DNA of 64,000 nucleotides from the NCBI GenBank assembly GCA_043805415.1, contig JAZDHZ010000007.1, positions 93,786 to 157,785 on the forward strand. The letters are read 5' to 3'. The stretch comes from Candidatus Omnitrophota bacterium. Lineage in GTDB: Bacteria > Omnitrophota > Gorgyraeia > B26-G9. Positions within the stretch are counted from its first letter, which is position 1. Every line of letters begins with the position of its first letter. The translations under genes and the position numbers were made by a program. The notes under the pieces are model-generated. The model saw only the letters and a program-made list of their open reading frames with translations. It ran no database searches and was not told the DNA's origin. Below, piece by piece: positions 1-64,000 of this stretch.

Positions 1-580
1 TTTCGATTCTTAAGGCCCGGCTGGAATTATTTTTCGGCGAGTTCTGAATTAACAACTGTCCGTGAAAAAGATTTTTAAAAACTATTCCCGCCAAGCCGCT
101 CTCTGGTTCCAGGCCGAATACTTTGGCTTTGGGATCAGCGAGAAAAACCCCCTGCCAGACATTATTCATCTCCGGGAAAACCCCTTTTTCCGCTTCACTG
201 AACCATTGCTCATAAGCATCCTTAAACATTATTCCGCTAAATGACTTTGTGATTGCTAATGGTTCTTTAACATCCAAATAAACCACCCAGCCAAAACCAT
301 TGTCAATTTTACTTATCTGCCAAAGCACTCTCAGCGGTAAATCCTCCCAATCAATGGTAATATGCAGAATATCTTGTTTTTCTTCCACCTGCCATATTCC
401 GCTGCTTGTATCATGCCAAGTCCCATTAATTAAAAAAGCCGTATGCAGGCCCAGATCATTGCTGCTCTTTGTTTTCTGATAATAAACCTGGATTTGTTTA
501 TCAGCAATAACCAGCCTGGACATGGAATTAACAAATTTATGTTTATTCAGCTTGGCGATAATTTTTTTTAATATCAGCAT
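1..580 (-). CDS. Hypothetical protein, 3'-partial (runs off window start). It is a stand-alone copy of the ~220-aa module repeated in the C-terminal extension of the Wzt-like ATPase.
   Basis: Absent from the supplied ORF track because it has no stop in the window. Manual check: the minus-strand frame (plus triplets starting at 2,5,8...) has no TTA/CTA/TCA from 2 to 580. ATG at 580-578 with GGAG (plus 588-591) 7 nt upstream. The translation MLILKKIIAKLNKHKFVNSMSRLVIADKQIQVYYQKTKSSNDLGLHTAFLINGTWHDTSSGIWQVEEKQDILHITIDWEDLPLRVLWQI... follows the same pattern as the ATPase repeats (e.g. RIRLFYDRKELTNGLCLYTAMKTKDYWFDSSQLLLQL...). Confidence 0.6.
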   Translation of the reverse strand, partial: MLILKKIIAKLNKHKFVNSMSRLVIADKQIQVYYQKTKSSNDLGLHTAFLINGTWHDTSSGIWQVEEKQDILHITIDWEDLPLRVLWQISKIDNGFGWVVYLDVKEPLAITKSFSGIMFKDAYEQWFSEAEKGVFPEMNNVWQGVFLADPKAKVFGLEPESGLAGIVFKNLFHGQLLIQNSPKNNSSRALRIE

Positions 581-602
581 AATAATTCTCCAACTTTTTC
601 AG

Positions 603-721
603 TCAATAGCTAATAGTCAATGGCTTATAGTTAATAGTTATGAATTACAAGTTATTAGTTTCTAGCTCTTAGCCTGCGGCCGTTTAATTCTTACCATTAG
701 CTATGAGCTATAAGCTTTACT
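603..721. repeat. Degenerate tandem heptanucleotide array (about 17 units, consensus YTNNTAG / CTANTAG) in the intercistronic spacer
   Basis: Read directly in 7-nt register from 603: tcaatag ctaatag tcaatgg cttatag ttaatag ttatgaa ttacaag ttattag tttctag ctcttag cctgcgg ccgttta attctta ccattag ctatgag ctataag ctttact. It shares a near-identical 20-mer (agttatgaattaYaagttat) with 34836..34860. Confidence 0.75.
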
Positions 722-1729
722 CTATTCGCTATCAAAATGACAACTAACCACTAAATGACAATTCCTCCGGCAATTATTTATCTGTTCAATATGCTTATCC
801 ATCTGTTCCGACAGACAAATCCGCTCCAGATTCTGCTTATTTTTTATATTATCGATTATTCCCAGCATCTGGCATTTTGACACATTTCCCGCAGGATCAA
901 TATTCAAAACATTGGCCTGAGCCAAATTACATCTATTGCTTTTAATAAAACTCACGGCATCAAAGAAATATTTTTTAAAAATTTTTAACTGGCCAATGCT
1001 GTCCGCGATTTTATAGCCCTGAGATTTAAACTCAATCAGCTGATTGATTATTCGCTCGATTTCCGGCTTATCGTTTGGCCAAAGGCTCTGATATTCATCA
1101 GACTGAAACCAATACTGATCAGCAGCTTCACTATAAGAAAAAGGCTGGGCTATGGCCTGAAAATTAATATACGCTAAGCGCTTGTCATTTTCCACCCACC
1201 GCGTCAGCTCAATTATATCCAAAAGATTAATCCCGCTGATCACAGTATTAATCCCGATACAAATATCCGGATTACTCTCAGCAATATTTTCAATTGCCTG
1301 TAGAACATGTTCCAATGCCCCGGGTTTGCCTCTGAGAAAATCATGAGTTTTTGGATTTAAACTATCCAGCGAAAAACAAATAAACTTTAAGCCAGAGGCA
1401 GCGATATTCGCTGCGATTTGTTTACTTACATAAAACCCATTGGAAATTAGCTGAATTTGAAGCCCTAAACCAATACCGTGTTTTATTAAATCAAATATAC
1501 CAGCGCGCAGTAAAGGTTCCCCCGGTCCGGAAAAATTAACAATACACTTACCGCGGTCCACAAATTCACTGATTTGCTCTAAAACATTCTTCCATTGTTC
1601 GATGGAAAGAATATTATCCGCGGTTAAAGGACTATCCTGCCAAAATTTGCACATCTGGCATTGAAAATTGCACTCATAGGCAATGCCCAAATCGCAATAT
1701 GTTAATTTTATATTATCTATTTTTTCCAT
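722..1729 (-). CDS. Radical SAM / SPASM-like domain protein (paralog 1 of 4)
   Basis: CxxxCxxC cluster motif C-NFQ-C-QM-C near the N-terminus. Also the GGEPLL-type 'SGPGEPLL' and 'SLDSLNPKTHDFLRGKPGALEHVLQAIENI'. C-terminal Cys-rich region (CNL...C..C..CRRNC..SC) consistent with an auxiliary Fe-S (SPASM/twitch) domain. Confidence 0.85.
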   Translation of the reverse strand: MEKIDNIKLTYCDLGIAYECNFQCQMCKFWQDSPLTADNILSIEQWKNVLEQISEFVDRGKCIVNFSGPGEPLLRAGIFDLIKHGIGLGLQIQLISNGFYVSKQIAANIAASGLKFICFSLDSLNPKTHDFLRGKPGALEHVLQAIENIAESNPDICIGINTVISGINLLDIIELTRWVENDKRLAYINFQAIAQPFSYSEAADQYWFQSDEYQSLWPNDKPEIERIINQLIEFKSQGYKIADSIGQLKIFKKYFFDAVSFIKSNRCNLAQANVLNIDPAGNVSKCQMLGIIDNIKNKQNLERICLSEQMDKHIEQINNCRRNCHLVVSCHFDSE

Positions 1730-1760
1730 TTTCTATTTTCTTTATGTTCTTGTGTCTTGT

Positions 1761-1780
1761 GGCCACGTCACGCCGTGGCC
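1761..1780 (-). other. GC-rich intercistronic hairpin (7-bp stem, 6-nt loop)
   Basis: ggccacg(1761-1767) tcacgc cgtggcc(1774-1780) is a perfect inverted repeat lying between rSAM paralogs 2 and 1. No U-tract follows on the minus strand, so it is not called a terminator. Confidence 0.4.
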
Positions 1781-1803
1781 CTACTATTCGCTATACGCTG
1801 CTT

Positions 1804-2838
1804 TCAATCTTCTTCAAAAAAACAATTGATTAAAAAATGACAGTTTTTCTTACAAGCTTTTATATTCTGCCTGATTATTCCGGCTTTTTCCGAGTTCCAG
1901 ATTATATTTATATCCTCCATCAGACGGATATCTCCGATCGGCTCAAAAGCAAAACAATGATAAATCAGTCCGATGGAACTGATATGTATTGCTTTATCCA
2001 TATTACAGCTGGTTTTTTTCACAAAGCTATCTGGATCGGATAAATACTGTTTCATTGCCTTTAGCTGAGCAATACCGTTATTTATTTTATAGCCTTTAGC
2101 TTTTAATTCTATTAACTGATCAAACAATTCACTGACCCGCTGATTGTTTTTCGGCCATAAAAACCCGTATTTGCCCTTCCACCAGTGTTCTTCCGGCAAA
2201 GTATTATTCGGCTGCATCGGCACAGTCAAAGACACATCTTTGATTTTGGGATTATCATTTACCCATTGCACCAGCTCAATTATCCCAGAATAATTCTGTT
2301 CATAAATCACACTGATCAGGGCTATTTCAATATCCGGCGCGAAACAATGCAGATTATCAATCGCCCGCATCAGCTGCGCGTAAACTCCCTCCACTCCCCG
2401 CAAATAATCATGGGTCTGCCTGTCCATGCTATCCAATGATAGTTTTATAGTTTTTAAACCTGATGCTGCCAAACGTTCGGCAGTATTCTGATCAATTAAA
2501 TATCCATTGGAGACTAAATTTGTGCGCAGTCCGGCTTTATCCGCTGCCGCGATCAGAGCGTAAATATCTTTATGCAGCAAAGCCTCTCCTCCGCCGAAAT
2601 TCAGCACAAAATCCTTGCTCACTATTTTTTTTAACTGATTAAGTAAACTCGCATACTGGCTAAGCGTGGGGAAGCAATCAGCCGCGGTATTTTTAATAAA
2701 AATATCCGGCTGCCATTTATAGCACATCTTACATTTAAGCATGCACTGATCAGTAATCCCTAAAGAAGCGAATTCCGCTTTTTCGCTTATTCGCGCCTGT
2801 TTGATTTGTTCCGGGCTATTATTTAACATATTCTTCAC
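1804..2838 (-). CDS. Radical SAM / SPASM-like domain protein (paralog 2 of 4)
   Basis: CxxxCxxC = C-MLK-C-KM-C. Also 'GGGEALL', 'SLDSMDRQTHDYLRGVEGVY' and the C-terminal Cys cluster (CNMD...C...CKKNC..NC). The start overlaps the stop of the upstream paralog (2819..2838), suggesting translational coupling. Confidence 0.85.
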   Translation of the reverse strand: MKNMLNNSPEQIKQARISEKAEFASLGITDQCMLKCKMCYKWQPDIFIKNTAADCFPTLSQYASLLNQLKKIVSKDFVLNFGGGEALLHKDIYALIAAADKAGLRTNLVSNGYLIDQNTAERLAASGLKTIKLSLDSMDRQTHDYLRGVEGVYAQLMRAIDNLHCFAPDIEIALISVIYEQNYSGIIELVQWVNDNPKIKDVSLTVPMQPNNTLPEEHWWKGKYGFLWPKNNQRVSELFDQLIELKAKGYKINNGIAQLKAMKQYLSDPDSFVKKTSCNMDKAIHISSIGLIYHCFAFEPIGDIRLMEDINIIWNSEKAGIIRQNIKACKKNCHFLINCFFEED

Positions 2839-3841
2839 TTTCGTTAAAGTTGCAGTTAACCAATGACTGACAGTTTTTTCGGCACAATTTTATCTCAGCG
2901 CGCGCCTGTTCTGCGCTCTGACTAAACCAGAGCTCACTGATCCTATTGCTTTTTATATTTCCGATTGCCTGTTTATCAAAGCATATATGCACGTCTCCGG
3001 TAGGCGTAATATTCAGTGCCCGCAGATCAAGATGACAATGATTTTGCTTTATAAAATCATTGGGCTGGGAAAAATATTTACTGAATACGGCAAACTGATC
3101 TTCCGGGTTTTCCAGCACAAAATCCGCGCGCAAATCAGAGCTGTTTTTAAGTTTTGCCAATTGGCACATTGTCTGCCGCACACAATCCTGATCATTGGGC
3201 CATAAAAAAGCGTATTCTGGTTTTTCATACCATTTATCATCAAACTCAGTATTGAACGGCTGGGTAATCGCCTGATAGCCTATGCCGTGAATGCGTTTAT
3301 CTTTATTGGCCCAAAGCGCGACTTCCACCGCGTCTTTGATATTATAACCGGATATTGTGGTTGTAATATCAATAATTATCCGCGGCGCGTATTTAGCCAG
3401 GCTTGCTATAGCCGCCGCAACTTTGTCAAAACTGCCGGGCTTACCGCGGAGAAAATCATGCGTCTTGGGATTAGCTGAATCCAGAGATATGGTTATCTGG
3501 TTTAATCCGGCTTTGGCTAAATCCTCAGCCATCAGGTCATCGAGCAGATAAGCATTTGTTGCCAGCAAAGTCTCAAAACCCTGTTCACGCGCCCAGCTGA
3601 TCAGTTCAATGGTTTCTTTTCTCAGCAAAGGCTCGCCTCCGGCAAAATTAATCCGCGGTTTTTTGGCCAGGCACATCTGCCCCAGATCAGTTATAAACGC
3701 TTTCCACTGGGTAATTGAAGGCTCCCGCGGATCTCTATATTCCACGGAATTATGCCATTTAAAGCACATCTTACAGCGCATAAAACAGCTCTCAAGTAAA
3801 GCAATACAGCAATATGTCGGTAATTTTTTGTTTTCATTCAT
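2819..3841 (-). CDS. Radical SAM / SPASM-like domain protein (paralog 3 of 4)
   Basis: CxxxCxxC = C-FMR-C-KM-C. Also 'AGGEPLL', 'SLDSANPKTHDFLRGKPGSF' and the C-terminal Cys cluster (CHLD...C...CRKNC..NC). Confidence 0.85.
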   Translation of the reverse strand: MNENKKLPTYCCIALLESCFMRCKMCFKWHNSVEYRDPREPSITQWKAFITDLGQMCLAKKPRINFAGGEPLLRKETIELISWAREQGFETLLATNAYLLDDLMAEDLAKAGLNQITISLDSANPKTHDFLRGKPGSFDKVAAAIASLAKYAPRIIIDITTTISGYNIKDAVEVALWANKDKRIHGIGYQAITQPFNTEFDDKWYEKPEYAFLWPNDQDCVRQTMCQLAKLKNSSDLRADFVLENPEDQFAVFSKYFSQPNDFIKQNHCHLDLRALNITPTGDVHICFDKQAIGNIKSNRISELWFSQSAEQARAEIKLCRKNCQSLVNCNFNESEEYVK

Positions 3842-3865
3842 GGAACTTTGTATCCTTGCAACTAG

Positions 3866-3968
3866 CTTATTCCTCGGTCTAGAATCAATTATTTCTGCTC
3901 ATTCTCGCCTTACATCCTGTAAGGCTCCGAGGATAAATCTCTGATTTTGCCAGTCCTAACAAAATCAG
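3866..3968 (-). other. Structured intergenic element (three nested/adjacent stem-loops) between rSAM paralogs 4 and 3
   Basis: Outer imperfect stem ttattcctcgg(3867-3877)/ccgaggataa(3927-3936). Inner perfect hairpin gccttaca(3907-3914)-tcc-tgtaaggc(3918-3925). Adjacent hairpin ctgattttg(3941-3949)-10 nt-caaaatcag(3960-3968). Confidence 0.4.
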
Positions 3969-4084
3969 GCTTTAAACCCGCAAAATAATTATTCTAGCCC
4001 TTTTTACTTTATCCTTTTTACTTTTTACTTCCATCTGTGTTCATCGATATTTTTTATTAGTGTTTATCACAAAAGCTTCTGCTT

Positions 4085-5125
4085 TTACTTTTCAAATTTA
4101 CAGTTAAGCAGGAAATGACAATTTTCCCGGCAATTATTAATTTCTTTTCGCACTAAATCCGCTTTTACGCTCTGCCACATTTCCCGCACTGATTTTTCCC
4201 GCACATCTCCCAAGCATTGATGGCGGTAACACATAAACATATCTCCTACAGAGCTGATATGAATCGCGTGATCAATATTACAGCTGCTCTGCTTCACATA
4301 GGTATCAGGATCAAGCAAATAGGTTTTAAACGCCTGGATATGCTCAATGGGATTACTAATCTTATAGCCTTTTGTTTTCAGCTGAATAAGCTGATCTAAA
4401 ACCGCTTCCGCCTGTTTATAATCCTTAGGCCATAGTTCATTAAACGCCGGGTCTTTCCACCACTGGGTTTGAAGTTCCGTATTATTTGGCTGCATCAGCA
4501 CCATCAGATAAATCATATTGATTTTATTATTTTCCTGAACCCAGTTAACCAGATCAACCATTCCGCCCAGCGTGGGCTGCATAATAATCGAGCAAATACT
4601 GATCTGGATATTAGGCGCGTACGCGTGCACCAGATCAATCGCGTTCATAACCTTATCATAAACCCCGTCAACTCCGCGCAAATAATCATGGGTTTTTCTA
4701 TTAAGACTGTCCAAAGAAATATTGATATAATCAAGCCCGCTGTCGCGCATCTTCTCAACCATTGGTTTATCCACAATGAAGGCATTGGTGGCAATATTGG
4801 TTTTAAACCCCAGTTCATGACAGAACTTAACCAGATCAAACAGCCATGGCACTGTAGTGATTTCTCCTCCCCCGAAATTAATAATAAAATCATTGGGCGC
4901 GATTTTACGCAAAGAAAGAGCGCTCTGTTTCCAGTCGTCAAGCCCCAGCTGTCTGCGATCATCTTTAATGTAAATATCCTGTTTCCACTTTTGACACATT
5001 CTGCAGCCCAGCATGCAATCATCGCAAATACTAAAGCAGCAAAATGTCAGTTTCGGGATCTGGCTGATATTTTCCTTTCTATTAGTAATATTATTCATTA
5101 TTAATCTCCGTAATTGTTTTAACAT
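4085..5125 (-). CDS. Radical SAM / SPASM-like domain protein (paralog 4 of 4)
   Basis: CxxxCxxC = C-MLG-C-RM-C. Also 'SLDSLNRKTHDYLRGVDGVY' and the C-terminal Cys cluster (CNID...C...CRENC..NC). An alternative, better-supported start is the ATG at 5098 (MNNITN...) with GGAG 7 nt upstream. Confidence 0.85.
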   Translation of the reverse strand: MLKQLRRLIMNNITNRKENISQIPKLTFCCFSICDDCMLGCRMCQKWKQDIYIKDDRRQLGLDDWKQSALSLRKIAPNDFIINFGGGEITTVPWLFDLVKFCHELGFKTNIATNAFIVDKPMVEKMRDSGLDYINISLDSLNRKTHDYLRGVDGVYDKVMNAIDLVHAYAPNIQISICSIIMQPTLGGMVDLVNWVQENNKINMIYLMVLMQPNNTELQTQWWKDPAFNELWPKDYKQAEAVLDQLIQLKTKGYKISNPIEHIQAFKTYLLDPDTYVKQSSCNIDHAIHISSVGDMFMCYRHQCLGDVREKSVREMWQSVKADLVRKEINNCRENCHFLLNCKFEK

Positions 5126-5128
5126 TAA

Positions 5129-8100
5129 TCATTCCTTATCCTTATTAACTTTAATCTTTATCTTAAATTCAATTTTCTTATCCTGAACAGTAATATTTTT
5201 AGTTTTGCTTAATATTACCCGGCTATTATGATTCTCATCCGTATCTTTAATAATATTATCCCAATCAACACTGCACCAAGCTTCCCAGCTAATTTCCGGC
5301 AATTTACTGTTTTCCGCGAAAACTTTCATCTTATTCTTAGACTCAGCGACCTGACGCCAAACATCCGGATTGCTCCGCGGCGCGAACATCCCGAATTTCC
5401 GGGGATGTTCAGATACCTGCCAATTAACAAATTCTTTGTTCAGCATTATTCCCACGGCTATATCTTCAATCAGCGCAGGATCCAACTCGAAATAAATCCG
5501 CCATAATATTTCATTATCATCACCGTATTCAATTTCCTGAGTATGAGCGATTAAACAGTCTGCTTTGAATTTCAGCCGGATCATATCAGCGGTTTTATCA
5601 AGCTGTAATAATAACTGGGATGAATCAAACCAGTAATCTTTTGTTTTCATGGCTGTATACAGGCATAAGCCGTTAGTCAGCTCTTTGCGGTCATAGAACA
5701 ATCTTATTCTAGCCTGATCCAAGACAAGTTTAATTCTGCCTTTGTTCAGTTCCTTTAGCGGCAAAGTTTTTTTCTGAACACAATTATGGTTAAAATCATT
5801 AATTTTTTTCTCTTCCGAAGAAAGCAGAATATTTGCTTTAAATATTTCATGCTTACCGGGTTCAAGAACAAATGCCTGTTCCGCGAGCAAACGTTTAACT
5901 CCCAAAACAATAATCTCTTTGTTCGCTGGCTTAAATATCTGCAGCAGCCATTGCCCCATATCAGCTAAAGGAGCAAAAGCAATTTCCGCTGACTGTTCCG
6001 CGGCTAAATCAGTTTGTTTTAAAACAATATACCGGCTGCGGTTGTCGATAAGGTCTATGGCTTGAAATCCCTGGTCATGATCATTTAAAGCGATTACTCC
6101 CTTACCTAGTTCGCTCAGCCAATGCCGAAAAACTTTGGGTAAAAACATATTTATTGTCAGCGCGTATATTGCTGTTTGTTCTAAAACTTCCAGTTCCACG
6201 ATCCAGGAAATATATCCCGCTTTTTCCTGTAAATACCAGTTCTGGACAAGGAGGGGATTATTATATGTAATTTTAATAAAAAGCGTATGCGGATCCTGTT
6301 TTTTAATCTGCCAGTGCCCCTGGAAAGAATCAAATTCATCATAAGCGCTGACGATTACTGCCAAACCGCAGTCAGCGCTGATCAGCTTATTTTGATAATA
6401 AAGTTCTGTTTTTTGCTGCTTGGCTGTTAATCGGCAAGTCTCTGAACAAACTATAGAAAAATCTTGTTCGCAGTATTCATCTATTCCCTTTTGCCAGGAT
6501 TCCGGATCAACGATATCAAGTTCGGCGCTAAAAACCGGCTTCTGATCGTTTAATTCTCCGGGGTTTAATTTAGCCTGAAACTGCAGGTTCCTTGAACGAT
6601 TTGAATACTGCAGCAAGGGAGTATAAGCAAACTCGCTTAAACTATTATGCTTAAACAGCACGGCGCAGCCGGCATCATCAGTACAGGCTCCCAGCAAACA
6701 GCTGTTTAATTCTGTAAGGTCAATAAGCTTGATTTCCTGCGCGTCATTGCTGAACCTATTTTTTTCATACGCATTAATCCACTGCCGGAATCGCGGATTT
6801 AGTATGATTCCCACTTTATATTCAAAAGCATCATTTAATTCAAGCGGGTCTAAATATACATTCCAAATAAGGCTATGCTGTTTTAATTCAATCCGCCAAG
6901 ACTCTTTTACCTTGGGAAATTTTCTCTGAATGCTTACCAGCAGATAATTATCTTTTTTTTCAATTTTTTTGGCCACACCATGCGATTCATACCAGCGCTT
7001 ATTTAAAAATATTCCGCTGCTAAACCCGGCTAAAGCCGCCGTAATCTCGGTCTGTCCGAAAAATAAACGAATCCTGTCTTGGCCGCAATCAATACGCAGC
7101 GAGTCATTGCCCAGGAGATTAGCGGAATTAAATTTATCTCTTTGCTTGGCAATAAACCGCTGTTTTTCCTCAGACTGTTCAATAACCATCATTCGGCAAT
7201 TAATTGACGCGCTGTCCTGACTGCTGATCCGAATCCGCCGGGTACTTAGTTCCTGGCGGCAATTATACAGATCAATCCGGGCATTATCATCCGCCTCGGC
7301 AATAAAATGCTTATCCTGCCGCGCCTTACTGCTTAAGCCGACAAACCCGCATTTATTATGTTTTAAAATAACCTTTTCGTCAAACTCAATCGCGGGTAGA
7401 AAATCATTTTCCTGAGTTAATTCAAAATACGAATCATAATCATCAGTCAGATCAGCGTCGATCCAGATTAAGCTCTGGCTCTGTTCTAGGCTTTGCCCAT
7501 TTTTCAGCGACATTTTAAGCAATAATTCCTTGCCGGTTAAAATTAAATTTAATCTTACCTGAATCTGTTGCGTAAAAAATTCAGAATCAACCGCGAATTC
7601 CGCCTCACTGATCTTTGTGATTTTCCATTTTCCCTCAAATATATTATAAACATGATTTTGCTGTTTAAATCCGCAAACCAGTCCAAAGCCTTTGCTTATT
7701 TGTTCTGTTCCGTTAAAAAGCTGAAAACTTTTTTCTTCCAGCTTAAGCGTTAAACTATCTTTGCTGATGCGGATTTTTTCCTGCTGCTGCCTGAGCTTTT
7801 GTTCCAGCTGTTTTTTATCCAGCAGCTGAATCAGGGTTTTACATACCGCGCTTTGTTTCTGGTCTAAGAAAACATGCGTTTGGATAATATTTGCCGCGAA
7901 ACCTTCCTGGCGCTGGATCAAACCAAAACCGCGCTGCTGGTCGATATTAAAATTCGCCCAGACCGCGGGGATATCCGAATCAGCCGCGGACAATACCAGT
8001 AAAGCCTCCTTCTGGTCAGTACGATACAAATCCTGGCATTGCTCAGTGGTAAAATTTTCCGCGGCCCGCATAGGTTTTATTTTATCCGCGTCCAGATAAT

Positions 8101-9184
8101 GTTTATATTGATCATTAAACATAAAGCCGAAAACCGCTCTTTCCGCTTTTTGATCAGCCGTCAGGTTAATACTGCCGATACATTCAAATTCTCGCTCATT
8201 CTCCAGTTTAACCTGGATTTGCGCGCTTATCCGATTAGCCCATTGCCCCTGGACAAGAAAAAAATCTTTTTCGGTTTTAATTACCTGCCAATTCGCCTCC
8301 CAGGACATCAGCCATTTATCCCAGAGTTTTAAGCTTAAATACCCGCCAAAATCAGCGGTTATCGGTTTTCCGTCCCAAAGCAAGACAAGCCTTCCGCTAT
8401 TAAAAATAATGCTCAGTTTTTCCTGGTCAATGCAGGCAATAGCCTGTTTCTGCCCCACTGCCTGGACATAGCGGATAATTGATTTATGGATTGAGTCATC
8501 TTTTACTATCTGTCCGGTTTTCAGCAAAATACCCCGGGTGGCAATCCGGCTTAAAGAATCCAGATCATGGGAAACAATTACCACGGTCGCACCTTGTTTG
8601 TTCATTTCCATTATTCGCTTTAAACACTTAGCCTGAAACTCGGCATCGCCCACAGCCAGACTGTCATCAATCAGGAAAATATCCGGATTTACATGCACAG
8701 CCACGGAAAAGCCTAAACGCACGAGCATGCCCTGGGAATAAGTTTTTACCTGAGAGTCAATGAACTCATTTAGCCCGGAAAATTCAACGATTTCAGCAAA
8801 CAGGGCGTGAGTCTGTTTTTTACTCAAACCATAAAGCGCGGCATCAAGATAGATATTTTCTCTTCCGGTTAATTCCGGATGAAATCCCGCGCCTAAATCA
8901 AGCAGTCCCGCTACTTTGCCTTTAACATATATTTGCCCGCTGGAGGGCACCGTGATTTGGCTGATAATCCTCAGAATTGTTGTTTTGCCTGAAGCGTTTT
9001 CTCCGATAATCCCCAGAATCTCGCCTTTTTGCACTGAGAAACTAATATCTTTTAATGCCAAGACCTCGCGCTTGTTCCGGGCTTTTTTAAAAAAAGACAG
9101 AAAATTGCTGACTAAGAATTGTTTCCCTGAATTAAAACAATACTTTTTGCTGATGTTTTTCAGTTCAATAACTTTTTCTGACAT
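5129..9184 (-). CDS. Polysaccharide-exporter ABC ATPase (Wzt/TagH-like) fused to a ~1,100-aa C-terminal extension of five repeat modules
   Basis: Walker A GENASGKTT (aa 61-69; nt ~8978-9004), signature YSQGMLVRLGF, Walker B IFLIDDSLAVGD, H-loop VSHD. It lies next to an ABC-2 permease. From aa ~250 onward the protein is non-ATPase and internally repetitive. Confidence 0.85.
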   Translation of the reverse strand: MSEKVIELKNISKKYCFNSGKQFLVSNFLSFFKKARNKREVLALKDISFSVQKGEILGIIGENASGKTTILRIISQITVPSSGQIYVKGKVAGLLDLGAGFHPELTGRENIYLDAALYGLSKKQTHALFAEIVEFSGLNEFIDSQVKTYSQGMLVRLGFSVAVHVNPDIFLIDDSLAVGDAEFQAKCLKRIMEMNKQGATVVIVSHDLDSLSRIATRGILLKTGQIVKDDSIHKSIIRYVQAVGQKQAIACIDQEKLSIIFNSGRLVLLWDGKPITADFGGYLSLKLWDKWLMSWEANWQVIKTEKDFFLVQGQWANRISAQIQVKLENEREFECIGSINLTADQKAERAVFGFMFNDQYKHYLDADKIKPMRAAENFTTEQCQDLYRTDQKEALLVLSAADSDIPAVWANFNIDQQRGFGLIQRQEGFAANIIQTHVFLDQKQSAVCKTLIQLLDKKQLEQKLRQQQEKIRISKDSLTLKLEEKSFQLFNGTEQISKGFGLVCGFKQQNHVYNIFEGKWKITKISEAEFAVDSEFFTQQIQVRLNLILTGKELLLKMSLKNGQSLEQSQSLIWIDADLTDDYDSYFELTQENDFLPAIEFDEKVILKHNKCGFVGLSSKARQDKHFIAEADDNARIDLYNCRQELSTRRIRISSQDSASINCRMMVIEQSEEKQRFIAKQRDKFNSANLLGNDSLRIDCGQDRIRLFFGQTEITAALAGFSSGIFLNKRWYESHGVAKKIEKKDNYLLVSIQRKFPKVKESWRIELKQHSLIWNVYLDPLELNDAFEYKVGIILNPRFRQWINAYEKNRFSNDAQEIKLIDLTELNSCLLGACTDDAGCAVLFKHNSLSEFAYTPLLQYSNRSRNLQFQAKLNPGELNDQKPVFSAELDIVDPESWQKGIDEYCEQDFSIVCSETCRLTAKQQKTELYYQNKLISADCGLAVIVSAYDEFDSFQGHWQIKKQDPHTLFIKITYNNPLLVQNWYLQEKAGYISWIVELEVLEQTAIYALTINMFLPKVFRHWLSELGKGVIALNDHDQGFQAIDLIDNRSRYIVLKQTDLAAEQSAEIAFAPLADMGQWLLQIFKPANKEIIVLGVKRLLAEQAFVLEPGKHEIFKANILLSSEEKKINDFNHNCVQKKTLPLKELNKGRIKLVLDQARIRLFYDRKELTNGLCLYTAMKTKDYWFDSSQLLLQLDKTADMIRLKFKADCLIAHTQEIEYGDDNEILWRIYFELDPALIEDIAVGIMLNKEFVNWQVSEHPRKFGMFAPRSNPDVWRQVAESKNKMKVFAENSKLPEISWEAWCSVDWDNIIKDTDENHNSRVILSKTKNITVQDKKIEFKIKIKVNKDKE
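5132..8416 (-). other. Five tandem ~220-aa protein repeat modules within the ATPase extension
   Basis: Module anchors of type x-I/L-x-L-F/Y..G.E.IT...GL lie at aa ~257, 478, 696, 917 and 1149 (nt ~8416, 7753, 7099, 6436, 5740). Examples: LSIIFNSGRLVLLWDGKPIT; LTLKLEEKSFQLFNGTEQIS; LRIDCGQDRIRLFFGQTEIT; CRLTAKQQKTELYYQNKLIS; IKLVLDQARIRLFYDRKELT. Each is followed by W..W.(I/V) and L.W.(I/V) motifs. Confidence 0.6.
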
Positions 9185-9208
9185 TATTTTTTCCTTAACC
9201 TGCTCATT

Positions 9209-9988
9209 TTAAGTAAAATCAGCGAAAAATTTCTTATTATTCCTAAATAAAACAATGCCCAATATCCCAAAGCCAAGGCTTATGCCCAGCATCCAGCCAA
9301 GGGCAAAAAAACCGGGAACTTTAGCATAAAGCAAAATATCCCGGTAAGCGTTTATATACAAGCTCAAGGGATTAAGGTAAAAAAATCCTCGGATATTTTC
9401 CGGAACCAAAGACAAAGGATAAAAAATCGGAGTAGCATAAAACCATACCAGCATAATCAGCTCAATAATATATTTCACATCCCGGTAAAAAGTATGCAAA
9501 GCCGCCACAGACAGGCAAAGCCCAACAATAAATACAGTCTGAAGAATGATTATCAGCGGCAGATAAACCCACGGCCAGCTGGGGAAAATTCTAAAATAAG
9601 CTAAAAACGCGAATAGGAGAAACTGGGAAATAAGAAAATTAAACAGATTCGCGCAAACAACGGAAAGCGGAATCACTTCATAAGGAAAATAAGCTTTTTT
9701 AATCAGACTGGCATTATCGACTATTGAAGTCGCGGCCGCGGTTAAAGAAAAATTCAGAAAAAACCAGGGCAAAAGCGCGCTCAGAAGAAATACCGGATAA
9801 TTGGCAATCTGGATCTTCATAATAAAAGTAAACACCAGGCTGAAAACCAGCATTAAAAGCAAAGGATTGAGCAAAGACCATAGCCAGCCTAAGACCGCTG
9901 ACTTATACTTTATTTTTATTTCTTTTTTAGTCAGGCTGATAATCAAATTGCGGTAAGCATAAATGCTTTTTATATAAGCGTAACTCAT
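9209..9988 (-). CDS. ABC-2 type polysaccharide-exporter permease (Wzm/TagG-like)
   Basis: 259 aa with about six hydrophobic segments. The N-terminal 'YRNLIISLTKKEIKIKYKSAVLGWLWSLLNPL' is typical of ABC-2 permeases. It sits immediately upstream of the cognate ATPase. Confidence 0.8.
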   Translation of the reverse strand: MSYAYIKSIYAYRNLIISLTKKEIKIKYKSAVLGWLWSLLNPLLLMLVFSLVFTFIMKIQIANYPVFLLSALLPWFFLNFSLTAAATSIVDNASLIKKAYFPYEVIPLSVVCANLFNFLISQFLLFAFLAYFRIFPSWPWVYLPLIIILQTVFIVGLCLSVAALHTFYRDVKYIIELIMLVWFYATPIFYPLSLVPENIRGFFYLNPLSLYINAYRDILLYAKVPGFFALGWMLGISLGFGILGIVLFRNNKKFFADFT

Positions 9989-11277
9989 AGTTTATTTATC
10001 TCCTGAGCAATAACCTTTCCATCAATAATCACATCTTCCATTGACATGTATTTCCATTGCCCAAACCGTCCCACGGGAAAGATATTATTCGCTTTTAAAA
10101 AATCATTCAGCGCCTGCATGCTCAGACGATAATTATGATCATATACAACATAGGCATATTTAATATTATGCGCGTGGGAAACTAAAATAAGATCATCCTT
10201 GGTTAAAATCCCAGCGCTGATCAAATCATTTTGGATTATTTTATTTATATCTTTTTTGGGCAAAGGTTTATTTTCGGAATATGATACTTCCGCGTATAAA
10301 GAACTTTTATTCGCGGGAGCAACATTCTGCGAAAAATTCATCGGAAACCCCAGCCGAAAAAAAACAAACTTATCTTCCGGATAATAAATCCAGTGTTTAT
10401 CACTTATCCGCGGCCGGTCAATGCCCAGATTAAGATTATATATTGAGATATATCTAAGCTGGGAAAACGCGGTTTTTACTTTTTCCGGCATCTTATTAAC
10501 AATTAGTTTCTTTAATTCAATCATCGGCAAAGAACAAATAAGCTGCGTAAACTTTTCGGTTCGGCCATTATTAAATTTTACTGTTTTCTGCTCGAGATCT
10601 ATTGCCTGCGTCTCATGTTCAGTATATATGTTTTTGACCTGGTTAGCAAAAGCTTTTGCCAGCTGATCAATTCCCCCGGTTTGCGGATACCAGAATTCAC
10701 TATTATAACCCAAGGCTTTGGTTTTTAAAGTAAATGCTCCATCCAGGACTGTTTTTATTTTTACCTGAGGAACATAATTCACTGTCCAATCAGCTATAAG
10801 CTCTTGCGGCGGCACAGTCCAAAATTTATAGTTATAGGGATACATGAAATATTTTGTTATCCCCTTGCCAAACCTATCTAACATCCACTCGTAAAGATTT
10901 TGCTGGTCATTATCTTTTGTTTTCAATGAGGCTTTGAGCATTCCGAGAATGCATTTTTTTACTATTTGCAAAGGCAAGCCAAAAGTATTTGCCTGAAAAG
11001 GATATTTCGTATAGATATCATGAGAGTAAATCCAGGCATTACGCTTATGGCTAGATAATAAATCCGGCAAAAGTTTATTAATTAATTGTTTAACATAATT
11101 GGTTTTAAAATGCAGAAGATGCCCATCATAATCAAAAATAAAACCATTCACCAAATCAGTGCGGGCAAGACCGCCGACCTGGTCTTCTTTTTCAAATATC
11201 TTAACTTCATCCTGAATATGAAAAGCAGTGCTTAATCCAGCAAGCCCAGCACCTAAAATTATAATTTTCTTACTCAT
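9985..11277 (-). CDS. FAD/NAD(P)-binding oxidoreductase, UDP-galactopyranose-mutase / amine-oxidase-like
   Basis: N-terminal Rossmann motif KIIILGAGLAGLSTA (GxGxxG) followed by 'IFEKEDQVGG'. The C-terminal 'GRFGQWKYMSMEDVI' resembles the Glf-family C-terminus. 4-nt ATGA overlaps with both neighbours. The exact activity is not determinable. Confidence 0.6.
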   Translation of the reverse strand: MSKKIIILGAGLAGLSTAFHIQDEVKIFEKEDQVGGLARTDLVNGFIFDYDGHLLHFKTNYVKQLINKLLPDLLSSHKRNAWIYSHDIYTKYPFQANTFGLPLQIVKKCILGMLKASLKTKDNDQQNLYEWMLDRFGKGITKYFMYPYNYKFWTVPPQELIADWTVNYVPQVKIKTVLDGAFTLKTKALGYNSEFWYPQTGGIDQLAKAFANQVKNIYTEHETQAIDLEQKTVKFNNGRTEKFTQLICSLPMIELKKLIVNKMPEKVKTAFSQLRYISIYNLNLGIDRPRISDKHWIYYPEDKFVFFRLGFPMNFSQNVAPANKSSLYAEVSYSENKPLPKKDINKIIQNDLISAGILTKDDLILVSHAHNIKYAYVVYDHNYRLSMQALNDFLKANNIFPVGRFGQWKYMSMEDVIIDGKVIAQEINKL

Positions 11278-12290
11278 TCATTTATTTCCAATCGGCTTAA
11301 TTTCATTCCGACTAAACACATAATGCTAATAACCAATAAAAACATAAATAAACCCAAAGTATTTGAACCGAGAAAAATCACTAATGCGCAGCAATTAGTG
11401 ATAATCGCCAGGATGATCATTATCCGCAATATCGATCCCTTGGAAATTCCGATTTTAAGCATTCTGAATACAAAATGATCATTACTTTTCATAAAAATAG
11501 ATTTTTTTTGCCTAAACCGCACAAAAATAACAAAAAGCATATCAAAAAGCGGTAAAGCCAGGATTACTAGAGGGATAACCAAACCGATTTCATGACCTGT
11601 GGGCGCGAAACTTAATGATATTGCCATTACTGCCAGGGAAAACCCCAAAAACTGACTGCCCGCATCACCCATAAATATCCGCGCCGGAGGCAGATTATAT
11701 TTTAAAAAAGCAATTAAAACCGCACACTGAAGTCCGGCGATAAGGATAACAAAATGATTGTTTGTTAAAACCGCAAAAATCAAAAAAACAATCGTACTGA
11801 TTAAAGCCACGCCCCCAGCCAGCCCATCAAGTATATCCAGCAGATTAAACGCGTTAATCAATAAAATAATCCAGAAAAAACTCAAAACTATATTAAAAAA
11901 AGTGTTCAGATAAACAATCTCTGTTCGCATCACAAAACCAATTAGCAGCATTGCCCCGAGGAATTGCCCTGCCAGTTTTTCCCTGGGATTCATTTCTTTA
12001 ATATCATCATAAAAGCCAAGCAATGTGATAATCGCGGCTGCCAGCATAAACATACAGAATCCAAATAAGTCAATCGAGAAACAAGGAAAGCGGACAAACG
12101 CGAAACCAAGAATTAAAAACACACTGAACATGCCGATTCCGCCAAGATAAGGAACCTGTCTTGGATCTATTTTTTGCGGAGCAGGACCAGTAACAAAACC
12201 CTTAGCTTTCGCGAATTTTTCCAACAAGGGCAATAAAAAATAGCATAAGCCAAAAGCACTGATAAATAATAAACCAATAGTACTGGACAT
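11274..12290 (-). CDS. Glycosyltransferase family 4 polyprenyl-phosphate sugar-1-phosphate transferase (WecA/MraY family)
   Basis: Polytopic membrane protein with the family motifs 'FYDDIKE', 'NAFNLLDILDGLAGG' and 'FMGDAGSQFLGF'. It is the first gene of the glycan-export operon. Confidence 0.8.
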   Translation of the reverse strand: MSSTIGLLFISAFGLCYFLLPLLEKFAKAKGFVTGPAPQKIDPRQVPYLGGIGMFSVFLILGFAFVRFPCFSIDLFGFCMFMLAAAIITLLGFYDDIKEMNPREKLAGQFLGAMLLIGFVMRTEIVYLNTFFNIVLSFFWIILLINAFNLLDILDGLAGGVALISTIVFLIFAVLTNNHFVILIAGLQCAVLIAFLKYNLPPARIFMGDAGSQFLGFSLAVMAISLSFAPTGHEIGLVIPLVILALPLFDMLFVIFVRFRQKKSIFMKSNDHFVFRMLKIGISKGSILRIMIILAIITNCCALVIFLGSNTLGLFMFLLVISIMCLVGMKLSRLEINE

Positions 12291-12478
12291 AATTTAAACC
12301 TTATATATTTTAATTCAGAACAGAGGTGACTCCCCACTATAATTTACAGACAATACAATTAATACAGGGCTAGATTAGCTTGCTTAGATAAAAACAGCCT
12401 GTGCTTTGCTGAAAATTGAAGCTAATTATTCGCAACACCTTGAAATTATAAATAGTTAGACTATTTTCGTGTAAAAAT

Positions 12479-12507
12479 AATATAGCAAAAAACAGCTAAG
12501 TTGTCAA
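12479..12507 (-). promoter_or_regulatory. Candidate sigma70-type promoter for the wecA-like operon
   Basis: The minus strand reads TTGACA (12507-12502), a 17-nt spacer, then TATATT (12484-12479), about 190 nt upstream of the ATG at 12290. AT-rich background makes chance matches possible. Confidence 0.4.
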
Positions 12508-12625
12508 ATGAATAGAATCTGTAAATCAGAAAGGAAAACAGGAGAAATAAAGGAATTTTAAAAGTCAGGAATTGCTATGGAAATATGGTTTATTCCGCGG
12601 ACTCAACTTAAGACAAACATATAAC

Positions 12626-13009
12626 TTATGACGACAGCTCTAATCCTTCGAGAAAATCATCAACAATTTTTTTATTCTGGTCATTTTTCCACCAGGAAAA
12701 GCTTATCCCTGATCTATATTTATCAGCATCCTGGTAAGTCCATTCCACTTTGCCGAAAACTCTTATTGGGCTAATAGTTTCATTTAGTAAAATATCTATA
12801 CTTAGACGTGTGCCAACAGCCATTGTTTCTTTTGAATAAATTCCTGCGCCGAAAAGAGTAAAATCCCGCAAAAAGCATTCTGTTCCGTTCCAATAGCGAA
12901 ACCATGCCTGCGGATCTAAGGGCCTAACCTGTACAGCTGATTTATCAGCTAATTTTCTTATATTCGCTCTCTGTTCCTTTGCGATAATATCCATATTTTT
13001 TTGCTCCAA
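12626..13009 (-). CDS. Stand-alone PilZ domain protein (putative c-di-GMP receptor)
   Basis: RxxxR (R-ANI-R) followed by a D-x-S/T-x-x-G-type motif (DFTLFGAG). About 55% identical by eye to the PilZ gene at 37540..37899 (shared RPLDPQ.WFR.WN, IRVFGKVEW, SFSWWK). Confidence 0.75.
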   Translation of the reverse strand: MEQKNMDIIAKEQRANIRKLADKSAVQVRPLDPQAWFRYWNGTECFLRDFTLFGAGIYSKETMAVGTRLSIDILLNETISPIRVFGKVEWTYQDADKYRSGISFSWWKNDQNKKIVDDFLEGLELSS

Positions 13010-13262
13010 TTCAGCTTATTTCAGATTAATAGTTTCTTTAATTTATTTGCTCTTATTTAATCTATTTTTCAAACCCGCAGAGAATAAATCAAAACTATTT
13101 CCCATAGTTTTATAAAGCCTTTTTAAATATTTCATAAGTTTACACTAATGTTTAATTTTTTGCAAATTATTTTTTAAAAATGACAACCATTTTCACGTCA
13201 CCGCGTCGTGGAACGGTTGCAGCCAAATGGATGAATTAAGTATTGTGTCCCTTTATTTACCT

Positions 13263-13937
13263 TTATTTAGGCAGGGAAATTGTAGCAGTATAGTCATTTT
13301 TGTAAAATTCAGGGTTTGTTGTTTGTGTGCCCATGCCCATTTCTATGGTAATCAATACTTCTATCTTGCTCGGCGCTCCGTCAGTTCGTGAATCCCAGTC
13401 AATGAATGGAGCTCCGGAGCTGTCAAAAAAAGTAAATTGTAAATCAGTGATATTTTCGGAAAATGGATCGCTTGATCCAGTATTAAAATTAAAATCAAAA
13501 CCAACCGGATCTAAGGTTTTTCTACCGTCAGTAACATAAAATCTTTCTAATACATCATCATTTAATTCCGCGGTTCCCTGCCCATCCAGCCAGAATCCAA
13601 CTTCACATAAATCGGATTTATCAGCTTCATTTGGATTTAAAGCAGCAATAAAATAAAGTTCATCGCCAATGCTATCTGTTCTCCATCCGCTGGGAGTGGT
13701 TTTATCAAATCCTAAACAATAAAAATTATTACCTTCTCTAATCACCGCGCTGGAAATCTCTCGAGTCATTCGATCTAAAACAACCCGCGCGATAGTCGTA
13801 GATTTTAAAATATTATCCGCCTTTTTCCAAGCACGCAAAGAAACATTAAAAACCGAATACAAAATCGCTATCAGTAAAGCAAGAATTCCGATAGAAACTA
13901 AAAGCTCAATCAGGGTAAATCCTTTTTTTAAAACCAT
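13263..13937 (-). CDS. Type II secretion / type IV pilus-like pseudopilin (GspJ/PulJ-like)
   Basis: Prepilin-type N-terminal cleavage/methylation motif KKG|FTLIELLVSIGILALL followed by 'VVLDRMTREISSA', as in minor pseudopilins. The start overlaps the stop of the upstream gene. Confidence 0.75.
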   Translation of the reverse strand: MVLKKGFTLIELLVSIGILALLIAILYSVFNVSLRAWKKADNILKSTTIARVVLDRMTREISSAVIREGNNFYCLGFDKTTPSGWRTDSIGDELYFIAALNPNEADKSDLCEVGFWLDGQGTAELNDDVLERFYVTDGRKTLDPVGFDFNFNTGSSDPFSENITDLQFTFFDSSGAPFIDWDSRTDGAPSKIEVLITIEMGMGTQTTNPEFYKNDYTATISLPK

Positions 13938-16240
13938 TAAAATGTTCCCTCATAAACAACTCGAACAATATGCCGGGTATCTAAAACAGCGCTCTGCCAT
14001 CCCAGGCCTTTAATATAATCACCCAGATCGCTAAACTGCAAAGAAATTTTACTATTTTCATCACACTGATAAATACACTCAAAATAAAGATTATGGTGTC
14101 CAACAACATCCCCATCTCTTCCATAATCTGAGACACGGCTATAGCGGTAAACAAGGCGGGTGCTTACATCTTCATTCAGCCAGTAACGAATATCCGCTCC
14201 GGTATAATTCATAAAATCATCTAATGTCGCGGCATAATTAAATTCATTATAAGTATATTCCAAGCCTATCTCCGTCCATTTATCCGGAGTTATAACCAAG
14301 CGGGTTTTACTAATATAATAATACGGATAAGGCGCCTGCGGATTAATATCAAGCCAGGTATAAAGATAATCGGGAAATTCAGGATACTCATTAGTTTTTT
14401 CTAATATTTCCTCTAAACTCAGCCATTGATTAAAATCATATTTAAATCCCGCTGATACTGTGCTTATATCCGGGCTTTTACCTTCAGCCGTGTCCGGACG
14501 ATTGTGCGCGAGCATCAAAAACTTGTAAAGCATTTGTTCGCTTGCTTGATAAGCCACCTCGCCTCTTAAAACATTTTCCACAAATGAATCATCTGTGGCA
14601 TTGCTGACATTGCGGAAATTAAGATAAACATCAGTGCCTTCAAATTTACCAAAATGAACATCGGCTGCTGAGACTTTTCTGTCTTTATCAATACTATTGC
14701 CAATCCGATAGTTTTCTTCATCATCGCCGCGGCGAAAAAATGCTATATGTCTGCCCCATTGCTGATCGTTTTTAGTGTAGTTATACGCTGCCAAGGGAGC
14801 TTCAAATTCCCGGCCCATTTGAGAGTATGAAAAACTGGAATCAATCGGCATTTCAAAAGGATCGATTTTACTTTTAAGCGCGACCGTATACGCGTCATCG
14901 TCGCTCTTTACTTCATAAGCTTCATTATTAGTATTATGTTCGGTTTTCGAAATCGCGGCTTCGGCTTTTATGGCGTGATACTCATTAATTTGATAAGAAG
15001 AATCAATGGCCATGGCCTGATCAAACGCGTCCTGACTATCATTATTAAACCCTACTCTTGAACTATAAATTGATCCCAGCATGAATTGATCAGAAAATTC
15101 TTTTTTAAACCTAAAGGCTAAAGGAATATTATTTACTTCAGTATAATCATCCCAAAGATCTAAAGGCGCTGCCATCATAAAATCCGTATAAATGCTGGCA
15201 ATTTCCCCTTCAAACCGAAAAGCTCTGAGCAAAGTAAGCCAGTTGCCGGCGCTGTCTCTTAAAACTTCGTCAGCCTGCCAGGCTCCGCTTGTCCAGCCTT
15301 CGGCTGTATATAACCTGCCGGGTATCCATTTATACAGCCACGGACTTGCCTGCCAAAAAATATGATTATTGACTAATTTCAGCGGATCATCGGAATACAT
15401 TGATATATTTTCTTCGGCATATAAAAATAAAATCATCCGGTATTCATCTTCTTTATAATCAAACCATAAAGCTTTTATTGGTTTTAACTCCATATCAACT
15501 TTTAATTCCGGAATGTCTATTCTATGCGTATCTGATCCATATGATCCAAAAACAGTTGTGGGCGGGGCAAAGCCGTTGGAGACTTTTGCTTCCGGCAAAT
15601 TAAATGTATCTCCGGCCGCGGAACGCACTGTTTGCGGATATAGATTACCCGTATTAGACCAGTATTTTAACTGAAACTCTACTGGATCCGCGCCATCAAC
15701 CGCTCCATACCAGCTAGGCAAAGTGATTTTTTGTGACTTACCGACAAAAGCCCAGGGGTCGATGGATATTTTTGTATACAGGGAAAGCTTATCATTTATC
15801 GGAGCATCAATGCTTAACTGCAATTGATTGTAGATGGAAGGGTCATAAGTATTATAACGGTTCTCGCCATAAACCCAACGCCAGGAACGCTCCCGCTGAA
15901 GATAATTAGCGTCTTTCCAAATTAAGTCCGAAGTATCGGATCCTAAATTAAACCGGAAACTCCCTTTTACTACCGGCTCATAAAGCAGTTCATCTTTCGC
16001 GTAGTCTTCCTGAGCCAGCGCGTAAACATCAGGATCATATAGGTCGGAATACTCCTGATCAATAACTTCACTGCTTTGATCTTGAGCAAAAGTAAATGGG
16101 CAAAAAAAGATATAGTTTAATCCTAAAAATAAAATTATGAATTTAAACAGATAAGCTGATAAGCCGCTACCGCTAAAAAAAAATCTCTTTAGCTTCTTTA
16201 ACTTCTCAAGTAAAACATTTTGATTTCGCATATTTATCAA
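13937..16240 (-). CDS. Putative outer-membrane beta-barrel protein
   Basis: N-terminal hydrophobic signal (LFKFIILFLGLNYIFFCPFTFAQD). It is Tyr/Asp/Asn/Trp-rich with an alternating pattern and ends in an aromatic residue (...VVYEGTF), as OMP barrels typically do. No family was recognised. Confidence 0.45.
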   Translation of the reverse strand: MINMRNQNVLLEKLKKLKRFFFSGSGLSAYLFKFIILFLGLNYIFFCPFTFAQDQSSEVIDQEYSDLYDPDVYALAQEDYAKDELLYEPVVKGSFRFNLGSDTSDLIWKDANYLQRERSWRWVYGENRYNTYDPSIYNQLQLSIDAPINDKLSLYTKISIDPWAFVGKSQKITLPSWYGAVDGADPVEFQLKYWSNTGNLYPQTVRSAAGDTFNLPEAKVSNGFAPPTTVFGSYGSDTHRIDIPELKVDMELKPIKALWFDYKEDEYRMILFLYAEENISMYSDDPLKLVNNHIFWQASPWLYKWIPGRLYTAEGWTSGAWQADEVLRDSAGNWLTLLRAFRFEGEIASIYTDFMMAAPLDLWDDYTEVNNIPLAFRFKKEFSDQFMLGSIYSSRVGFNNDSQDAFDQAMAIDSSYQINEYHAIKAEAAISKTEHNTNNEAYEVKSDDDAYTVALKSKIDPFEMPIDSSFSYSQMGREFEAPLAAYNYTKNDQQWGRHIAFFRRGDDEENYRIGNSIDKDRKVSAADVHFGKFEGTDVYLNFRNVSNATDDSFVENVLRGEVAYQASEQMLYKFLMLAHNRPDTAEGKSPDISTVSAGFKYDFNQWLSLEEILEKTNEYPEFPDYLYTWLDINPQAPYPYYYISKTRLVITPDKWTEIGLEYTYNEFNYAATLDDFMNYTGADIRYWLNEDVSTRLVYRYSRVSDYGRDGDVVGHHNLYFECIYQCDENSKISLQFSDLGDYIKGLGWQSAVLDTRHIVRVVYEGTF

Positions 16241-16278
16241 CCGTCCTTGGCTAAACTACACTATTCATAGTTAATTTC

Positions 16279-18231
16279 CTAAAATATATTATACTCCTCT
16301 TTGGCAAAAATTGCAAAATTAGTGCCCGCGGCTGAGATTGAGCCGCTATCCGGCGTATACCAGCCATGTCCGGTATCAACAGCGCTATTACTGGCATAAG
16401 GCAAGCCTCCGCTGCCTTTGCTTAAACCAAAGGCTGAACGCACAAGCATCAGTTTTTCCAGCTCGCCCAGATAATAATCCGCTCTGCGCTCATATTTATC
16501 CGCCTTAGCCGGATCTGATTGCTGTTTATAAAAACTGCTGATCTGGCGAAAAGCGACAACCATTTGCGCTGTCCATTCTACTGAAATTGTTCCGCTTCTG
16601 CTGATGCTTGAAGGCGCGCAAAAATCAAAACCGCTTATGTTTATTTTTTTGCCTGAAATATTTTTAACATTTATAGTGGTCTTGCAATTTTCCTCCGCGC
16701 AGTCGATCAGATCATCAATTGTAACTCCCATATCTTCCAGTCCTTCCGGGCCAAAAGCCATAATGCTCAGGGCAATCGTATCAGTCGCGATCATCCGATC
16801 ATCAGTACCGCGATTAAATCTTTTTAATGTTTTATTATAAGCGGTATCTTTAAGCCAGCCATGTATTTTCCGCGCGGCCAGAGCATAGCGCTGATCATGC
16901 TCGGTTTTAAATAGGGTTTTAAAAAATATATACGCGGCAATATTCTGCTCTGTACCGGCCCAACTAACCTGAGGCCCTCCCGGCAAAGATCCATCACTAT
17001 TTTTGTTTTGCAAATCAAGCAGCCAATCAGCTATTTCATAAACCAGTTTGCTATAGGTATTTTTACCAGTAGCTTGTTCATAACGCATAATTGCCAGGCC
17101 TAAATAGATAACTGGTCCGGTGTGCACAATATATTCTGAAACATTGCCGGTAATTACATCATAGGCATTAGCAAACCCGCCTTGAACTTTTTTAGCGCGG
17201 TTATTAAAAAAATCAAAAATAAGTTCCGCCTTTTCAAACTGTTTAAAATTAATAAAATTAAACGCGCTCAGAGCCTGGTCATAAGTAAATCCGACATCGA
17301 TTAAAGCATGATCATTATCATAACTTACAATAAGCCCGGTCTTACTGCTTTGCGAAGCAATAAGCCATTGCCGCATTAAATCCAGAGTCTTATCTTCTAA
17401 AACAACTCTTTTATCACTGATTTTCTCAAGCTTGGTCTCCAAAACAGCCTGGGTATCAGTGTATTTATTAAGCTTAGTCTGCATCTTTTGTTTTTCCGCG
17501 AATAAGTCAGCGAGCTGTTTTTTTAGCTTGCTTTGATCTACCAGCAATTTTTCAACTTCTTCAGTATTCTGCTCGCCGGCTTGCTGATTTTTAAGCGTCT
17601 CGATCTTTGCTAATTTTTCCTTCATCTGATTTTCCGCTTTTGAACTATTATTCAGCATATTGGCTAAAATAAACTTTTCCGCTTTAATTTTATCCAGTTC
17701 TTGGTTTACCATAAACTGTTCATCATTTAACTGTCCCAGATGCTGAACAAGTAAACTATTATCGCGGGTAAGCCGGATATTGTCATAAGCTAAAAACCCG
17801 CAAAATAAGACTAATAGCAAACCAGCCAAAGCAATCATCCGCGGAATAGCCAGCATAATCTTAGCAAAACGGATTATGCGTTTTTGTTCAACTTGATCAA
17901 TCGCTTCATACGCTAATCCGAGCATATAACTTTGGGGATAGGGAGCGGCGGTTTTTTTTGACCAGGCAACACGCGCGATGGCTTTAATTGGGTTTTGGGT
18001 TAAGGGAATATTTAAAAATACTTGAAGTTTGTTTTTGTTGTTTTTCAGTAATTCAGTATGCTCCTGGCTTAAACTGTTTATTTCCACGCATACACCTGAA
18101 AAACTTACGTCCCGGGTAAACCCCTGCATTAAATCGCTGATCGGCTTATTTTGAGCATCAACTATTTTTAATTCAACCGGAAATATCTTATTGAGCCGAA
18201 CGTATTTTCTTTGATCATTTATCATAGGCAA
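16279..18231 (-). CDS. PilZ - TM - coiled coil - alpha/alpha-toroid-like domain protein (C-terminal domain paralogous to giant ORF aa ~2605-3040)
   Basis: The N-terminus has RxxxR (R-KYV-R) and DVSFSGV (DxSxxG), followed by a TM segment (LAIPRMIALAGLLLVLFCGFLAY) and a Q/K/E-rich coiled coil. The C-terminal ~350 aa align motif-by-motif with the giant ORF: FTYDQAL/FTYDLAL, LQNKNSDGSLPGGP/LQDEDGGIRQGP, TEQNIAAY/TEENINAF, ATDTIALSIMAFGPE/ATDVNALAVIVLGPE. Confidence 0.7.
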   Translation of the reverse strand: MPMINDQRKYVRLNKIFPVELKIVDAQNKPISDLMQGFTRDVSFSGVCVEINSLSQEHTELLKNNKNKLQVFLNIPLTQNPIKAIARVAWSKKTAAPYPQSYMLGLAYEAIDQVEQKRIIRFAKIMLAIPRMIALAGLLLVLFCGFLAYDNIRLTRDNSLLVQHLGQLNDEQFMVNQELDKIKAEKFILANMLNNSSKAENQMKEKLAKIETLKNQQAGEQNTEEVEKLLVDQSKLKKQLADLFAEKQKMQTKLNKYTDTQAVLETKLEKISDKRVVLEDKTLDLMRQWLIASQSSKTGLIVSYDNDHALIDVGFTYDQALSAFNFINFKQFEKAELIFDFFNNRAKKVQGGFANAYDVITGNVSEYIVHTGPVIYLGLAIMRYEQATGKNTYSKLVYEIADWLLDLQNKNSDGSLPGGPQVSWAGTEQNIAAYIFFKTLFKTEHDQRYALAARKIHGWLKDTAYNKTLKRFNRGTDDRMIATDTIALSIMAFGPEGLEDMGVTIDDLIDCAEENCKTTINVKNISGKKINISGFDFCAPSSISRSGTISVEWTAQMVVAFRQISSFYKQQSDPAKADKYERRADYYLGELEKLMLVRSAFGLSKGSGGLPYASNSAVDTGHGWYTPDSGSISAAGTNFAIFAKEEYNIF

Positions 18232-18285
18232 ATAATATCGGGTATCAGTTGATTTAGGGTTTCAGGTTAAATGACTTAAGGTTTA

Positions 18286-20109
18286 TTATTCGATCGCGAA
18301 CGAAAACTTTTTGCTTATTTTTTTATCTTTAATCGTAATTAAAAGCTCCGCTTGATAATCGCCGGCCTGCTCAAATACATGGCTAAAACTTCTTTCCTGA
18401 GAAAGCACCAGCTCTTGGCCGTTGATATTCCAGCTCCACCGCATATCTTTTTCCTGAATGCTTGCTGGAAAAATATTAACGCTAAACTCAACTGGCTGAC
18501 CTAGTTTAGCTTTCTTGCCAGCAGGCATATTGATAACTATATCATGCATCCAAACACTTCGGCAAACAGCATTCTCACTGCCCTCTGTTTTAGCGCTAAG
18601 ACATAAAAGCTTCGGCAGCGCTGCAGCATATGTGGTGCTGAATTCAGTAACATTGCCCGGTAAATTATTTGAACCTTTATCCCAAAACCACTCAAAATTA
18701 AATGTTGGCTGAACTGTGCCCACGGAAAAATCCTGGGCCGTTGCCTGCCAATTTACAGTTTCTTCCAAAAACCCGTTCTGAGGTATGCTTTTTAAAGTCA
18801 TTACGATATTAGAACCTTGCGCGCTAAACATCATATCCAGCGGATAAGCCACTTCATTTTTTATCGGAATTTCATTATCAATCTCTTGTTTACGCTCAGC
18901 TGCCTGGAGGGAAAAAGCCTTGGCTTTATTAATCAGGCGCGTGAATAATTCACCTGCCTTTTGCTTATCACCCTTCCATTGCGTAACTAAACCAGCCTGA
19001 TAAGCGCAGAAATCAGCATAGTCAGAATCAGCAAATTCATTATTTACTTTTTCCAGATAATCTAATCCTTGGTCTATCTGTCCAAGATAAAAAAGATTCA
19101 AAATCCCCAAACGGGTATAGACTTCAGCTAAAAACTGACTTTGCGCGGAACTTTTAATAAACTGCTTATATTCTTCTTGGGCGCGTTTATAATCGCTGAG
19201 TGTTTCCAGATTAAGCCCTCTATCAAAAATTTCCGCTTCCGTAAAAACTTCTTGGCCAAAACTTTTTTCGGCTTTAGCGTATATTTGCTCAGCAAAGTCG
19301 GCGTCTAAGGCCGGGCAAAATCCATAATCGCGAAATTTATCACAGATATTCATCAAAACGATCTTGGCATCAAGTTTAGAATATCTTAGCAAAACAAAAT
19401 CAATATAATGACCATAAACAACAATTGCCATATCAATTTGCCCGGCACTTAGATATCCATCCGCGATTTCCTGTAAACGCCGCGCGGAAGAAGCATCAGC
19501 ATTATTGGCGATTAAATAATCTTTATACGCAACAAATAATTGATTAAGCTGGTGCTTTCTTCCTTCGGAAGCAATAATTTTAGCAACTTCCTGGAATTTT
19601 TTAATATCCCCGGTTTTTTCGGTATACGCGATAACATTATTGACAAAATTATCAAATACTTCCTGCGATGCTTGCTCATTCTCATCACGCAAGTATGCTT
19701 TTTGCGCCAAATACTGCAAATCAATCAACTCTCCAGTTATTGCCGCGCTGGCATATTTAGCTGCTGTCTGAATTATTTGTTCATCCAACTCATCCATATT
19801 GTCATAATAATCCTGCCAAAGCTCTTTTTTTTCCAGGTTATCAAGATACAAGGAATCAGCCAAAGCTAAATAGTATTCAATTAAAAAAATATCATCTGAT
19901 TCTATGGCTTGGGTTTCAAGCTGATTAAAATATTCCCTCAGCCCGCTAAAATCTTCTTTGGAAACAAAATCAACAAAACGAGCTTTTATTTGATCAGCAG
20001 AAAAACCATCTTCGGCTAAACCCAGAGTTCCGCTTAGCATAAAACTTATTAGCATAAACATTACCCACACTAAATCCAATTTTTTGCGATTAAAAACGAA
20101 ACTATTCAT
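18286..20109 (-). CDS. Secreted TPR-like repeat protein with C-terminal PKD/Ig-like domain
   Basis: Signal/TM at the N-terminus (VWVMFMLISFMLSGTLGLA), then helical-repeat character (YYLALADSLY, AEVYTRLGILNLFYLGQIDQGLDYLEKV). The C-terminal 'RWSWNINGQELVLSQERSFSHVFEQAGDYQAELLI' resembles PKD domains. Confidence 0.5.
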   Translation of the reverse strand: MNSFVFNRKKLDLVWVMFMLISFMLSGTLGLAEDGFSADQIKARFVDFVSKEDFSGLREYFNQLETQAIESDDIFLIEYYLALADSLYLDNLEKKELWQDYYDNMDELDEQIIQTAAKYASAAITGELIDLQYLAQKAYLRDENEQASQEVFDNFVNNVIAYTEKTGDIKKFQEVAKIIASEGRKHQLNQLFVAYKDYLIANNADASSARRLQEIADGYLSAGQIDMAIVVYGHYIDFVLLRYSKLDAKIVLMNICDKFRDYGFCPALDADFAEQIYAKAEKSFGQEVFTEAEIFDRGLNLETLSDYKRAQEEYKQFIKSSAQSQFLAEVYTRLGILNLFYLGQIDQGLDYLEKVNNEFADSDYADFCAYQAGLVTQWKGDKQKAGELFTRLINKAKAFSLQAAERKQEIDNEIPIKNEVAYPLDMMFSAQGSNIVMTLKSIPQNGFLEETVNWQATAQDFSVGTVQPTFNFEWFWDKGSNNLPGNVTEFSTTYAAALPKLLCLSAKTEGSENAVCRSVWMHDIVINMPAGKKAKLGQPVEFSVNIFPASIQEKDMRWSWNINGQELVLSQERSFSHVFEQAGDYQAELLITIKDKKISKKFSFAIE

Positions 20110-20149
20110 GCGCGATCACTTCCTTTGGTTTTGTCTGATTATTTTTACT

Positions 20150-21439
20150 TTATTTTTTGCCTGTTTCTTTGTCCTGTTCAGGTTCTTTATCCTGATATTC
20201 TTTATTCCAAAGCTTACGCAAAACATAATAAGCTTTCCTTGGGTTTCTTTTATTTAAACCATTGGCATCAAGCTCAGGATCTAAGCCCACAATCCCGAAC
20301 CATTCTTCATTCATATTCTTGTCCGCTTTAGCGTCAAAATCATATGAACCCATGCCCCAAGCAGCGACATTATCATGAACCCACCAGCTGTTTCGATCGC
20401 TTTCCGAGCTTTTCCACCATTCATCATTCCATTCAAATACAACTCCGCCCAGACAATTACCCACTCCCTCGCCGCCATCCATGTTGTTTTGAATGTCAAG
20501 CCATTGACTTTTCAAAAATTTTGCCTGGTTTTTCTGATCTTCTTGTTTTTTCACCATATTATAGGCGTCACAGCCAAACTCGGTTAAAATAACCGGCCGG
20601 TCAAACTTACGTTTTACTTCTTTAAAAAAGTTGCCAAATACCTTACCGCGATAGACAATACATCCAAGCAAATCAATATCCGGACAATTTTCCGCTGCTA
20701 TTTTCAGACCAACAGTCTCACCATTGCCTAAAGAGACCAGATGGATAGGATCAATTTCCTTTATTTTTTTAGCCAGTTCATTAACAAAGGAATAATATAT
20801 TTTAGCCCGCGCGTCTCTTTTTTTGCCAAAACTATCCATTGCGTCGATTTCATCGCTTGACCAGGGATTTATTCTGCCGTCAAAACTATAATTATTTTCA
20901 TTGCCTAAATTCCAGATTAGTATTCCAGGGGTATCTTTAAAATATTCTACTGTATTTAAGACTTTCTCCGTGATTTCTTTTCTAAACTCCGGATCAGCAT
21001 AATTAGCAGGAGGATAATCCCAAAAACCAAGCGTATAGCCTAAAATAGTCCGAATCCCGTATATCTTATATAAGTCCTCAATCATTGTCCGACAAAATTC
21101 CAGCTCATCTCCGCTATGATAGAGTCTGATCGTATTCACACCCATTTCTTTCATTAATTTTCCATCAACTAACCAGGGTCGCTTCGGGTCGCAGACAAAA
21201 TTATATAAAATTCCCTGCTGACCTATGGGCACTGGGGAATAACAAACCCCTTTTACAATAAACGGTTTTTTATCAACAATCAGCTGATAGTTATATTTTT
21301 GTTCATCTTCTCTGCTTTGTTTTTTAATTTTTATTTTCTTAATATAAACCTTACCCTTAGGCTCTTGTTTTAACAGACTGCATCCTGTGATTAATAAAAA
21401 AATTAATAATAACGTAATTTTACGAATTTCCATATTCAT
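20150..21439 (-). CDS. Lipoprotein, clan GH-A (beta/alpha)8 glycoside hydrolase/transglycosylase with GH72 (Gas/Gel)-like motif series
   Basis: Lipobox LLITG|C. Motifs run in GH72 order: FIVKGVCYSP, MGVNTIRLY, IWNLGNENNY (candidate acid/base E), LGNGE, DLLGCIVYRG, PVILTEFGCDAY (candidate nucleophile E), GGVVFEW. Paralog of 23063..24955. Confidence 0.6.
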   Translation of the reverse strand: MNMEIRKITLLLIFLLITGCSLLKQEPKGKVYIKKIKIKKQSREDEQKYNYQLIVDKKPFIVKGVCYSPVPIGQQGILYNFVCDPKRPWLVDGKLMKEMGVNTIRLYHSGDELEFCRTMIEDLYKIYGIRTILGYTLGFWDYPPANYADPEFRKEITEKVLNTVEYFKDTPGILIWNLGNENNYSFDGRINPWSSDEIDAMDSFGKKRDARAKIYYSFVNELAKKIKEIDPIHLVSLGNGETVGLKIAAENCPDIDLLGCIVYRGKVFGNFFKEVKRKFDRPVILTEFGCDAYNMVKKQEDQKNQAKFLKSQWLDIQNNMDGGEGVGNCLGGVVFEWNDEWWKSSESDRNSWWVHDNVAAWGMGSYDFDAKADKNMNEEWFGIVGLDPELDANGLNKRNPRKAYYVLRKLWNKEYQDKEPEQDKETGKK

Positions 21440-21547
21440 ATTAAAAAAACCTTTCCCCTGATTTTAAAATTATTACCCAATACATCTCTTCACTCTTGCT
21501 TTGAAAAATCACCCATCTAAGCTAAATTACAATCTCATATAGCAAAT

Positions 21548-21580
21548 AAGGGTAGGAACTAGAATCAGGCCCCTACCCTT
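21548..21580 (-). terminator. Weak terminator/attenuator candidate (hairpin only)
   Basis: aagggtagg (21548-21556) pairs with cctaccctt (21572-21580): a 9-bp stem with a 15-nt loop, 28 nt after the stop at 21608. The downstream minus-strand sequence AUUUGCUAU is only a weak U-tract. Confidence 0.3.
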
Positions 21581-21607
21581 ACTTGTTGATATTTATCAAT
21601 CTAATAA

Positions 21608-22258
21608 TTATTTTTCGTAGCGGATATCATCCAGGTAGAAAACAGCTCCATCTGGATTAGAATCAGCATTAGATGCCCAGCAGAAACCGCCATTTATATA
21701 GGACAAATCAACATCTGTCAAATCAATAGTATATTGCAGCCAGTCAGCAGTAAGGTCAATCGGCCCAATTCCTACAGAATCAGAATCGCCATAAGTTCCT
21801 CCGATACCGCCCATTTTAAATTCCATGATGCGTTCATTACCAACTTTACCTTTTGCCCAGAATGTAATTTTTTTTGCTCCGCGCAGATCAAATCCGCCTT
21901 TTTTCTCACCCCAGTTGTTTGCCGGGTTCTGCCAAAATACTCCGGCCCAATTTGCCCCTTGTTTGCCTTTCGCGGTATAAATAAACTCTATACAGGTCTT
22001 TCCCTCATGAGGAGCTACAGCACAATTAAGATCCATTTTTACATCCCCGGAATCTCCCATCCAACCCGAAGGTATATAATGATTTACTCTATCGCCTCTA
22101 TCTTTATATACATAGAAATTTCCGTCCTGAAAATCCCCGGCTTTACCCAACAGTACTTCATCCGCTGCTTCATCTTCCAAATCCTGCGCGGCAACTATCG
22201 GAGCACAAAGCATCAAGCTCACACATAAAATTGCCATAAACCAAACTAACTTTTTCAT
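21608..22258 (-). CDS. Secreted beta-sandwich, carbohydrate-binding-module-like protein (paralog A)
   Basis: The preferred start is the ATG at 22258 (MKKLVWFMAIL...), preceded by GGAGGAAGG. The track start at 22297 lacks this. Signal peptide ...APIVAAQD. Conserved core shared with 22396..23022: W.G.(F/Y)W.NP..NWG.KKGG(F/Y)DLR.AKK(I/L)TFWA.G..G.E.I..F..GG..G.Y.DSD..GIGP..LT.DW.QY..D; the C-terminus is YLDDIRYE. Confidence 0.55.
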   Translation of the reverse strand: MKKLVWFMAILCVSLMLCAPIVAAQDLEDEAADEVLLGKAGDFQDGNFYVYKDRGDRVNHYIPSGWMGDSGDVKMDLNCAVAPHEGKTCIEFIYTAKGKQGANWAGVFWQNPANNWGEKKGGFDLRGAKKITFWAKGKVGNERIMEFKMGGIGGTYGDSDSVGIGPIDLTADWLQYTIDLTDVDLSYINGGFCWASNADSNPDGAVFYLDDIRYEK

Positions 22259-22395
22259 CCCTTCCTCCTTTAAATGAGCGCTTGACTTACGGAGCATTTT
22301 TGCGGCGTCAAGTCAACCAGCTCGAATTTAGTCCGAAATGTCTGCGGCCTAGCAGGCACTTTCGGAATCATTATTAATTCTAAGCCATTAAACTA

Positions 22396-23022
22396 TTATT
22401 CATATTTTATATTATCCAGGTAAAAAACACAACCTTTTCGATTATGCGCCTTAGTCAGAGCAAAACTAAACCCAGCAAAAATATACTTCATATTTCTTTG
22501 CGAAACATCCACGGAATACTGTTTCCAATCGGGAGTTAATACCACTGGCCCAATCCCATGATTATCAGAGTCAGGATAATTCCCTTTTAAACCGCCTAAT
22601 CTAAAAACAGCTATATGTTCACCTCCTTTTTCTCCTCTGGCCCAAAAAGTAAGCTTTTTTGCAAAGCGCAGGTCATAGCCACCCTTTTTCTGCCCCCAGT
22701 TACCCGGAGGATTAACCCAGTAAAGGCCAGCCCATCCAAAGTCTCCGGTTGCGTCATATTTTATCTTAACACAGGTATTGCCGGATTGAGGATTTTCCTT
22801 ACACCCCTCATCAACCACAATCGCCTGTCCATCACCAATAGTCTGGGAAGGGAAAAAACTGTTTTCCTTTGCCTCTTTATCTGAATAAACTATTTGCTCA
22901 GTAATCGCCGATACTTGCGCTTCTGGGGCTGGTTCTTTGTCTAAGTCTTGCTGCGCAACGGCATAACTATTTATAGCAGCTATCAAACTGACCAATAATA
23001 TCAGCAAGAAAATCTTTTTCAT
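22396..23022 (-). CDS. Secreted beta-sandwich, carbohydrate-binding-module-like protein (paralog B)
   Basis: Signal peptide MKKIFLLILLVSLIAAINSYAVAQQ. It has the same conserved core as 21608..22258 and ends YLDNIKYE. Confidence 0.55.
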   Translation of the reverse strand: MKKIFLLILLVSLIAAINSYAVAQQDLDKEPAPEAQVSAITEQIVYSDKEAKENSFFPSQTIGDGQAIVVDEGCKENPQSGNTCVKIKYDATGDFGWAGLYWVNPPGNWGQKKGGYDLRFAKKLTFWARGEKGGEHIAVFRLGGLKGNYPDSDNHGIGPVVLTPDWKQYSVDVSQRNMKYIFAGFSFALTKAHNRKGCVFYLDNIKYE

Positions 23023-23062
23023 TTTTATCTTTTTCCTTAATTTGCCTGATTGCTAAACAATC

Positions 23063-24955
23063 TTATCCCTCAACCCAAATCTTTTGCAATTCAAAGTAAG
23101 CTTTTTTAAGCTGCCGCATAAACGGAGAATCTGTTCCATCGCCTTGGCTGGTAATCCCAAACCATTCTTCATAATACCATCCGTCGACAAACGGTCCGCC
23201 GCAATTAGGGGTAACATCCTGAATTATATCCGGAAATCCCGGAGGAGCTCCGGTCTTCCACCACTCATCAATAAATTCAAACACAACCCCTCCCAAAGCA
23301 TTGCCAGCACCAAAACCCGCGCTGTTTTGCGCAATATCCTGCCAATTGTTAACCAGATAATCAGCCTGAAAGTTTTCAGCATATTCCCGGCTGTATCTAT
23401 GCCCATAAGATGGACATCCATATTCTGTGACCATTGCCGGTTTATCAGCAACTTCCTTAATTGGCAGCCATAAATTAAAATAGCCAAAACCATGCTTGCC
23501 TCTATAGGCATTTACTCCTAGAATATCAATGTCCGGACAATTTCCCGCGAAAATATCGAGAAAATGGATATCGCCATTGCATAAAGCTACCGGATGATAG
23601 GGATCAACTTCTTTAATCTTTTTTGCTACTTCATTTACAAAATGATAATAAGCTTCTGGGTTTTTAGGTGAATTATTGGCTATCCCATAATTATTTTCAT
23701 TGCCCAAAACCCACATCAGCACACACGGTTCATCCTTATAGTTATTAACCATCTTCATTACTGAATCAAGCATATTACTCTGATGTTCTGGATTAGAATA
23801 GTCAGTTCCCGGAACCCAAGAAGCCTTTGAACCAACCGCGTACATGCCCAGGAAATCACCAATAATAATCCGAATACCATAGTCCTTATATAAATCTACA
23901 AACAGCTGCTTGTTTTTTACAAAATCATGGTGGTAAACTCTTAACACATTTACTCCCATATCTTTCATAATCTGAAAATCACCAATAGCCGGCTCATCAC
24001 CTTCCTGGATATTGTTCCTGTTCTTATCAATCCAAGCGTCATAAGGACCATCAATCTTATTATTTTGGTTCTCATCAGATAAAGACCAATCTTTTAATGT
24101 GCCGATATCCGGACTCTGTCCGATCTTAGTTGGCTGATAAGCCATGGCTTTGATTATAAACGGCTGACCGTCTACTTTCATCTGCCAATGACCATTTTCA
24201 TATTTTGTCAAAGTAACATGCCCATAGACTTTTTGTTGTTTGACTTTCAGGCTGGACATATTTATTTTTTTATCCACTACCTGATTGGGCTCAACCTTAA
24301 TTAATTTTCCAGGATTAATACTAAACACATCGTTTCTTAGATCTTCATCGTATCTATTTTCAATCGCGATCCTGGCATCAACCAGCTTAATTCCCAGTTC
24401 AGGATATTTTTTAGTTAAATACATGATTCGATCTAAAGCTGCCGGTCCGACATACCAGGGAGTTCCCCAGTAAGTAACACCCATGCTCTTGGGAAAATGT
24501 ACTGCCGCGGCATAATAAGCTTTTATTGCCTGGCTAATATGCCCGGCATTTTCCAATATTTCCGCGGTATAAAACAGTTTTATTCCCTGATCCTCAGCAG
24601 CGGTTGCCCATTTATAAAATGCCGCCTGATAATCAAAAATATTTACAAATGACCAGTGGCTGCCCAGGAGTTTTTTCGCTTTATTAAACTCCTTGTATTG
24701 AGGATCCTTGGTTACATTGGTATTTGGGAATATGCCTTCGCCAACCGCGGCAGATAATCCTTTGGGATCTTTTAATTGGTATTTATATTTGGCTGTATTT
24801 AGATTCTTAAACTCTCCGTACTTTTCATAATCGATAATAATTTCCGGACCCTGATTCTCCAATTTAAAAGTCGGCTCAGGCAGCGCGAAAACATCGCTCA
24901 AATTATAAATAAAACTAAGAATTAAAAATGTAAAAACCAGTTTTTTAAACCGCAA
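23063..24955 (-). CDS. Secreted clan GH-A (beta/alpha)8 glycoside hydrolase/transglycosylase, GH72 (Gas/Gel)-like motif series, with ~250-aa N-terminal extra domain
   Basis: Signal peptide (FTFLILSFIYNLSDVFA). Motifs: FIIKAMAYQP, MGVNVLRVY, MWVLGNENNY, VALCNGD, DILGVNAYRG, PAMVTEYGCPSY, GGVVFEF. Paralog of 20150..21439. Confidence 0.6.
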   Translation of the reverse strand: MRFKKLVFTFLILSFIYNLSDVFALPEPTFKLENQGPEIIIDYEKYGEFKNLNTAKYKYQLKDPKGLSAAVGEGIFPNTNVTKDPQYKEFNKAKKLLGSHWSFVNIFDYQAAFYKWATAAEDQGIKLFYTAEILENAGHISQAIKAYYAAAVHFPKSMGVTYWGTPWYVGPAALDRIMYLTKKYPELGIKLVDARIAIENRYDEDLRNDVFSINPGKLIKVEPNQVVDKKINMSSLKVKQQKVYGHVTLTKYENGHWQMKVDGQPFIIKAMAYQPTKIGQSPDIGTLKDWSLSDENQNNKIDGPYDAWIDKNRNNIQEGDEPAIGDFQIMKDMGVNVLRVYHHDFVKNKQLFVDLYKDYGIRIIIGDFLGMYAVGSKASWVPGTDYSNPEHQSNMLDSVMKMVNNYKDEPCVLMWVLGNENNYGIANNSPKNPEAYYHFVNEVAKKIKEVDPYHPVALCNGDIHFLDIFAGNCPDIDILGVNAYRGKHGFGYFNLWLPIKEVADKPAMVTEYGCPSYGHRYSREYAENFQADYLVNNWQDIAQNSAGFGAGNALGGVVFEFIDEWWKTGAPPGFPDIIQDVTPNCGGPFVDGWYYEEWFGITSQGDGTDSPFMRQLKKAYFELQKIWVEG

Positions 24956-25007
24956 TTAAATCATCCCTTTCATATATCCGCCAAAATACTCAAAAAATCT
25001 TATCCGC

Positions 25008-26447
25008 TTAACAGCCGCGGCGTTCTTCCAGTATCCTGCGCACTTCCAGTGCTTTTTCTTCTGTTCCTTTAAAAGTAAAAATTGTTATCACCGCGATCAG
25101 TGAGGTTATCATCGGAACACTGATATCAAATACTCTTAAAAGCAATAATGTTTTAACTGTCTGCTGTCCGCCCAAATCAACCCTAAAGCCAGTCGCATTA
25201 AGCAGATGTCCTGACATGGCAAAAGCCAAAGCCATGCCCAGCTTTACCATCCACCAGTATATTGATCCAAACATGCCTTCTCTGCGTTCGCCGGTTTCCA
25301 ATTCATCAACATCGCAAACATCAGCCATCATCGCTCCCATTAAGGTGAAAAGCCCGCCAAGACCAAAAGCAATAAACGGCGCGGGGATAAGCAGCATTTT
25401 CGGATGCCCCGGCTGATAGCAAAACCATTTCATCGCGTATCCAATAATCGATACAGATGTTGAGAAAATAAAAGCCTTTCTTTTTCCTATTTTTGTGGAA
25501 ACCCAAGTAATAAAAGGAATTACACAAAAAGTAGAAATCGATGAAACCGTGCCGAATAAGCCCATATATGTAGCTCCGGCATCACTATTACCGCCAAAAA
25601 CATAATAAATAATTACATATGAAGAAAACGCGGAAACCAGCATAAAACCATTAAAAACCAGGAATGTTGAAGTGCAAAGCTTAAGAAATGGCTTGGATTT
25701 AAGCGTAATCAGAAACCCTTTAAAAAACTTTACAATATTTTTACCCAGACCAGCAATAACTACTGTTTGTTTATGCTTGGCGTCTTTTATATTGCCAAAT
25801 CTTTCTTTACAGAAAATCGCCGGCATTATCCCGGCAACCATAACAAATACTCCGACCATGATCGCTAATCCGCGCGCGCCTTCCACAGGATTAGCAAACC
25901 ATTTATCATTTTCCATGATTTTCCAAAACCAGGGAGCAATAACCCAGGCAAATTGACCAATCCAGTTGCTAAAACCCATAACCCGAGTACGCTCATGATA
26001 ATCCGGCGTCATTTCATATCCCAGGGCTACCCAAGGCGTAGCAAAAACAGTATAGGCAAGATAAAAAATTATCGATACAATCAGAAAATACCAAAAATAA
26101 AAATTTTCGCTTCGCCCGGAATGCAGCTGCCACATCATCGCAAAGATAATTCCTGAGGATATCGCGCCCCAAAAGATATATGGTTTGCGCCTGCCGAAAC
26201 GCGATCTGGTATTATCAGAAATATATCCCATGATCGGATCAGTTAAGGCATCAGTAAGCCGCGGCAATGCCATGAGCGTCCCAACCACTGCCGGATTTAT
26301 TCCCAGTCCGAGATTCAGCACAATCGCCATACAGCCAACAGCAGCTCCCAAAAGATTATTAACTAATCCCCCAATGCCGTACACTAATTTCTGCCCAATA
26401 CTTACACGATCTTGGGGAGCGGTCTTCCAATCCTTGATCTCACTCAT
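25008..26447 (-). CDS. Glycoside-pentoside-hexuronide (GPH):cation symporter family sugar transporter (MFS)
   Basis: GPH hallmark 'RLTDALTDPIMGYISDNTRSRFGRRKPYIF' and about 12 hydrophobic segments. The preferred start is the ATG at 26447 (MSEIKDW...) with AAGGAG 5-6 nt upstream. The track start at 26525 adds 26 poorly supported residues. Confidence 0.8.
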   Translation of the reverse strand: MSEIKDWKTAPQDRVSIGQKLVYGIGGLVNNLLGAAVGCMAIVLNLGLGINPAVVGTLMALPRLTDALTDPIMGYISDNTRSRFGRRKPYIFWGAISSGIIFAMMWQLHSGRSENFYFWYFLIVSIIFYLAYTVFATPWVALGYEMTPDYHERTRVMGFSNWIGQFAWVIAPWFWKIMENDKWFANPVEGARGLAIMVGVFVMVAGIMPAIFCKERFGNIKDAKHKQTVVIAGLGKNIVKFFKGFLITLKSKPFLKLCTSTFLVFNGFMLVSAFSSYVIIYYVFGGNSDAGATYMGLFGTVSSISTFCVIPFITWVSTKIGKRKAFIFSTSVSIIGYAMKWFCYQPGHPKMLLIPAPFIAFGLGGLFTLMGAMMADVCDVDELETGERREGMFGSIYWWMVKLGMALAFAMSGHLLNATGFRVDLGGQQTVKTLLLLRVFDISVPMITSLIAVITIFTFKGTEEKALEVRRILEERRGC

Positions 26448-26550
26448 TTGAGCTCCTTCCCTATTTTTGTAATTAGCGGCGATCTTCGTCCTTGCTTTAA
26501 TAAACTTTACGAATATTTTCAGCAATTTTTTTGGATCAAGCCCTGCTTAA

Positions 26551-26584
26551 GTAAATAAAAAAGCCCATATAAGTTTATATGGGC
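26551..26584 (-). terminator. Rho-independent terminator candidate downstream of the 1422-aa gene
   Basis: gcccatataa (26563-26572) and ttatatgggc (26575-26584) form a perfect inverted repeat. On the minus strand the hairpin is followed by a T6 run (plus A-run 26557-26562). Confidence 0.55.
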
Positions 26585-26829
26585 GTGACAATTTTATGAT
26601 TAATTGACAAACTATTGAATATAAATTGTTTTTGCAAGTAACAATTAGACATATTTTTCCTTTGAAAACTTAATTTCGGGGAATTTCCTTCCTTATATAA
26701 ATAGGTATTAATTGAACCCTTTTTATAACATAAATCAACTTTCATGTCAAGCTGAATAAACCTTGCGTATTTTTGTACTGATATTAAACCGTAAACAGTA
26801 TGTTTTTTATTATCCTGCCCTAAACATTA

Positions 26830-29800
26830 TCAAATCGCGCTTTCGATCCGCGGCGCGGTTTCAAAAGATCCATTGTCTTGTTGGCTTTTAAACGGGAAAA
26901 CATTGAAAAAGCCTTCATGTTCTTTTGTTCCTAAAACAGACAAGATTTCATCGCTGATCATTTCCGTGTTTTTTCCGCTGATATAGATCACCCGGTTCTT
27001 CTGCACATCCACTCGGCCATTAACCATGTCCATCCCTTCGGGTATGGTGTATAAGTCCATATCCGCAATAACATCCAGATCAATCGGAATATTCAGTGAC
27101 CTTTCCTCCGGGGTCCCGCTTAGTATGAACTGGAACAACCCCGGGGTGTCCTGCCAGAGCCGCGGGCCAATAGCGTAGATAACTCCCCGCCACATTTTTG
27201 AATCTTTAATGTCTTTTCTTTTTTCCAAAAGAAATTGTTCAATCATAGTGTAAAACCGGGGATCATTGGCAATGGTGTGGAGGAATTTCATAAAACTGGT
27301 ATGGCTAAATTTTGCCTGAATTTCGCGGCGCAGCGTAATAGACTGAGCATCAGCCGCGTCCGCGGGCAGATCAATCGACATATTATCGATAAACAAAGTA
27401 TCTTTCGTAAAATCCATTCTTTTCGCGAGAAAATCGCGGGAAAAATCAATCAAAGCTTCTAAATATTGTTTTTTAAATTTTTCCAGTTTTTTTATATTTC
27501 TTCTTACTTCCGGGTCAAATATTTTTTGAGGATCAACCTTATCCCAGTTTATCCCCTGAACAGCCTTTTCCAAAGACATTGGGCCTCTTTCCGTGATCAC
27601 ATCAAAATCCTTAAGCATAAAATAGCCCAGTGCCCGAATAACATCGCCGACAACAATGTTTTTATAACCTTTGCGGCTGCCGATTTTAAATGACGCCGGT
27701 ATCCGCAGGGAACCGGCAGTCCCGCCGATAGTCAGGGAAACAAACTCTGCCTGCGGCTCAGGAATACTTAATTTTCGGATATTAGCCTGTATCGGCAAAT
27801 ATATTTTAAAGATGGCACAGGGTTGGGTCGTTTTTTTATACGGCGCAGCCGGTATTACCTCCCAGCGGCCGCCGCTAATATGCGTAATTTCGGAAAAAAG
27901 GGCTAAATTGCAGCAATACTTACTGTCTTTGCTAACCACATCCACTTTCGGCCGAATCGCGTAAATCTCGATCGCCAATTCCCGGTTTTGTTCGCGCACA
28001 TCTATTTCCACTTCTTCGGCCCGGGAAAAAGCCGCGCTATTGAGAAATTCACTAAGCATAATCCGCAAACCAGACTTATAACTCAGCACTTCGCCTAATT
28101 CGCCGGTCTTATTTAAAAAATTAATCCGTAATTTGCCTGCTTCCGGCAAGCGGTGCCGGAAATCGGCAATGATCTCCTGGATCGCAGTCTTGACCTCAAA
28201 ACTTTCCGTGGTCCGGTAAGAATAAGCCAGGATCTCCGTGATCTTACGCATTAAATCCGTTGTCCTGCTCTTCAAATCCTCGGCCGTAATCGTATGAATA
28301 ATATTATTCAGAATATTGATCAGCCGGCCTTTTTCCACTGTATTGTTCAGCAGATACTCCCGCTTATCATCCTCCAATTGCTTAACAATCGCGGAAGCGT
28401 TGATCAAGTCACCCCTTTTCTCTAGCTGATCAATCGCCGTTAAGATATGGGTGAAAATATTAACCGCCATATCCTGCGTGATCGCTAACTCCTTTTGCAG
28501 ATTTTCCCTGGTCTTACCGCTGGTAATCGCCCATTTAACCATAGAGTTATTTTCAGCGTTTTGTAAATACGACATCAAGGCCTTGACGATTAACAGCTTC
28601 TTCTTTAACGGATATTTGCCGATCATGAAATTGGCGATCATTAAGGGAGAAAACTCTTTGATTTTTCCTTCCTTAATGTCTGATTCGATTTGGCGTCCGG
28701 CTTCCCTTACTGTCTTGACCATATCGCGCAGCTCTTCTTGAATGACATGAACATCCGCTGCTGCCAGATGATGTTCCAATTGTTGACTGGAAATATTTTT
28801 AAAGGCCTCAATCAGATTAAAATCCGATGATAGATATTCAAGCTCAGATATCCGGTTATGAACTTCAAACACGTTTTGTCTTTTGGCCCGCAGAATTTTC
28901 AAAAAATCCGACAAACCAAATCCTTGCGTTCCGGCGCGATATTTGCGAATATAATTACTTATGTCCCTCAGCAGACGGCCGTAGGGCGCAACTACTATCT
29001 TACCTTTCGGATTATCTTTGAACCAGGAGCGGATAAGCCTTATTTCCTGATAAGCCTTTCTGCTCAGTTCATGCAAACTTTCTATATCGCGGTTTAACAC
29101 CTCCAGCCGGCCGACAACCGGGATTTGCATTGTTAATTCAACCCATTGTTTTTTTTGTTCATCGATCAAAAGCTGTACGTCGGTATTACCGCCGCCCGCG
29201 GCGATCGAGCGCCGCAAGTTCCAAAGATCCGTATTTAAAGAGTGATCATGGGTAAACAATTCAAACATGTAATATATGGACCCCGGGGCAATATTTTCCC
29301 CGTCATATTTAACCCTTAATTCTAAAACATTATAAACCGGTTCCAGTAATTCTCCGGCCACATTTATTGATTCTGCCGTGATAAAAACCTGCTTAGCTCC
29401 GCTGCTGAGCGCGTTTTTAATGATCGTGTTCAAATACGCGCTGAATTCTTCACAAACAACGACTTCGCTTTTGCGCGGCATTTTGTTATCCCAAAAAATA
29501 GTGATCCCAGGGCGTTTTCTCTCGAATTCTTTTTTGCAATTACCGATCAATTCGTCAAGATCCTGCCGTTTAAATTTTAAGGCCCCGCTGGTTACCGTGC
29601 TGAGGATATCAAAATTATTGGTTGCTTCGCGGAAACGCGCTATCCCGGATTCAATGATACTGGTATATTTCGCGGCGTGAGAATTCTCTTTTAAATCCCC
29701 CCAATATTCTTCCAGCTTTTCAATATACCTGCCCATCTGCTCCTGTAATTCATAAACGTATTCGTCGGCGCTGATGCCTTTGGTGAAAATTTCATCTTCA

Positions 29801-31098
29801 TTTACCGCTATTGTTTTCAAAATCTGAACCTCTATTTCCTGAAACAGCTTCAGCATCTCGAATATCACTTTTAATGATTCTGCCTCTTTGGAAGAAAGCT
29901 TATAGTCTGGAGAATCACTGATATGATCAATGCATTCCATAATACTGCGCGTGTTCATAGATTTTATTTCTTGTTTTTCTTTCTCCGGGATATCGGCATT
30001 GTTTAAAATACTCCGGGCAACGCGTACAAGAAAAGGAGCGAGAATATGCACGGGATTACGCATCCTGTCTTCGATCCCGCCGTTGATTTGAAGTTTACGG
30101 GCAAAATTAGTCCGGGTTTTCAATGCCTCGGCGCTTACTTCTTCAAAAACGTCTTTGCTTAAAATACTGATTAGTTCCGAAGCCACTGGGGAAGGATCGA
30201 AATTCTTTAAATCCTTAGCCAGCATATGGCGGATCTGAGTAACCGGATAACGCGCCAGCTCATTTAAAATTTCATGGGCTTTTTCTCCTATGTTTTTATT
30301 GGCATAATATAACATCATCTTCAAGGCATAGATTCTGTCCCAACTATTGCTTTCGTTATTCAAATAAGCGTATTTATACCCTTTTTCATTTTTTGTCCCC
30401 AGGCACTCCTTGCTCATCTCTTCTTTACCAATAACCACATCTTCAATATTTATTTCCGGCAAAGGCTCTCCAAAAGCGGTTGCATAAGCCGGCTTGTCCT
30501 CAAAAGCTGTATGCACGTAAAAAGTCGGCATAATTATCCCGGAAGTCAAAGGCATATTCTCAATTTGGATCCTGAATCCCACGCCGCGGATATCCTTGAT
30601 CCGCGCAAGTTCCTCTGGCGTAATCAGCTCTTCCGGCCTCTTTTTCCGGCTCCAGATGGGATTGGGATTGCCGAAGGCGTAAACATCCACCACATTTATC
30701 CTGGCCTGGCTTTCGTCTACATAGCAAGAGGTTTTGGAAACATTCACCGGCTTGACATTGATAATGATCTTTTTTTGCCGGATTAATTCCAGAAATTCTC
30801 CAATTGACATCTCCGGGCCGTAAATATTACCGTAAAGAAAAAAATTGTCTTTAAACGTGACTGGCTTTAACGGCCAAAACCCGATTTTTTCCACGCTGCT
30901 GATATGCAGCGGATTAGAACTAGCTTGCAGCGCGAATGAATCCATAAACAATGCTAAATTCAAATTTAATTCAGGAGAAAGACAGTCTGTTTGTTTGCTG
31001 AATAGCAGCTCTGTGCCTCCTGCCCAGGCAATATCTAACAGTAAAAATAAATTTATCAGCAATAAGCCAATTATTTTTAATACATTATTTTTTCTCAT
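26830..31098 (-). CDS. Very large (1422 aa) signal-bearing hypothetical protein with two degenerate GHKL/HATPase-like segments
   Basis: The N-terminal leader MRKNNVLKIIGLLLINLFLLLDIAWAGGTEL is shared with the neighbouring 1191-aa protein. Segment 1 (nt ~29150-29470): LNTIIKNALSSGAK (N-box-like), YDGENIAPGSIYYMFELF (G1/F-box-like), RRSIAAGGGNTDVQ. Segment 2 (nt ~27840-28090): LSEFLNSAAFS ... ITHISGGRWEV. No overall family was recognised. Confidence 0.5.
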   Translation of the reverse strand: MRKNNVLKIIGLLLINLFLLLDIAWAGGTELLFSKQTDCLSPELNLNLALFMDSFALQASSNPLHISSVEKIGFWPLKPVTFKDNFFLYGNIYGPEMSIGEFLELIRQKKIIINVKPVNVSKTSCYVDESQARINVVDVYAFGNPNPIWSRKKRPEELITPEELARIKDIRGVGFRIQIENMPLTSGIIMPTFYVHTAFEDKPAYATAFGEPLPEINIEDVVIGKEEMSKECLGTKNEKGYKYAYLNNESNSWDRIYALKMMLYYANKNIGEKAHEILNELARYPVTQIRHMLAKDLKNFDPSPVASELISILSKDVFEEVSAEALKTRTNFARKLQINGGIEDRMRNPVHILAPFLVRVARSILNNADIPEKEKQEIKSMNTRSIMECIDHISDSPDYKLSSKEAESLKVIFEMLKLFQEIEVQILKTIAVNEDEIFTKGISADEYVYELQEQMGRYIEKLEEYWGDLKENSHAAKYTSIIESGIARFREATNNFDILSTVTSGALKFKRQDLDELIGNCKKEFERKRPGITIFWDNKMPRKSEVVVCEEFSAYLNTIIKNALSSGAKQVFITAESINVAGELLEPVYNVLELRVKYDGENIAPGSIYYMFELFTHDHSLNTDLWNLRRSIAAGGGNTDVQLLIDEQKKQWVELTMQIPVVGRLEVLNRDIESLHELSRKAYQEIRLIRSWFKDNPKGKIVVAPYGRLLRDISNYIRKYRAGTQGFGLSDFLKILRAKRQNVFEVHNRISELEYLSSDFNLIEAFKNISSQQLEHHLAAADVHVIQEELRDMVKTVREAGRQIESDIKEGKIKEFSPLMIANFMIGKYPLKKKLLIVKALMSYLQNAENNSMVKWAITSGKTRENLQKELAITQDMAVNIFTHILTAIDQLEKRGDLINASAIVKQLEDDKREYLLNNTVEKGRLINILNNIIHTITAEDLKSRTTDLMRKITEILAYSYRTTESFEVKTAIQEIIADFRHRLPEAGKLRINFLNKTGELGEVLSYKSGLRIMLSEFLNSAAFSRAEEVEIDVREQNRELAIEIYAIRPKVDVVSKDSKYCCNLALFSEITHISGGRWEVIPAAPYKKTTQPCAIFKIYLPIQANIRKLSIPEPQAEFVSLTIGGTAGSLRIPASFKIGSRKGYKNIVVGDVIRALGYFMLKDFDVITERGPMSLEKAVQGINWDKVDPQKIFDPEVRRNIKKLEKFKKQYLEALIDFSRDFLAKRMDFTKDTLFIDNMSIDLPADAADAQSITLRREIQAKFSHTSFMKFLHTIANDPRFYTMIEQFLLEKRKDIKDSKMWRGVIYAIGPRLWQDTPGLFQFILSGTPEERSLNIPIDLDVIADMDLYTIPEGMDMVNGRVDVQKNRVIYISGKNTEMISDEILSVLGTKEHEGFFNVFPFKSQQDNGSFETAPRIESAI

Positions 31099-31139
31099 TA
31101 AGCTCTTCTTTGATTAAATATTTATCATTAACTAAAATA

Positions 31140-34100
31140 CTAAATCGCTTGTCCAACTAAAGCCAATCCTGAATTCAAATTAAGATCAGCTGGTTTGATC
31201 ATGCCAAAGGTTAGGGATTGATCAACAATAACTTGCTTAGGACTTTGCGTGTAAATAAAATTTATAAATGAATCAAGCCATACATTAGCAACCACGCCTT
31301 TGGCATCCAGATAATCGCGAAGGCCTTTTTCAGTTTGGAATACTCGTTCGCCGTCAATTTTTACCCCTAGACTTAAGTTAAACAATGACTGCTTGAGTTT
31401 TTCTTTAGCATCTGGGTTAAGGTTGAACACAGCATGAGTTAATTGCTTCCAATATTCATCAGGAACAGCGTCAAGCCCTTGTTGGTCACCATACAAAGGC
31501 ACAAGGTCACCTTTGGCACTGTAAATAATCAAGCGCCCTGACTCTAATGCCGCCATTTCAATAATCTGCTCCTGGCTAAGCTTGCTGGTATCCCAATCAG
31601 TTGTATAACTAATTCCGGTAACACCCATATCCTTCCACTCATCTTTAAACCGATTAAAAGTAGCCTTGGTTCTAAATTGCTGATAAGGAACCTGCATATA
31701 GGCAACCTTGATTTCATCTTTACCCAGATCTTTTTTGATCTGTTCAAGATAAGGCATTGCCAGCTTGAAATTTTCCGGAGTATTAGTTGAAGTGGTTTCA
31801 AGGTATAAGTCATCTGGAGCAATATCAATATCCAGCATCTTTGCCAAAGCATTCATAATCTGATAAATGATTTCTGATTCAGAAAGCGGAATGACTTTTT
31901 TATACTCTGACCTATCGGGCTGAGCATCCAGCACATCAAGATCAACCGGATTTTCCATGCCAGCCAGCTGTAACATTGTTAAATCATCTGTTGAGTTAAT
32001 AACAATATCTTTGTTGATTCTAATATTAAAACCCATTTTCTGCGCTGATTTAAGCAAAGGCAAAGTCAATCTGCCATATCCGCCAGTAAGCAATATTTTC
32101 TTAATTTTCCCTGCTTTGTATAATCGAAGAGTTTCTTTAAATGTACCGATATCATCATTACCGCACAAAAGCAGAACATCAGCGTTTAATTCATTGAATG
32201 TGCTAGATTGTGCGTTAAGCAATGATTTGACAGATATAAGCGTTTCTGTTTGAGGTTGATAAACAGGTTTCGTAGAACTCATAGGTTTTTCTTCTTCAAC
32301 TTTATCTATTGGTTTAACTGGATTTTTGTGTTCTTCTTCTTTTTTTTCATCTTTAGCTATAATTTTTTTTAATCTTTTTTCCACTTTGGCAAGCTCAGCT
32401 TTTTCTCGTTTTAAATCCTTGTCTATTGCTTCTTGTGGCCTACCCACATATCGCCAAGCTGGACCTAAATTTGCATCATATTCACCCCAACCATTCGGAC
32501 CATAAATTGTTTCGCCTGATACATAAGCCCCATCGGGAACAGTACTGTAAACCTTTCTTTCCGGCTCTTCATTTTCAAGTGTTTTAAGTCTTTCTACAAT
32601 TCTGTTTCTTTTACTCAGAAGTCTTCTATTGCGCGTAATTCTTCTGTGAATTAGTGTTACAGCAATCACAATAAATGGAACACCTAAATACCAAGCATCA
32701 GTTGACAACGCAGTCATAGGTAAAATTCCATCCCCTGCCCAGCTAAATTTAGAGCTTAAAGCAATGAGTGCGGGGGCAAGAAGAGCAGGGATAAATAGAG
32801 ACTTTAAAGTGGAGTTTTTATGAAGCCCCTTTCCTTTCTTTGATGCTTTTTCAACTGCTTTAGGATCAGCTTTTTTTGAATCATTACTCCCGTATTCTTT
32901 AAACTTTTCAATCAATTCCCAATTGAAAGAGGATTTGCCCCTTGTATCAAGAATTCCTCCTAGTATTTCCTCAATGCCTTTTACTGCAGCAATCTCTTTT
33001 AAAATTCCATTTTTCAGCATAGGAATTTCTCTCTTTAGCCTATCTCTTAGCGAAAATTTCATTTCATTCTCACGAAAGAAAAAGCTTTTAATTATACTAG
33101 TTTCCTCTTCGTCAAGCTCTATCAAATTTTCTATTCGCGTTAATAGCATTACTCTTTCTTCAATACTCAAATTCTTGATGCGTTGCCTCACATCTAAAGA
33201 GGCAATAAAATAATTATGATTTTCTGCTAATAGCTGTTCATAAAAAACTCTCACGTCATACTCAAGATTAACATTCTCTGTTTCTTTCGATACTTTCGCA
33301 AATATTCTATCTACCTCTTCTCCTCCTAAAAACTTTAGCAATACCGCCGCTGTCATTTGATTCCGCCGGTTAGAATCTAAATCATACCATCTCCATTTAT
33401 ACCCTGAGACAAAAACTTCAATTAAATATTCTCTGATCTGCTTTTCCAATCCTTTTTCCTGGTATTCACGAATTATTTGCTTAGCAATACTGTTCACGCT
33501 TACTCCAAAACTCACATCATTCCGAAAAATTGCCTCATAAAATTTGGCTTTCTCATCTCCTAACCCCGCCAGAACTGATAATACCGCGTAATCCACTTGC
33601 CAATTACCATTATTCAGCATTCTTGTTTTTAGATGTTCCTCTGCTTTTTTATTACCTATTTTACCTAGAGCAAGAATACAATTAATTTGAACATTTGCAG
33701 AAGAATCAATCAAATCCGTGTATTTAGGCCAATGAGCAGAGATATAATTATTTAATAAAGGGTAATCGTTATAGTTATCTTTTTTTGTAGAAGCAAATAT
33801 CAATTCCTCTACAGCTTTTTCACTTCTTAATTCTCCCAATGCCCACGCAACTGCCGCTCTTAATTTATTGGCCGGCAGGCGATCAATCTTAATAGGGTGG
33901 ATGTATCCAAATTCTAGACCCGATTTACCGGTTATATTAACTATCTTAAATGCGTTTAATTGTTTTATTAGAGTGCTCTCTACATTTTTGTGTCTAAGTT
34001 TACTTAGCTTTAAAGCTGCTTGAACCCTGTTTTCTTCCGGCTCATTTTCATTTTCTAAAATAGCAGCCAATTGTTTAAAGCTTTTCATTTCCTTACTTGT

Positions 34101-34715
34101 TTTTAAGAACGCTTCAGCATCACTATCAATGCCCTGATAATCAATAGTAGCTTTACCTATATTTTCAATTTTATTAAAAGCACACCCTGTAAAACCTGAT
34201 ATAATAACAACTGCTGTTAAGAAAACGACCGCTCTTCTTAACGGTGAAGGGACCTTGGCGGTAAATAAAATTGAAAACGCTGCAGTAATGGCTATTATTG
34301 CTGTTATTATTGACAAGTTCACAATAACCATTCCCCCATTTACAAAAACAGAACCTCCAACCAATATAGCCCAAAAATATTTTGAGCTTGTAGTTTTCTT
34401 CACCCCTACCAGTATTGTATTTGCCAACTGGTCTGCAATCTTATTAAATTTCATTTTTGAATTACGCTGTGTTTTGGGAATTTTTTGATTAGCAGTTTTC
34501 TGAACAGCTGCCTTAGAAGTATTCATCTCATAAAGTCTGCTGAAACCCGCATTAAACATCTGCTGTGTGATTTGAACCGGAGCAGCAAGTGTATCGGAAT
34601 TTTTTTGCAGATTAAGTTCTGTGCCCCCTGCCCAGGCGATATCAAGCATTAGAAATGAATTAATTAAAACTAAACATATTAACTTAAACCACAAACAATC
34701 AACTAATTTTTTCAT
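31140..34715 (-). CDS. Large (1191 aa) membrane protein: shared leader - TM block - HEAT-like repeats - TM pair - C-terminal DUF218 (YdcF/ElyC/SanA-like) domain
   Basis: Leader ...LINSFLMLDIAWAGGTEL. HEAT/PBS-lyase-like repeats (RVQAALKLSKLRHKN; LRAAVAWALGELRSEKAVEELI; ILALGKIGNKKAEEHL; LSVLAGLGDEKA). DUF218-like motifs DVLLLCGNDDIG...ILLTGGYG...SESEI...ETTSTNTPENF (nt ~31560-32190). GAGGAG RBS upstream of the ATG at 34715. Confidence 0.6.
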   Translation of the reverse strand: MKKLVDCLWFKLICLVLINSFLMLDIAWAGGTELNLQKNSDTLAAPVQITQQMFNAGFSRLYEMNTSKAAVQKTANQKIPKTQRNSKMKFNKIADQLANTILVGVKKTTSSKYFWAILVGGSVFVNGGMVIVNLSIITAIIAITAAFSILFTAKVPSPLRRAVVFLTAVVIISGFTGCAFNKIENIGKATIDYQGIDSDAEAFLKTSKEMKSFKQLAAILENENEPEENRVQAALKLSKLRHKNVESTLIKQLNAFKIVNITGKSGLEFGYIHPIKIDRLPANKLRAAVAWALGELRSEKAVEELIFASTKKDNYNDYPLLNNYISAHWPKYTDLIDSSANVQINCILALGKIGNKKAEEHLKTRMLNNGNWQVDYAVLSVLAGLGDEKAKFYEAIFRNDVSFGVSVNSIAKQIIREYQEKGLEKQIREYLIEVFVSGYKWRWYDLDSNRRNQMTAAVLLKFLGGEEVDRIFAKVSKETENVNLEYDVRVFYEQLLAENHNYFIASLDVRQRIKNLSIEERVMLLTRIENLIELDEEETSIIKSFFFRENEMKFSLRDRLKREIPMLKNGILKEIAAVKGIEEILGGILDTRGKSSFNWELIEKFKEYGSNDSKKADPKAVEKASKKGKGLHKNSTLKSLFIPALLAPALIALSSKFSWAGDGILPMTALSTDAWYLGVPFIVIAVTLIHRRITRNRRLLSKRNRIVERLKTLENEEPERKVYSTVPDGAYVSGETIYGPNGWGEYDANLGPAWRYVGRPQEAIDKDLKREKAELAKVEKRLKKIIAKDEKKEEEHKNPVKPIDKVEEEKPMSSTKPVYQPQTETLISVKSLLNAQSSTFNELNADVLLLCGNDDIGTFKETLRLYKAGKIKKILLTGGYGRLTLPLLKSAQKMGFNIRINKDIVINSTDDLTMLQLAGMENPVDLDVLDAQPDRSEYKKVIPLSESEIIYQIMNALAKMLDIDIAPDDLYLETTSTNTPENFKLAMPYLEQIKKDLGKDEIKVAYMQVPYQQFRTKATFNRFKDEWKDMGVTGISYTTDWDTSKLSQEQIIEMAALESGRLIIYSAKGDLVPLYGDQQGLDAVPDEYWKQLTHAVFNLNPDAKEKLKQSLFNLSLGVKIDGERVFQTEKGLRDYLDAKGVVANVWLDSFINFIYTQSPKQVIVDQSLTFGMIKPADLNLNSGLALVGQAI

Positions 34716-34773
34716 AACTTTTCTCCTCGTTAAGAATTAAAGCTCTTTATAAAGATTACAGAAAATGCGATAA

Positions 34774-34802
34774 AGTATACCATGAGTTTTGGGATAATGC
34801 AA
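34774..34802 (-). promoter_or_regulatory. Candidate extended -10 promoter for the 1191-aa gene
   Basis: The minus strand reads TTGCAT (34802-34797), a 17-nt spacer ending in TGG, then TATACT (34779-34774), about 60 nt upstream of the ATG at 34715. The -35 is weak. Confidence 0.3.
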
Positions 34803-34835
34803 ATGTGTAACGATTTGATAATAAACGGTTTAAGG

Positions 34836-34938
34836 AGTTATGAATTATAAGTTATGGGTTGGCGAGTTTGCCAGTTAGGAAAGCAGCGAGTAGTGTTTAG
34901 GACTTAGCGTAAAGTGATCCATAGTCAATAGCTAATAG
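34836..34938. repeat. Member of the dispersed 7-bp-periodic repeat family
   Basis: gttatga attataa gttatgg gttggcg ... tccatag(34918-34924) tcaatag ctaatag(34932-34938). The first 20 nt are nearly identical to 634..658. Confidence 0.6.
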
Positions 34939-35037
34939 AAAAATGGAAGATGGGAAAAACTAAAAAAGTTTATAAATAAAACCAGAACTCGTGAACGCGC
35001 TAACGCGCAAACTGGTTAACACTATTGGTTAACACTA

Positions 35038-35151
35038 CTAATTTACATTTACCAATTTACCCAGATACTCTCCCACTAATTGATTATCTTTTACTTCTTC
35101 ATACCCTTTGATTATTAATATTAAATCCCGAACAATCTGCCCATTAGCCAT
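35038..35151 (-). pseudogene. Decayed 3' remnant of a third PilZ paralog (37-codon ORF)
   Basis: Manual translation of the minus strand from the ATG at 35151 gives MANGQIVRDLILIIKGYEEVKDNQLVGEYLGKLVNVN*. The last ~17 aa match the PilZ C-terminus ...DQDKQLVNEYLGKLLNIN* (37540..). The nucleotide match is visible too: ctaatttacatttaccaatttacccagata vs ttaatttatatttaataatttacccagata. Confidence 0.55.
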
Positions 35152-35159
35152 AATGTAAA

Positions 35160-36059
35160 TTATTCTGTTACCAGTTCAAACCTAGTCCCACTTTCCATAG
35201 CGTTATTAATTCTGGTAAGAGCCTTATCTAGACTGAAATTATCCCGCTCATTGAGCGACAAAACATCAAATAGCTCTGCTTCAATGCGTGAATTCATATC
35301 TTTTATTTCTTCATCTGATCTGCCAAGATTTTTTCTGTATTTAACTAAATCTGTATCGGCATCATCCTCCTGAAGTTTCTTTTTAAACAGCGTCATTACT
35401 TCTTTATCTGCTAAATCAAACTTATTGCGAAGAATAAAGTCAATATCGTAGAAATCGCGCGGAGCTATAATTTGACGTGTCGCGCCTGCGCGTAACTTTT
35501 CTGAAACAATCTCTTTTAGTGACATACACTGAATCTCGCCACTAGCAAACAATGGCTCATCAGTAAAAGAGTGTTTGAATTTATGCTGTACCGCTCTTTT
35601 TTCAGTGTCTAAAATAGGGTTAAATTTCAAACCTACTTCAAATTTAATTGTCTGCTCAGAAAGTGTTGTAACAGAATCATATACGATATGGTACACATAC
35701 TGCTTTGATTCATTTCTCCCGGGATTACCGGCATCATCAATCCTCATGCTAAATTGCTTCACAAACCTCTCAATACCATTCTTAACCGGCTGGATGCATT
35801 TACGCCTCTCACCTCGTGTAGCTTGATACCGCGGAAGCATCATACTAAAATCAAGATCTTCACTCAAACGATAATATGAATAATATATCTTATTGAGACA
35901 GGTTCCTCCTTTAAAAATAAGATTACCTGACAATTCATGTATACGAGAAAGCAGTAATGTTAAATAATAATCTTTTTCTATCAGCGGCGCATAAAATCCC
36001 GTTAATGACGCGATACGATCAATAAGAATAAAAAATTGTTCTTTATCTTCGTGTATCAT
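35160..36059 (-). CDS. abiEii: AbiEii/AbiGii-family nucleotidyltransferase toxin (type IV toxin-antitoxin)
   Basis: Family motif 'FKGGTCLNKIYYSYYRLSEDLDF' in a 299-aa protein, immediately downstream of and overlapping an AbiEi-like gene. Confidence 0.8.
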   Translation of the reverse strand: MIHEDKEQFFILIDRIASLTGFYAPLIEKDYYLTLLLSRIHELSGNLIFKGGTCLNKIYYSYYRLSEDLDFSMMLPRYQATRGERRKCIQPVKNGIERFVKQFSMRIDDAGNPGRNESKQYVYHIVYDSVTTLSEQTIKFEVGLKFNPILDTEKRAVQHKFKHSFTDEPLFASGEIQCMSLKEIVSEKLRAGATRQIIAPRDFYDIDFILRNKFDLADKEVMTLFKKKLQEDDADTDLVKYRKNLGRSDEEIKDMNSRIEAELFDVLSLNERDNFSLDKALTRINNAMESGTRFELVTE

Positions 36060-36856
36060 TAATAATAATTCTCCATTTTTTATTTAACGTACCTTTTCTT
36101 GATTCTGACAATGAGGCAATCGACGTTTCTTTGACACTTTTTACAAGTGATCTCAATAATAGATCACTAATTCCACATTTTTCCAATATGTACCCCATAT
36201 ACTTACGAGTCTTTATATTGGGAAACCGAGTCGCATAGTCAATAAGCGTTTTTATGTCACATTTTTTTTCTGTTACAAACCTCTCTACTATCTGGCCTGC
36301 GGCAAAAAAACCGCCTACCGGCTTATTAAAATAAATAAGATCAACCAATGTTTTTTCTTTTGAACTAATGCAAACATTAACGCCTCTTATAATTTTTTTT
36401 TTCAATCCCATACATTTGAGCCCGAGACACATTTATAAACTTAAACAGAATTCCCGCAATCTTTTTTTCCTTGCTCAAGCTCGTATTAAGAACATACACT
36501 TTCTGGAATTGCTGATCTGTAAAGCTGTAATAGTTAAACATTGTAGAATATCCAATATAGTAATCCCCCTTAGGAAAATAAATTGATGGTATTATAAACT
36601 CACTAATACGGCGTCCTGTAGGAACTGATTCAAGAGGAACAAATATATATATGCCGCTTTTAATAGGAATTAAAATATTTTTTGTTTTTAACCTGAATAC
36701 AAGTTGTCTTCTATAAGAAAAATCAGCAGGCAAAAAAGCATCCAACTCTTTTGCTGTTACGATCTCTTTTTTTTCATAGACAAGCCGCGCGATAAGTTCT
36801 GTCTCTGTTTGACTAAGCGAACTAAATGTTTTTTTATTTGGCATATGTACCCCCAC
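36043..36856 (-). pseudogene. abiEi: AbiEi-family antitoxin, split into two ORFs by a +1 nt expansion in an A10 homopolymer
   Basis: ORFs 36377..36856 and 36043..36432 together are the length of a typical AbiEi. They join at plus T-run 36393-36402. Removing one A gives the continuous ...AQMYGIEKKIIRGVNVCISSKEKTLVDL.... This could be a real frameshift or a homopolymer sequencing error. Confidence 0.65.
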
Positions 36857-36914
36857 AGTTACATTGAACTAACGATAATACATTAATATAGTAACATATA
36901 AGACTTATAAGTCA

Positions 36915-36947
36915 ATGGAAAACTGTATTACATGGAAAACTGTATTA
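36915..36947 (-). promoter_or_regulatory. Tandem 16-bp direct repeat (17-bp period) upstream of abiEi; candidate operator overlapping a TTGACT -35 box
   Basis: atggaaaactgtatta occurs at 36915-36930 and again at 36932-36947. On the minus strand the proximal copy abuts TTGACT. The repeat lies about 60-90 nt upstream of the ATG at 36856. Confidence 0.4.
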
Positions 36948-37333
36948 TTAAAGCCGCAAAAAAATGCTCATACTATAATTCTTTATATTAATTACCTCTA
37001 CTACATTATTAATATTCAATCCTAAACAATCTGCTCAAAATAAAAAGCACACAAGAGCAGCGTATAGCGAAAAGGAATGTTCATTAGTTAAAAGTTTATA
37101 AAGTGAAAGGCGGAAAGCGTAAACTACTTAGCTGATGGCTCTTGGGAAAAACAGGAAAAACAGATAGAGTAAAAGTTTGTAAAGTTCTCGAGTTTAGCGA
37201 TTGGCGGGTCACAAGAAAAGTCACCAGGACACAAAAAAAATAGTATTGAGCATTGCGTAAAACCGAAGGATGAGAGACGATCGCTGCGCTAGGACGACGG
37301 ACGGAAAAGCAGGAAGCATAAAAAACATGCTGG

Positions 37334-37368
37334 CTCATGGCTAATAGCTGATAGCTAATGGTCAATGG
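37334..37368. repeat. Heptanucleotide array (5 units) of the CTANTAG family
   Basis: ctcatgg ctaatag ctgatag ctaatgg tcaatgg. The surrounding ~37060-37440 also shows weaker 7-nt periodicity (e.g. tattgcg tatcgcg tattgag tatagcg). Confidence 0.7.
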
Positions 37369-37473
37369 TAAAAAAATAAAGAAAATAGTATTGCGTATCG
37401 CGTATTGAGTATAGCGTAAAGCAAAAAGAGCTTAGCGGATATCCCTTCGACTTCGCTCAGTGTAAAGATTACA

Positions 37474-37513
37474 AGCAAAAAAAGCATGAAGCTTATTGCT
37501 AGCTTCATGCTTT
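37474..37513 (-). terminator. Rho-independent terminator ending the giant-ORF/PilZ transcription unit
   Basis: A perfect 13-bp stem (37481-37493 / 37501-37513, core agcatgaagct/agcttcatgct) with a 7-nt loop. On the minus strand it is followed by a T7 run (plus A-run 37477-37483). It lies 27 nt after the PilZ stop. Confidence 0.8.
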
Positions 37514-37539
37514 AAAGTATTTTATACTAAATATTATAA

Positions 37540-37899
37540 CTAATTTATATTTAATAATTTACCCAGATATTCATTAACCAACTGTTTATCCTGGTCGTCT
37601 TTCCACCAGGAAAAACTAACTCCGGTTCGATACATTCCAGCATCTTCGGTTATCCACTCCACCTTACCGAAAACCCGGATTGTACTAATATCCTTGCTCA
37701 GGCGCAAGTCAATGCTTAACGGCGTGCCAATCGGTATTCTTTCATTGGAAACCACTCCCGCGCCAACCATGCTGATATCGCGCATGGAATATTCTGCGCT
37801 GTTCCAAAACCTGAACCATACCTGAGGGTCAAGCGGGCGAAGACTTATTGAACTGTTCTTAGCTTCCTTGCGTGCGCTATTGCGTCTATCCTTATCCAT
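37540..37899 (-). CDS. Stand-alone PilZ domain protein immediately downstream of the giant ORF
   Basis: RxxxR (R-NSA-R) and DISMVGAG (DxSxxG). AAGGAG RBS ~9 nt upstream of the ATG at 37899. Paralog of 12626..13009. Confidence 0.75.
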   Translation of the reverse strand: MDKDRRNSARKEAKNSSISLRPLDPQVWFRFWNSAEYSMRDISMVGAGVVSNERIPIGTPLSIDLRLSKDISTIRVFGKVEWITEDAGMYRTGVSFSWWKDDQDKQLVNEYLGKLLNIN

Positions 37900-37919
37900 T
37901 GTGATTACTCCTTTATCAG

Positions 37920-37996
37920 CCTATGGCTGATAGCTTATGGCTAATGGCTCATAGCTTATAGTTTTTTACTATTGACTATTAGCTATTGACTATCGA
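37920..37996. repeat. Inverted pair of heptanucleotide arrays in the giant-ORF/PilZ intercistronic spacer
   Basis: cctatgg ctgatag cttatgg ctaatgg ctcatag cttatag | tttttta | ctattga ctattag ctattga ctatcga. The two halves are approximately reverse-complementary, so the RNA could form a long imperfect hairpin with an A/U loop. Confidence 0.75.
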
Positions 37997-38024
37997 CCTG
38001 GTGTCCGTGACCTTGTTTCTGCTT

Positions 38025-41000
38025 TTAAATCGCATTATTAACAAGCTCTCTGGTATCTTCCGGTGATAACTTCTTATCGACACCAGGGATTGCAGCATCC
38101 AAAGCATCTACAGTTGCCGGATCAGCCTCAGGCTTAATTATCATTTCTGGGGTTAAGTCAATTATCTCTTCCCCTTCTTTAGCATCAGGCTTACCGTCTT
38201 TTACCATATCAGTAGGCTCAGTTACTTCTTCCTCTGAAGCCTGGATTTCTGCCGGTGCCGGAGAGATAGCTTCATCGTTTATTGATGATGTTTCATTTTT
38301 AAGAGTATAAGTTAACAATTCTGCCTTGGCTAAAATACCTGTTAAAGTGCGGATTGCCTTTTCAATGCCTTGTTGTTCCCAATATTGTGTTAACCTGTAA
38401 GAATCTTCACGGAATTTTTCGATTTGTTTACCTGCATACTCCATAATATCCTGAGGAGTATTTAGTTTTTTTCTATCTCCCCCATCAAAAATAATATGCA
38501 TACTATCATAGTATCCAATTCTGTCTGATAACTCACCCCACATAAAATATATTTCTTGGTTAAGCGCTTCTATTTTCTGCTCCAGACTTTGCTCGGGCTT
38601 TGTTTCCTCAGAAGAAACCTCAGCAGCTTGTTCTGTAGCATCAGCTGGCTCCACATTTTGATCTGCGCTTACTGCGGAATCTGTTTCATCTGTATTATAA
38701 CTTGTATCAGTTACCGCAGCAGGCAGATTATTTCCACCATTTTGATCCTGCGGACCATTAGGTGGCTTACTATCAGTAGATGATTGACCTTGGCTAGCAG
38801 CAGCTTCTTGGGCTTTAGCCTGCTCAGCTTTCTCTTTATCCTCTTGTTGTTTTCTAATCTTAGTATCTTCCGCTTCACCAAGTTTCTTAATTTCAGTCTG
38901 TATGGCGATACCTAATTTATTATCCACGTCTTTTTTAATCTGCACAGAATTACGCTTTGCAGCAAACATCATATCTTTTGCTGCCTGATCATCTCCTGCC
39001 AAATCCTTATAGCTTTCTTTAACTTCGTCCGGCATAATTGCCCACAAAGAATCTTTAAGCAGTTTTTCATTACTTTCCTTGCTTATTAAATTATACATTT
39101 GCAATGCCGTTTCGCTATTTTTGCTGATCAGCTCCTGGGCGATCTTGGCTGGTTTTGCGCCTTCTCTGTATTCTTCAATCTGCGCTCCATCTACATTCTC
39201 AAAGGTCAGGATTTCATCCTCTGCCTCTACCTGCATCCAGAAAACTATTTTATTAAATAAATAAAGTTTTGCCTGATCTTTATTAAATGCTTGCACAAAA
39301 CCATTTGGAATCATATCCTGAGCAGTCATCAAAGCCAGCAGATCTTCAACTACTTTTTCTTTCGCATCCAAAGCATCATTCCGCGCGCCTCTTATACCTG
39401 TTCTATTCTGTGCAATAAAATCATTTACCGCACTAGTGATAAGAAATTTTCCGTCATAGACTTTACCAAATTGACCAAGATAAACATTTTCAAAATATTC
39501 TTGCATGAGTTTTAAGAGCGATGCTTTTGGATTTTCCTCCTTATTCAAAACATACTTAATATAAGGATCTACGCCAACAGCATTCCAGATCAAATCAATA
39601 TTATCCGGCACCTGCATAGCCAGAATTAATGATTCCATGTTATTTAAAACTAATGCAGGGATATTATCCTGTTTAATATCATTAATCAGATATTTCATGA
39701 GCTGATTCGCAATAATCTCTTTCTGATTGTCTTGATATTTCTCTATTATAGTATTCTGTTTACTTGAGATTGCCTGCTTTAAATTAGTTATTTCATCTTC
39801 AATCGCTTTTTGACGCGAAGCATCTTCTGTTATTTTAAGCTCTTTCTCAAGAGCGCTGAGAAGCTTCATTCTCTGGTCAATTTCTTTATTTTCATTTGCT
39901 CCGGTAGTCAATACTATCATCTGAAAAACAATACGCTCAAGATCATCTCCAGCTTCATTCCATATAACCGCATACAGGTTTTCTCTTAATTTGCTAAGCG
40001 CTGTTTTGTATTTCTTCTCTATTTCTTTTTTCTCTTCATCGCTGCCTGCGGCTTTTAACTGCTTATTGAATGCCTCGTTTAATGTAATCTCCCGCGGGAT
40101 CAGTTCCTTTAACACGTTTTTGTATTTAAATACGATCATAGGCATATCAAAATCAACCACCCTTTGATATTGACTCTTTATTGTTTCATCAGTTTTTTTA
40201 TTTAATTGTTCAAGCAGGTACTTGTTTATTTCCTGTTCATCAAAATTATTAGCCATAAGCAGAAAATATACAGCTTCCTGAGGTAATTGCTGCCAAAGAG
40301 CTTTAATTGATTCCGCTTGATTAGCGATATATTCATCCTGAGATATTTTTGACCCGTCCTTATTCATGTATTGAACGCGGTTATCGATCTCTTTTTGTGT
40401 GAATGCCGATAGTTTTTCCGGTAAAACAATGTTTTCAAAAGCAAATTTATAATTATTAACAAACTGCGCATCAGCAGTAAACAGCTCTGCGAATAAGGCT
40501 TCTGCTGCCTGTTCTTGATCTATTTGATAATCATTTGACCAGAGTTTCTTTTGATCCGCGTCTAATTTGTTCCATATCTCTGTCTTTAATTTATTTTTAA
40601 GCTCTACATCTTTTTGTTTATCCGCTATATATTTACCAATATCGCTTTTAATTCCTTGATATTTCGCATCTAAAAATATCTTGCCCAGAATATCAATCTT
40701 AGACATTTGTTTCGCGGCAATCAGCGCATCTGCAGCTGCTTTTTCCAAACTAAATTTCTCTGTTGTTTCCTTCTGGATTTGAGCACTTTTCGCATCAAAT
40801 TCTTGCGCTTTATTTATTTTCCCTTCTAACTCCGCATTCCGCAAATCCTTAGATCTCTGGAAGAAATAGCTCGGACGCGGACTATAGCGCTGAATAATTC
40901 CTTCAAAAACCAAAAAGCCCAAGAGTAGACCTAATCCCGCTATAAAATTCGGCGCGAATATAAGAATAGCCAGAAACTCAATAATATAACGCGCCGGCCG

Positions 41001-44000
41001 CACCCCGGCATCCTGGGCTTTTTCCCATTTTGCTTCATCATATTCTTGAGCGCTATACTTGGGAGTCATCATCAAGCGCAATGCCGGATATAAAATTGCC
41101 AGTGTCCACAAAGGCGCCGCGAACACGATAAAAGAAGCAAAATAAGAACTGGCCACTAAGGTGGCTACGAATGCTAAACCAAAAATAATATACGGCGCCG
41201 CAAAATAATTTCTGTCAAAAAATTGGCCATCTTTAAATAGCGGGACCCCGTGGGCTTTAAGCCAAGCTTGCTTACCGCGCCACATCGGACGGATATAAAG
41301 ATTTTTAATTCCGTTGAATATTCCGGAGAAGAATGCCTGATCCCACATGCTTTGATCGCGCTCTGACTTCCAGGCATCGCGCAAGGATTGAAATTTTGTC
41401 TTGCCTCTAGACTTCCACAAAGTACTGAACACACTGCCAGCACCTTTTAAAATTCCGGATTCAACTACATAGGTAAGAATATAAGGCCCAAATAACCAGC
41501 CAATCAGCGCGAAGAAATAAAGGAACCAGGTGGAAATAAGCATAGTGGTTACCGGAACAATAAGCATTGTAATCGGCAGGAGTATGGCCGCGATCTTTGC
41601 CGGCCAGGTCGCCAGGCTCTGACGGTAATATTTATTAAAATCCTCGTTCATTGTCTTAAGCCGTACTTCTTTTTCTGTGTAAAGAAATACTGGTCTGGCA
41701 TTAACCCCTTCGGCAATTCCCTGAACCACATAATGAGGAATAAGTATATTAAAGAAAATAAAATTCTTCGCGATCCCGGACAGAGTTACCCATATCCCTT
41801 TAGCATAACTGCCTTCGGATGCAACGTGTGCCCAGTAGGCAGGAAGATTAATCGCTTCAGCAAAGACAAAGCCGACAAATACCCAGAAATAAGGGAAGAC
41901 TAAGGCTAGGAACGGATTGACTGGAGCCAAAAGCCCGGTAAGAATAAGCCCGATGGCTGTAAAGGCAACCACGCATAGAATAACCAGTGGTTTTTTCCAA
42001 TAATGCCAAGCAGAAATAACTGTTCCCCATTTTTCATTCCAAGGGATTATATTACTGCTGATAAAACGCTTAAACTGGCGCCTCATAAGAAACTCCACAC
42101 TGCCGGCAGCCCATTTTGCCAGAGGAACTAATAAATCACTGAGAGACGGCGGCATACGCCATTGGAGTTTCATATATTCCACATGTCTGGTAACCATGCC
42201 GAAAAGCATAAATAGCAAAGCGCTGATCAGATCTTCAGATACATAATCATCCTGCAGCCCTTCGTATTTATACATAAAATCTCTTCGATAAACACCCTTA
42301 CCATAATAACCCAGAGTATCCACAGTTTCCTTAATCCGCATTACCGAACTCTGCCATGCCTTTTCCGCGAGTGCCAGGGCGCGTCCGATTGAATTAAGCT
42401 TTTCCACAAAAATCGTAACTGTAGTCAAAACAATCCCTAATTTGGGATTACGGTTGAATTCTGTTAAGACACGGAACATATTCGGCGTTTCTTCATAATT
42501 AATTTCAAGATGCGTATCCATACCCCAAACAATCTCACCGCGCACATAAGGCTGGGCAACAGCAGCGTCACCATATTTGGAAAAACGGATCTGATCGCCC
42601 TCAAAATCACGAATCTGCCCCTTTGGATCTCCTTTAGCAAGCATATGCGTATATTCACCATTATAGCGCTTAAAATCAAGCAGGAGTTTTCTTACCTGCG
42701 CATCACTTATATTCAGACTCTTAATATCCTCTTCGCTCATGGTATCAAAATTAATATTCAGGAATTGATCGATTGCCGGGCCTTTACTTTTTACCAGATT
42801 ATCTGTGGCAAAAAACTGGAACTTCAAGGTTACCAAACGCTGATATTCTTTGGCGGTTTGCAGATAATAAGACAGTTCATCAGCTGTTATCTGTGCTGCC
42901 TGAACAAACAGTTCTTTTTGCCGAGTATCAAGCGCCTTACCTTGCGCATACATCTGGCTTACAGCTGCCAGCTCTTTGGCTAATAAATCCGTGGAATCAG
43001 ATTCAAAACCCAGAATTCTAAATCTATTTAATATAACATCCAGCTGTGCTTTTGTTTGCTGATAACGATTATTTTGATAAAAATGCTCCACATACTCACG
43101 GTAGCGCTGGCGCATATAATGCTGCGACTGGACCCAGCGCCAGGTTGTCGGCATGCGGTAATTTACCCAATCCTCGATCATGTGAATAATTCCGTCAAAT
43201 ACTTCTATTCCCTGAGGCTGGGTTAGTTTTGCGCGAAGCTGCGCGATCTTTACATCTAAAGCTGCTTTTTCTCTAGAGCCCGGCATTGTTGAAAATAATA
43301 CTACTAATTCTTCCAGCGCAGCCTGATCAGCTGCATTGAGTTTGCCTTTTTCTCTGGTCCAATACTTCTGCAATAGAGCTATTTGGTTTTCATATTCATC
43401 TCTAAACCGTTGCGTCAGATGGTGGAATTTTGACGCCTTTTCCCCTTTTTCTATTCGAATAACCTCATCAAGAAAATAATAGTACTTTTCTCCTCCTCCG
43501 GCTAAAATAAAGATACTGAATACCGGCAGTTTTTCAAAGCCTTCAATGCCAGGCTGGAATCTAAAATAACCAGACATAAACCTGAGCAAACGCTGATTAG
43601 CCTCTTGATTTTTCGGCCTAGACAACTTCATCCGGTCTAACTTTGCTTTTACTGCTTCAGCATCAGTCATCTCATTCGCCGTGAACAGATAATCATTTCG
43701 TTCCTGCTCACTGATCTTTGCCTGTTCAAGCAGATGATTAATCGCGTCGTTCCAGACCTCAACCCTTAATTTACCCGAGAAATCTTCGACTTTCAGCTGA
43801 TTATTATCATCAATAAAAATCTTTTCAAGCCGGCCTTTTAAGCGCTCCGAACGCCAGGTAAATATTCTTCCGGTTAAAGGCGCTATCTTCTTGCTAAAAT
43901 GCACAGTCCAGGCGATAAAAAATGCGCCGATTTCCTTGATCGAAAAATAGGTCAAAGGCAAGAACAGCAAAAACGGCAGAACAGTTATAATGGCAAAACT

Positions 44001-47000
44001 AATTCCAAATCCCAGGCCAAGAGAACTGGTAAGCGAGCTGGCCCAAAGCATTCCGTAACTTCCAACAACATAACCCATAAAAATATTATACAGCACTGTG
44101 ACAATCATTGTCTGGCGCCAAAAACGTTTGGCCTTTAATGTCTTTAAACCAGCTGGGCCTTTTTCCGTGCCTTTGGTCCAGAAACGGTCTTCTTGTCCAA
44201 AATTAAAATTAGGATTATATTCAGAATTAAATTTTTCTATTCTATCTTTATATTCAGAAGGTAATAATTTCAAAAATAAATTAAGATAATCCGGCTGAAA
44301 TACTGTTACAATAAACGCAATAATCACAATCACACTCACCAATAAAACACTTGGAAAGAATAACGAAAGCAATCCACCAATAATAATCGTCGCGACAGTT
44401 GACAAAGCTCCGATAGGGCTAGTAAATTTATTCAGCCAATTAGCAACTTTAGTATTTTTAGCAATAGTCTTATTCGCCAATGACACAAACGGAACCATGA
44501 GTTCCCCAAAGAAGGCGATCCAGCCAATTTTATACATTTTAAGATATGTTTCATTATCTTTCAGGGCTTTATTCACTGCTGGTTTAAGCTTTGTATCCAC
44601 CAAATTCTGTATAAGCTCAGACGCTTTTGCCTCAGCGTCTTTGGCTTCTTTTGGTGTTTCTTTTAGCGGCTTTTTGGGAAGCGCGCCTAGTTCTTTGCTC
44701 AGATCAATATCCAGTTCTTTGATCGGGTCCTCATAATAACGGAACAGATCATCCATATCCTCTTGCCCAAAAAGTATGGTTGGATCAGCCAGCAATCTGC
44801 CGGTTACAGTAACTTCTTTCCTTCTATATCGCTCCAGCTTGCTCTGAATCTGATCAATAATAACCCTTCTCCAGAAACCAGCATGCAAACGCATCAGACT
44901 GACAATCTCGCTTTGTTTATCAACCTTATAAAGCGCATATGATTTGCGCATCAGGTAGCGAATTAATGGTGTACGACCAGATAAAGAACTGCCTAATCCA
45001 TAAGGCTGGCGATAAGGCAGCATAAACACTCTTTCCCACAGCTTAAACCGCAAAAGATTCGGAGTTTTCTCACCTTCAAAAGCCTCACTTTTCATAGCAT
45101 TCGCTTTATCCAGACCGATTAATTCAGGTTCCTCTATCTCAAATTCCTGATCATAAGTACCGCCTTGGATTTGCCTTATTCCATAAGGATTTTTTATTAA
45201 AACAGATAAAATTTCAGCCAGGCGTTCTCTGACGATACGATCGTATTCAGCTGTAAATTCTCCACGTGTATCAATATCAGCAAAATATTTATTGAGGTAT
45301 GGACTAAAAGCCGCGTCTATGCATTCTTCAATAATATAATAATCAATTGCAGAAGGGATTCTCTCATTATTTTGCAGTTTTTGGATAAGATCGTTAATTA
45401 CAGCTTTAAATTGTTCAAGGGTTAATAATCCAAGTCCTTCTTTATCATCTAAAAGGTTTTTAACAATTGAAGCAATCGGCGGAGTAAACATCGCGTCAAA
45501 GGAATCTTTTGGTTCCGGCAGTTTATCAGACAAAACTTTATTAAGTTCTTCAATACCCTTATCCGCGGCTAAAACTATCTCCTTCAGCTCAGCTATTACC
45601 TGCAGTCTTGATTCGCCGGAACGGGGCGGGGCGCGCAAAAGATCGCCTGAGCCGAAAATTGTATTAAGTATTTTATAATCAATACCCTGCTCATTTAAGA
45701 ACTTCTTTGCCTGATCAAGAGTTGCAAATCCTTTTTTCTTAAGATCATTAGCCGGCAATTCCTGAGCAAATGCCGTTGCCGCTGATATTGCTATATCTTT
45801 GTCAACTCCGGCAGCAGTCAACATTTTCTCCAGCTCTTTTTCATTTGTTCTGTTCAGCTGCTGCAGCCTTAAATTCGCATCATCATAGAAATCAGGGATT
45901 ATATCAGCAACCACAATATTATCCAGTATACTTGCCTTGGTTTCCGGATCAACTTCTTTTTTATCAAGAAATTCACCCAGAGCAGCTTCATCCATAAAGC
46001 TTTTTTCTTTGCGTCTTTGGTATACTATTTGGCTTGCTATATATTTTGCATTGGTTTCTGCCTGCGATAAAAGTTCTTCTCTTTGAGCTTCACTCAATTT
46101 ATCATCTTGCGCGGACTGTTCTATTTTTTCCTTATCAAAGATGAGGTTTACAATCTCATCTTCGTTCATGAGATTGATATTGTTCTTGCCTTTTTTCTTT
46201 GCCTTGTCTGCCTTTTTCTTCCAGACCAAGCCAGTAATAACATTAGCACCTACTAAATAAACCGCTAAAACAATAGGAATCACCAACCATGGAAAATAAA
46301 AACTAGTAAATGGAAGTCTGACTTTATAACTAAATACCTGTACAAATTTAAACCCTAAACCTTTGGGGCCAATAGTTACTTCCCGCATTTGACTGTCTTT
46401 ATCAAGATATTTTATTTTTACTCCATCGCCCTGAAGATCATCTTTCTTTTTCTGCTCGTTTGCCTGAGCTAATAATTTCTCAAATAATTTTTCGTCTCTA
46501 AACTTCTCGCCTTCTAACTTAATATGAAACAGTTCCAGTCCGCGTTTGCCCATATTGGCAGTCTGACTGATAACATTATTCTGAAATTTATCAAAATATA
46601 GCCACCAAAGCTGACTATTGATCATCTTTTTGCCTTCAAAAGGCACTGCTTTATCAGAAAAATGCTCTTTTTGCGACAATCCCAAACTCTGATGCATGTT
46701 TGCCCCTTTAATCAGCGGGCTGCCATTGCTTAAAAGCAGTGCTTTCTGTCCGCTTAACGAGGACAACCAGGAGGACAACCAGGACGTGCTGGTTTCGCCA
46801 ACTGAATCGGTAAGCACAAATGTATATGCATTCTGGTCATGAATACTATGATGGATTTCATATGGATGCCAGTTTTTGAGCCCGGCATTAAGATTATCGA
46901 TAACTTCCTCAGGATTATGTGAAGTATCATCACGCAATGTTGCCACCAGGTTCTGGCGCTCATCAAAAACATCGATTCTCCATCTGGGATCTTCACCCAG

Positions 47001-50000
47001 CATTTTCTTGGATATCTGGAACTTGATTCTGCCATCAGGATAATACAATGTTCGTACTTGAGCCAGCTTATCTTTGCGCATATCTTCGATATCATAAACC
47101 ATAGTCGCGTCAGGACGTAAGAAAAGATTTTTTGAATTAGCCCGAGGTTTAAATTTAGCTTTAAAGTCTTTAACTATCTGTTCTGTTGATAAACCGCTTT
47201 GCATTAAAGCTGGATTAAAATCAAAGGTATTGCTGCCCTGTGATAATCCCATATTTTTCTCTTTAAGATACTCAAGAAAAGTTACATATGTTTTTTCAAG
47301 CTCCATCAGCTTAATTTTGTCCTCGGGTCCTGACTGATAAGTACGGTCAACATAACCGTTAAATATGATTTCAAGCTCGCCTTTATTATTCTTGATTTCC
47401 ATCCACATCTGAAGCACTTTCGGGATATCCGCTGCATTAGCATCCTTAGGAGCAACAGCAATTGTCGCTGTCCGTTCCCTCATGCCTTTATCAAGCAGTG
47501 TGATAAATGCTTTATCTTTAGCATTGGAAGGATCTAATTGAATCTTCATTTTTCCCTCAAGACCAGCAAAGAAAGCAACCACATCCGCATCATCTTTAAA
47601 CCCGCCTGTCTTATATTTCTCATCAATCATCTTATCAACAATATCTTCCGCAGTACCCTGTTCCGTGCTTGTTATATCAATTAATTCTTTTATTAGATTT
47701 GCTCTGGATGCCGGCAAACGGAACAATACCCACGAATCTTCAAACTTTCGCTCCATCTTATCGGCTTTTGATTCATTTATTCCTAAGGCAGCGTTTTTGT
47801 CTTCAGGAACAAGTGTCTTTATAACCGCATAATCAACAGCGCCTGTTTTTCTGGCAAGATTAATTGCTTTTGAATAGTTAAACAATGTCCAGCCTTGTTC
47901 AGTTAAAAAAGCTGTTGTAACATCAGCAATTCCAAATTTACCATAATCAGTATCAAATCTTGCCCGCAATTGCATTATGCCTTTAAAAACTTTTTTAGCA
48001 TCCCAATATCCCCAGATATGATTTATAACTCTTCCCAATCTATCCTTTGTTTTGCGATAATGCACATCTGCTTTTGAGAAAACCTTATCGCCATCTCTAG
48101 TGAATTCTGATTTCCAATACTCGATTCCTTCATATTGTATACTGCCTTGCTTATCAAGATACCTATCTATGGAGGTCAGATGGTCAGCATACAATGCCTC
48201 TTTTGCTTTAGCTTCATCACTGTATCGTTTAAGCCATTTAGCTTGCTCTTTTTCACTTAGCTTATCCCAGAATTCCTGCTTTTTCTTAGCTTTAAACAAA
48301 GTTTCTTTTGCCGCAGCTTCATCACCTTTAGACTCTTCAAGTAATTTGTTTCTGTCTTCAATACTAATCGTATCCCAAATTGCTTCTTTTTCAATCTCAA
48401 TAAGCATTGACCTGCTGACTTTTTCCTCAAATAATCCGCTGCACATACCAGCAAGCTGATCCTGAGTAAAAGCCTTAAGATTAAACTGATCTTTCTTTTT
48501 ACTAGCTGCTATTATATCTTCAGCTATATATGCCGGTGAGATAAACCTGAGGATTTCTTTTTGATCGCTGTAATCTGATTTCAGAATACCCAGAACAGCT
48601 TTATGGAAATTATCAGCAACAATAGCTTCGCCGCCAGCAGCAGTTATTGCCGCGTTAAAAGCAGCGAGTTTTTCACCACTTAAAGTTTCCCTGTATACAT
48701 TTAAAGCCGCCCTTGCTTTGTCAAAAGTTGTTTCACCTAAACTCTTAAGAATGTCCGCGTTAGAGCGGAAGAAGAAAGACTCTCCTCTATTGGCAATACC
48801 AGCCGCATCCAGATCATCATCTTCAAAATAAGAAAATGACATTATATTTCTTTTGAAAGATTCGTACCTTAACGCCTTTTCCGACGTCAATAAACCATCA
48901 AATAAGATAATAATTCTGCCTTTATTATCTTTTACTTCCTGATAATCAAGGTTTCTCTTTCGTTGGTGCATATGGTAAATAACATTTCCTCTTTTATCTA
49001 TAAATTCCAAGTCTGATTTAGGCACATTTGACCCGGAATTAAACGGCGCGATCTGTGATTCTGTGATTAATGATTCTCCCTGATCAAATTCATGATTGAT
49101 ATTATAAGCAAAGTATTCTAAAAGCACATCAGTCACGGCAATTGTCAGCGCCTTCTTATCAGCTTTCAAGTTTGAAAGCTTCTCAAGTCCCGCGATTATT
49201 TTTTTGGCGTGATATTTCCCCTGTGTATAGTTTTCTAATTTAGCTTCAATCAGCTTAGCATCAGTTCCGCTGTTAATTATAATATCCACGATTTCAGGAG
49301 CAAGCTGATTAAAATCAATTTCTTGTTTTTTGTTTTCCTTGTTATCAAAATAAAAATATGATTGAGAATTAAAAGCAAGACCTAAAGCTCCTAGATTCTC
49401 CTTGTATTCATCAGGCCAGTCATAATTTAATTTAGAAACCCAAACCCAAATAAAATTACCATTAAATTCATATCCTGAATATTTAACCCGGATATTGCCC
49501 TTATTATCCTTTAAACCTTGCCATAACAGTTTACTCTTAGCATCATAGATTAAGGCCTTTACATATCCAGCATCATTAAGGTAATCAGTTTCTTTAAAAA
49601 CCTGCATGATAATATTTCTAAAATCATTATCTTTTAAACCTTTAAGCTTAAGCTTATTTAACTCTTCCGCAATGCTCTGAGCAGTAATAAACGCGTTTTC
49701 ATTGATTAATTTTTCTGTTGCCCGGATAATTGATTCATGTAAAGTTTTAAGTGTTTCAGCGTCAACAGTTAGTTTTAGTTTTTCTAATATTGGACTTAGC
49801 TGCTGCATCTTTAAATTAAGCAAACTACTAACTTTAAACTCATCTAAATTTTTATATTCATTGGTATCAAATTTCTGTAATATTGATAATGCCAGTAATT
49901 TATTTTCGCCTTGTTCCAATAAATTCATATCAGGATTAATCCCATAGTCATAATTCTTATCATATAAATACGTGCTGCCCAAAGTAGCTATATCAAATTT

Positions 50001-53000
50001 CCCCAAACGCTGCATCGCGCTTCTGATTTCAATACGCATCAGTTCTGGGTCTGTAATCCCCAGAGTTTTCCAGGCTTTGGCCATCTTTCCGGCAATAAAA
50101 TCAAATAGTCTAGGGTCATCATCATAATAGAATCTGGTTGATTTTTGCGGCACAAATATTCCATCTATTTTTTTACCGTCAATAGAAACAAGTACGCGGC
50201 CATGAGCATCTTTCACTTCTTGCCAAACAAGCAGAGTTCTCTTATTATCCAGCTCAACAATCATCTCGCCTCTATTGTTGAAATAATCGCTCAACTGTGT
50301 TCCCGCTTTGCCTTTATGCGGCTTCAGTACAGAAACTGAAACCGGCATGGCTGGTTCTTCTTTTGTGGTTTTATCAAGCAAATAAGTTTCACCGGACATG
50401 GCAAACCCAACCCGGCCCAGATCATTCATAACCTTTTCATTTACGCCTAATTCACCGAACTTATCCTGCTGATAAACATAATGGTATTTTGTTACTTTTA
50501 TCGGATAGTATTTATTGTCTTTGCCCTTCTCATAATCATATACTTTAATCGGACGCCCAAAATTATCTTTTATTTCTTCCCAGGTAAGCTGCTGTTTAAG
50601 ACGGACATTCTGTATCGAGATATTTCCCTCTTTACTGAAATAGTCTTCCACTTTAATAAGTTTGCTTGCCTTAACAATCTCGGTAAGCTCCGCTTGTGTG
50701 ATTTTAACTTGATATTTAGTCCCTAATAATTCTGTTAATGCTTTAACCGCTTCAAGAAATTTCTGCTCATCAGATTGTTCCAAAGCAGATACTTTATTTT
50801 GAATATCCCTTAATAACTCTTTATTCTCGGGAGCTAACTTTAATCCCGCGATAATCTTGCCGGCTAGTGTTTCCATGGTATTTAATGTTGAAAAAGCAAG
50901 TACTTCTGTATCCTCTTTAGTATCTTGATCATAAAGAAAAGTAAAACCATACAAAGCAATATTCCGGCGGCCAAGCTCATCCATTATTTCCTGGGATTTA
51001 CCTTCTTGAAGCTTGGGCAGCTTCTTTTCCCAAGCATCAAGAGCTGCTTTAAGTTCAGGATGCGCCTTGCGATAGTTATTAAAGCTTTCATAATCATAAA
51101 AATAATATGTTTTCTGATTCCTGAAAAATTCGCCGTTTTTCACAACTCCATCAAATTTAACCTGTATTTTTCCTGTGCTGTCTATCTGTTCCTCCCAATG
51201 GAGATTATTTAAAACATTTTTCATTTCCACAAGCACTTCGCCGTTATTATCGATATAAACATCGCGCGTCTTTTCCCGGCCCTGGACATCTCGGTAAGTT
51301 TCCTTCCTGTGTTTTTTAATCCGGGAAACCGACATCAGCGCGGTTTGCTCGTTCTTCTCCTGGTCATAAATATAGGTAGCGCCAATAAGCCCTACTCCAA
51401 ATTTTCCGTAGCGGTTCAGGTCGCTGACGAAACTATCATTAAACATATCCTGTCCGGATTTTATATATTCATCAACAACCGCTTTAATATCCGCGTCTTT
51501 GCCTGCTTTTTTCCGATAAGTTTCCAGGGTTTTCTTAAATTTGTCGCTCAGGATATCCCAGCCTAATTTTTCATATTCAATAATCAGCTGCCTGTAAAGT
51601 TCCGGGTTTTCTTTGCTAAATTGCTGAATTTGCTGCAAGCTGTAGAAAAAGCGTGAGGCCTGCGCCTTTTCAAAAACTTTTGTCTGCACATCAAGTTTGC
51701 CCAGGTACCGGATTATTGTTCTTCCCAGATTATCAATAAGGTCCTGACGGGTCATCCGCTGGTTAGCATTGGTCATCTGAACAAGTATGTTCCCCTGGTC
51801 ATCAACATAACTCTCTTTAATTTTTTCCGTATGATCTTTCTCATCAATATAAGCCTTTTTAAATTTCACCAGGAATGAATGTCCGACTAATCCGCCGGTT
51901 TTACCGGTTTTAGCATCGTAAGTATGGGTTTCTCCAATCATCGAAACACCATAAAGCCCGAGAATATCCATGTCCAGAGCAAAACGCGCTTCAATCCCGT
52001 ACTTTTCAGCAAGGTCTTTCTCATATTTGTAGTGGAATGTCGTTACTTTTTCAGGAATAACTCTTCCGGTTTGTTTATTGAATTTTCCGCTGTATTTAAT
52101 TTTTACGCGGCCATTACCGTCAATCACCTGCTCGCTGATTTCTTTCTTTTGCGCGTCTTTATTTAAGACCTGAACATTGCCGTCTTTGGTTAAATATTTG
52201 CCGTTCGCGTCTGCTTTTACCACTGAACCAGCGACCAAATCAAAAGGCACCGCTGCTTTTTCATCAAAGCTGAAAGTCGCGCCAATAAGCGCGATGTCAA
52301 TTTTCCCCTGACGATTTAACTCTGCCAGCAATTTCTCATCTTCTATATTGATATTTAAAGTGCTTAGTTCATCCTTAAGCTTTTTATAAGCATCCGGGAA
52401 TCTCTTCTTAAATTGATTCAACTGGTTAACACTATAAAAAGAGTGGGAAACTTTTTCCCGCACAAACTGCTTTGTCTGAGCGTCAATATGCCCGTAATAA
52501 TCTACTGTCTTTCTTCCCAGATTGTCGACTAATTGCTGCCATACCAGCTTTTGCTTAGGAGCATACATCTGCAGCAATACATTACCTTCATTGTCAAAAT
52601 AACGTCCGTCTTTAAACGGCTGGGCAACAGACCTTCCCACTGGTTCATCACTTACTCTTATTCCCCGGCCATTTTCAAACTTATACAAATAAGTTTCACC
52701 GACCATGGCTACACCCTGCAATCCCAAAGTGTCCATTGTATCGGGATCAACACCAAAAGCATCAAACTGCTTCCGCAGTTCCCTGGACTTGGCATCTTCT
52801 CCGCCGGGATATTCATAGTAAAAGGTGGTTTCTTTTTCCACGTTAAAACTCATACCTGTTTGTGAATCGCGGGCATCAATCTCAAAGGGCTTGTTTTGTC
52901 CATAGGGGATTACCTGCAGCCGGTTTTCTTTACCAGTAGCTTCTCCCATGCTCCCATCATACTTTTTAATCAAGCGGCCGTATTGGTCACGCACTTCCAG

Positions 53001-56000
53001 AAAACGTTTATTTCTTTCGTGGTCAATAACCAGTTTTGTTGACCATTTGGAATGTTTATCCCAGTAAACCGTATTTCCTTTATCTTTATCCGCAAGCGGC
53101 AGCACCTTTGAACTAAGCACAGGCTTATCTTTATCCCAGCGCGGTTTTTCCAATGTGCCGGTATTTACATAGGTTTTACTTTCCTGCTCTCTGCCCCATT
53201 GGTCAAATTTAATTCTGGTAACATATTTTTCATTAAAAGTCATTACCGGCAGCTCATAATCTTTATATACTTCATAAGTTACCGCTTTAGAATCCGGATC
53301 AATAACTTTTTTAATAAGTATCGGGCTCTTTATCTTTACAACTTTTCCTTTGTTTTCTTTGCTAACTCCTGCCGGATCCTCAAGGTTTTCATCATAAGAA
53401 ACTGTTTCAGTTCTTTTCAGTTCTTTTCCTAATTCAGCATCCTTTCTCACTTCACCGGAGTTGTTAATATATACCTTGCTTTCAGACTCAAGATCATACT
53501 CATTGTATTGCATTACAACAATTTTATCTTTTGTGATTACTCGCTCAAGTAAGCCGCGTTTAAAAACCCGCATTTCCCAGTCATTAGTTCTTCCGTTTTC
53601 TTCTTCGCGTATGTATTCCCGATGGAAAGGAAATTTTAAAGTAACTGTAATATCGCGTTTTTCTCCGTTAATTTCAACTGCCTGGGAGCTTTCTTTGGGA
53701 ATATGAAATACCCAGCGGTCGCGCATAATCTTCTGCATTTGGGCAGCGTCGATCTCATCATTAGCCACCATTTGTTTTATTCTATCCAGGTAATCTCCCA
53801 ACGGGTCATAGTATTGCTTTAAACTTAATTTATCTTTTTCTATTGTCAGAGAACCAACTGATTTAAAAAAATCAAAGCAAACAGCGCTTATTTGCTGATC
53901 AGTTAAGAAACCTATTGCCAACTCCTGTTTTTGAGCAATTAATTTTTTAGCCAATAGCTGCGGATCAATAGTTTTTTCTTTCATCGCCTTAGAGACTTCG
54001 ATAAAAGCGCTTATAATTTTTGATACATTCGCGTTTGGCACTGTTTCTGATTTTACACCGGTTATTCTGGCAATGCTCTTGCGAATAGCTTCTCTCTTGC
54101 CGGAGGCTATTTCTAAAAGCCTTCCAGATTTTAAATCAGTAATAATCGCTCCGCCTTCATCTAAAGTTTTGTATTGCTCCGCGGCGTTCGCCTGCTCATT
54201 TTCTCTTTTTTCTCTTGAAACTTCTATTGCCTTAGCCGGGGCGATTAAAGTAACTGTAATTAGAGAATTGTCCTTAGCATTAAGATATTGATATACACCC
54301 TTGAATATATCCACGCTGATAAGCTTATCCGGCCCATATCCAGCAGCCTGCTGTTTTAAGCTAATAACCTGTTCTTTAGCTTGCGCGAGCTTAAGCTGTT
54401 CATCAGAACTCAGCTTTCCTGCTTTGCTTTTAAGTTCAAGCCCTATGATTTCCTGGTTTAATTCTTTAACCTGGTCTTCTAAATATTTCTTTTCAGAAAG
54501 AAAACTAAGCTTTACCCACCCTTTGTAATAAGGATGCGCTGCTTTTTTATCTTCCAGTTCTTTCTTTTCGCTGTCGCTTAGTTCTTCCCCGCGGGATTTT
54601 TTCTTTAAAAGCACAATAATTCTATCCAGGGTTTTTTCATCCGCGCTTGATGCTGTGAATGTCGTACCTTTAGTGTACTGGATGATCATTTCATTGATCT
54701 GCTGTTTTGCTGAACTTAAATTTTTCTCATCTTCTTTTGTCCAGGCAGCGGGATCAATCTTTTTCCTGGACTGGAGTAAATCAATTTTTAGCTTCTGATC
54801 AATAATCGAACTGTCAAACCCTTTTCCGCTGCTGATTCCCAAAGGAACCACGGGAATGCTTTCCGCCCTGCGGATATCAAAAGGATTAACATCGCTCATT
54901 GCCAATAAAATCCATAAAGAGTTCATACTGGCCAGGGAAACTGTATGAAAATTGCTATCCTTATATCTCTGGATCTGACCGTTTACCGCGTCCTTAGGCA
55001 AGGTGCTGTCCGGGAAAAATACCCCTAATTCAGTCCGAACCTCTAAAGGCTGGAGATTTAAGAGCAGGGTTTCTGATTTTTTCCTCTGCTCCTGGGCAAG
55101 TCCTTCCTGAAACATAGCTGTATAGAAATTTGCCATTATCTTGTGCGCTTTAGCTACATGCGCGGTCATTTCCGGGGATACTACTTCCAAGCGGCCGCCG
55201 AGGCCGGGTTTATCTGTATAGCCATAACCGGAAACCTCAACAACTTTACCCTTGTTATAATGCTTTGCTTTTATTACCTTGCGCTTTTCAAGAGAGCTCA
55301 TTATTTTTTCCGCGGAGTCTTGGCCAAAAACATAAGCATTGTCTTTATTACGTAAATTATTCAGGATTTCCGGCCCCAGCACAATAACCGCCAGAGCATT
55401 GACATCTGTCGCGTAAATATCGTCTTTTTCCCAACGCGGCTTATCCTTATCAGTTGAAGTATTCCGCATACCGCGGGAGAAAAATCCCTCTTCTTTGTTG
55501 TACACACTCGGCAGCCAGTTTAATATTTTTTCCGCCGCGTCTTTATAATCATCATTACCGGTTAAATCATAAAGCATCATGAACACGCCGAACGCGTTTA
55601 TGTTTTCTTCTGTTGATTTGCTGTCAAGCTGCGTAGGCCCTTGGCGAATGCCGCCGTCTTCATCCTGTAATTTAATCAGGAACGCGCCAAGCTTTTCCGC
55701 TAATTTCAAAGCATCTTTTCCTTTATTATCCAGTGATTCGCGGAATTCAGAAACTCCTGAAGAAGAAAACCATCCCGAATCTCCTCTTCCTTTAAATATT
55801 TGGTCTGCTTTTCCTTCTCTGCGGAAATCAGCAAGCGCTTTTGTCACCTTTTCTTTTTGGCGATCAAGTACTGCCTGCCATTTTCCCGCGGGAGCATGAC
55901 GCATTAAGTTTTTAATCAGCATCGCGGCTAGCCAGTTACTGCTGCCGGCATTATAACGGAATTCCGCGATCGGTTTTTTTGCTTCTGTAAGCAGCTGAGA

Positions 56001-59000
56001 CGGGTCAATCGCGTTGCAGACTGCTCCGTTAAAACCATCTTTTTCTCCCTCGCGGAACAACCAGGCGTTATTGAGAAAATAATCCATCCATTTATCAGCG
56101 TGGTCGTTTAAGCCGGCTCCAGACAATACCATGGATCTAAGCGCCAGATCATAAGTAAATGCCATGTTAACACTATTAGTGTCCACAGCTGAATCATATA
56201 AATGGCTGATCGGGATCCCAGTCAAAGGATGTTTAAAATTCAATGTCCCGGAAAGCATGTCCCCAGGTAATTTCTGCGCCCAGATTAACGGAGCAACCGA
56301 TTGGTTTTGCTGCTGATACCTTGAAAGCATTGATTCAAGCACAATCCCGCCGTCATAACCTTTTTTAACAATCCGGCCGCCGCCCTTATCCATTAACATC
56401 ATATACTGGTCAAAAAGGCGTACGTCTACTTCAAGTTTTTGCAGCTTGCTCTTGTAGCCTTCGTCTCCTAAAAATACAATGCCTCCGGTTTTCGCGTTTA
56501 GATAATACACGCGCCGTACTGGCTGTTCATTGTCTCCTTCGGATACTACCTCTCCGATTGGAAGTAATTTCAGTTGTTCAAATTCAGTTTGGGTGTATGT
56601 TGTTACCTTATCCATCCACCATTTTTTACTAAACGGATTCGCGCTGCTTTCCATCTCAAAGGCAAATGAACCGGATGATTTAATAAACGCTTGGGTATTT
56701 TTAAGATCAAACCAGGTCATTACCGGCAATCCGAGAAAAGAAATTCCAAAAGCGCGTCTGCGCGGAATTTCCGGCGCATAGTCAGATACCTTGGGTATTT
56801 TTAGTATTCTCAGCAGGGCTTTCGCGTCAAAAGTAATCCCGACAAAGTTAGCATAGTTTGTCAAGGTATTTCCCCAGCCTTCACGAAACGCCATCATATT
56901 CACTCCGGCGCCAAGCGCGTCGTTTCCGGTAATCGCGCCGATTACTGCCATTACATTTACTTCTCCGGTTAAACTAAAATAGCGGCTGGCTAAAATATTC
57001 CGAAAAGCATTTCCTTTTTGATTAAAAGATTCATGATTCAAACGCGCCAGGTTATCCAGGATTCCTAAGCTGAACACGGTAATGGCATAATTCCTTTGCC
57101 CCTGGACATAAGCAACAAAGCTTTTACTGGCTTCATCATCCATAGCCATGGTAAGCCAAAGATTAAGGTCGGATTTTTTATTAGCTTTTTGCTCTTCAAC
57201 ATACTTGCGGAATTGCTCGTCGGTTATAGTTAGGTTTCCGCCTGAGTCTTCCCGAGTAACTTTATCCAGTCCTTTTTCAGTTCTATTCTTTCCCGGCCCT
57301 TTGGAGAAAAACAGATAACTGGAAATAAAAGTTTCCACGGTATTCTTGCTTGGCGGACCCATCATTTTCGCGCCGCTCGGCATTTCCCAGGCAGTAAAAA
57401 GCATATCATATATTAAACGCATGCCTGCTTGCGCGAAAGGTTTGGACAGCGTCGCAATAATGTTGCCGCCGATACCCAATCCGCCCAGGACATTAAGCGG
57501 CAGCATTGCCGTTTCAAATATCATACTGCGTTTTAGTTTCTTAACGGTTTTGTGGGCGTCTCTGACCGCGATCTTGTGCATTAAAGTGCCGATAGAGACA
57601 TTAAGGATTTCTTTATTTATCGCGTTTTTGCCAAACTTGATCACATCACTTTGCGACCAGTCGCCTTTTGCTTCTTTTTCCGGATTGGTTTCCAGAACAA
57701 TTACATCATGGTCAGATCTGGCATTGACTTCCACCAGCTTTGCCTGGCGGTTATAGCTGAGAAAACGCATTCTTCTCTGCTGAAGCTGACCTTGCTCATC
57801 CTTATAAAAATAATAAACATTATCAAAGCCTTTGCTCTTTTGTGCCTGCTGCCATACTTCTAAAAGTTTTTGTTTTTTTTCAGGAGTCAATTTAGATTGT
57901 TCTAATATTTTTTGAAAGTTGGATTCAAATTCAAGAAAACGCGACTCTTTATGTTTTTGCTTTTTGAAGAACTCTGTCCAAGAAGTATCATCACCAAATA
58001 TTTGCGTTATAGCTGCCTTGAGAATAGAGCCATCATTTAGTTCTAACAACGATAATTCCTTGATTAGCTCCTCTTGACCTTTATACTTTTCTCTTATCTG
58101 ATTATTATATGTTTTTATGTAATTCTGATTCAGGTTGTCACTTTGAATATAATCTTTAACCTTAACCGAACTGCCTTCTTCCTGCTCGAAAATTGCCGCG
58201 ATATACGGACTTTGCTTCATCAGCGGATTTTTGGGAACATTGCCGGCAGCATTAAACACTCTGGCTTTTGTACCAAAGGGTTCTACCCCGGATTCATTCA
58301 GCATGTCAATTTTGTTTTTCTGCGCTTCAATATCCAGGTTGCCTAAGATATTACCCACAACTTCAACATCCAATGCCCTTGATAATCCATAGCTTTTTAC
58401 TCCGGCAAGTAATTTATCTGAGGCAAATTTGCCGTAATTCAAACGATAGGCATACTTACCGCCGGCATCCTCGCCTTCAATCCAGATATCCGGATAATTT
58501 CCTGTCTCCTGATACTCCGCGATTTCTTTCGGACGGGTTAATCTTTCTCCGCGTCCGAACTGATCTCTTTCTTCAAACTGTTTTGGGAATTTATAAAAAC
58601 GCAGCAAATGCTGGACATTACTGATATCCACCACAGAATCAAAAACAAGTTCTTTGCCTTGGCTAACCGGAATGTATGGCTGGGCTCCTTTTGCGCCTTT
58701 TTTGCCAATCCATATTTCAATGTTTTTAACATTAGAAATAGTATTATTATCCACATCCTGTTTGATTAATTCATAAAGAGTGCCTTTTTCATCATTGGAA
58801 GGAATTTCTTTATTTGTTCCTTTAACATAAAAATAAATGTTTTTCTGCTCTTTTAATTCTCCCTGCAATATAGGATTTTCCGCGATCGCGAAACGTCCTA
58901 CTTTTTCTACATTAATCAAAAGTTGGACGATTGCCTTGGCAAGGCCGCGTTCGTAATTGCGCTCCGGAGTTAAAGCAGTGGGAGAATATATTTTTCCAGG

Positions 59001-62000
59001 AGTTACTTTATCCATCAGCTCTTGGATTCGACTCGCGAACTTATCATCTGATTTAGCGGATATCACAGGAACAGCCGCTGGAGCTGCTCTTAAATTTTTT
59101 TGCTTTGGCGGTAATGGAGGAGGGCCTATTTTTTTACCGCTGTCTATGCCAGGATTCTCGCGTGCCTGCGGCGTCATTAACGCGGCAACATCTTTGTCAA
59201 TATTTAGTGTTAATTCCTTACCGATTACTATCAGCGATCCTTTGATCTTTGAATCTGGATGCTGATTATTATAAATTTCCCGCAATTTTATCCAAAGACT
59301 GGCACTGCCGAATAATTTCTGGGCCAAGCCTCTAAGTGTATCACCCTTTTCAACCACATGTTTCCACTGTTTTTGCTGGAACTCACCAGACTTGGCTTCA
59401 GGAGTAGAAACAGCTAATTGCTTTGCTTCAGGAGTTGATGTATCTAAAGAAACAACTAATTGCTTTGCTTCGGGAGTCAGTAACGCCGCGATTTCTTCAT
59501 TAATGGTTAAAATAAGGCTTTTTCCTAAAATAATCGTTGTGTCTTTGATGGGATTTTCCGGATGCTGCCGGTTGTAAATTTCTTTAAACTTTATCCGAAG
59601 ATCTTGATTGCCGAAAAATTTTTGGGCAATTTTAGAAAGAGTATCGCCTAACTTTACCTCGTGAATTATTCTCTTGCCAACTATGCCATTTACTTGTACA
59701 TTTAACTCTGCGGACTTTGTTCTTTCTTGGTTTTCTCCCTCTACTCCCCCGGCATCAGTCACTACTACTTCTTTTTTAGATATTTTTGCTTTAGCAAAAG
59801 GCCCCACAGGTGCTTGCTTATCGCTTTTTATCGTGGTTGGAGCGGTTTTGGCCAGGGCCTGAGCACGCTTCTCTTCGCTGTAATTAGCGAGCTGATGAAG
59901 ATTCGCGCCAAAAACTTTTTCCGGGTCATTAGCTTCAATGTTAAGAAAGTCCTGATAATTTTGTTCCTGATTTTTATGATTAATCTTTTTATCTGATTCG
60001 CGCATTTCAAAATGCAGATGGTCATTTATCAGATCCGCGGCATTGCCAGTCTTTCCTACCCTGGCAATCGGCGTATTCCAATTAACTTTATCCCCGATCT
60101 TTACCAGATTTTCACTATTATGCGCGGCTGTCGCATAAAAATACGTCTTACCGCCTTTGCTATTACTTACTTCGTGCCTGACAATAACCAGATTCCCATA
60201 ACCCGTACCTTCTCCGGCAAAAATAACCTCACCAGGCGCTACCGCATAGGCAATCTGGTGACTTTCTTCCCCTGTCTTGCCTGCTATCTGCGGCATATTA
60301 AAGTCAAACCCCTTGTGCTCGCGCGCACCCTTTCCTCTGGGAGCTCCGAACCCGGATACCGGGGTGGTTGTATATTTGCATTTTATCGGCAAACGGAACT
60401 GCTGCAGGAACTGCTCTAAAGGCGTGGCACTGACAATTCCCGCTAATATGTCTATTTCCGGAGTTTTGATATTAAGAGGCTGCTGCTGAGTATTGATTGA
60501 AGCCAACATAAGATCAGGCTTCATTGCCTGAGCAGCTAGGTCAGTATAATGCGCTTTGATTGCTTCCGGCAGGTTTTCTTCAAGTTTTACATTAGCAGTA
60601 TTATACGGCTTTTGCGCGTTTTGGCTATCTGATGCTGCTGCTAAAGTCGGCACAGAAGCAAGCATACTTGCTCCCATAAACGGCATAATCGAAACCTGTA
60701 AAGCTTTGGTAAGTTTTTCCGGATTTGTGGCAATACCCAATAATCTATTTAATCCCACCTTAGCCAGATTAAGCTCAACCAATAAAGCAGTGACTGCTTT
60801 TCTAAAAGCAGGACGCTGCTGAGCAGTTAAAGCCTCAGCAGGAATCTTGGCAACCATATGCTTTATTTCAGCGCTGGAGAAAAAACTGCCGTCATTGGGG
60901 CTGGAATTCTGTACCGCGGTAAGAAAAGTCCGCAGCATTTTGTCTTTTTCCGCCATGCCGTTCAGCAGATTATAAGCTAAATCAGTGGGATTGTGGGAAC
61001 TTGCTACCTCTTGTTTAAACTGATTAATAACTATACCGATATTATCGGAAAAGTCACTAAGTCCCACATTATTCAGCTGAGACTGTATCCCGGAAAAGTT
61101 TTTTAGTTTATGTTTAGCCAAAGACGAATAGTCTGTAGGGGTTTTTGAAATTTTTGATATAAACCGCTTGGAAATAAAAGTAAAACCGCCGGCCAAAGCA
61201 ATAAGCGGCAGCAGAGCAATTAACTTTGCCCCTAATATCGGAACTCCTACGGTAATCAGCGGAGCAATCCATCCGCCGACAAATAATAAGGCTAATCCCA
61301 TAATCGAACCAGTAGTAATCATAACCATTCGGGATTGAAGCGCGGAAGCGCGAGCCATTGACATAAGCGTAAATATTGTTTGCTTAGATTTTTTTGCTTT
61401 GCCGTCAAATCCAACTTCCTGCCTAGCAATTTTCCGCGCGGTAGAATATTGCGCTTTAAAAAACATTATCCCTTGTAAAGAAAATAAGCCGGTAACTAAA
61501 AGTCCAACCGCCTGAAGCAGGCTGCTGCCCTGCATCACTCCGGTACTCATAGCAATTCTAATTGAATCAAATACCTGAACTCCCAGAAGCGGAACAATGC
61601 CTAAAACAATCGCCGCGCTGGCAGCGATTCCGGCAACAAATCCCAGCAAAGGAACCCAGCCTTTAACCGCGATATTATCACTGCTGCGGGCAAATATTTT
61701 TCTGGCGATCAGCATACTCACCGCGATCGCGGACATGCCGGCAATAACCGGCAAACTAAAACTTCCGCTGGCAACAAAACCAAAAGCATACAGACCTAAA
61801 GTAACTAAAGAACCAAAAATTCCACCTTGGAAAAATCTTTTCGCGCTAGTCATCGGCAGCATGGGAGCGGATTTTAAATCTTTACGGCTGGTAAACAGCA
61901 AGAGAGTTGATGAGATTACCCCGACAACCCCCAATACTGCTGATGCCAGCAATACTGTACTTCCAATACTCCCGGTAATAAGCGTTGCTGAACCAATATA

Positions 62001-64000
62001 GGAAAAAAGCGTCATTGCCGCGACAAAAGGAGCAAAAGAAGCAGTTGTGGTAAGTGTTTTTCGCCAAGCAGTTAATCCTACTGTTTTTCCAATATCTTTT
62101 AAAGACTGCCGATGACCAATAGCAATCGCATCAGCCATTTTAGTGATCGTAGAATCAACTTGCGATAATCTTTTTACTTGGGAATTAAGCGCCCAGCCAA
62201 TCATTACTGCCCCGATAGTCACCGCCACCAAAACAACCGGGCCTAAACCAAGAAACAAACTAACCGCGCTGCCAATAACCGGCAAACCAACCGCGCTGCC
62301 GACACCGCCGATACTTAGAGCTTTAAATACCACCCCGATTAAAACAGCAAGCGCGATATTTGCCGAGATCGCGACTGAAGCAGGAATTATCTTTACAGCT
62401 AATAATTTCACGCGTTCTGAAAAAGGAATTCGATTAATTTTCGCGGCTTCTGCTTGAGCTTGATTCATCTCTCCATCTGTCGGAGCTTGCTGAGCAAGCT
62501 GAAAAGCAAGCCCAATAACATTTTTACCCAGATCATTTGCTGTATCTTGTTTCGTCTGTTCAAAAGCAGCCGCTGTTATCCGCTTGATTTCCGCGTAAAT
62601 CATCTGCGGCCTTATAAACTGTTTCTGATATCCGGAACGTGAAGATATTTTCTCTAATCTATGTTTTTTCCATTCAGATTCACTTAAAAACCGCATCCAT
62701 TTCTGATCAACAATTTCTAAAGCGCGGTTTTTAAGAATATCTTCTATAATCGCGAACAAAGCTTTTTCCAGATTGTAATCAGCAGCTTCCAAAGCGCTAT
62801 TTATTGTTTGGGCTTCTATATTACTTAATCCAAAGTCATTGTTTAAAATTTCATTTATGATTAATTCATATTGAATTTCCTGTCCAAGATCAACTCTATC
62901 ACTAATCGCCTGAGCGATTTTTTCCTTGATTGATTCAATAACATTTCGCGGGATGCCCAGCGCCGTTAAATCCCCAGTAACTATGTTTCTTCTAAACATT
63001 ACATGCTCTCTGGCAAATCCTTGACCTTTGCCCGCGCCGCTGGCCTCTTGCCACAAGAACTCACCAAAAGATTTTTGTTCTTTCTCCATGTTCTGTTTAC
63101 TATCATTAATACTTTTTCGAATTGCCGAAACAACCTTCTGGCTCTGATTAGCTGACTTAGGATCATTAGTCATGATAAACGTATGCGGCTTACCAACACT
63201 AACCTTGCTGGTTAAATAAGCTAATTTCTCGGAAATAAGCTCTTTATAATTTAAAAAATCTTCCGGCGACCAGAACCCAAAAAAGAAACCTTCTCTGCCA
63301 TCTCGTCCGCTGCGGCCTCTTAACTGAATATCTGTTTCTTCAGAGGCATCGGCACTTAATGACATAACCACCATTTTATCGCCTTTAAAATCAACTCCGC
63401 GTCCGGATATATTAGTGGATACAATAATTACTTTACTATTTTTAGAAAGCTCTTCGACCTTGTCTTTTAACATTTTTGTATCTGAAGTGGCTTCATGATT
63501 TTTAGAAACAAATTCAATAATAACATTGTCCACAGCATTATCCGCGATCAGCGAATCCAAATCATCCAAAGTCACATTTTCAATTTCATTGCCTTTTGCA
63601 TCAGTAATCTTTCCCTCCTGAGTAATCCGCGCGATATTCCGCCGCGCCATGGCCGGTTTAGCCAAAAGTTTATCCGTAAAACTTGCTACCTGATTTTCAT
63701 CATCACAGCGGACAAGTACAGCTCCGGCTTGTTCAGGAAGTCCCCAATCAGACATTTTCCTTGTCGCGCTTTGATCTGTCTTTAGAACAACTATCGCGTC
63801 AATCGCGTTTCCGATTGACTCTTCTTGATCAGAACTCAGAATAATCTGTTCTTTTCTTTTTGAAACCTTATCTAATCCGCTAAGATCTTTAAACTCTAAT
63901 CCATAATTATCAGCTGTCTTCTGTCCAATGGTAGCAGAAGCAGCGCTAATTCCGGAAACAAGCCCCAAATTATCACTCAAAATTACCGGCAAAATCATCG
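38025..64000 (-). CDS. Giant multi-domain membrane protein, 5'-partial (at least 8,657 codons in the window; N-terminus lies beyond the window end)
   Basis: A single open frame from the window edge to TAA (plus 38025-38027). The frame is open at 63998-64000 and the first recognisable domain is only the second half of a SecA-type motor, so the listed Met (MILPV) is not the true start. Domains are listed as separate sub-features. Confidence 0.85.
   Translation of the reverse strand, partial: [8657 protein letters not shown]
40880..42050 (-). other. Giant ORF: hydrophobic block following the GT48-like core
   Basis: [146 protein letters not shown]. The arrangement (TM block / GT core / TM block) mirrors Fks1 topology. 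Confidence 0.55.
42050..43640 (-). other. Giant ORF domain: divergent GT48 (Fks1 / callose synthase, 1,3-beta-glucan synthase)-like cytoplasmic core
   Basis: Collinear motif matches to yeast Fks1 as I recall it. P6795[12 protein letters not shown] vs [35 protein letters not shown] vs [33 protein letters not shown] vs RKFKFLVSM. KGDPKGQ...R7153[28 protein letters not shown] vs [47 protein letters not shown] vs LHYGHPDF. VS-E7255[20 protein letters not shown] vs [23 protein letters not shown]. The Fks1 QCGKGRD motif is not conserved (KLQWRMP). Confidence 0.6.
43895..44535 (-). other. Giant ORF: hydrophobic block preceding the GT48-like core
   Basis: [101 protein letters not shown]. Confidence 0.55.
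46900..53650 (-). other. Giant ORF: ~2,200-aa region of degenerate YD/RHS-like repeat modules
   Basis: A recurrent module: Y.D..GN.LV.M......L.W(Q/E)(E/Q)(L/I/V).D..GR.I..Y.G......F......F.Y ... G..(A/M).(G/S)(E/A)TY(L/I)(Y/F)D. Examples: [113 protein letters not shown]. Confidence 0.5.
54875..56175 (-). other. Giant ORF domain: alpha/alpha-toroid-like (glycoside-hydrolase- or prenyltransferase-repeat-like) domain, paralogous to 16279..~17350
   Basis: [12 protein letters not shown]..., [12 protein letters not shown] (QW-motif-like), [49 protein letters not shown]. It is collinear with the C-terminal domain of the 650-aa PilZ protein. Confidence 0.55.
59199..59663 (-). other. Giant ORF domains: two LysM-like peptidoglycan-binding repeats joined by a TPEAKQL micro-repeat linker
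   Basis: LysM1 (59502-59663): [19 protein letters not shown]...[26 protein letters not shown]. LysM2 (59199-59366): [19 protein letters not shown]...[26 protein letters not shown]. Linker: [29 protein letters not shown]. Confidence 0.7.
59990..60370 (-). other. Giant ORF domain: M23 (LytM-type) metallopeptidase
   Basis: HxxxD motif H-KGF-D (His at aa 1228, nt 60315-60317). '[10 protein letters not shown]' core. HxH motif DHLHFEM (nt ~60003-60023). Confidence 0.8.
61150..62420 (-). other. Giant ORF: first hydrophobic block (roughly a dozen predicted TM segments, not formally computed)
   Basis: aa ~527-950 are dominated by long G/A/V/L/I runs, e.g. [78 protein letters not shown]. Confidence 0.6.
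63204..63998 (-). other. Giant ORF domain: divergent SecA-type motor, NBD2/helicase-C-like half
   Basis: aa 195-204 [10 protein letters not shown] vs the SecA motif [10 protein letters not shown]. aa 225-237 [13 protein letters not shown] vs SecA [13 protein letters not shown]. The following [10 protein letters not shown] matches SecA SRFYLSLED. Confidence 0.7.

Follow-up and report, generated by a model that had tools for sequence, protein, structure and literature searches.

A probable sugar-harvesting operon of a Candidatus Omnitrophota bacterium with predicted glycosidases of an uncharacterised family related to GH158

The DNA analysed here (the window) is a stretch of 64,000 nucleotides from a Candidatus Omnitrophota bacterium. 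Five open reading frames (ORFs) described earlier were confirmed at their coordinates on the minus strand, and they probably make up an ordinary kind of sugar-harvesting operon with two exported enzymes, two putative glycan-binding proteins and an importer. The operon, its upstream region and the gene that follows it contain these features:

26563..26750, minus strand: putative control region, its function suggested by promoter-like boxes, a mini-ORF and a hairpin
25008..26447, minus strand: predicted GPH/MFS_2-type sugar:cation symporter, 480 aa, first gene of the operon, with an MFS_2 match
23063..24955, minus strand: GH-A2, predicted secreted clan GH-A glycosidase, 630 aa, with a Sec signal peptide
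22396..23022, minus strand: X2, predicted secreted stand-alone CBM-like beta-jelly-roll protein, 208 aa
21608..22258, minus strand: X1, predicted secreted paralog of X2, likely starting at the MKKL methionine at 22258
20150..21439, minus strand: GH-A1, predicted lipoprotein clan GH-A glycosidase, 429 aa, with lipobox LLITG|C
18286..20109, minus strand: exported protein with TPR and PKD domains, 607 aa (Pfam PKD 7.8e-6, TPR_6 1e-4)

Reading the sequence of the putative control region, we found the promoter-like boxes TTGACA (26745..26750) and TATAAA (26722..26727) with a gap of 17 nt, and a 25-codon mini-ORF at 26575..26652. A terminator scan detected a GC-rich, terminator-like hairpin of 9 bp with a T-run at 26563..26584, which overlaps the stop codon of the mini-ORF. 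An Rfam search of 13000..38100, this region included, matched no element. The mechanical ORF of the symporter extends to a TTG at 26525; the ATG at 26447, preceded by the ribosome-binding site GGAAGGAG, is the more plausible start because of the hairpin. The mechanical ORF of X1 reaches 22297, and the ribosome-binding site AAAGGAGGAAGGG precedes position 22258.

A GPH-type symporter had been predicted at the head of the operon, and the sequence of the first gene agrees with this. The protein matched Pfam MFS_2 at 3.1e-61 over residues 49-486, well above the cut-off, and MelB at 5e-36. Its match to TIGR00792 (gph) was 1.1e-49 with 169 bits, though under the curated cut-off of 231 bits, and by sequence the symporter appears to be a divergent member of the GPH family.

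GH-A1 and GH-A2 are paralogs with 35% identity (E 5e-67). The N-terminal part of GH-A2 (about residues 29-255) is a conserved helical/TPR-like domain, a TIM barrel comes next, and the protein is 52% identical over nearly its full length to a 759-aa glycoside hydrolase (GH) in another Omnitrophota locus (L003). GH-A1 is composed of a short N-terminal beta-hairpin and a TIM barrel, with a family-specific Trp-rich loop (341-382) after strand beta-8. An export signal was present in every family member, being a bacterial lipobox in GH-A1 and a Sec signal peptide in GH-A2. The catalytic residues are predicted to be N419/E420 (acid/base) and E511 (nucleophile) in GH-A2, and N180/E181 and E287 in GH-A1. 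They are equivalents of N136/E137/E220 in BuGH158, and in the alignments the GNE and TE(F/Y)G motifs fall on the catalytic residues Glu143 and Glu229 of GH158(Pro). The Asn-Glu after strand beta-4 and the Glu at beta-7 are invariant in 34 homologs. As had been predicted, the two proteins belong to clan GH-A, as putative glycosidases with a (beta/alpha)8 barrel and both catalytic glutamates.

The original prediction had placed both enzymes in GH72 (Gas1/Gas2, Gel, Phr) by seven strand-end motifs found in order. Six of the seven are exact in each enzyme and one is a near-miss, namely DLLGCIVY for D..G.N.Y in GH-A1 and KAMAY for (K/R)G(V/M)xY in GH-A2. Clan and catalytic geometry are common to the window enzymes and GH72, and the strand beta-1 motif, GNE and (S/T)E(Y/F)GC are similar; the Glu pair of strands 4 and 7 is common to all of clan GH-A and therefore does not discriminate for GH72. 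In the Pfam scan the GH72 model PF03198 (cut-off 25.9 bits) gave 27.1 bits for GH-A1, where no more than half of the profile aligned (positions 24-176 of 314), and 28.6 bits for GH-A2 (E 1.1e-6). GH2_C outscored it in both enzymes with 40.7 and 47.0 bits (2.5e-12 in GH-A2), and among 34 family members GH2_C matched 23 and GH72 matched 15. Of the two outcomes by which the original prediction was to be refuted together, the better match to another clan GH-A family was obtained, and the lack of a significant GH72 match was borderline, GH72 being still marginally significant. The GH72 signal is real but marginal. It was reproducible at 27-30 bits in the Omnitrophota branch (29.7 bits in the L003 ortholog of GH-A2), the only family branch with such matches; bona fide GH158 proteins and the relatives of about 1,000 aa described below gave no GH72 signal at E up to 1. 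A general clan-level cross-match was considered and rejected, since the match is confined to the Omnitrophota branch.

Structure comparison, which included Gas2, went against GH72: the nearest structures were GH158 and GH157, with Gas2 ranked 18th and Gel4 19th. A search of PDB with the family profile returned GH158, GH2 and GH5 chains, and no GH72 chain was among the 60 best matches (E up to 0.87). GH72 enzymes show features of eukaryotic cell-wall proteins, with a signal for a GPI anchor and in many cases a CBM43/X8 domain rich in Cys. The window enzymes differ in coming from a bacterial MAG, in their catabolic gene context and in that no X8/CBM43 domain was detected by the Pfam scan. GH72 was never the nearest family by any measure, and the family of the window enzymes is not GH72.

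The GT48-like module proposed as partner of these enzymes found no support either. No GT48 Pfam match was obtained in the window reading frames of at least 150 aa, including the giant ORF of 8657 aa, which was searched in two pieces. In a lenient Pfam scan (E up to 10) the candidate GT48 region matched Glyco_trans_2_3 with 23 bits, under the cut-off of 27 bits, and a PDB sequence search of this region retrieved no glucan-synthase chain.

GH158 was the best match of the window family by sequence, profile and structure, with an identity of 23-25% in partial-length alignments and E values of roughly 1e-9 to 1e-13. In PDB searches, GH-A1 matched GH158 at 3e-9 in a partial stretch and GH-A2 had GH158(Pro) as best match (4.8e-13). 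GH158 (BuGH158, PDB 6PAL; GH158(Pro), PDB 9ORO/9P25) shares with the window enzymes the clan GH-A TIM barrel and the catalytic Asn-Glu and Glu. A bona fide GH158 protein of 610 aa, found in one of the loci (L027), matched GH158 crystal structures over its full length at 1.4e-102 and 1e-54; GH-A1 is 23% identical to it over 199 aa. Bona fide GH158 and window-family relatives co-occur in nine loci, and after this was found, membership of the window family in GH158 was rejected. GH158 enzymes have, C-terminal to the TIM barrel, an Ig-like domain of eight strands that gives the cleft its shape (PMC7157763, PMC13195107). The GH-A1 model has a hairpin and helix alpha-8 directly after strand beta-8 and then ends, therefore there is no room for an Ig-like domain; the window family has instead its own Trp-rich loop after beta-8 and the N-terminal hairpin. 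The aromatic substrate-binding platform of GH158(Pro) consists of Trp77, Phe278, Tyr291 and Trp236. Trp77 and Tyr291 fall outside the GH-A1 alignment, Phe278 corresponds to F335, a residue that all family members share, and a Trp next to it (W337) aligns as well, whereas the +1 subsite Trp236 aligns with N294 in GH-A1 and is not conserved.

For the GH157 endo-beta-1,3-glucanases (LaGH157, PDB 9FZ9; BcellWH2_01931) the structure-based identity was 21%, and no PDB sequence search with the window family matched GH157. Among the Pfam models of GH2 only the barrel PF02836 matched, with no match to the N-terminal sugar-binding and Ig-like domain models. The tag PF26410 on some homologs is a GH5 mannanase model with faint matches and was not accepted; the label GH5_46 for the ~1,000-aa relatives is unlikely, the characterised member having 576 aa and another spacing of the catalytic Glu residues. 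Judged by sequence, the window enzymes appear to form an uncharacterised family, related to GH158 yet distinct from it. The operon proteins come from uncharacterised bacterial families and are not fungal cell-wall enzymes.

The window GH family is present in at least 538 species. It has relatives of about 1,000 aa that show 35% identity to GH-A1 across the entire catalytic domain (E 2e-72), and we surveyed 80 of their loci, outside Omnitrophota and from at least seven phyla. GH16 was found in 57 of the 80 loci, a CBM11/30-like protein in 47, GH17 in 39, GH30 in 26, a Y_Y_Y (BguR-like) regulator in 24 and bona fide GH158 in 9. At least one of GH16, GH17, GH30 and GH158 was counted in 68 of the 80, a number in which the GH158 query also matches the family's own gene. 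The make-up of these loci matches that published for laminarin loci (bioRxiv 10.64898/2026.01.10.698779; PMC10108472), as in marine Bacteroidota (GH16_3, GH17, GH30, GH149, GH158, BguR), and it is the same kind of locus in which GH158 is found. The only domain fused to the ~1,000-aa relatives was one CBM_4_9. The window operon resembles the Bacteroidota laminarin loci in logic, with surface binding proteins, predicted endo-glucanases and an importer; the Omnitrophota version differs in having two paralogs of one GH family, stand-alone X proteins, an MFS or ABC importer, no SusC/D and a link to a giant gene and a PilZ gene. GH16, GH17, GH30 and GH3 were absent from the window and from seven other Omnitrophota loci, therefore the substrate assignment is carried across an identity of about 35%.

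X1 and X2 are paralogs with 44% identity (E 6e-62) and a CBM-type beta-sandwich fold, in agreement with the prediction of two small secreted CBM-like paralogs. X1 matched a GH158-fused module at 6.7e-29, and the X domain, which stands alone in the window, is fused as a module to the C-terminus of GH158 in nine bona fide members of that family. It is a candidate new beta-1,3-glucan-binding module. The X family showed no detectable kinship with the CBM9-like proteins beside spirochete homologs (hhalign probability 3.8%). In Ca. Velamenicoccus archaeovorus the X homolog does not lie beside a glycosidase.

A core of transporter, large GH, X domains, small GH and TPR-like protein was found in all seven other Omnitrophota loci examined; in one of them (L006) the X domains were uncalled but the ORF is present, and the gene of the substrate-binding protein (SBP) is unannotated. 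Six of the seven add a sugar ABC importer (SBP and two permeases), which takes the position of the symporter, together with a ROK kinase and a LacI regulator, and one contains GH116 (264 bits). A TPR-like gene directly follows the small GH position in each of the seven. The TPR and PKD protein of the window (18286..20109), which lies directly downstream of GH-A1 and whose L003 ortholog (E 4e-32) likewise comes after the small GH, is a conserved partner of GH-A1. In the window the ROK and LacI genes are absent, and PilZ, pseudopilin and glycan-export genes follow the operon; this counts against a catabolic reading and leaves some chance of a role in the cell's own surface glycan. The 650-aa PilZ protein proved unrelated to the proteins that take its place in other loci, namely the GH116 and the coiled-coil protein, and neither it nor a 767-aa protein had significant relatives in PDB.

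The flanks of Omnitrophota giant genes, as treated in passages of two preprints (West-Roberts et al. 2023, 10.1101/2023.11.21.568195; a 2026 complete-genome study, 10.64898/2026.06.07.730766), are the same locus type as the window. It is already noted there that giant genes have PilZ genes, transporters for carbohydrates and 'GH2' glycosidases on their downstream side. These passages differ in calling the enzymes GH2 beta-galactosidase or glucuronidase types and in reading them as prey cell-wall degraders, and they make no mention of links to GH158, laminarin-type loci or a GH158-fused CBM-like module.

The fold, the conservation of the catalytic residues, the signals for export, the kinship of the families, the neighbouring genes and the occurrence of X fused to GH158 lead us to regard the operon as probably catabolic. 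It would bind a beta-linked glucan, cleave it and import the products, and this glucan is most likely of the beta-1,3 type, such as laminarin or curdlan. Secreted X1 and X2 would bind the glycan chains, and secreted GH-A2 and membrane-tethered GH-A1 would cut the polymer, presumably in endo fashion and by hydrolysis rather than transglycosylation. The reaction would be a retaining double displacement with Glu420/Glu511 in GH-A2 and Glu181/Glu287 in GH-A1. The oligosaccharides may then be taken up by the GPH symporter and broken down in the cytoplasm by enzymes encoded elsewhere in the genome; in relatives the module adjoins the ROK kinase, the LacI regulator and once a GH116 beta-glucosidase. 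Two suggestions of the original prediction agree with this, since beta-1,3-glucan is the most likely substrate from the laminarin-type loci of the relatives, and its alternative of attacking and importing glucan fits the evidence. The suggestion of a fungal-style set that builds and remodels glucan does not, with the other Omnitrophota cores adjoining an ABC importer, ROK and LacI and the other phyla showing laminarin-type degradation loci.

In the window and in all seven Omnitrophota loci, a giant or large gene and a small PilZ gene precede the module, whose enzymes could be accessories of the adjacent giant 'Archaeovorin'-type protein that cut a bacterial or archaeal envelope glycan of prey or host instead of classical beta-1,3-glucan, with the products imported. 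The giant protein contains the cell-wall-directed domains Peptidase_M23, LysM and a weak GH76 match, and flanking glycosidases are read in this way in the passages of the two preprints (10.1101/2023.11.21.568195; 10.64898/2026.06.07.730766). However, the relatives in free-living Bacteroidota, Spirochaetota, Myxococcota and Gammaproteobacteria are encoded in loci of laminarin type rather than in loci for cell-wall lysis, and X occurs as a part of true beta-1,3-glucanases. The accompanying genes for a ROK kinase, a LacI regulator and a sugar ABC importer suggest that sugar is catabolised in the ordinary way; on balance we regard an attack on envelopes as unlikely.

Exopolysaccharide operons often include a glycosidase, and PslG and BcsZ have a trimming or release role in such operons. 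The window enzymes might act in this manner on a glucan matrix of the cell's own making, which the giant protein may synthesise with its GT2-like domain, and PilZ proteins would place the process under the control of c-di-GMP. Such a role seems quite improbable: PilZ genes (37540..37899 and 16279..18231), a downstream GT4 initiating transferase with an ABC-2 exporter and the weak GT2_3 match in the giant protein speak for it, but the GT2 signal is sub-threshold, no synthase is conserved beside the module across loci, an importer heads the operon and is swapped in relatives for another importer with ROK kinase and LacI regulator, and the relatives in other phyla lie in degradative loci. It is very unlikely that the public annotations are right in substance, as GH5-like beta-mannanases or exo-acting GH2-type beta-galactosidases or glucuronidases; the GH2 barrel model matches alone, GH158 is clearly best in sequence and profile searches, and the adjacent genes in the various phyla code for enzymes that act on beta-glucan rather than on mannan or galactan. 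Retaining clan GH-A enzymes can act as transglycosylases, and PF03198 is just over the cut-off in both enzymes, in 15 of 34 homologs and in the L003 ortholog, a resemblance specific to the Omnitrophota branch. Bacterial GH72-type beta-1,3-glucanosyltransferases working with a GT48-like synthase as a fungal-style glucan toolkit are nevertheless extremely unlikely, the family membership being already largely refuted. We also hold it highly improbable that the Omnitrophota branch is the nearest prokaryotic relative of GH72, a beta-1,3-glucan transglycosylase remodelling a glucan made by the giant protein's GT2-like domain and a forerunner of fungal wall remodelling.

The capture and import of beta-glucan, as the preferred reading, corrects an attractive idea, in that no fungal GH72/GT48 toolkit exists in this Candidatus Omnitrophota bacterium. 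A clan GH-A family of at least 538 species, which so far carries vague labels such as 'GH2 barrel' or 'hypothetical', is apparently a sister family of GH158, still uncharacterised, that belongs to laminarin-type loci, and the X domain is a small beta-sandwich that is free-standing here and fused to true GH158 elsewhere. The 'GH2' genes beside the giant genes of Omnitrophota are usually taken to degrade the cell walls of prey, but they may serve in the harvest of beta-glucan instead.

The minus strand carries nearly all long open reading frames (ORFs) of the window. Five of them are co-directional, with intergenic gaps of 40-168 nt and a purine-rich ribosome-binding site before each gene:

25008..26447, minus strand: GPH-type symporter (Pfam MFS_2, 3e-61)
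23063..24955, minus strand: GH-A2, clan GH-A glycosidase, 630 aa
22396..23022, minus strand: X2, small secreted CBM-like beta-sandwich protein, 208 aa
21608..22258, minus strand: X1, paralog of X2
20150..21439, minus strand: GH-A1, clan GH-A glycosidase, 429 aa

A strong terminator-like hairpin (26563..26584) separates this operon from the upstream gene, and export signals were found among its products. GH-A1 is followed, with gaps of 38-54 nt, by the genes of a TPR/PKD protein and a PilZ-domain protein and by others. Immediately before the symporter (26563..26750, minus strand) we found a promoter-like TTGACA-17-TATAAA followed by a 25-codon mini-ORF, of which the stop codon falls within a strong hairpin with a T-run. 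This arrangement could be a leader-peptide attenuator; an Rfam search of the region matched no family.

The original prediction listed seven GH72 beta-1,3-glucanosyltransferase motifs in both enzymes. The observation is real: six were found exactly and in order in each enzyme, and the seventh is a near-miss. GH-A1 and GH-A2 share 35% identity (E 5e-67) and X1 and X2 44% (E 6e-62), and the motif resemblance stems from homology rather than chance. Membership of GH72, however, was not borne out. The best Pfam model for both enzymes was the GH2 TIM barrel (40.7 and 47.0 bits), compared with 27.1 and 28.6 bits for GH72 (cut-off 25.9), where the GH-A1 alignment spans only half of the profile. Among 34 homologs, 23 matched GH2_C and 15 matched GH72.

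The top PDB sequence matches of both enzymes were the bacterial endo-beta-1,3-glucanases GH158(Pro) and BuGH158, and the GNE and TE(F/Y)G motifs line up with their catalytic Glu residues. The family profile matched GH158 in the PDB at 7e-12 and 7e-10, followed by GH2 and GH5, with GH72 chains absent among the 60 best. AlphaFold models GH-A1 (pLDDT 81.8) as a barrel of eight strands, in which N180/E181 follow strand 4 and strand 7 bears E287. Foldseek placed GH158 first and GH157 next.

Structure comparison of the GH-A1 model (value column unlabelled)
GH158(Pro): 28.1
GH157: 27.8
GH5 mannanase: 27.2
BuGH158: 27.1
GH72 Gas2 (rank 18) and Gel4 (rank 19): 23.6

With Gas2 only 18th and Gel4 19th, GH72 is therefore a clan relative of GH-A1 and GH-A2, not their family. 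The GH72 signal was reproducible at about 29-30 bits in the Omnitrophota GH-A2 orthologs. The expectation that it is generic clan-level noise was ruled out, since neither bona fide GH158 nor the ~1,000-aa relatives, long homologs in other phyla, matched the GH72 profile even at E up to 1. This signal does not rescue GH72 membership, but it leaves a small chance that, among bacteria, the Omnitrophota branch stands closest to GH72.

Public pipelines label family members GH2, GH72, GH5-mannanase or nothing, a scatter that would be expected of a divergent clan GH-A family without a dedicated model among those used. That the GH2 or mannanase annotations are correct has lower probability; GH-A1 and GH-A2 are not GH2 enzymes because the sugar-binding and Ig-like domains of GH2 are absent. 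GH158 proper was also rejected. A 610-aa protein from an other-phylum locus matched GH158(Pro) over its full length (1.4e-102), whereas GH-A1 shares only 23% identity over 199 residues with this bona fide GH158, and both families were found together in nine loci. GH158 has a C-terminal Ig-like domain according to both structure papers (PMC7157763, PMC13195107), which the GH-A1 model does not have; what follows strand 8 in GH-A1 is instead an invariant, Trp-rich loop of its own. GH-A2 carries an insert after barrel strand 1 (residues ~292-322, 'DENQNNKIDGPYDAWIDKNRNNIQEGDE') resembling two EF-hand/dockerin-like calcium-binding loops; it is kept in an Omnitrophota ortholog (L003) and missing from GH-A1, and Pfam dockerin and EF-hand models did not match GH-A2.

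An exhaustive profile search gave 2,915 representative clusters. Over the entire catalytic domain, the ~1,000-aa form shares 35% identity with GH-A1 (E 2e-72). At least 538 species have it, among them cultured Treponema bryantii, Thiospirochaeta perfilievii, Flavobacterium, Chryseobacterium, Bacteroides cellulolyticus and Myxococcus. ORFs were called within 10 kb in 80 of its loci and neighbours counted by sequence searches.

Neighbours of the ~1,000-aa relatives (loci out of 80)
GH16: 57
CBM11/30-like protein: 47
GH17: 39
~1,150-aa protein without assigned family: 32
GH30: 26
Y_Y_Y (BguR-like) regulator: 24
Bona fide GH158: 9

At least one of GH16, GH17, GH30 and GH158 was present in 68 of the 80 loci, the GH158 query also matching the family's own gene; the other loci are mostly short or truncated stretches. 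Clustering of ORFs within 8 kb in 75 loci, with annotation of cluster representatives, revealed GH3 in 26. The T. bryantii and T. perfilievii neighbours were confirmed by direct check. Laminarin utilisation loci in the literature are composed in this way (bioRxiv 10.64898/2026.01.10.698779; PMC10108472). The ~1,150-aa protein (e.g. L061 15457..18936, and 31 other loci) usually lies between GH16 and GH17 and had no Pfam match; it might be a GH149-type beta-1,3-glucan phosphorylase, as in published laminarin loci.

The X domain was found as C-terminal module of bona fide GH158 enzymes (585-632 aa) in nine loci of Gammaproteobacteria and Cloacimonadota (L018, L020, L021, L027, L029, L030, L033, L055, L069). 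Pfam gave no model for it, only a faint CBM30 match (E 0.044). X1 and X2 are thus free-standing copies of a GH158-fused module, which is a candidate new beta-1,3-glucan-binding CBM family.

We compared the window with seven loci on long contigs of different Omnitrophota/PVC MAGs. All seven kept a core of giant or large gene, PilZ gene, transporter, large GH, X domains, small GH and TPR-like protein. The large GH is the GH-A2 ortholog (52% identity, N-terminal domain included), and the X domains come from separate genes or are joined in one tandem protein of 379-396 aa. Six of the seven have a sugar ABC importer as transporter, with a ROK kinase and LacI regulator behind the module; the window and L001 have a GPH symporter in its place. 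One locus additionally contains GH116 (264 bits). Importer swap, kinase and repressor together favour catabolism. The alternative offered originally, attack on and import of glucan, is probably supported, as is the guess of a beta-1,3-glucan substrate.

The proposed partner of GH72, a GT48 glucan synthase, was not confirmed: no glucan-synthase Pfam model matched any window reading frame of at least 150 aa, including the giant ORF, and the candidate region gave only a sub-threshold GT2 match and no glucan-synthase chain in a PDB search. The fungal-style toolkit is thus not supported; a GH72/GT48 system, for which the GH72 signal speaks, has lower probability. The upstream genes are:

38025..63998, minus strand: giant ORF of at least 8657 aa, continuing past the window end (Peptidase_M23 1e-16, LysM, Helicase_C)
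37540..37899, minus strand: 119-aa PilZ ORF (motifs RxxxR and DxSxxG), directly 3' of the giant gene
35160..36856, minus strand: AbiEii toxin gene (3e-28), between giant gene and sugar operon

The giant ORF, which also has a weak GH76 and a sub-threshold GT2_3 match, combines the kinds of domains reported for Omnitrophota giant proteins of the 'Archaeovorin' type. The PilZ ORF corresponds to the small PilZ gene behind giant genes in other loci examined. Small ORFs upstream of AbiEii may be antitoxin genes, and a HicA/HicB pair takes the same relative position in L005 (1054..1475); toxin-antitoxin modules may be recurrent just downstream of giant genes. Two further proteins of 1422 aa (26830..31098) and 1191 aa (31140..34715, HEAT repeats and weak DUF218 match), both on the minus strand, are almost devoid of Pfam content. 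At the N-terminus both have an almost identical segment, L(L/M)LDIAWAGGTEL, possibly a signal or sorting sequence that they share.

Downstream of the operon we found:

16279..18231, minus strand: 650-aa protein with N-terminal PilZ (1.3e-7), membrane segment, long coiled coil and C-terminal domain
722..13937, minus strand: block of pseudopilin-like gene (N_methyl), GT4 (WecA/MraY-type) transferase, amine-oxidase-type flavoprotein, ABC-2 permease, 1351-aa ABC ATPase and four radical-SAM/SPASM genes

The 650-aa protein may be a c-di-GMP-controlled envelope protein; its C-terminal domain faintly resembles a GH76 (alpha/alpha)6 enzyme (E 0.95), and it is unrelated to the GH116 occupying the same position in L003. 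The block resembles a unit for making and exporting a glycan or modified peptide, and L001 has the identical gene order from pseudopilin to ABC-2 permease.

Such a unit would suit glycosidases that trim the cell's own exopolysaccharide, a less probable explanation considering the catabolic gene content. Degradation of a prey-envelope glycan likewise has lower probability. Two preprints (10.1101/2023.11.21.568195; 10.64898/2026.06.07.730766) report that genes for glycosidases, PilZ proteins and carbohydrate transporters lie downstream of giant genes in Omnitrophota, so that this type of locus is known in its outlines, and label the glycosidases as GH2 and prey cell-wall degraders; on the other side stand the fusion of the X domain to GH158 and the laminarin-type neighbours of the relatives. 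The best reading is that the window operon is a beta-glucan capture, cut and import module, its target most likely beta-1,3-linked: X1 and X2 would bind the glucan, the enzymes would cut it, presumably by endo action and hydrolysis rather than transfer, and the symporter would import the products. Against it stand the low identity of GH-A1 and GH-A2 to characterised enzymes, the GH158 subsite residues, apparently conserved in part only, and the lack of GH16, GH17 and GH30 in the Omnitrophota loci themselves. The new points are that these enzymes are placed as a distinct sister family of GH158 with a tie to laminarin-type loci, and that X1 and X2 are recognised as free-standing counterparts of a module that GH158 enzymes carry fused.

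Follow-up and report, generated by a model that had tools for sequence, protein, structure and literature searches.

A giant open reading frame from an Omnitrophota bacterium combines a SecA-like head, an M23/LysM region and an FKS/BcsA-type synthase module

Results

A Giant Reading Frame Cut by the Window Edge

The window (the whole stretch of 64,000 nucleotides analyzed here) carries on its minus strand one giant open reading frame (ORF), followed downstream by a PilZ gene and, farther away, by carbohydrate genes and a pseudopilin-like ORF. The features are listed below with the evidence on which each call rests.

38025..63998, minus strand: giant ORF, cut 5' by the window edge, 8,657 codons plus a TAA stop, with collinear relatives L003 and P0003/L010
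62499..63998, minus strand: second half of a SecA-like motor (aa 1-500), NBD2 then a helical segment (Pfam, NCBIfam)
61188..62408, minus strand: hydrophobic block 1 (aa 531-937), ~10-11 transmembrane (TM) helices (hydrophobicity, conservation in relatives)
59979..60320, minus strand: M23 metallopeptidase domain (aa 1227-1340; Pfam PF01551, 3e-17)
59196..59855, minus strand: two LysM-like peptidoglycan-binding units (aa 1382-1601; Pfam LysM and internal duplication)
54879..57011, minus strand: (alpha/alpha)6-toroid-like, GH76/GH88-like region (aa ~2330-3040; borderline Pfam)
48729..53081, minus strand: array of ~9 divergent units (aa 3640-5090; internal repeats, locally RHS/YD-like)
46221..46316, minus strand: single TM helix (aa 5895-5926), then a lysine-rich stretch (hydrophobicity)
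44364..46220, minus strand: pre-synthase segment (aa 5927-6545), predicted to be cytosolic (co-occurrence with the glycosyltransferase module)
40899..44363, minus strand: FKS/BcsA-type processive glycan synthase module (aa 6546-7700; homologues, profile, AF2, Foldseek)
42231..42236, minus strand: codons of the catalytic ED motif (E7255, D7256; alignment conservation)
38028..40898, minus strand: C-terminal tail (aa 7701-8657; no family match)
37540..37899, minus strand: stand-alone PilZ gene, 125 nt downstream of the giant ORF (Pfam PilZ, 8.9e-10)
20150..26525, minus strand: downstream carbohydrate genes (Pfam), comprising the next two entries
25008-26525, minus strand: MFS_2/GPH sugar transporter (Pfam)
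23063-24955 and 20150-21439, minus strand: two GH2_C-type TIM-barrel hydrolases (Pfam)
13263..13937, minus strand: prepilin-type N-methylation-motif ORF, pseudopilin-like (Pfam N_methyl, 3.3e-7)

As the original prediction held, a single minus-strand frame stays open from the window edge, running from 63998 to 38028 (8,657 codons) and ending in a TAA stop at 38025-38027. The probability of a stop-free frame at this base composition is ~1e-275, and the remaining two frames on the same strand contain 560 and 983 stops. GC content by codon position is uniform across the ORF (GC1 ~0.5, GC2 ~0.3-0.39), and its one nucleotide tandem repeat is trivial (26 nt), leaving no repeat that would mislead an assembler. 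Two Omnitrophota contigs are collinear with the ORF: JAHITE010000094.1 (L003) over aa 1-4757, at 60% and 49% amino-acid identity, and JAKLQT010000079.1 (P0003/L010) over aa 3659-7976, at 48-56% amino-acid identity, with coverages that overlap by ~1,100 aa. Such collinearity in independent contigs from other species makes a chimeric assembly, against which the original prediction had advised a check, unlikely. The order of modules is kept in L003, L010, and partly L011, and the order of toroid, pre-synthase segment, and glycosyltransferase (GT) module is kept in L011-L013; no relative was found with both ends of the giant gene in one record.

The gene had also been predicted to start farther upstream than the listed Met, and the relatives bear this out. 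Residue 1 of the ORF aligns to residue 609 of P0002 and, in the L003 ORF, to residue 578; in both proteins SecA_DEAD NBD1 precedes the matching residue. SecA_DEAD and SecA_PP_bind occur in relatives in precisely the stretch that leads up to the first residue of the window. Because these relatives begin ~550-620 aa farther upstream, the full protein would be ~9,200-9,300 aa long, and the window probably covers 94% of a gene of ~9,200 codons, counted from its 3' end. Its closest relatives (JAHITE010000094.1, JBDRPX010000003.1, JAQULA010000205.1, and JAHIOQ010000008.1, plus MCG2711356.1) are labelled Candidatus Omnitrophota or Omnitrophica, which backs the Omnitrophota assignment proposed originally. 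Over the ORF we count 30 hydrophobic windows, corresponding to ~20-22 TM helices in four blocks, and TM helices are also visible in the AF2 model.

A SecA-Like Head Shared by Giants with Different Cargo

The ORF opens, as predicted, with a SecA NBD2-like part and a hydrophobic block. NBD2 and the helical part lie at aa ~170-500, with NBD2 bearing the motifs STNISGRGVDF and QLRGRSGRDG; Pfam returns Helicase_C (5e-7) and P-loop_SecA (0.0026), NCBIfam returns the SecA model NF006630 (9.3e-8, model positions 477-778 of 789), and the helical segment after NBD2 aligns to the end of SecA models. At 30.6 bits, the NCBIfam match falls far below the equivalog cut-off of 862, so we reject a true SecA preprotein translocase and call the region SecA-like. 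The ~10 TM helices of block 1 form hairpins separated by basic loops. Positive-inside counting of this block points to an even helix number, the positive-inside rule gives contradictory topology answers, and relatives carry a signal-peptide-like segment ahead of the SecA-like domain. Either an even helix count or such a segment could place the domains otherwise than in the mechanism proposed below.

Residues 1-1160 are conserved at 39-75% in L003-L009, and everything downstream is divergent in all of these except L003. At the level of sequence, the putative SecA-like ATPase and the ~10-TM block are shown to be a conserved "head," common to giants with different cargo. An HMM of the head has no match among 100 other proteins that contain the GT module (described below), so a linkage of head and synthase can be claimed only within this lineage.

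A Predicted Murein-Lytic Region

An M23 peptidase with two LysM domains had been called by eye, and the call is confirmed by Pfam matches above their cut-offs, by catalytic residues, and by an internal duplication. The M23 domain scores 63 bits (PF01551 cut-off 28.7), and its catalytic set is complete (H1228xxxD1232, a His in an AAHN motif at ~aa 1290, and H1327xH1329). Its best NCBIfam matches are DipM, ActS, NlpD, and MepM, which are housekeeping enzymes or activators, and its PDB matches are TagE, EnvC, and LytM. In the L003 orthologue, the first His of the M23 HxH is lost. One LysM unit is a partial match to Pfam PF01476 (5.5e-7, 29.9 bits vs. a cut-off of 20.9; profile positions 1-23 of 43), and the second is identified through the duplication (aa 1382-1500 vs. 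1491-1601, 36% identity, E=2e-14). The region resembles the murein endopeptidases LytM, MepM, DipM, and NlpD in the M23 fold, HxxxD, HxH, and the additional His, and LysM modules adjoin M23 in DipM and NlpD as they do here; unlike in these enzymes, M23 here sits within a giant multi-pass membrane protein as one of several domains. Beyond it, aa ~1600-2300 have no family match in the Pfam search, and a comparison of aa 1600-2350, together with L003, with PDB sequences yielded a noise-level match to UNC-45 and nothing else.

A Toroid-Like Region and a Strand/Helix Array

The predicted alpha/alpha-toroid finds support in homologues, all three aligned ones matching both GH76 (best 1.7e-6) and GH88 (best 3.8e-4), but the ORF itself is a borderline case, its GH76 match at aa ~2763-2856 (9.1e-6) scoring 25.8 bits against a cut-off of 25.9. 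In the PDB, the region matches GH76 alpha-1,6-mannanases (E=0.017), and it is common to L008, L011, and several representatives.

For the YD-like repeats that were predicted to follow, the character of the repeats stands, as a local RHS likeness, but their length does not: ~1,450 aa are detectable, not ~2,200. Piecewise BLAST and cross-matches to P0003 reveal the units, which consist of beta-hairpins and paired helices and contain the motifs Y.D..GN.L...L.W...DN.GR...Y.G...F.Y.Y and G..G.TY.YD. A homologue search with the repeat region returned P0103 as the sole match. Foldseek with the array model, which rests on effectively 3 sequences, gives 16 top matches that all belong to the RHS/YD-repeat shell group (Tc toxin TcB-TcC, T6SS Rhs effectors, teneurins), with which the array shares an antiparallel beta-hairpin strip and YD-like motifs. 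No global match to an RHS cocoon was found. Members of the shell group would be expected to show RHS_repeat Pfam matches together with a closed beta-cocoon and its plug/autoprotease, and by this standard we reject the array as a member. West-Roberts 2023 (bioRxiv 10.1101/2023.11.21.568195) describe a ~1,500-aa "antiparallel beta-helix with exterior paired helices," with which the array is in agreement.

A Predicted Glycan Synthase Related to FKS and BcsA

A single TM helix ahead of a TM block/GT48-like core/TM block was predicted from the sequence; the helix is recovered at aa 5895-5926, and homologues, profile, AF2, and Foldseek all argue for the latter arrangement. The synthase module begins with a TM pair and a cytosolic helical domain, continues with a GT-A catalytic domain, and ends in ~7 TM helices, and the pre-synthase segment accompanies the GT module in P0003 (67% identical over the GT region), P0006, P0011, P0065, and L011-L013. 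Searching a representative library with the GT module gave 100 matches, 61 of them below 1e-10; many of these ~100 representative clusters are 5,000-7,800-aa predicted proteins of uncultured prokaryotes, and one homologue lies in a contig labelled Asgard archaeon. Pfam Glucan_synthase (PF02364; best 2.3e-50) is matched by 10/32 of the homologues and Glyco_trans_2_3 by 18/32; the ORF's own sequence has no PF02364 match at E<=0.01, and its best GT match is Glyco_trans_2_3 at 1.4e-4, below that family's cut-off. The GT family profile matches BcsA (3.7e-31) and FKS1/GSC2 (2e-29) in the PDB; direct phmmer searches of PDB sequences gave nothing useful for the GT region and no match for aa 4301-8657. 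The AF2 model of the synthase has a pLDDT of 75.7, and its top 7 Foldseek matches are FKS1/FKS2 (1.2e-12, ~1,100-1,300 aligned columns). Through the intermediates and the predicted structure, the module qualifies as a probable homologue of GT48, generally treated as a eukaryotic family. By eye, its N-terminal part may contain a GT48-type segment like that of Fks1.

The synthase residues D7161, E7255-D7256, and K7293-W7294 are retained. The ED motif is invariant in one homologue alignment (A2) and at least 90% conserved in another (A5), and it is equivalent to Fks1 E1221/D1222 as in PMC12715860. SED is present; where homologues have DAN, DAD, or DSD, the DxD/DAN position of the ORF reads D7161-T-H, and of QxxRW only K-W is left (LAKWAAG), so that activity and sugar specificity are uncertain. 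Like Fks1 and other GT48 synthases, which are its best structural matches, the module has a GT-A domain between TM bundles and the catalytic ED; it differs from Fks1 in being only 12-14% identical, in having far fewer TM helices and no Rho1-type regulator, and in its embedding in a bacterial giant protein. Like BcsA (GT2; PDB 4hg6, 4p00), the module is a predicted processive synthase with its own membrane channel; the family profile match to BcsA is as strong as that to FKS, and a c-di-GMP/PilZ link is plausible. In BcsA, however, PilZ is a C-terminal domain, whereas here it is a separate downstream gene, and no BcsB, BcsC, or BcsZ partners lie within the window. With DTH for DxD, no QxxRW, and a separate PilZ, we reject membership of the BcsA family and regard the relation as one at the superfamily level.

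The C-terminal tail is acidic toward its end, as predicted (net charge ~-41 over the last 400 aa). P0003 has a longer tail, which it resembles in patches only, although the final ~10 residues of the two agree.

Neighboring Genes and Relation to Published Giants

The PilZ gene is preceded by the ribosome-binding site AAAGGAG and encodes intact c-di-GMP motifs, RxxxR (RRNSAR) and DxSxxG (DISMVG); PilZ also directly follows the giant ORF of L011. Since, in published giant-gene descriptions, PilZ lies downstream of most giant genes whatever their domain content, a specific link between PilZ and the synthase is speculative. GH2 flanks of giant genes are described by Nielsen & Lui 2026 (bioRxiv 10.64898/2026.06.07.730766). 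An AbiEii gene is also among the neighbors in the window. The N_methyl ORF is the sole T2SS/T4P-type element in the window, 24 kb off the giant ORF; GspD/E/F are absent from the window, which ends within the giant gene and so covers its downstream side, and no T2SS Pfam match was found 3-10 kb upstream of L003, L004, L006, and L007. The neighboring PilZ, GH2-type hydrolases, and sugar transporter match published descriptions of Omnitrophota giants; in the fit to this pattern that was proposed originally, the T2SS link, with one N_methyl ORF, is the weakest part.

With the "Archaeovorin-type" Omnitrophota giants (10.1101/2023.11.21.568195; 10.64898/2026.06.07.730766), the ORF shares its Omnitrophota origin, numerous TM helices, and, close to the N terminus, a divergent SecA-like domain (also in its relatives). 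Further common points are a ~1,500-aa antiparallel beta structure whose paired helices lie on the exterior and which resembles RHS in part, a content of glycosyltransferase, glycoside-hydrolase-like, and peptidase domains, PilZ immediately downstream, and GH2-type hydrolases and a sugar transporter close by. At ~9.2 kaa, the ORF lies under the size cut-offs of >30 kaa (>90 kb; West-Roberts) and at least 10 kaa (Nielsen & Lui), and unlike the published giants it lacks HEAT, methyltransferase, NUDIX, GT5/GT1, and dockerin domains. West-Roberts report that the SecA scaffold and wing domains are lost, whereas in the ORF a helical segment that matches the C-terminal part of SecA models seems to be retained. 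The main texts of West-Roberts 2023 and Nielsen & Lui 2026 mention no glucan/cellulose synthase, M23, or LysM. Giant proteins of this class have thus been published, whereas the domain combination of this ORF has not, in line with the original statement that it is not assigned to any characterised system.

Discussion

We consider it fairly probable that the locus contains one real gene of an Omnitrophota bacterium, encoding a ~9,200-aa inner-membrane-anchored multidomain protein of a "SecA-headed giant protein" class that works as follows. In the function we infer from the domain content, the TM block would anchor the SecA-like head at the membrane, and the head would drive or help the export of a ~4,950-aa stretch from the middle of the same protein (aa ~940-5894), which would act outside the cytoplasmic membrane as a contact arm. 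Within this arm, LysM would bind murein, M23 would cut peptide cross-links, the toroid would bind or cleave a glycan, and the beta-array would serve as a rigid spacer or tube. The TM helix at 5895-5926 would return the chain to the cytoplasmic side, and the synthase would polymerize a beta-glucan-type chain from nucleotide sugar and extrude it via its own channel, like Fks1 and BcsA, possibly gated by c-di-GMP via the neighboring PilZ in trans. In sum, the bacterium would attach to a host or prey cell and open that cell's wall locally, a secreted polymer would act as glue or coat, and released sugars would be taken up through the downstream GH2-type hydrolases and MFS_2 transporter.

It is possible, if on the unlikely side, that the protein is instead directed at its own envelope, with M23/LysM remodeling the cell's murein (cf. 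DipM, NlpD, and MepM in growth and division), the synthase making an exopolysaccharide coat, and the beta-array forming a structural surface layer. The housekeeping nature of the best NCBIfam matches of M23 fits such a role, as do the intact peptidoglycan biosynthesis that Omnitrophota retain, according to Nielsen & Lui, and the fact that BcsA-type synthases normally make the matrix of the cell that produces them (PMC12715860). An envelope builder, however, would not obviously have to be a fusion of 9,000 aa or to include an RHS-like array of 1,450 aa, the nearby GH2-type hydrolases and sugar importer fit harvesting over wall growth, and peptides of the V. archaeovorus giant are up 3-fold in cells attached to larger cells.

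We find it quite improbable that the chain is a polyprotein, cut into an independent head, lytic arm, tube, and synthase, so that the fusion itself would be mechanistically meaningless. West-Roberts 2023 (10.1101/2023.11.21.568195) raise cleavage of giants by C39 or S8 peptidases as a possibility, and the modules do occur in other combinations, the head being joined to different cargo and the synthase being part of many further proteins; yet no C39, S8, or RHS aspartyl-protease-type domain was found in the window ORF or in the N termini of its relatives, and the conserved module order in L003, L010, and partly L011 also speaks against it. An artefact, whether misassembly or neighboring genes fused by lost stops or chimeric joins, can be dismissed as very improbable: the window is probably metagenomic and its exact proteins are absent from the protein collection, but the stop-free frame, its uniform codon-position signature, the lack of misleading repeats, the two overlapping collinear contigs, and the toroid, pre-GT, and GT order in L011-L013 all stand against it.

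Returning to the contact-arm mechanism, the pattern of a conserved SecA-like head with variable cargo suggests a specific way in which such proteins could cross the membrane. The Omnitrophota giants described so far have offered almost no testable biochemical function; here, a comparatively small (~9 kaa) member has three tractable enzymatic handles: its M23 is intact, its toroid may be GH-like, and its FKS/BcsA-type synthase has PilZ as a neighbor. These handles together with collinear orthologues make it a practical model for what giant proteins do. The ~100 GT48-like representative clusters suggest a previously unrecognised prokaryotic branch of the glucan-synthase superfamily. A bolder reading, which taken whole we hold to be unlikely, is that a prokaryotic FKS/GT48-like beta-glucan synthase lineage is widespread in giant envelope proteins of Omnitrophota, Elusimicrobiota, and related uncultured bacteria, and is fused here to a self-export motor and a murein-lytic arm, so that one polypeptide breaches a neighbor's wall and extrudes glucan under c-di-GMP/PilZ control. 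If true, this reading would add a new type of contact-dependent envelope machine and would be relevant to the origin of the eukaryotic callose/glucan synthases.

A giant reading frame conserved in other species

The original prediction of a giant open minus-strand frame holds: 8,657 codons run without a stop from 63998 to 38028, and the frame ends with a TAA at 38025-38027. At the base composition of the stretch a random frame has a stop frequency of 7%, so the chance of a run of this length is about 1e-275; the remaining two same-strand frames contain 560 and 983 stops. Codon-position GC is alike in all six blocks of 1,500 codons (GC1 ~0.5, GC2 ~0.3-0.39), and Tandem Repeats Finder reports a single trivial 26-nt repeat and nothing more. 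All large ORFs of the window lie on the minus strand. Because the giant ORF crosses the right window edge, its 5' end is missing, and residues are numbered here from that edge. In three related loci on other contigs (L003, L004, and L007) the frame extends 577, 550, and 624 aa, respectively, upstream of the position matching window residue 1, suggesting a complete protein of probably ~9,200-9,300 aa.

When the first 1,000 aa were run against a word index, the partial Omnitrophica proteins P0001 and P0002 came up, each 38-39% identical across the full query; P0002 retains its true start, includes a SecA_DEAD/SecA_PP_bind region, and matches window residue 1 at its residue 609. Scanning one genome per species gave seven related loci, the best of which is L003 (a Candidatus Omnitrophota MAG; JAHITE010000094.1, a 58,959-bp contig). 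Its collinearity with the giant ORF extends to the end of the 16.8 kb compared, with 60% identity in aa 1-1967 and 49% in aa 2047-4757. P0003 (MCG2711356.1, Candidatus Omnitrophota, encoded on JAKLQT010000079.1, locus L010) came from an exhaustive search of representative proteins for the synthase region. It is 5'-truncated by its own contig edge, collinear over aa 3659-7976 at 48-56% identity, and alike in its C-terminal peptide. L003 and P0003 overlap each other by ~1,100 aa and jointly span nearly all of the giant ORF (aa 1-7976); being only 47% identical, they represent different species. Three JGI metagenome contigs (L011-L013) retain the order toroid piece, aa 5633-5915, aa 6124-6434, and synthase, at 27-36% identity. 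The recurrence of this collinearity in independent assemblies of other species argues against a chimeric join or lost stop codons; misassembly inside the ORF was among the things that the original prediction had named as refuting it. Judged from these sequence comparisons, the giant ORF is a real, conserved gene.

Domain architecture of the giant protein

Features of the giant ORF and of the start of its relatives
aa 1-500, minus: SecA-like motor (Helicase_C, P-loop_SecA, NF006630)
aa 531-937, minus: hydrophobic block 1, ~10-11 helices, hairpins with basic loops between
aa 1227-1340, minus: M23 peptidase (Pfam 3e-17; 63 bits, cut-off 28.7)
aa 1382-1601, minus: two LysM-like units (Pfam 5.5e-7; internal duplication, E=2e-14)
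aa ~2330-3040, minus: toroid-like region (GH76; 25.8 bits, cut-off 25.9)
aa 5895-5926, minus: single TM helix with a lysine-rich stretch after it
aa 5927-6545, minus: pre-synthase segment, accompanying the synthase module in other proteins
aa 6546-7700, minus: synthase module (family profile, AF2 model, structure matches)
aa 7701-8657, minus: C-terminal tail, no family match, strongly acidic near its end
L003 1786-1900, L004 8366-8480, L009 3701-3815: signal-peptide- or anchor-like segment at the giant-ORF start

The second half of a SecA-type motor, recognized from the sequence at the outset, is correct: aa 1-500 match Helicase_C (5e-7) and P-loop_SecA (0.0026) in Pfam and the C-terminal part of the NCBIfam SecA model NF006630 (9.3e-8, positions 477-778 of 789). 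They also contain STNISGRGVDF and QLRGRSGRDG, which we take to be the SecA/DEAD motif V and VI signatures. The head, comprising the SecA-like domain and the first TM block (aa 1-1160), is found at 39-75% identity in all seven genomic loci. Beyond it, likeness to the giant ORF continues in L003 only, the giant ORFs of L004, L006, and L007 diverging completely and that of L008 almost completely, so that the head is a conserved module on variable cargo. In these four loci the head (~1,160 aa) is 41-55% identical and the downstream sequence unrelated. Some head-bearing loci belong to MAGs labelled Planctomycetia, PVC group, and Clostridia, suggesting either mis-binning of Omnitrophota contigs or movement of the head between lineages. 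Relatives with a true N terminus all start with the conserved signal-peptide- or anchor-like segment (basic residues, then WFR..A..IIQAFL..DI.WAAGGDL.W), placed ahead of the SecA-like ATPase, a placement that is puzzling in terms of topology if the ATPase is an ATP-driven motor.

The catalytic set of the M23 domain is complete (H1228xxxD1232, the histidine of AAHN, and H1327xH1329), and the L003 orthologue is missing the first His of HxH. No match to aa ~1600-2300 was found by Pfam, NCBIfam, or PDB profile search. In the toroid-like region, GH76 and GH88 are both matched by all three aligned homologues, and the PDB matches are GH76 mannanases (E=0.017); the region is likely an (alpha/alpha)6 toroid.

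The synthase module's own sequence matches only Glyco_trans_2_3 (1.4e-4) and does not reach the family thresholds of GT48 and GT2. The exhaustive search with this region gave 100 representatives (61 below 1e-10), and 10 of the 32 aligned homologues match Pfam Glucan_synthase (GT48; best 2.3e-50) and 18 match Glyco_trans_2_3. Against the PDB, the family profile retrieves BcsA (3.7e-31) and GSC2/FKS1 (2e-29 to 1e-28). The AF2 model (pLDDT 75.7, core >85) has FKS1/FKS2 as its best seven PDB matches (1.2e-12 to 1.3e-8, ~1,100-1,300 aligned columns), with BcsA, hyaluronan, cellulose, and chitin synthases ranking after them. The sole invariant acidic pair of the alignment, E7255-D7256, is the counterpart of the ED motif that is essential in Fks1 (PMC12715860). 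Compared with FKS/BcsA, D7161-T-H stands at the DxD/DAN position, and of QxxRW only K7293-W7294 is left. The anticipated GT48-like core between TM blocks is thus borne out as a member of the FKS/BcsA superfamily, closer to FKS.

GT48-like modules also occur in many other long (5,000-7,800-aa) predicted proteins, one from an Elusimicrobiota MAG, and the head is absent from all other GT-module proteins examined. The partial, 961-aa P0017 (MHA1676782.1), whose label is Candidatus Njordarchaeales archaeon (Asgard), has the same synthase core (Glucan_synthase 8e-29), which may bear on the origin of eukaryotic GT48 or may reflect a binning error. The C-terminal tail has patchy similarity to that of P0003 (residues ~4400-6193), which is ~1,100 aa longer, making the tail the most variable part of the gene. 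A weak His_Phos_1 match in the P0003 tail accounts for the NCBI name "histidine phosphatase family protein" given to this 6,193-aa protein.

Genomic neighborhood

Features downstream of the giant ORF
37540-37899, minus: PilZ gene, 119 aa, 125 nt after the giant-ORF stop (Pfam 8.9e-10)
within 35160-36856, minus: AbiEii toxin gene (3.3e-28), first after PilZ
next downstream of AbiEii, minus: HEAT protein, 1,191 aa
26830-31098, minus: 1,422-aa ORF after the HEAT gene, no Pfam match
after the 1,422-aa ORF, minus: MFS_2/GPH transporter (3e-61)
after the transporter, minus: two GH2_C-type TIM-barrel hydrolases, then a PKD/TPR protein
16279-18231, minus: 650-aa protein after the PKD/TPR gene, PilZ domain at the N terminus only
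13937-16240, minus: 767-aa ORF, no Pfam match
after the 767-aa ORF, minus: prepilin N_methyl ORF, then another PilZ, GT4, and amine oxidase
far downstream end, minus: ABC-2 and ABC genes, then four radical-SAM/SPASM genes
L011 19361-20545: PilZ-like and solute-binding-protein-like ORFs

The adjacent PilZ gene has both motifs (RxxxR as RRNSAR, DxSxxG as DISMVG) and a good ribosome-binding site ahead of its start. In L011, too, a PilZ-like ORF (RRSKR, NVSYEG) comes after the giant ORF, and then a lipoprotein solute-binding-protein-like ORF, whereas the window has the MFS_2 transporter further downstream. Three PilZ-containing genes within 26 kb suggest heavy c-di-GMP control of the region. The downstream PilZ, GH2 flanks, and sugar uptake agree with published giant-gene descriptions (West-Roberts 2023; Nielsen & Lui 2026). 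The proposed T2SS-like context survives only as one pseudopilin-like ORF 24 kb away: GspD/E/F are absent from the window, and the 3-10 kb upstream of four relatives contain no T2SS match.

The AbiEii gene (a nucleotidyltransferase toxin) has two small overlapping ORFs upstream, without match, among which there may be an antitoxin; the set sits between the PilZ and HEAT genes. At 722-5125 (minus), a tandem of four radical-SAM ORFs, two with SPASM, lies beside an ABC ATPase fusion of 1,351 aa and an ABC-2 permease (5129-9988), a cluster that looks like peptide maturation/export or sugar modification.

Place among giant proteins and proposed function

The protein class is known (West-Roberts 2023; Seymour 2023, PMC10066038; Nielsen & Lui 2026). 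Within it this gene is small, under the length cut-offs of both catalogues (West-Roberts 2023; Nielsen & Lui 2026). The main texts of these two catalogue studies make no mention of M23, LysM, or FKS-like content, and our literature search returned no paper combining "Omnitrophota" with "glucan synthase."

We hold the identity and architecture of the giant protein with high confidence and its functional story only tentatively; the two together, as one statement, we consider somewhat probable. A self-directed builder of envelope or coat is an unlikely alternative reading of the same domains. Cleavage of a polyprotein into independent parts, which would be compatible with our main explanation, appears quite improbable, and an assembly artefact, given the collinear relatives, is hardly credible.

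In our main explanation, the GT domain, which uses nucleotide sugars, has to be on the cytoplasmic side. Assuming a hairpin of aa 6546-6564 with 6656-6680 and a single helix at aa 5895-5926, aa 5927-6545 would be cytosolic and ~4,950 aa (~940-5894) would lie across the membrane, on the side where M23 and LysM make sense. Two findings qualify this topology: the positive-inside count for TM block 1 comes out at an even number of helices, and relatives carry the conserved signal-peptide-like segment ahead of the ATPase. The SecA-like head, held by its own TM block, would be the obvious candidate for threading the ~4,950-aa stretch outwards, and export by the SecA-like domain has also been proposed by West-Roberts 2023. 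The exported part would attach to murein through LysM and cleave cross-links with M23; its toroid would have a glycan as target, and the beta-array of RHS/YD-like strand/helix repeats would be a spacer or tube. On the cytoplasmic side, the synthase would make and extrude a polymer of beta-glucan type, a step that c-di-GMP might control via PilZ in trans.

What the first reader, a model, noticed from the sequence alone, without database searches (positions are those of the whole stretch)
40880..44535. Fungal/plant-type GT48 (Fks1/callose synthase)-like glucan-synthase module embedded near the C-terminus of the giant ORF
Between two hydrophobic blocks, ~530 aa show a collinear series of motif matches to the Fks1 cytoplasmic catalytic region. 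The motifs are PxNxEAxxR(I/L)xxF, (M/L)PxF(T/S)(V/I), KF(K/Q)F, GDxK...RGE...D....NY.EE....R.VL.EF, L.YG, and (N/S)ED(I/L)...........H.EY. The TM-core-TM topology also mirrors Fks1. GT48 is regarded as an essentially eukaryotic family, so a bacterial copy fused into a giant SecA/M23/LysM protein would be unusual. The Fks1 QCGKGRD motif is replaced by KLQWRMP, so the module may be catalytically divergent or may serve only as a polysaccharide-conducting channel. A PilZ gene sits directly downstream (37540..37899). By analogy with PilZ-activated bacterial exopolysaccharide synthases (BcsA, Alg44), this suggests c-di-GMP control of polymer synthesis or translocation.
Basis: partly seen in the sequence, partly recalled or inferred. 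Interest (0 to 1): 0.85.

Follow-up and report, generated by a model that had tools for sequence, protein, structure and literature searches.

The report
Glucan-synthase-like module in giant protein
A giant membrane protein of a tiny, probably predatory bacterium (phylum Omnitrophota) carries a built-in polysaccharide-making and -exporting machine that is a distant but real relative of the fungal and plant beta-1,3-glucan (callose) synthases, a family usually thought of as eukaryotic.

Summary
Window 40880-44535 (minus strand) lies in a giant ORF of at least 8657 aa, and the listed motifs are there and collinear.

Pfam's GT48 model (PF02364) does not detect this copy. Only GT2_3 matches, below threshold. 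Homology to GT48 is nevertheless solid:
- An exhaustive search found 99 relatives, mostly inside Omnitrophota giant proteins. Several of them hit PF02364 at up to 1e-94.
- A profile built only from relatives that individually show no detectable Fks1 similarity ranks Fks2/Fks1 first in the PDB (E 3e-19), just ahead of BcsA (8e-16).
- A eukaryote-only GT48 profile scores the window 31 bits; 500 shuffles reached at most 6.4.

The catalytic residues (Fks1 K1082, D1102, E1221/D1222, K1261) are conserved, so an active enzyme is likelier than a bare channel. The acceptor-site residues K1246/R1248 are W/M, and the gating loop is BcsA-like (FLYTEK).

A rough tree places the window in a bacterial lineage outside the clade of eukaryotic GT48 plus some bacterial sequences. 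The product (beta-1,3-glucan is hinted by GH158-like genes) and c-di-GMP control through PilZ are inferred, not shown.

The parts
38025..63998 (-). Giant ORF, at least 8657 aa, with its N-terminus cut by the window end. It contains a SecA-like/Helicase_C domain (aa 176-250), an M23 peptidase (aa 1227-1340), a LysM domain (aa 1446-), many TM helices, and the synthase module near the C-terminus.
41463..44150 (-). GT48-related processive glycan-synthase module, taken as the extent conserved across the family (ORF aa 6617-7512). Layout: TM pair, GT-A domain with a helical insert, interface helices, TM channel helices, gating loop.
   Evidence: Exhaustive phmmer search found 99 homologues with a conserved core and a second collinear block. 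Profile against PDB. Models. Fold searches.
43896..44117 (-). Two long TM helices immediately before the GT domain (ORF aa 6628-6701). They occupy the position of the TM pair that precedes the GT domain in Fks1/BcsA.
   Evidence: Hydropathy. Model helices 18-64 and 66-106 with pLDDT 70-89.
43485..43616 (-). N-terminal signature shared with GT48: PKNQEANQRLLRFMSGYF ... LPVFSIFILAGGGEK. This is the first beta-strand; E6837 aligns with Fks1 E851.
   Evidence: Alignment. A profile of this N-terminal block (N-block), built from Fks1-blind sequences, matches Fks1 810-890 with E 3e-5. Eukaryote-only HMM, domain 1.
42456..42584 (-). FSKYG...RGE...MDTH...RVLTEF. K7141 aligns with Fks1 K1082. D7161 aligns with Fks1 D1102, the second D of the D,D,D signature, which coordinates the metal/UDP.
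   Evidence: D is invariant and K nearly invariant in A1. Residue mapping.
42294..42377 (-). Interface-helix-1-like segment LALAEKAWQ (E7212 = Fks1 E1173) and LGYYGK (YG invariant; K7234 replaces Fks1 H1195).
42147..42245 (-). Finger-helix motif YVSEDLI (E7255/D7256 = Fks1 E1221/D1222; D is the catalytic base), then HVEY and KLQWRMP. W7280/M7282 replace Fks1 K1246/R1248.
   Evidence: E and D are invariant in A1 and A2. The W/(M,S,T) substitution is shared by the window's subclade.
42072..42131 (-). Interface helix 2: LVPLAKWAAGSVEFLMRRQF. K7295 = Fks1 K1261. W7296 sits where BcsA has the W of QxxRW.
41664..41693 (-). Gating-loop candidate PVFLYTEKEV. It aligns with Fks1 RYISTGRG and has the BcsA-type F-x-x-T-x-K pattern.
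   Evidence: F is nearly invariant in A1. Alignments. Model confidence here is low.
41469..41498 (-). WLFGPYILTY, which aligns with the GT48 C-terminal motif APFVFNP at the end of a TM helix.
40893..41612 (-). Further C-terminal TM helices (ORF aa 7463-7702). They are conserved with P0001 but modelled with low confidence.
37540..37899 (-). Stand-alone PilZ protein (119 aa) starting 125 bp downstream of the giant ORF. RxxxR (RRNSAR) and DxSxxG (DISMVG) are intact.
16279..18231 (-). Second PilZ protein (650 aa): PilZ domain, TM helix, coiled coil, then a C-terminal domain of about 350 aa of unknown family. In 9 other genomes that C-terminal domain is part of the same polypeptide as the synthase module.
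23063..24955 (-). GH158-like (beta-1,3-glucanase family) protein. Both catalytic Glu motifs are kept (LGNEN, TEYG).
   Evidence: GH158 specificity from PMC13195107
20150..21439 (-). Second GH158-like protein (LGNEN, TEFG). Its closest relative among the module-bearing proteins is a domain fused to the bona fide GT48 domain of P0034.
25008..26525 (-). MFS_2 glycoside/oligosaccharide-type transporter, lying upstream of the two GH158-like genes (between them and the giant-ORF end of the locus).

Best explanation
Window 41463..44150 (minus strand, ORF aa about 6617-7512) encodes a membrane-integrated, processive polysaccharide synthase-translocase of the 'cellulose-synthase fold', built into an Omnitrophota giant protein.

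**Shown.**
- A cytoplasmic GT-A domain is inserted between TM helices.
- It belongs to a large bacterial radiation of such modules. One subclade of that radiation is bona fide GT48 (PF02364) and groups with the eukaryotic enzymes.
- The nucleotide-sugar and catalytic residues are conserved: K7141, D7161, E7255/D7256, K7295.

**Inferred mechanism.** The GT-A domain binds a UDP-sugar (probably UDP-glucose), with the metal/UDP coordinated by D7161. D7256 on the finger helix acts as the base that adds each sugar to the non-reducing end. The growing chain is held by aromatic residues (W7280, W7296) and pushed through a channel formed by the flanking TM helices. The FLYTEK loop opens and closes the active site.

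**Further inferences.**
- The product is a beta-glucan, possibly beta-1,3-linked. The locus has two GH158-type beta-1,3-glucanase-like genes, and a GH158-like domain is fused to a bona fide GT48 relative.
- The changed acceptor-site residues (K1246/R1248 to W/M, H1195 to K) may mean a different linkage or sugar.
- Activity is probably tuned by c-di-GMP through PilZ proteins acting in trans.
For: **Homology chain.**
- The window matches P0034 (E 6e-18 against 1.8 billion proteins).
- P0034 matches PF02364 at 1.3e-94, Fks1 at 172 bits and plant callose synthases at 32% identity, E 4e-61.

**Profile of 26 sequences that individually show no detectable Fks1 similarity, against the PDB.**
- Fks2 E 2.7e-19 and Fks1 E 5.7e-18, covering 361 of 378 profile positions, including the TM region, gating loop and PFxFNP.
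- BcsA E 8e-16, covering the first 235 positions only.

**Direct test on the window.** A eukaryote-only GT48 HMM gives 31.2 bits in two collinear blocks. Shuffled controls reached at most 6.4 bits.

**Structure.**
- Core model: pLDDT 75, pTM 0.74.
- Full model: pTM 0.69, confident for residues 23-840.
- Foldseek on the full model: the top 13 hits are all Fks1/Fks2 (E 1e-11 to 2e-6), followed by BcsA (1e-5).
- Core model: TM-score 0.62-0.64 to Fks and 0.55-0.60 to BcsA.

**Catalytic residues.** The D and ED residues are invariant and the two K residues nearly invariant at about 23-32% mean column identity.

**Constraint.** Against its 56%-identical orthologue, the module is among the best-conserved parts of the giant protein (70-80% identity, versus 26-50% in the flanks).

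**Polymer hint.** Two GH158-like ORFs with intact catalytic Glu motifs lie in the locus, and a GH158-like domain is fused to P0034. GH158 requires beta-1,3 linkages at subsites -2/-1.

**Regulation hint.**
- The PilZ gene has intact motifs.
- The non-PilZ domain of a second PilZ protein is fused to the module in 9 other genomes.
- pilZ genes generally follow giant genes.
Against: - Pfam PF02364 gives no hit on the window even at E<=10. The only Pfam hit is GT2_3 at 19-23 bits, below its gathering cut-off of 27.
- Five Fks1 active-site residues that are needed for function in yeast are not conserved: N1104 to H, E1155 to V, H1195 to K, K1246 to W, R1248 to M.
- The gating loop and later TM helices are modelled with low confidence.
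- No donor sugar, product or c-di-GMP effect has been measured.
- The GH158-like genes lie 13-18 kb away and could just as well serve digestion of prey or environmental glucans.
- No outer-membrane export component was identified.
Confidence: 0.6

Rival explanations
1. It is simply a divergent GT2 (BcsA/cellulose-synthase-like) enzyme. The resemblance to GT48 would reflect only the common ancestry of all cellulose-synthase-fold enzymes, and the product could be cellulose or another beta-glycan.
For: - The only Pfam hit is GT2_3, and 10 of 15 family members hit GT2_3 weakly.
- BcsA scores almost as well as Fks in the profile search (61 versus 68-72 bits).
- The module has the W at the QxxRW position and an FxxTxK gating loop, as BcsA does.
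- One relative is annotated 'GT2 family protein'.
Against: - The Fks match is longer (361 versus 227 profile positions) and includes the C-terminal TM, gating-loop and PFxFNP part that BcsA does not match.
- The N-terminal signature P.N.EA..R...F / first-strand block aligns collinearly with the start of PF02364.
- There is a continuous gradient of relatives up to 387 bits against a eukaryote-only GT48 HMM.
- 7 of 15 aligned members pass PF02364.
- Foldseek on the full module ranks 13 Fks structures ahead of BcsA.
Confidence: 0.2
2. The module is a catalytically dead relic that serves only as a membrane anchor or as a conduit for a polymer or protein made elsewhere.
For: - Fks1 K1246/R1248, H1195, E1155 and N1104 are replaced. 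The corresponding Fks1 mutants are non-functional in yeast.
- Giant proteins evolve fast.
Against: - D7161, E7255/D7256, K7141 and K7295 are invariant or nearly so across sequences only 19-37% identical.
- The replacements are themselves conserved within the subclade (W-R-[MST]-P), which points to a changed site rather than a decayed one.
- The catalytic stretch is the best-conserved part of the module between orthologues.
Confidence: 0.1
3. The module was acquired recently by horizontal transfer of a fungal, plant or protist GT48 gene into this bacterium.
For: GT48 is generally regarded as a eukaryotic family (general knowledge, not verified here). Some bacterial relatives are 32-35% identical to plant callose synthases.
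Against: - The window is only about 21% identical to Fks1 over 184 aa.
- It sits in a separate, bootstrap-supported bacterial lineage (92%) outside the eukaryote-containing clade (99%).
- The module is widespread in several bacterial candidate phyla.
- The sampled eukaryotes form one clade (96%) rather than enclosing the bacterial sequences.
Confidence: 0.03

Closest known systems
[quoted passage not shown]
   Same: - Both have a GT-A domain inserted between TM helices, with interface helices and a TM channel.
- Sequence blocks are collinear: P.N.EA..R...F, first strand with E851, K1082, RGE...D1102, L.EF, YG, (N/S)ED, H.EY, K1261-x-(G/A)-A-G..E, the gating loop and P(F/Y)xxN.
- Best PDB profile hit and best Foldseek hit for the whole module.
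   Different: - It is not detected by PF02364.
- N1104, E1155, H1195, K1246 and R1248 are replaced.
- It has W at the QxxRW position and an FxxTxK gating loop, as in GT2.
- There is no FKS1_dom1 match.
- It is embedded in a protein of at least 8657 aa rather than forming a roughly 1900-aa enzyme.
- It is bacterial, so Rho1-type regulation is not expected.
- It lies outside the GT48-proper clade in the rough tree.
BcsA, the bacterial cellulose synthase catalytic subunit (GT2), activated by c-di-GMP through its own PilZ domain
   Same: - Same D / ED / (R/K)W / FxxTxK logic.
- Bacterial, with a PilZ protein and a glucanase-like gene in the neighbourhood. This parallels the BcsA PilZ domain and BcsZ.
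   Different: - PilZ is a separate small protein (plus a second PilZ-TM protein), not a C-terminal domain of the synthase.
- The N-terminal and C-terminal sequence blocks are GT48-like and do not match BcsA.
- No BcsB or BcsC homologues were identified.
- The glucanase-like genes are GH158-like, not GH8.
Omnitrophota giant proteins ('Archaeovorin'-type; West-Roberts et al., bioRxiv 10.1101/2023.11.21.568195)
   Same: Divergent SecA-like ATPase, many TM helices, peptidase and glycoside-hydrolase-like domains. pilZ follows immediately downstream, with glycoside hydrolases and transporters further downstream.
   Different: That paper and a 2026 survey list GT5, GT1 and starch-synthase-type transferases. 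Neither mentions a membrane-integrated GT48/GT2-type synthase module. No searched paper contains both 'Omnitrophota' and 'glucan synthase'.
Alg44-type arrangement (a PilZ domain, a TM helix and a periplasmic domain acting on a separate synthase, as in alginate synthesis); recalled from general knowledge
   Same: ORF 16279-18231 has a PilZ domain, one TM helix, a coiled coil and an extracytoplasmic domain. In other genomes that last domain is fused to the synthase module.
   Different: The extracytoplasmic domain has no detectable similarity to membrane-fusion proteins or to anything in Pfam or the PDB. No interaction has been tested.

Membership tests
CAZy GT48 / Pfam PF02364 Glucan_synthase | Match to the curated family model above its gathering score (37.2 bits) | tested here: not met
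   The window gives no PF02364 hit even at E<=10. By contrast 7 of 15 aligned relatives pass, the best at 1.4e-95.
CAZy GT48 / Pfam PF02364 Glucan_synthase | Statistically supported homology to GT48 catalytic cores | tested here: met
   - Eukaryote-only HMM: 31.2 bits in two collinear blocks, against a shuffle maximum of 6.4.
- Fks1-blind profile: Fks2/Fks1 are the top PDB hits, E 3e-19 and 6e-18.
- Transitive link through P0034.
CAZy GT48 / Pfam PF02364 Glucan_synthase | Core catalytic residues (Fks1 E851, K1082, D1102, E1221, D1222, K1261) | tested here: met
   The window has E6837, K7141, D7161, E7255, D7256 and K7295. D and ED are invariant and the K residues nearly invariant in the family.
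CAZy GT48 / Pfam PF02364 Glucan_synthase | Fks1 acceptor/product-site residues N1104, E1155, H1195, K1246, R1248 | tested here: not met
   The window has H, V, K, W and M at these positions. The GT48-like bacterial subclade keeps the Fks1 residues. Their functional importance in Fks1 is from PMC10499315.
CAZy GT48 / Pfam PF02364 Glucan_synthase | Phylogenetic placement inside the GT48 clade | tested here: not met
   Neighbour-joining (NJ) tree on 179 core columns. The split enclosing eukaryotes plus the GT48-like bacterial sequences has 99% bootstrap support. The window's lineage is separate (92%). This is a rough method with a single GT2 outgroup.
CAZy GT48 / Pfam PF02364 Glucan_synthase | N-terminal accessory domain (FKS1_dom1, PF14288) | tested here: not met
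   No Pfam hit anywhere in the giant ORF, nor in aa 5930-6540 scanned alone.
CAZy GT48 / Pfam PF02364 Glucan_synthase | UDP-glucose-dependent synthesis of beta-1,3-glucan | not testable with these tools
   Indirect hints only: GH158-like genes in the locus, and a GH158-like domain fused to the relative P0034.
Cellulose-synthase-fold membrane-integrated processive glycosyltransferases (BcsA, CesA, Chs, HAS, Fks) | GT-A domain packed on a TM channel, with interface helices and a finger helix | tested here: met
   [not shown]
GT2 BcsA-type cellulose synthase | D,D,D,Q(Q/R)xRW signature and FxVTxK gating loop | tested here: inconclusive
   The second and third D are present, along with K-W at the RW position and FLYTEK. 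The first D was not securely identified, and Q/R of QxxRW are absent (LAKW). Pfam GT2_3 scores 19-23 bits, below its cut-off of 27.
GT2 BcsA-type cellulose synthase | C-terminal PilZ domain fused to the synthase | tested here: not met
   There is no PilZ domain in the giant ORF. PilZ is encoded separately at 37540-37899 and 16279-18231.
PilZ c-di-GMP receptors (ORF 37540-37899) | PF07238 match with RxxxR and (D/N)xSxxG motifs | tested here: met
   Pfam E 8.9e-10, 39 bits against a gathering cut-off of 22.5. RRNSAR and DISMVG are present. Binding itself was not tested.
Omnitrophota giant ('Archaeovorin'-type) proteins | Very long ORF with a SecA-like ATPase, many TM helices, hydrolase domains and pilZ downstream, in an Omnitrophota genome | tested here: met
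   Domain content and neighbourhood. A 70%-identical relative lies on an Omnitrophota MAG contig. Source labels of the relatives. Family description.

The most novel reading that the evidence does not exclude
The module in this window belongs to a large, previously undescribed bacterial radiation of synthases related to GT48, found mainly inside Omnitrophota giant proteins. In this reading, the eukaryotic beta-1,3-glucan/callose synthases arose from that radiation: the eukaryotes form one clade nested among the bacterial sequences. The bacterial enzymes would make a beta-1,3-type glucan under c-di-GMP control through PilZ proteins acting in trans, as part of the cell-surface or predation apparatus.
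Probability: 0.25. Interest if true: 0.85.

Novelty: new variant of a known kind. Interest (0 to 1): 0.66.

Why it matters
GT48 glucan synthases build fungal cell walls, where they are the target of the echinocandin antifungal drugs, and make plant callose. They are normally treated as a eukaryotic invention whose link to bacterial cellulose synthases is visible only in the fold.

This window, together with the 99 relatives it led to, shows a graded series of bacterial sequences running from bona fide PF02364 domains to forms that mix GT48 and BcsA features. If that series holds up, it makes the origin of the eukaryotic enzymes directly testable.

It also offers small bacterial versions for biochemistry, for example the 1447-aa stand-alone P0027.

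For Omnitrophota biology, it adds a polysaccharide-synthesising engine to giant proteins that have so far been discussed mainly as degradative or attachment machines. It also gives a concrete reason why pilZ genes sit next to them.

Tried and rejected
- **Word-indexed homologue search.** The 1220-aa segment found nothing. The family profile returned only 3 short proteins. The index appears not to return the giant proteins, so the exhaustive search was the one that mattered.
- **Single-sequence phmmer against PDB.** No Fks or BcsA hit.
- **NCBIfam.** Nothing in the module.
- **Pfam on the unannotated stretches.** Scanning aa 5930-6540 and the C-terminal 958 aa, as well as the 1422-aa neighbour protein, gave nothing usable.
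- **Looking for the PilZ/GH158 context around a relative.** On contig L002 the giant gene is broken into many small ORFs, and tblastn found no matches. Contig L001 is filled entirely by the giant gene.
- **Identifying the C-terminal domain of the second PilZ protein.** No Pfam or PDB match.
- **Considered and rejected:** chance motif matches, recent eukaryote-to-bacterium transfer, and eukaryotic contamination. Against contamination, the window carries pilin, ABC-2, AbiEii and PilZ genes, and the relative P0027 lies on a 1.99-Mb bacterial contig.
- **Literature.** No paper in the searchable library links GT48/PF02364 to bacteria or to Omnitrophota. Subscription-only literature, CAZy and InterPro could not be consulted.

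Full report
**1. What is at the coordinates**

The finding lies on the minus strand inside a single ORF, 38025..63998. The ORF is at least 8657 aa and its N-terminus is cut by the window edge. The finding covers ORF aa about 6488-7707.

Hydrophobic blocks at aa 6546-6701 and aa 7338-7702 flank a soluble core of about 630 aa.

Elsewhere the ORF carries a Helicase_C/SecA-like segment, an M23 peptidase and a LysM domain. A PilZ gene follows at 37540..37899, with Pfam E 9e-10 and both the RRNSAR and DISMVG motifs.

This context matches the published description of Omnitrophota giant genes: a SecA-like domain, many TM helices, pilZ immediately downstream, and glycoside hydrolases and transporters further on. 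A 70%-identical relative lies on an Omnitrophota MAG (metagenome-assembled genome) contig.

**2. Standard family models do not settle it**

- Pfam gives no Glucan_synthase (PF02364) hit, even at E<=10. It gives only a sub-threshold Glyco_trans_2_3 match (19-23 bits against a gathering cut-off of 27) over aa 7236-7373.
- Single-sequence searches of the PDB found nothing useful.
- The word-indexed protein database also found nothing.

The 'fold' half does not (see section 4).

**3. Homology to GT48 is nevertheless real**

I confirmed my recalled Fks1 809-1540 sequence against PDB 7xe4_F. BLASTP of the window segment against it gives one 184-aa alignment at 21% identity, with E 4e-4 for this single planned comparison. 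The alignment passes through RGE/D1102, the ED motif and K1261-x-(G/A)-A-G.

An exhaustive phmmer search of 1.84 billion representative proteins found 99 relatives, 61 of them at E<=1e-10.
- The conserved core is segment residues 645-1025 (numbering within the 1200-aa query, window 40938..44537 minus strand; segment residue n = ORF aa 6487+n). A second collinear block lies at residues about 130-390.
- 29 of the relatives are proteins of at least 3000 aa.
- Source labels are mostly Candidatus Omnitrophota. There are also Auribacterota (including a complete 1447-aa protein on a 1.99-Mb contig), Endomicrobiaceae, and single Dehalococcoidia and Njordarchaeales MAGs.

Several relatives are unambiguous PF02364 proteins: P0034 at 1.3e-94, P0098 at 4e-84, P0097 at 1e-67 and P0070 at 2e-50. 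P0034 is 32-35% identical to plant, stramenopile and dinoflagellate glucan synthases, with E down to 4e-61.

The critical test avoided these strong bridging sequences. A profile was made from the window plus 25 relatives that individually show no detectable Fks1 similarity. Searched against the whole PDB (local version), it ranks:
- Fks2 (E 2.7e-19) and Fks1 (E 5.7e-18) first, covering 361 of 378 positions. That coverage includes the TM helices, the gating loop and the PFxFNP motif.
- R. sphaeroides BcsA next (E 8e-16), covering the first 235 positions only.
- Then E. coli BcsA and the plant CesAs.

A profile of the N-terminal conserved block (N-block), built from Fks1-blind sequences, aligns with Fks1 810-890, the start of PF02364 (E 3e-5).

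An HMM built only from eukaryotic GT48 sequences scores the window 31.2 bits in two collinear blocks. Over 500 block-shuffled copies of the segment the maximum was 6.4 bits. Against that same HMM the relatives form a continuum from 387 bits down to about 0.

**4. Fold**

| Model | Region | Alignment | Quality |
|---|---|---|---|
| Core | 391 aa | 26 sequences | pLDDT 75, pTM 0.74 |
| Whole module | 1091 aa | 15 sequences | pTM 0.69, confident for residues 23-840 |

Both models show two long TM helices, a GT-A alpha/beta/alpha domain with a helical insert, interface helices and further TM helices.

- Foldseek on the core finds every class of membrane-integrated processive synthase. TM-scores are highest for Fks1/Fks2 (0.62-0.64) and E. 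coli BcsA (0.59-0.60).
- Foldseek on the whole module ranks 13 Fks1/Fks2 structures first (E 1e-11 to 2e-6). BcsA follows at E 1e-5.

The fold class (cellulose-synthase fold) is therefore secure. The preference for GT48 over GT2 rests on sequence-level evidence, not on structure alone.

**5. Active-site anatomy**

The important Fks1 residues were taken from PMC10499315 and mapped through a 27-sequence alignment.

| Fks1 residue | Window residue | Status |
|---|---|---|
| E851 | E6837 | conserved |
| K1082 | K7141 ('SKYG') | conserved |
| D1102 | D7161 | conserved |
| E1173 | E7212 | conserved |
| E1221/D1222 | E7255/D7256 | conserved |
| K1261 | K7295 | conserved |
| N1104 | H | changed |
| E1155 | V | changed |
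| K1172 | A | changed |
| H1195 | K | changed |
| K1246 | W7280 | changed |
| R1248 | M7282 | changed |

- In the family alignments, D7161, the YG pair and E7255/D7256 are invariant. K7141, K7295 and the gating-loop F are nearly invariant. Mean column identity is 23-32%.
- The changed residues are shared by the window's own subclade (W-R-[M/S/T]-P). The GT48-like bacterial subclade keeps the Fks1 residues.
- W7296 sits where BcsA has the W of QxxRW.
- The gating loop reads FLYTEK, the BcsA pattern FxVTxK, against Fks1 YISTGR.
- Against its orthologue P0001, the catalytic stretch is 70-80% identical while the flanks are 26-50%.

This pattern fits an active enzyme with a remodelled acceptor site better than a dead channel.

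**6. Position in the family**

I built a neighbour-joining (NJ) tree on 179 core columns, with 100 bootstrap replicates and one GT2 outgroup.

| Grouping | Bootstrap support |
|---|---|
| Eukaryotes monophyletic | 96% |
| Eukaryotes plus {P0034, P0098, P0097, P0070} | 100% |
| Larger bacterial-plus-eukaryotic 'GT48-like' clade | 99% |
| Window's lineage (with P0001-P0006, P0008, P0009, P0013), separate | 92% |

With this rooting, the eukaryotic enzymes are nested among bacterial sequences. The method and the rooting are crude, so I treat this as a lead and not a result.

Of 15 aligned modules, 7 pass PF02364 and 10 hit GT2_3 weakly. That summarises the in-between character of the family.

**7. 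What polymer, and what control? (inference)**

*Polymer.*
- Two downstream ORFs, 23063-24955 and 20150-21439, have GH158 beta-1,3-glucanase as their best PDB match (E 5e-13 and 3e-9). Both keep the two catalytic Glu motifs.
- GH158 enzymes require beta-1,3 linkages at subsites -2/-1 (PMC13195107).
- The bona fide GT48 relative P0034 carries a GH158-like domain in the same polypeptide. That domain is closely related to the window's ORF 20150-21439 (E 2.9e-26).
- This recurrent pairing hints at a beta-1,3-glucan. The window's genes are 13-18 kb from the module, however, and could serve feeding instead.

*Control.*
- The adjacent PilZ protein has intact c-di-GMP motifs.
- A second protein, 16279-18231, combines a PilZ domain, a TM helix, a coiled coil and an unknown domain of about 350 aa. 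In nine other genomes that unknown domain lies inside the same polypeptide as the synthase module. This is a fusion-based functional link.
- The giant-gene literature already notes pilZ downstream of most giant genes.
- Regulation in trans, by analogy with the BcsA PilZ domain or with Alg44, is plausible but untested.

**8. Comparison with what is known, and novelty**

- The two papers on Omnitrophota giant proteins mention GT5, GT1 and starch-synthase-type domains, not a membrane synthase of this kind.
- No paper in the searchable library contains both 'Omnitrophota' and 'glucan synthase'.
- I found none linking GT48/PF02364 to bacteria.
- Reviews treat GT48 as related to GT2 through the fold.
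- I could not consult CAZy or InterPro. Because several relatives pass PF02364, automated databases may already list bacterial entries.

I therefore rate this as a new variant of a known kind. It is a cellulose-synthase-fold synthase from a bacterial, GT48-related lineage, embedded in giant proteins.

**9. Verdict**

'GT48-like synthase module with the Fks1 layout' is right.
- 'Fungal/plant-type', 'unusual one-off' and 'possibly only a channel' are not supported.
- c-di-GMP control and the nature of the product remain inferences.

Noticed in passing
window 23063-24955 (-) and 20150-21439 (-): Two paralogous ORFs have GH158 beta-1,3-glucanase (9oro_A) as their best PDB match. Both retain the two catalytic Glu motifs (LGNEN; TEYG/TEFG). 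Pfam reports only GH2_C and weak GH72 hits for them. An MFS_2 transporter (25008-26525) lies just upstream of them (on the giant-ORF side).
   Followed up: yes
window 16279-18231 (-): A 650-aa protein combines a PilZ domain, a TM helix, a coiled coil and a C-terminal domain of about 350 aa with no Pfam or PDB match. In 9 other genomes that C-terminal domain occurs inside the same polypeptide as the synthase module (P0015 E 4e-41, P0063 E 8e-38, and others).
   Followed up: partly
window 44877-45776 (-), giant ORF aa 6075-6374: This unannotated stretch just upstream of the module is as well conserved with the orthologue P0001 (72-74% identity) as the catalytic core. It has no Pfam hit. It might be an accessory domain of the synthase.
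   Followed up: partly
window 48399-53024 (-), giant ORF aa 3659-5200: This stretch aligns to several different places in the N-terminal 1700 aa of P0001 at 21-48% identity. That indicates internal repeats of roughly 300-350 aa of unknown function.
   Followed up: no
window 55431-55709 (-), giant ORF aa 2764-2856: Weak, sub-threshold Pfam match to GH76 (alpha-1,6-mannanase family): E 1.6e-4, 21.7 bits against a cut-off of 25.9.
   Followed up: no
window 35160-36059 (-): An AbiEii nucleotidyltransferase toxin gene (Pfam E 3e-28) lies between the PilZ gene and a 1191-aa HEAT-repeat protein. The small ORFs just upstream (36043-36856) gave no Pfam hit, so the antitoxin partner was not identified.
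   Followed up: partly
window 2819-13937 (-): The far end of the window carries a pilin-like gene (N_methyl, 13263-13937), a GT4 (WecA/MraY-type, 11274-12290), an amine oxidase, an ABC-2 permease with an unusually long 1351-aa ABC ATPase protein (5129-9184), and two radical-SAM/SPASM genes.
   Followed up: no
protein P0016 (MHA1676782.1) and P0035 (TRZ47878.1): Two PF02364-positive relatives are labelled as Njordarchaeales (Asgard archaeon) and Dehalococcoidia MAGs. Both are on short contigs (2.9 and 11.8 kb), so mis-binning cannot be excluded.
   Followed up: no
locus L002 (ENA ERZ1286166 contig_1883), 1-18000: In this 125-kb contig the homologous giant gene is called as about 25 small ORFs on one strand. 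This is probably frameshift error in a long-read assembly, and such assemblies will hide giant genes from protein databases.
   Followed up: no

Follow-up and report, generated by a model that had tools for sequence, protein, structure and literature searches.

Apparent ancient paralogs of a predicted (alpha/alpha)6 barrel in a giant protein and a PilZ-domain protein of Candidatus Omnitrophota

Alg44 consists of a PilZ domain, a transmembrane helix, and a periplasmic domain. We take it to link PilZ in the cytoplasm, through the inner membrane, with the handling of polysaccharide in the periplasm, as would the PilZ-barrel protein described here. BcsA (GT2 plus PilZ) also ties cytoplasmic PilZ to periplasmic polysaccharide handling, and with BcsZ (GH8), a periplasmic (alpha/alpha)6 hydrolase, a glycanase accompanies the processive synthase, as appears to be the case here. 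Unlike in Alg44 and BcsA, however, PilZ in the present locus is fused directly to a glycanase-like barrel and not to a synthase or co-polymerase, and the synthase-like partner is FKS1-like rather than GT2 BcsA or Alg8. In LapD, which has a degenerate EAL domain and HAMP and sequesters a protease, a cytoplasmic c-di-GMP receptor governs a periplasmic output via a membrane-spanning helical unit (PMC3032553). The PilZ-barrel protein would follow the same logic by an inferred mechanism, with a PilZ receptor, a single transmembrane helix and coiled coil as transmitter, and a glycosidase-like barrel as output. The cyclic beta-1,2-glucan synthase Cgs (8WY1) also has a glycosyltransferase and, for cyclisation, an (alpha/alpha)6 domain, but it differs in glycosyltransferase family and domain order and has no detectable sequence similarity.

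We analyzed a stretch of 64,000 nt (the window) from a Candidatus Omnitrophota bacterium (GCA_043805415.1, contig JAZDHZ010000007.1, positions 93,786-157,785, forward strand), in which an ORF of 650 codons and a giant ORF of 8657 codons, located on the same strand, each contain one copy of the barrel. We consider it fairly probable that the two copies are ancient paralogs acting as extracytoplasmic glycan-processing modules, one of which is gated by c-di-GMP.

Homologous barrels in a PilZ protein and a giant protein

The true start of the small ORF was the ATG at position 18225, matching the database protein P0001 (648 aa, 100% identical over the C-terminal 373-residue query) and giving a protein of 648 residues. 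Its N-terminal PilZ domain (17860..18225, minus strand; residues 1-122) was identified by Pfam PF07238 (E=1.3e-7; 32.4 bits against a cut-off of 22.5, residues 6-122) and carried the c-di-GMP motifs RxxxR (R6-K-Y-V-R10) and DxSxxG (D39-V-S-F-S-G44). Among 66 family members, RxxxR and the D/N position were each conserved in 64 and the final G in all 66, while the third position of (D/N)xSxxG was S in 45 and G in 17. The profile of the family alignment (A1) also matched the PilZ protein YpfA (5vx6). On the basis of these motifs, the PilZ domain is predicted to be a c-di-GMP receptor.

Topology was called by a crude hydropathy scan, which found only one hydrophobic helix in this protein (17785..17859, minus strand; residues ~123-147; Kyte-Doolittle peak 2.42), with a basic N-terminal flank (QKRIIRFAK). 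It is followed by a predicted coiled-coil stalk of ~125 residues rich in K, L, Q, and E (17401..17778, minus strand; residues ~150-275), and a PDB profile search with family-alignment positions 137-289 returned only coiled-coil proteins, among them SMC, NEMO, and designed coiled coils. The PilZ-type barrel occupies the C-terminal 373 residues (16279..17400, minus strand, including the stop codon). These results bear out the order of PilZ, transmembrane helix, coiled coil, and barrel proposed in the initial annotation of the window, and the layout supports its suggestion that a cytoplasmic c-di-GMP sensor is attached to a putatively extracytoplasmic barrel.

We confirmed 431 PilZ-barrel loci by tblastn in species-representative genomes, and the loci (at least 431) were almost all labelled Omnitrophota. 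In 77 of 78 loci, a single ORF (median length 658 codons) encoded both PilZ and the barrel. Most members had no database name or were called "hypothetical"; a few were listed as "PilZ domain-containing protein", and three carried coiled-coil-driven names (FtsB, TolA-binding protein). The architecture is present in hundreds of species and has never been studied before, and what is new here is the PilZ-barrel family itself together with its homology to the giant-type barrel.

The giant ORF (38025..63998, minus strand; 8657 codons in the window) remained open up to the window edge, which probably cuts off its N-terminus. It encodes, all on the minus strand, a SecA-like Helicase_C domain (residues 176-234), a transmembrane cluster (residues 540-935), Peptidase_M23 (residues 1227-1340), LysM (residue ~1446), and three transmembrane helices (residues 5895, 6546, and 6656) preceding a glycosyltransferase module that has transmembrane helices of its own (residues 7137-7693). 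Residues 1446-3620 were collinear with other giants (P0122-P0124). The hydropathy scan detected no hydrophobic helix in residues 936-5894, the stretch that holds M23 and LysM, and in relatives fused to FKS1-like modules an N-terminal signal anchor lies directly ahead of the barrel. The giant-type barrel probably lies outside the cytoplasm and would be one module of a ~5000-residue ectodomain that also holds the M23 peptidase and LysM.

BLASTP of the 650-codon against the 8657-codon ORF aligned small-protein residues 395-611 with giant residues 2765-3001 (29% identity over 241 residues, E=6e-15), and a second collinear segment joined residues 298-346 to 2593-2645. The C-terminal domain of the small protein was represented by an HMM of 120 homologs, which matched the giant ORF with 107.5 bits (E=5e-33), the sole match among 130 six-frame ORFs of the window. 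Comparison of the two sub-family alignments by hhalign gave a probability of 100% (E=5.7e-40, 358 aligned columns), spanning small-domain positions 8-373 and giant residues ~2580-3040. In addition, phmmer with the giant segment in an exhaustive search of 1.84 billion proteins recovered PilZ-family representatives (E=1e-16 to 1e-8).

The motif-by-motif alignment put forward in the initial annotation is thus well founded, and every motif it listed was found in both copies: FTYD.AL, G..NA.D, LQ..DGG...GP, STE.N, ATD..AL...GPE, and S.E(W/M)TA, as well as a C-terminal hydrophobic/aromatic helix ending in NPF. Giant residues conserved with the PilZ type included D2617 (FTYD), E2797/N2799 (STEEN), R2842, D2865 (ATD), R2936, and E2943 (SPEMT), and the giant copy has an insertion of ~110 residues between helices 4 and 5. 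The separation of the copies by 37 kb was also correct; the giant segment had been roughly placed, but its actual extent is ~54879..56261 (minus strand), reaching ~29 residues further N-terminal than the previously given boundary at 56175.

Fusion partners, genomic context, and proposed function

In Omnitrophota, the giant-type barrel was found repeatedly in the same polypeptide as an FKS1-like glucan-synthase module. This glucan-synthase family is regarded as essentially eukaryotic. The FKS1-like (GT48-like) module of the giant ORF (41370..42590, minus strand; residues ~7137-7543) matched residues 2452-2820 of P0127 (BLASTP, E=1e-27), and P0127 and P0130 scored 87-92 bits on Pfam Glucan_synthase. 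A profile of six aligned sequences including the giant matched FKS1 (7xe4) with E=1e-26, better than BcsA (E=5e-16). Scanned alone, the giant module failed Pfam Glucan_synthase and matched only Glyco_trans_2_3 (21.6 bits); it retains the D of FDAN and YVSED, while GKGRE is replaced by QWRMP.

Two GH158-like TIM-barrel glycosidases are encoded near the PilZ-barrel gene. The first (20150..21439, minus strand; 429 aa, lipoprotein-like signal peptide; Pfam GH2_C, GH72, Glyco_hydro_cc) belongs to a conserved operon upstream of that gene, and the second (23063..24955, minus strand; 630 aa, signal peptide) was recognized by Pfam and a PDB match. Both had GH158 9oro as best PDB match (E=3e-9 and E=5e-13, respectively), and GH158 is an endo-beta-1,3-glucanase family (PMC7157763). 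Of 84 loci, 20 had both GH158-like genes alongside the PilZ-type gene, 20 had small u229/u208 paralog ORFs, and 24 had at least one of the GH158-like or u229/u208 genes, whereas ~60 of the 84 PilZ-barrel genes had unrelated, housekeeping-like surroundings without GH158-like genes. Since all other operon proteins bear a signal peptide, the PilZ domain would be the operon's only cytoplasmic sensor. Directly downstream of the giant ORF, a stand-alone PilZ protein of 119 aa is encoded (37540..37899, minus strand; Pfam PilZ E=8.9e-10, 39.3 bits), in keeping with the "small pilZ homologs" that an earlier study (bioRxiv 10.1101/2023.11.21.568195) placed downstream of giant genes.

We propose that the PilZ-type barrel serves as the output domain in an inner-membrane protein of 648 residues, in which cytoplasmic PilZ would bind c-di-GMP while the transmembrane helix and the ~125-residue stalk hold the barrel in the periplasm. 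Binding may change how the coiled coil oligomerizes or shift its register and thereby switch the activity or substrate access of a periplasmic glycan hydrolase or transglycosylase, and the overall logic would be inside-out signalling. The substrate might be a glucan, possibly beta-1,3-glucan, a tentative guess prompted by the fusion to FKS1-like modules and by the GH158-like genes in the operon. A bolder version, which we consider quite unlikely, holds that PilZ-barrel proteins are a new class of c-di-GMP effectors, in which the second messenger directly gates a periplasmic glycan hydrolase or transglycosylase via the single transmembrane helix and coiled coil, and that they act in trans with giant-embedded FKS1-type (GT48-like) glucan synthases; if true, this would give bacteria an equivalent, controlled by c-di-GMP, of the fungal "glucan synthase plus remodeler" pairing.

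Predation has been proposed in print for giant genes and their flanks (10.1101/2023.11.21.568195; 10.64898/2026.06.07.730766), and both barrels could accordingly degrade prey cell-surface glycans, with c-di-GMP coupling them to an attached, predatory state. The giant would then attack the prey wall with its M23, LysM, and glycosidase domains, and the operon, with its GH158-like enzymes, PilZ-barrel protein, and sugar importers, would digest and import the released glycans. The M23 peptidase and LysM in the same ectodomain as the barrel are in line with this proposal, as are the sugar importers adjoining the operon, with MFS_2 in both the window and locus L001 and an ABC binding-protein system in L004, and a GH94 phosphorylase downstream in L004. 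However, the PilZ-type barrel is anchored to the inner membrane of its own cell and prey would therefore be out of its reach, the glucan-synthase-like module fused to the giant-type barrel suggests that the polymer is made by the cell itself, and most PilZ-barrel genes have no adjoining importers or glycosidases. We thus regard predation, in both its parts, as possible but rather unlikely.

Barrel fold and candidate active site

Both segments were modeled as (alpha/alpha)6 barrels, with AF2 pLDDT values of 94.3 (PilZ type) and 76 (giant type), although this agreement is partly by construction because the giant MSA was dominated by PilZ-type sequences. In the models, the fold is shared with GH15 and clan GH-L (dextran dextrinase 9JU0, bacterial glucoamylase and glucodextranase 1LF6 and 1ULV, isomaltose glucohydrolase 5Z3A, and MmpH 7QSJ), at sequence identities of just 9-15%. 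Unlike the GH-L enzymes, the barrels here are either attached to a PilZ/transmembrane/coiled-coil unit or set in a giant ectodomain.

The invariant residues of the PilZ type stand at the N-termini of inner helices: D41, G95-P96, E151/N153, D207, E275-W-T, and T343-G-H-G-W347 (domain numbering). D41, E151, D207, and E275 were invariant across 67 PilZ-type sequences and were retained in the giant type. In the models, the N-terminal ends of the six inner helices carry the invariant polar residues, which form an active-site-like pocket. The invariant Asp at the start of helix 2 presumably has a counterpart in D55 of GA, which is also at the helix 2 start. Asp47/Asp50 of MmpH, a mycobacterial endomannosidase, are located there as well (PMC9883506). 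GH15 enzymes place the general acid in the alpha5-alpha6 loop and the base or nucleophile in the alpha11-alpha12 loop (PMC12446779). As judged by helix order in the model, E151 (giant E2797) appears to stand at the end of the alpha5-alpha6 loop, but neither paralog type has a conserved Glu in the alpha11-alpha12 loop, which reads VDTGHGW in the PilZ type (D342-T-G-H-G-W) and VNGQIQRYKDS in the giant type, where RYKDS is invariant and the model has a pLDDT <50.

Membership in GH15 was rejected for the missing alpha11-alpha12 Glu and the absence of a sequence-profile match: Glyco_hydro_15 (PF00723) gave none at E<=0.01 in the small or giant ORF, and the PDB profile search returned no GH15 chain at E<=10. 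A GH76-like fold had been assigned to a giant Omnitrophota protein via PDB 4C1S (West-Roberts et al. 2023), and GH76 was the sole family with detectable sequence similarity, confined to helices 4-7. Nevertheless, PF03663 scored only 24.9 and 21.8 bits on the giant segment (cut-off 25.9) and did not match the small window protein; the PDB profile match to the GH76-like protein 4mu9 had E=1.4e-3. In the profile alignment, the GH76 catalytic Asp-Asp (D136/D137 of 6SHD) falls on the family-invariant Gly95-Pro96, and we also rejected this assignment. As part of our preferred explanation, the barrels fairly probably represent an uncharacterised extracytoplasmic (alpha/alpha)6 family that is glycoside-hydrolase-like and closest in fold to the GH15 clan, being neither GH15 nor GH76.

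The unrecovered catalytic pair, with Gly-Pro in place of the GH76 Asp-Asp, and the dissimilar GH15 base loops of the two paralogs would also be compatible with barrels that no longer catalyse a reaction and instead bind glycans or serve as scaffolds, comparable to the GH15-like domains in the alpha and beta subunits of phosphorylase kinase; in that case the PilZ protein would act not as an enzyme but as a tether or adaptor controlled by c-di-GMP. This explanation is very unlikely in both its parts, since the four acidic residues at the pocket mouth show a conservation typical of active enzymes and E151 appears to occupy the general-acid place of GH15 (PMC12446779).

Age of the paralogy and implications

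The giant and PilZ copies were about 27-30% identical to each other. The giant copy shared 44-48% identity with the same domain in other giants (P0122-P0124) and 31-38% with the FKS-fused group (P0125-P0130), and orthologs of the PilZ copy shared 40-90% across the phylum. Each copy thus has much closer relatives of its own, so the two segments appear from sequence comparison to be ancient paralogs of one family, and the deep split between both types in a neighbour-joining tree indicates that the duplication is old. In a survey of co-occurrence, only one of 84 loci (L005) had a giant-like ORF at a distance of up to 10 kb from the match, and most PilZ-barrel genes have other genomic surroundings. 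Although both copies are on the same strand of one 64 kb window, it is extremely improbable that the domain was recently shuffled from the giant gene into the downstream operon to give the PilZ-fused copy, or in the opposite direction, and the direct link by shuffling drawn in the initial annotation is contradicted by the low mutual identity, the far closer domains of other giants and FKS-fused proteins, the tree, the genomic context, and the conservation of the PilZ architecture in at least 77 species. The two genes would instead share the window through a typical layout, because giant genes of the phylum typically precede pilZ, sugar-transporter, and glycosidase genes.

These results correct the published "GH76-like" label, as the catalytic pair is absent and the modeled fold is nearer to GH15, and they reveal that the giant-type barrel travels with FKS1-like glucan-synthase modules. 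The giant proteins of Omnitrophota are almost wholly uncharacterised, and a 460-residue module of one of them now has a small, expressible paralog. Additionally, the PilZ-barrel family defines a widespread and overlooked architecture of predicted c-di-GMP receptors with at least 431 matching loci; if its extracytoplasmic, glycosidase-like output is true, it would provide a direct path from c-di-GMP to periplasmic glycan processing.

Homology of the two barrels

The stretch encodes two paralogous glycoside-hydrolase-type barrels with a conserved pocket, and in one of the two proteins a single transmembrane helix and a coiled coil separate the barrel from an intact PilZ domain. This small protein is encoded by a 650-codon ORF (16279..18231, minus strand), which showed 100% identity, over the C-terminal 373-residue query, to a 648-aa database protein recorded as 'MAG: PilZ domain-containing protein [Candidatus Omnitrophota bacterium]', with an ATG start at 18225. 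The PilZ domain was identified at residues 6-122, over the Pfam cut-off, and both c-di-GMP-binding motifs are present and conserved family-wide. Next comes the protein's only hydrophobic helix (residues ~123-147), which is flanked by basic residues on its N-terminal side, then a ~125-residue stretch enriched in K, L, Q, and E, and finally the barrel. A PDB profile search with the full-length family alignment was dominated by coiled-coil matches, the stretch after the helix resembling coiled-coil proteins only, and the search was rerun with a trimmed alignment. Because PilZ is cytoplasmic and one transmembrane helix lies between the two, the barrel is placed in the periplasm. The initial annotation had proposed a PilZ, transmembrane, coiled-coil, and barrel layout with a cytoplasmic sensor and an extracytoplasmic barrel, and the Pfam match, the one hydrophobic helix, and the coiled-coil matches support this layout as a prediction.

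The second barrel lies in an 8657-codon ORF (38025..63998, minus strand). BLASTP aligned the two ORFs at 29% identity over 241 residues (E=6e-15), with an additional collinear N-terminal segment, and a 120-homolog HMM for the C-terminal domain of the small protein scored 107.5 bits (E=5e-33) against the giant ORF and matched no other ORF when all six frames of the window were translated. Aligning the profiles of the two sub-families gave a probability of 100% (E=5.7e-40) over 358 columns, from small-domain position 8 to 373 and across giant residues ~2580-3040, where the giant copy carries an additional insertion of ~110 residues between helices 4 and 5. These results confirm the paralogy noted in the initial annotation, and the motifs that it listed are all present in both copies; the domain starts ~29 residues ahead of the coordinates given there.

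A word-indexed homolog search with the giant segment returned one fragment only (P0121), and its relatives were therefore taken from an exhaustive phmmer search of 1.84 billion representatives. The closest were other giants, P0122 (6278 aa), P0123 (5775 aa), and P0124 (6383 aa), which cover the entire domain at 44-48% identity and are collinear with giant residues 1446-3620. A second tier comprised P0125-P0130 (730-3131 aa, 31-38% identity), and the PilZ-type proteins ranked behind both groups (E=1e-16 or weaker). PilZ-type and giant-type clades were also separate in a neighbour-joining tree drawn without bootstrap support values. Taken together, the ranking, the collinearity, and the tree split indicate that the two barrels are ancient paralogs. 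The observation of the initial annotation is confirmed, but its link between the giant gene and the operon by domain shuffling is not supported, since the giant copy has closer relatives elsewhere and the tree split is deep; a recent-shuffle origin is essentially excluded by the phmmer ranking and this split. Additionally, a second, weaker barrel-like segment is apparent in P0124 (~5214-5301) and P0221 (~5615-5724), unlike the giant of the window, which has a single copy.

Fold and putative active site

The AlphaFold2 model of the small domain (66 homologs in the alignment) had a pLDDT of 94.3, a pTM of 0.93, and twelve long helices. The giant domain model (pLDDT 76, pTM 0.84) shared its top two structural matches with the small domain, an agreement that is only partly independent because its alignment consisted mostly of PilZ-type sequences. 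Single-sequence PDB searches with both domains gave chance matches only. GH76 was the sole known family detectable by sequence, with a score under the Pfam cut-off. In the PDB search with the trimmed alignment, the catalytic Asp-Asp pair of GH76A fell on the family-invariant Gly95-Pro96 (small-domain numbering, as below), and GH76 membership was therefore rejected. For a giant protein of the Archaeovorin type, West-Roberts et al. (bioRxiv 10.1101/2023.11.21.568195) described an AF2 prediction with a GH76-like fold.

In GH15 (PMC12446779), the alpha5-alpha6 loop supplies the general acid, and the alpha11-alpha12 loop supplies the base or nucleophile. By helix order in the models, the invariant E151 (E2797 in giant numbering) would occupy the general-acid position. 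The alpha11-alpha12 loop, in contrast, has no conserved Glu and diverges between the paralogs (VDTGHGW in the PilZ type, VNGQIQRYKDS in the giant). MmpH uses Glu262 as its base, and Asp47 and Asp50, where helix B begins, are its candidate acids (PMC9883506); E275 and D41 might correspond to Glu262 and Asp47/Asp50, respectively. The mapping of the base by helix order is ambiguous, as MmpH Glu262 possibly points to E275 and the GH15 topology to the 316-356 loop. Invariant polar residues gather at the N-terminal ends of the six inner helices, with D41, E151, D207, and E275 common to both paralogs, and this clustering is the pattern of a functional pocket. One main alternative to a hydrolytic role is that the barrels bind glycans non-catalytically.

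Synthase-like module and predicted topology of the giant ORF

The frame of the giant ORF is open to the window edge (63998-64000), and the ATG listed for it is no more than the first complete codon; a helicase C-terminal domain (residues 176-234) is the first domain that can be recognised. As SecA-DEAD-like domains have been reported in giant Omnitrophota proteins (10.1101/2023.11.21.568195), the true N-terminus with its SecA-DEAD-like part probably lies outside the window, and the residue numbers are window-relative.

Profile similarity points to an FKS1/GT48-like glucan-synthase module, flanked by transmembrane helices, at 41370-42590 on the minus strand (giant residues ~7137-7543). Residues 7137-7543 match P0127, P0130, P0122, P0145, and P0213, in all of which the giant-type barrel and the glycosyltransferase module recur in the same polypeptide. 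P0127 and P0130 matched Pfam Glucan_synthase at 87-92 bits, and a profile that included the giant matched yeast FKS1 structures (E=1e-26) better than BcsA (E=5e-16). The giant's own module is divergent, retaining the D and YVSED motif and having lost GKGRE. GT48 is generally regarded as eukaryotic. A hydropathy scan found several helices clustered within residues 540-935, none across residues 936-5894, which hold M23, LysM, and the barrel, and three helices after residue 5894, ahead of the glycosyltransferase module. This predicted pattern fits an outside ectodomain joined to a cytoplasmic synthase domain.

Distribution, gene neighbourhood, and proposed function

The small domain matched 227 database clusters at E<=1e-3, and most of the 120 listed were 640-653 aa. 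In species-representative genomes, 431 loci were confirmed by tblastn, nearly all labelled Omnitrophota; the scan patterns came from the PilZ type only, and these counts do not extend to the giant type. PilZ and barrel were carried by one ORF in 77 of 78 loci. Giant-like genes lay within 10 kb of only one of 84 PilZ-barrel loci (L005), the flanks being too short for linkage at 20 kb.

The genes of the window form a single long array on the minus strand. Upstream of the PilZ-type gene are genes for a TPR/PKD protein, two TIM-barrel glycosidases, two small paralogous proteins, and an MFS sugar transporter, a cluster conserved in two other loci (L001 and L004). The best solved relatives of both TIM-barrel glycosidases were GH158 enzymes, a family of endo-beta-1,3-glucanases (PMC7157763). 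Both GH158-like genes occurred in 20 of 84 loci and any GH158-like or small paralog gene in 24, and ~60 of the 84, including L002 and L003, had an unrelated housekeeping neighbourhood. Signal peptides were found on all operon proteins other than the PilZ-barrel protein. The small secreted proteins (229 aa, 21608-22297; 208 aa, 22396-23022; both minus strand) have homologs in 20/84 loci, accompany the GH158-like genes, and had no Pfam family match; they are mutual paralogs, because the same ORFs in other loci match both. The next gene downstream of the PilZ-barrel gene, separated from it by 38 bp, encodes a secreted 767-aa protein with no Pfam match (13937-16240, minus strand) and stays beside it in 10/84 loci; it is followed by a pilin-like N_methyl protein gene (13263-13937, minus strand) with a homolog at the same position in L001 only.

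Farther along the array, four consecutive radical SAM / SPASM genes (722-5125, minus strand) lie downstream of genes for a 1351-aa ABC ATPase, an ABC-2 permease, an amine oxidase, and a GT4 (WecA-like) protein; the GT4-to-ABC ATPase order is retained in L001, a locus that stops short of the radical SAM genes. Proteins of 1422 aa (26830-31098) and 1191 aa (31140-34715), both on the minus strand, have a common N-terminal leader ending LDIAWAGGTEL, and similar leaders begin the giants P0122 (ALDMSWAAGG) and P0124 (TDIVWAAGGDL); possibly, the leader is a signal or sorting motif specific to very large Omnitrophota surface proteins. Between these genes and the giant gene, the region 35160-36856 (minus strand) contains an AbiEii-type nucleotidyltransferase toxin gene (299 aa) with two small ORFs (129 and 159 aa) upstream that had no Pfam match, and it may be a toxin-antitoxin insertion.

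A stand-alone PilZ protein of 119 residues (37540-37899, minus strand; Pfam 39.3 bits) is encoded directly downstream of the giant ORF, in agreement with the 'small pilZ homologs' published as conserved at giant-gene loci. Conserved pilZ, sugar transporter, and glycosyl hydrolase genes have been described downstream of giant genes (West-Roberts et al., 10.1101/2023.11.21.568195), and GH2-type flanks were noted in a 2026 preprint (10.64898/2026.06.07.730766). Neither paper mentions a neighbourhood PilZ protein bearing a giant-homologous barrel, the PilZ/transmembrane/coiled-coil/barrel family, or the FKS-like module. The barrel homology and the PilZ-barrel family are thus an incremental but genuine addition to the known picture.

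We propose that c-di-GMP binding would alter the coiled-coil dimer, and that this change could modify how active a periplasmic glycan hydrolase or transglycosylase is, or how far it reaches. The giant-type copy may trim or remodel the polymer from the fused FKS-like synthase, or attack foreign glycans; the other main alternative is that the barrels degrade prey glycans. A beta-glucan, possibly beta-1,3, is a tentative candidate for the substrate. The small protein joins two known kinds of part, an (alpha/alpha)6 glycosidase-like module and a PilZ effector, and it would gain in interest if c-di-GMP does control a periplasmic glycanase and if a bacterial FKS-type synthase is its partner.
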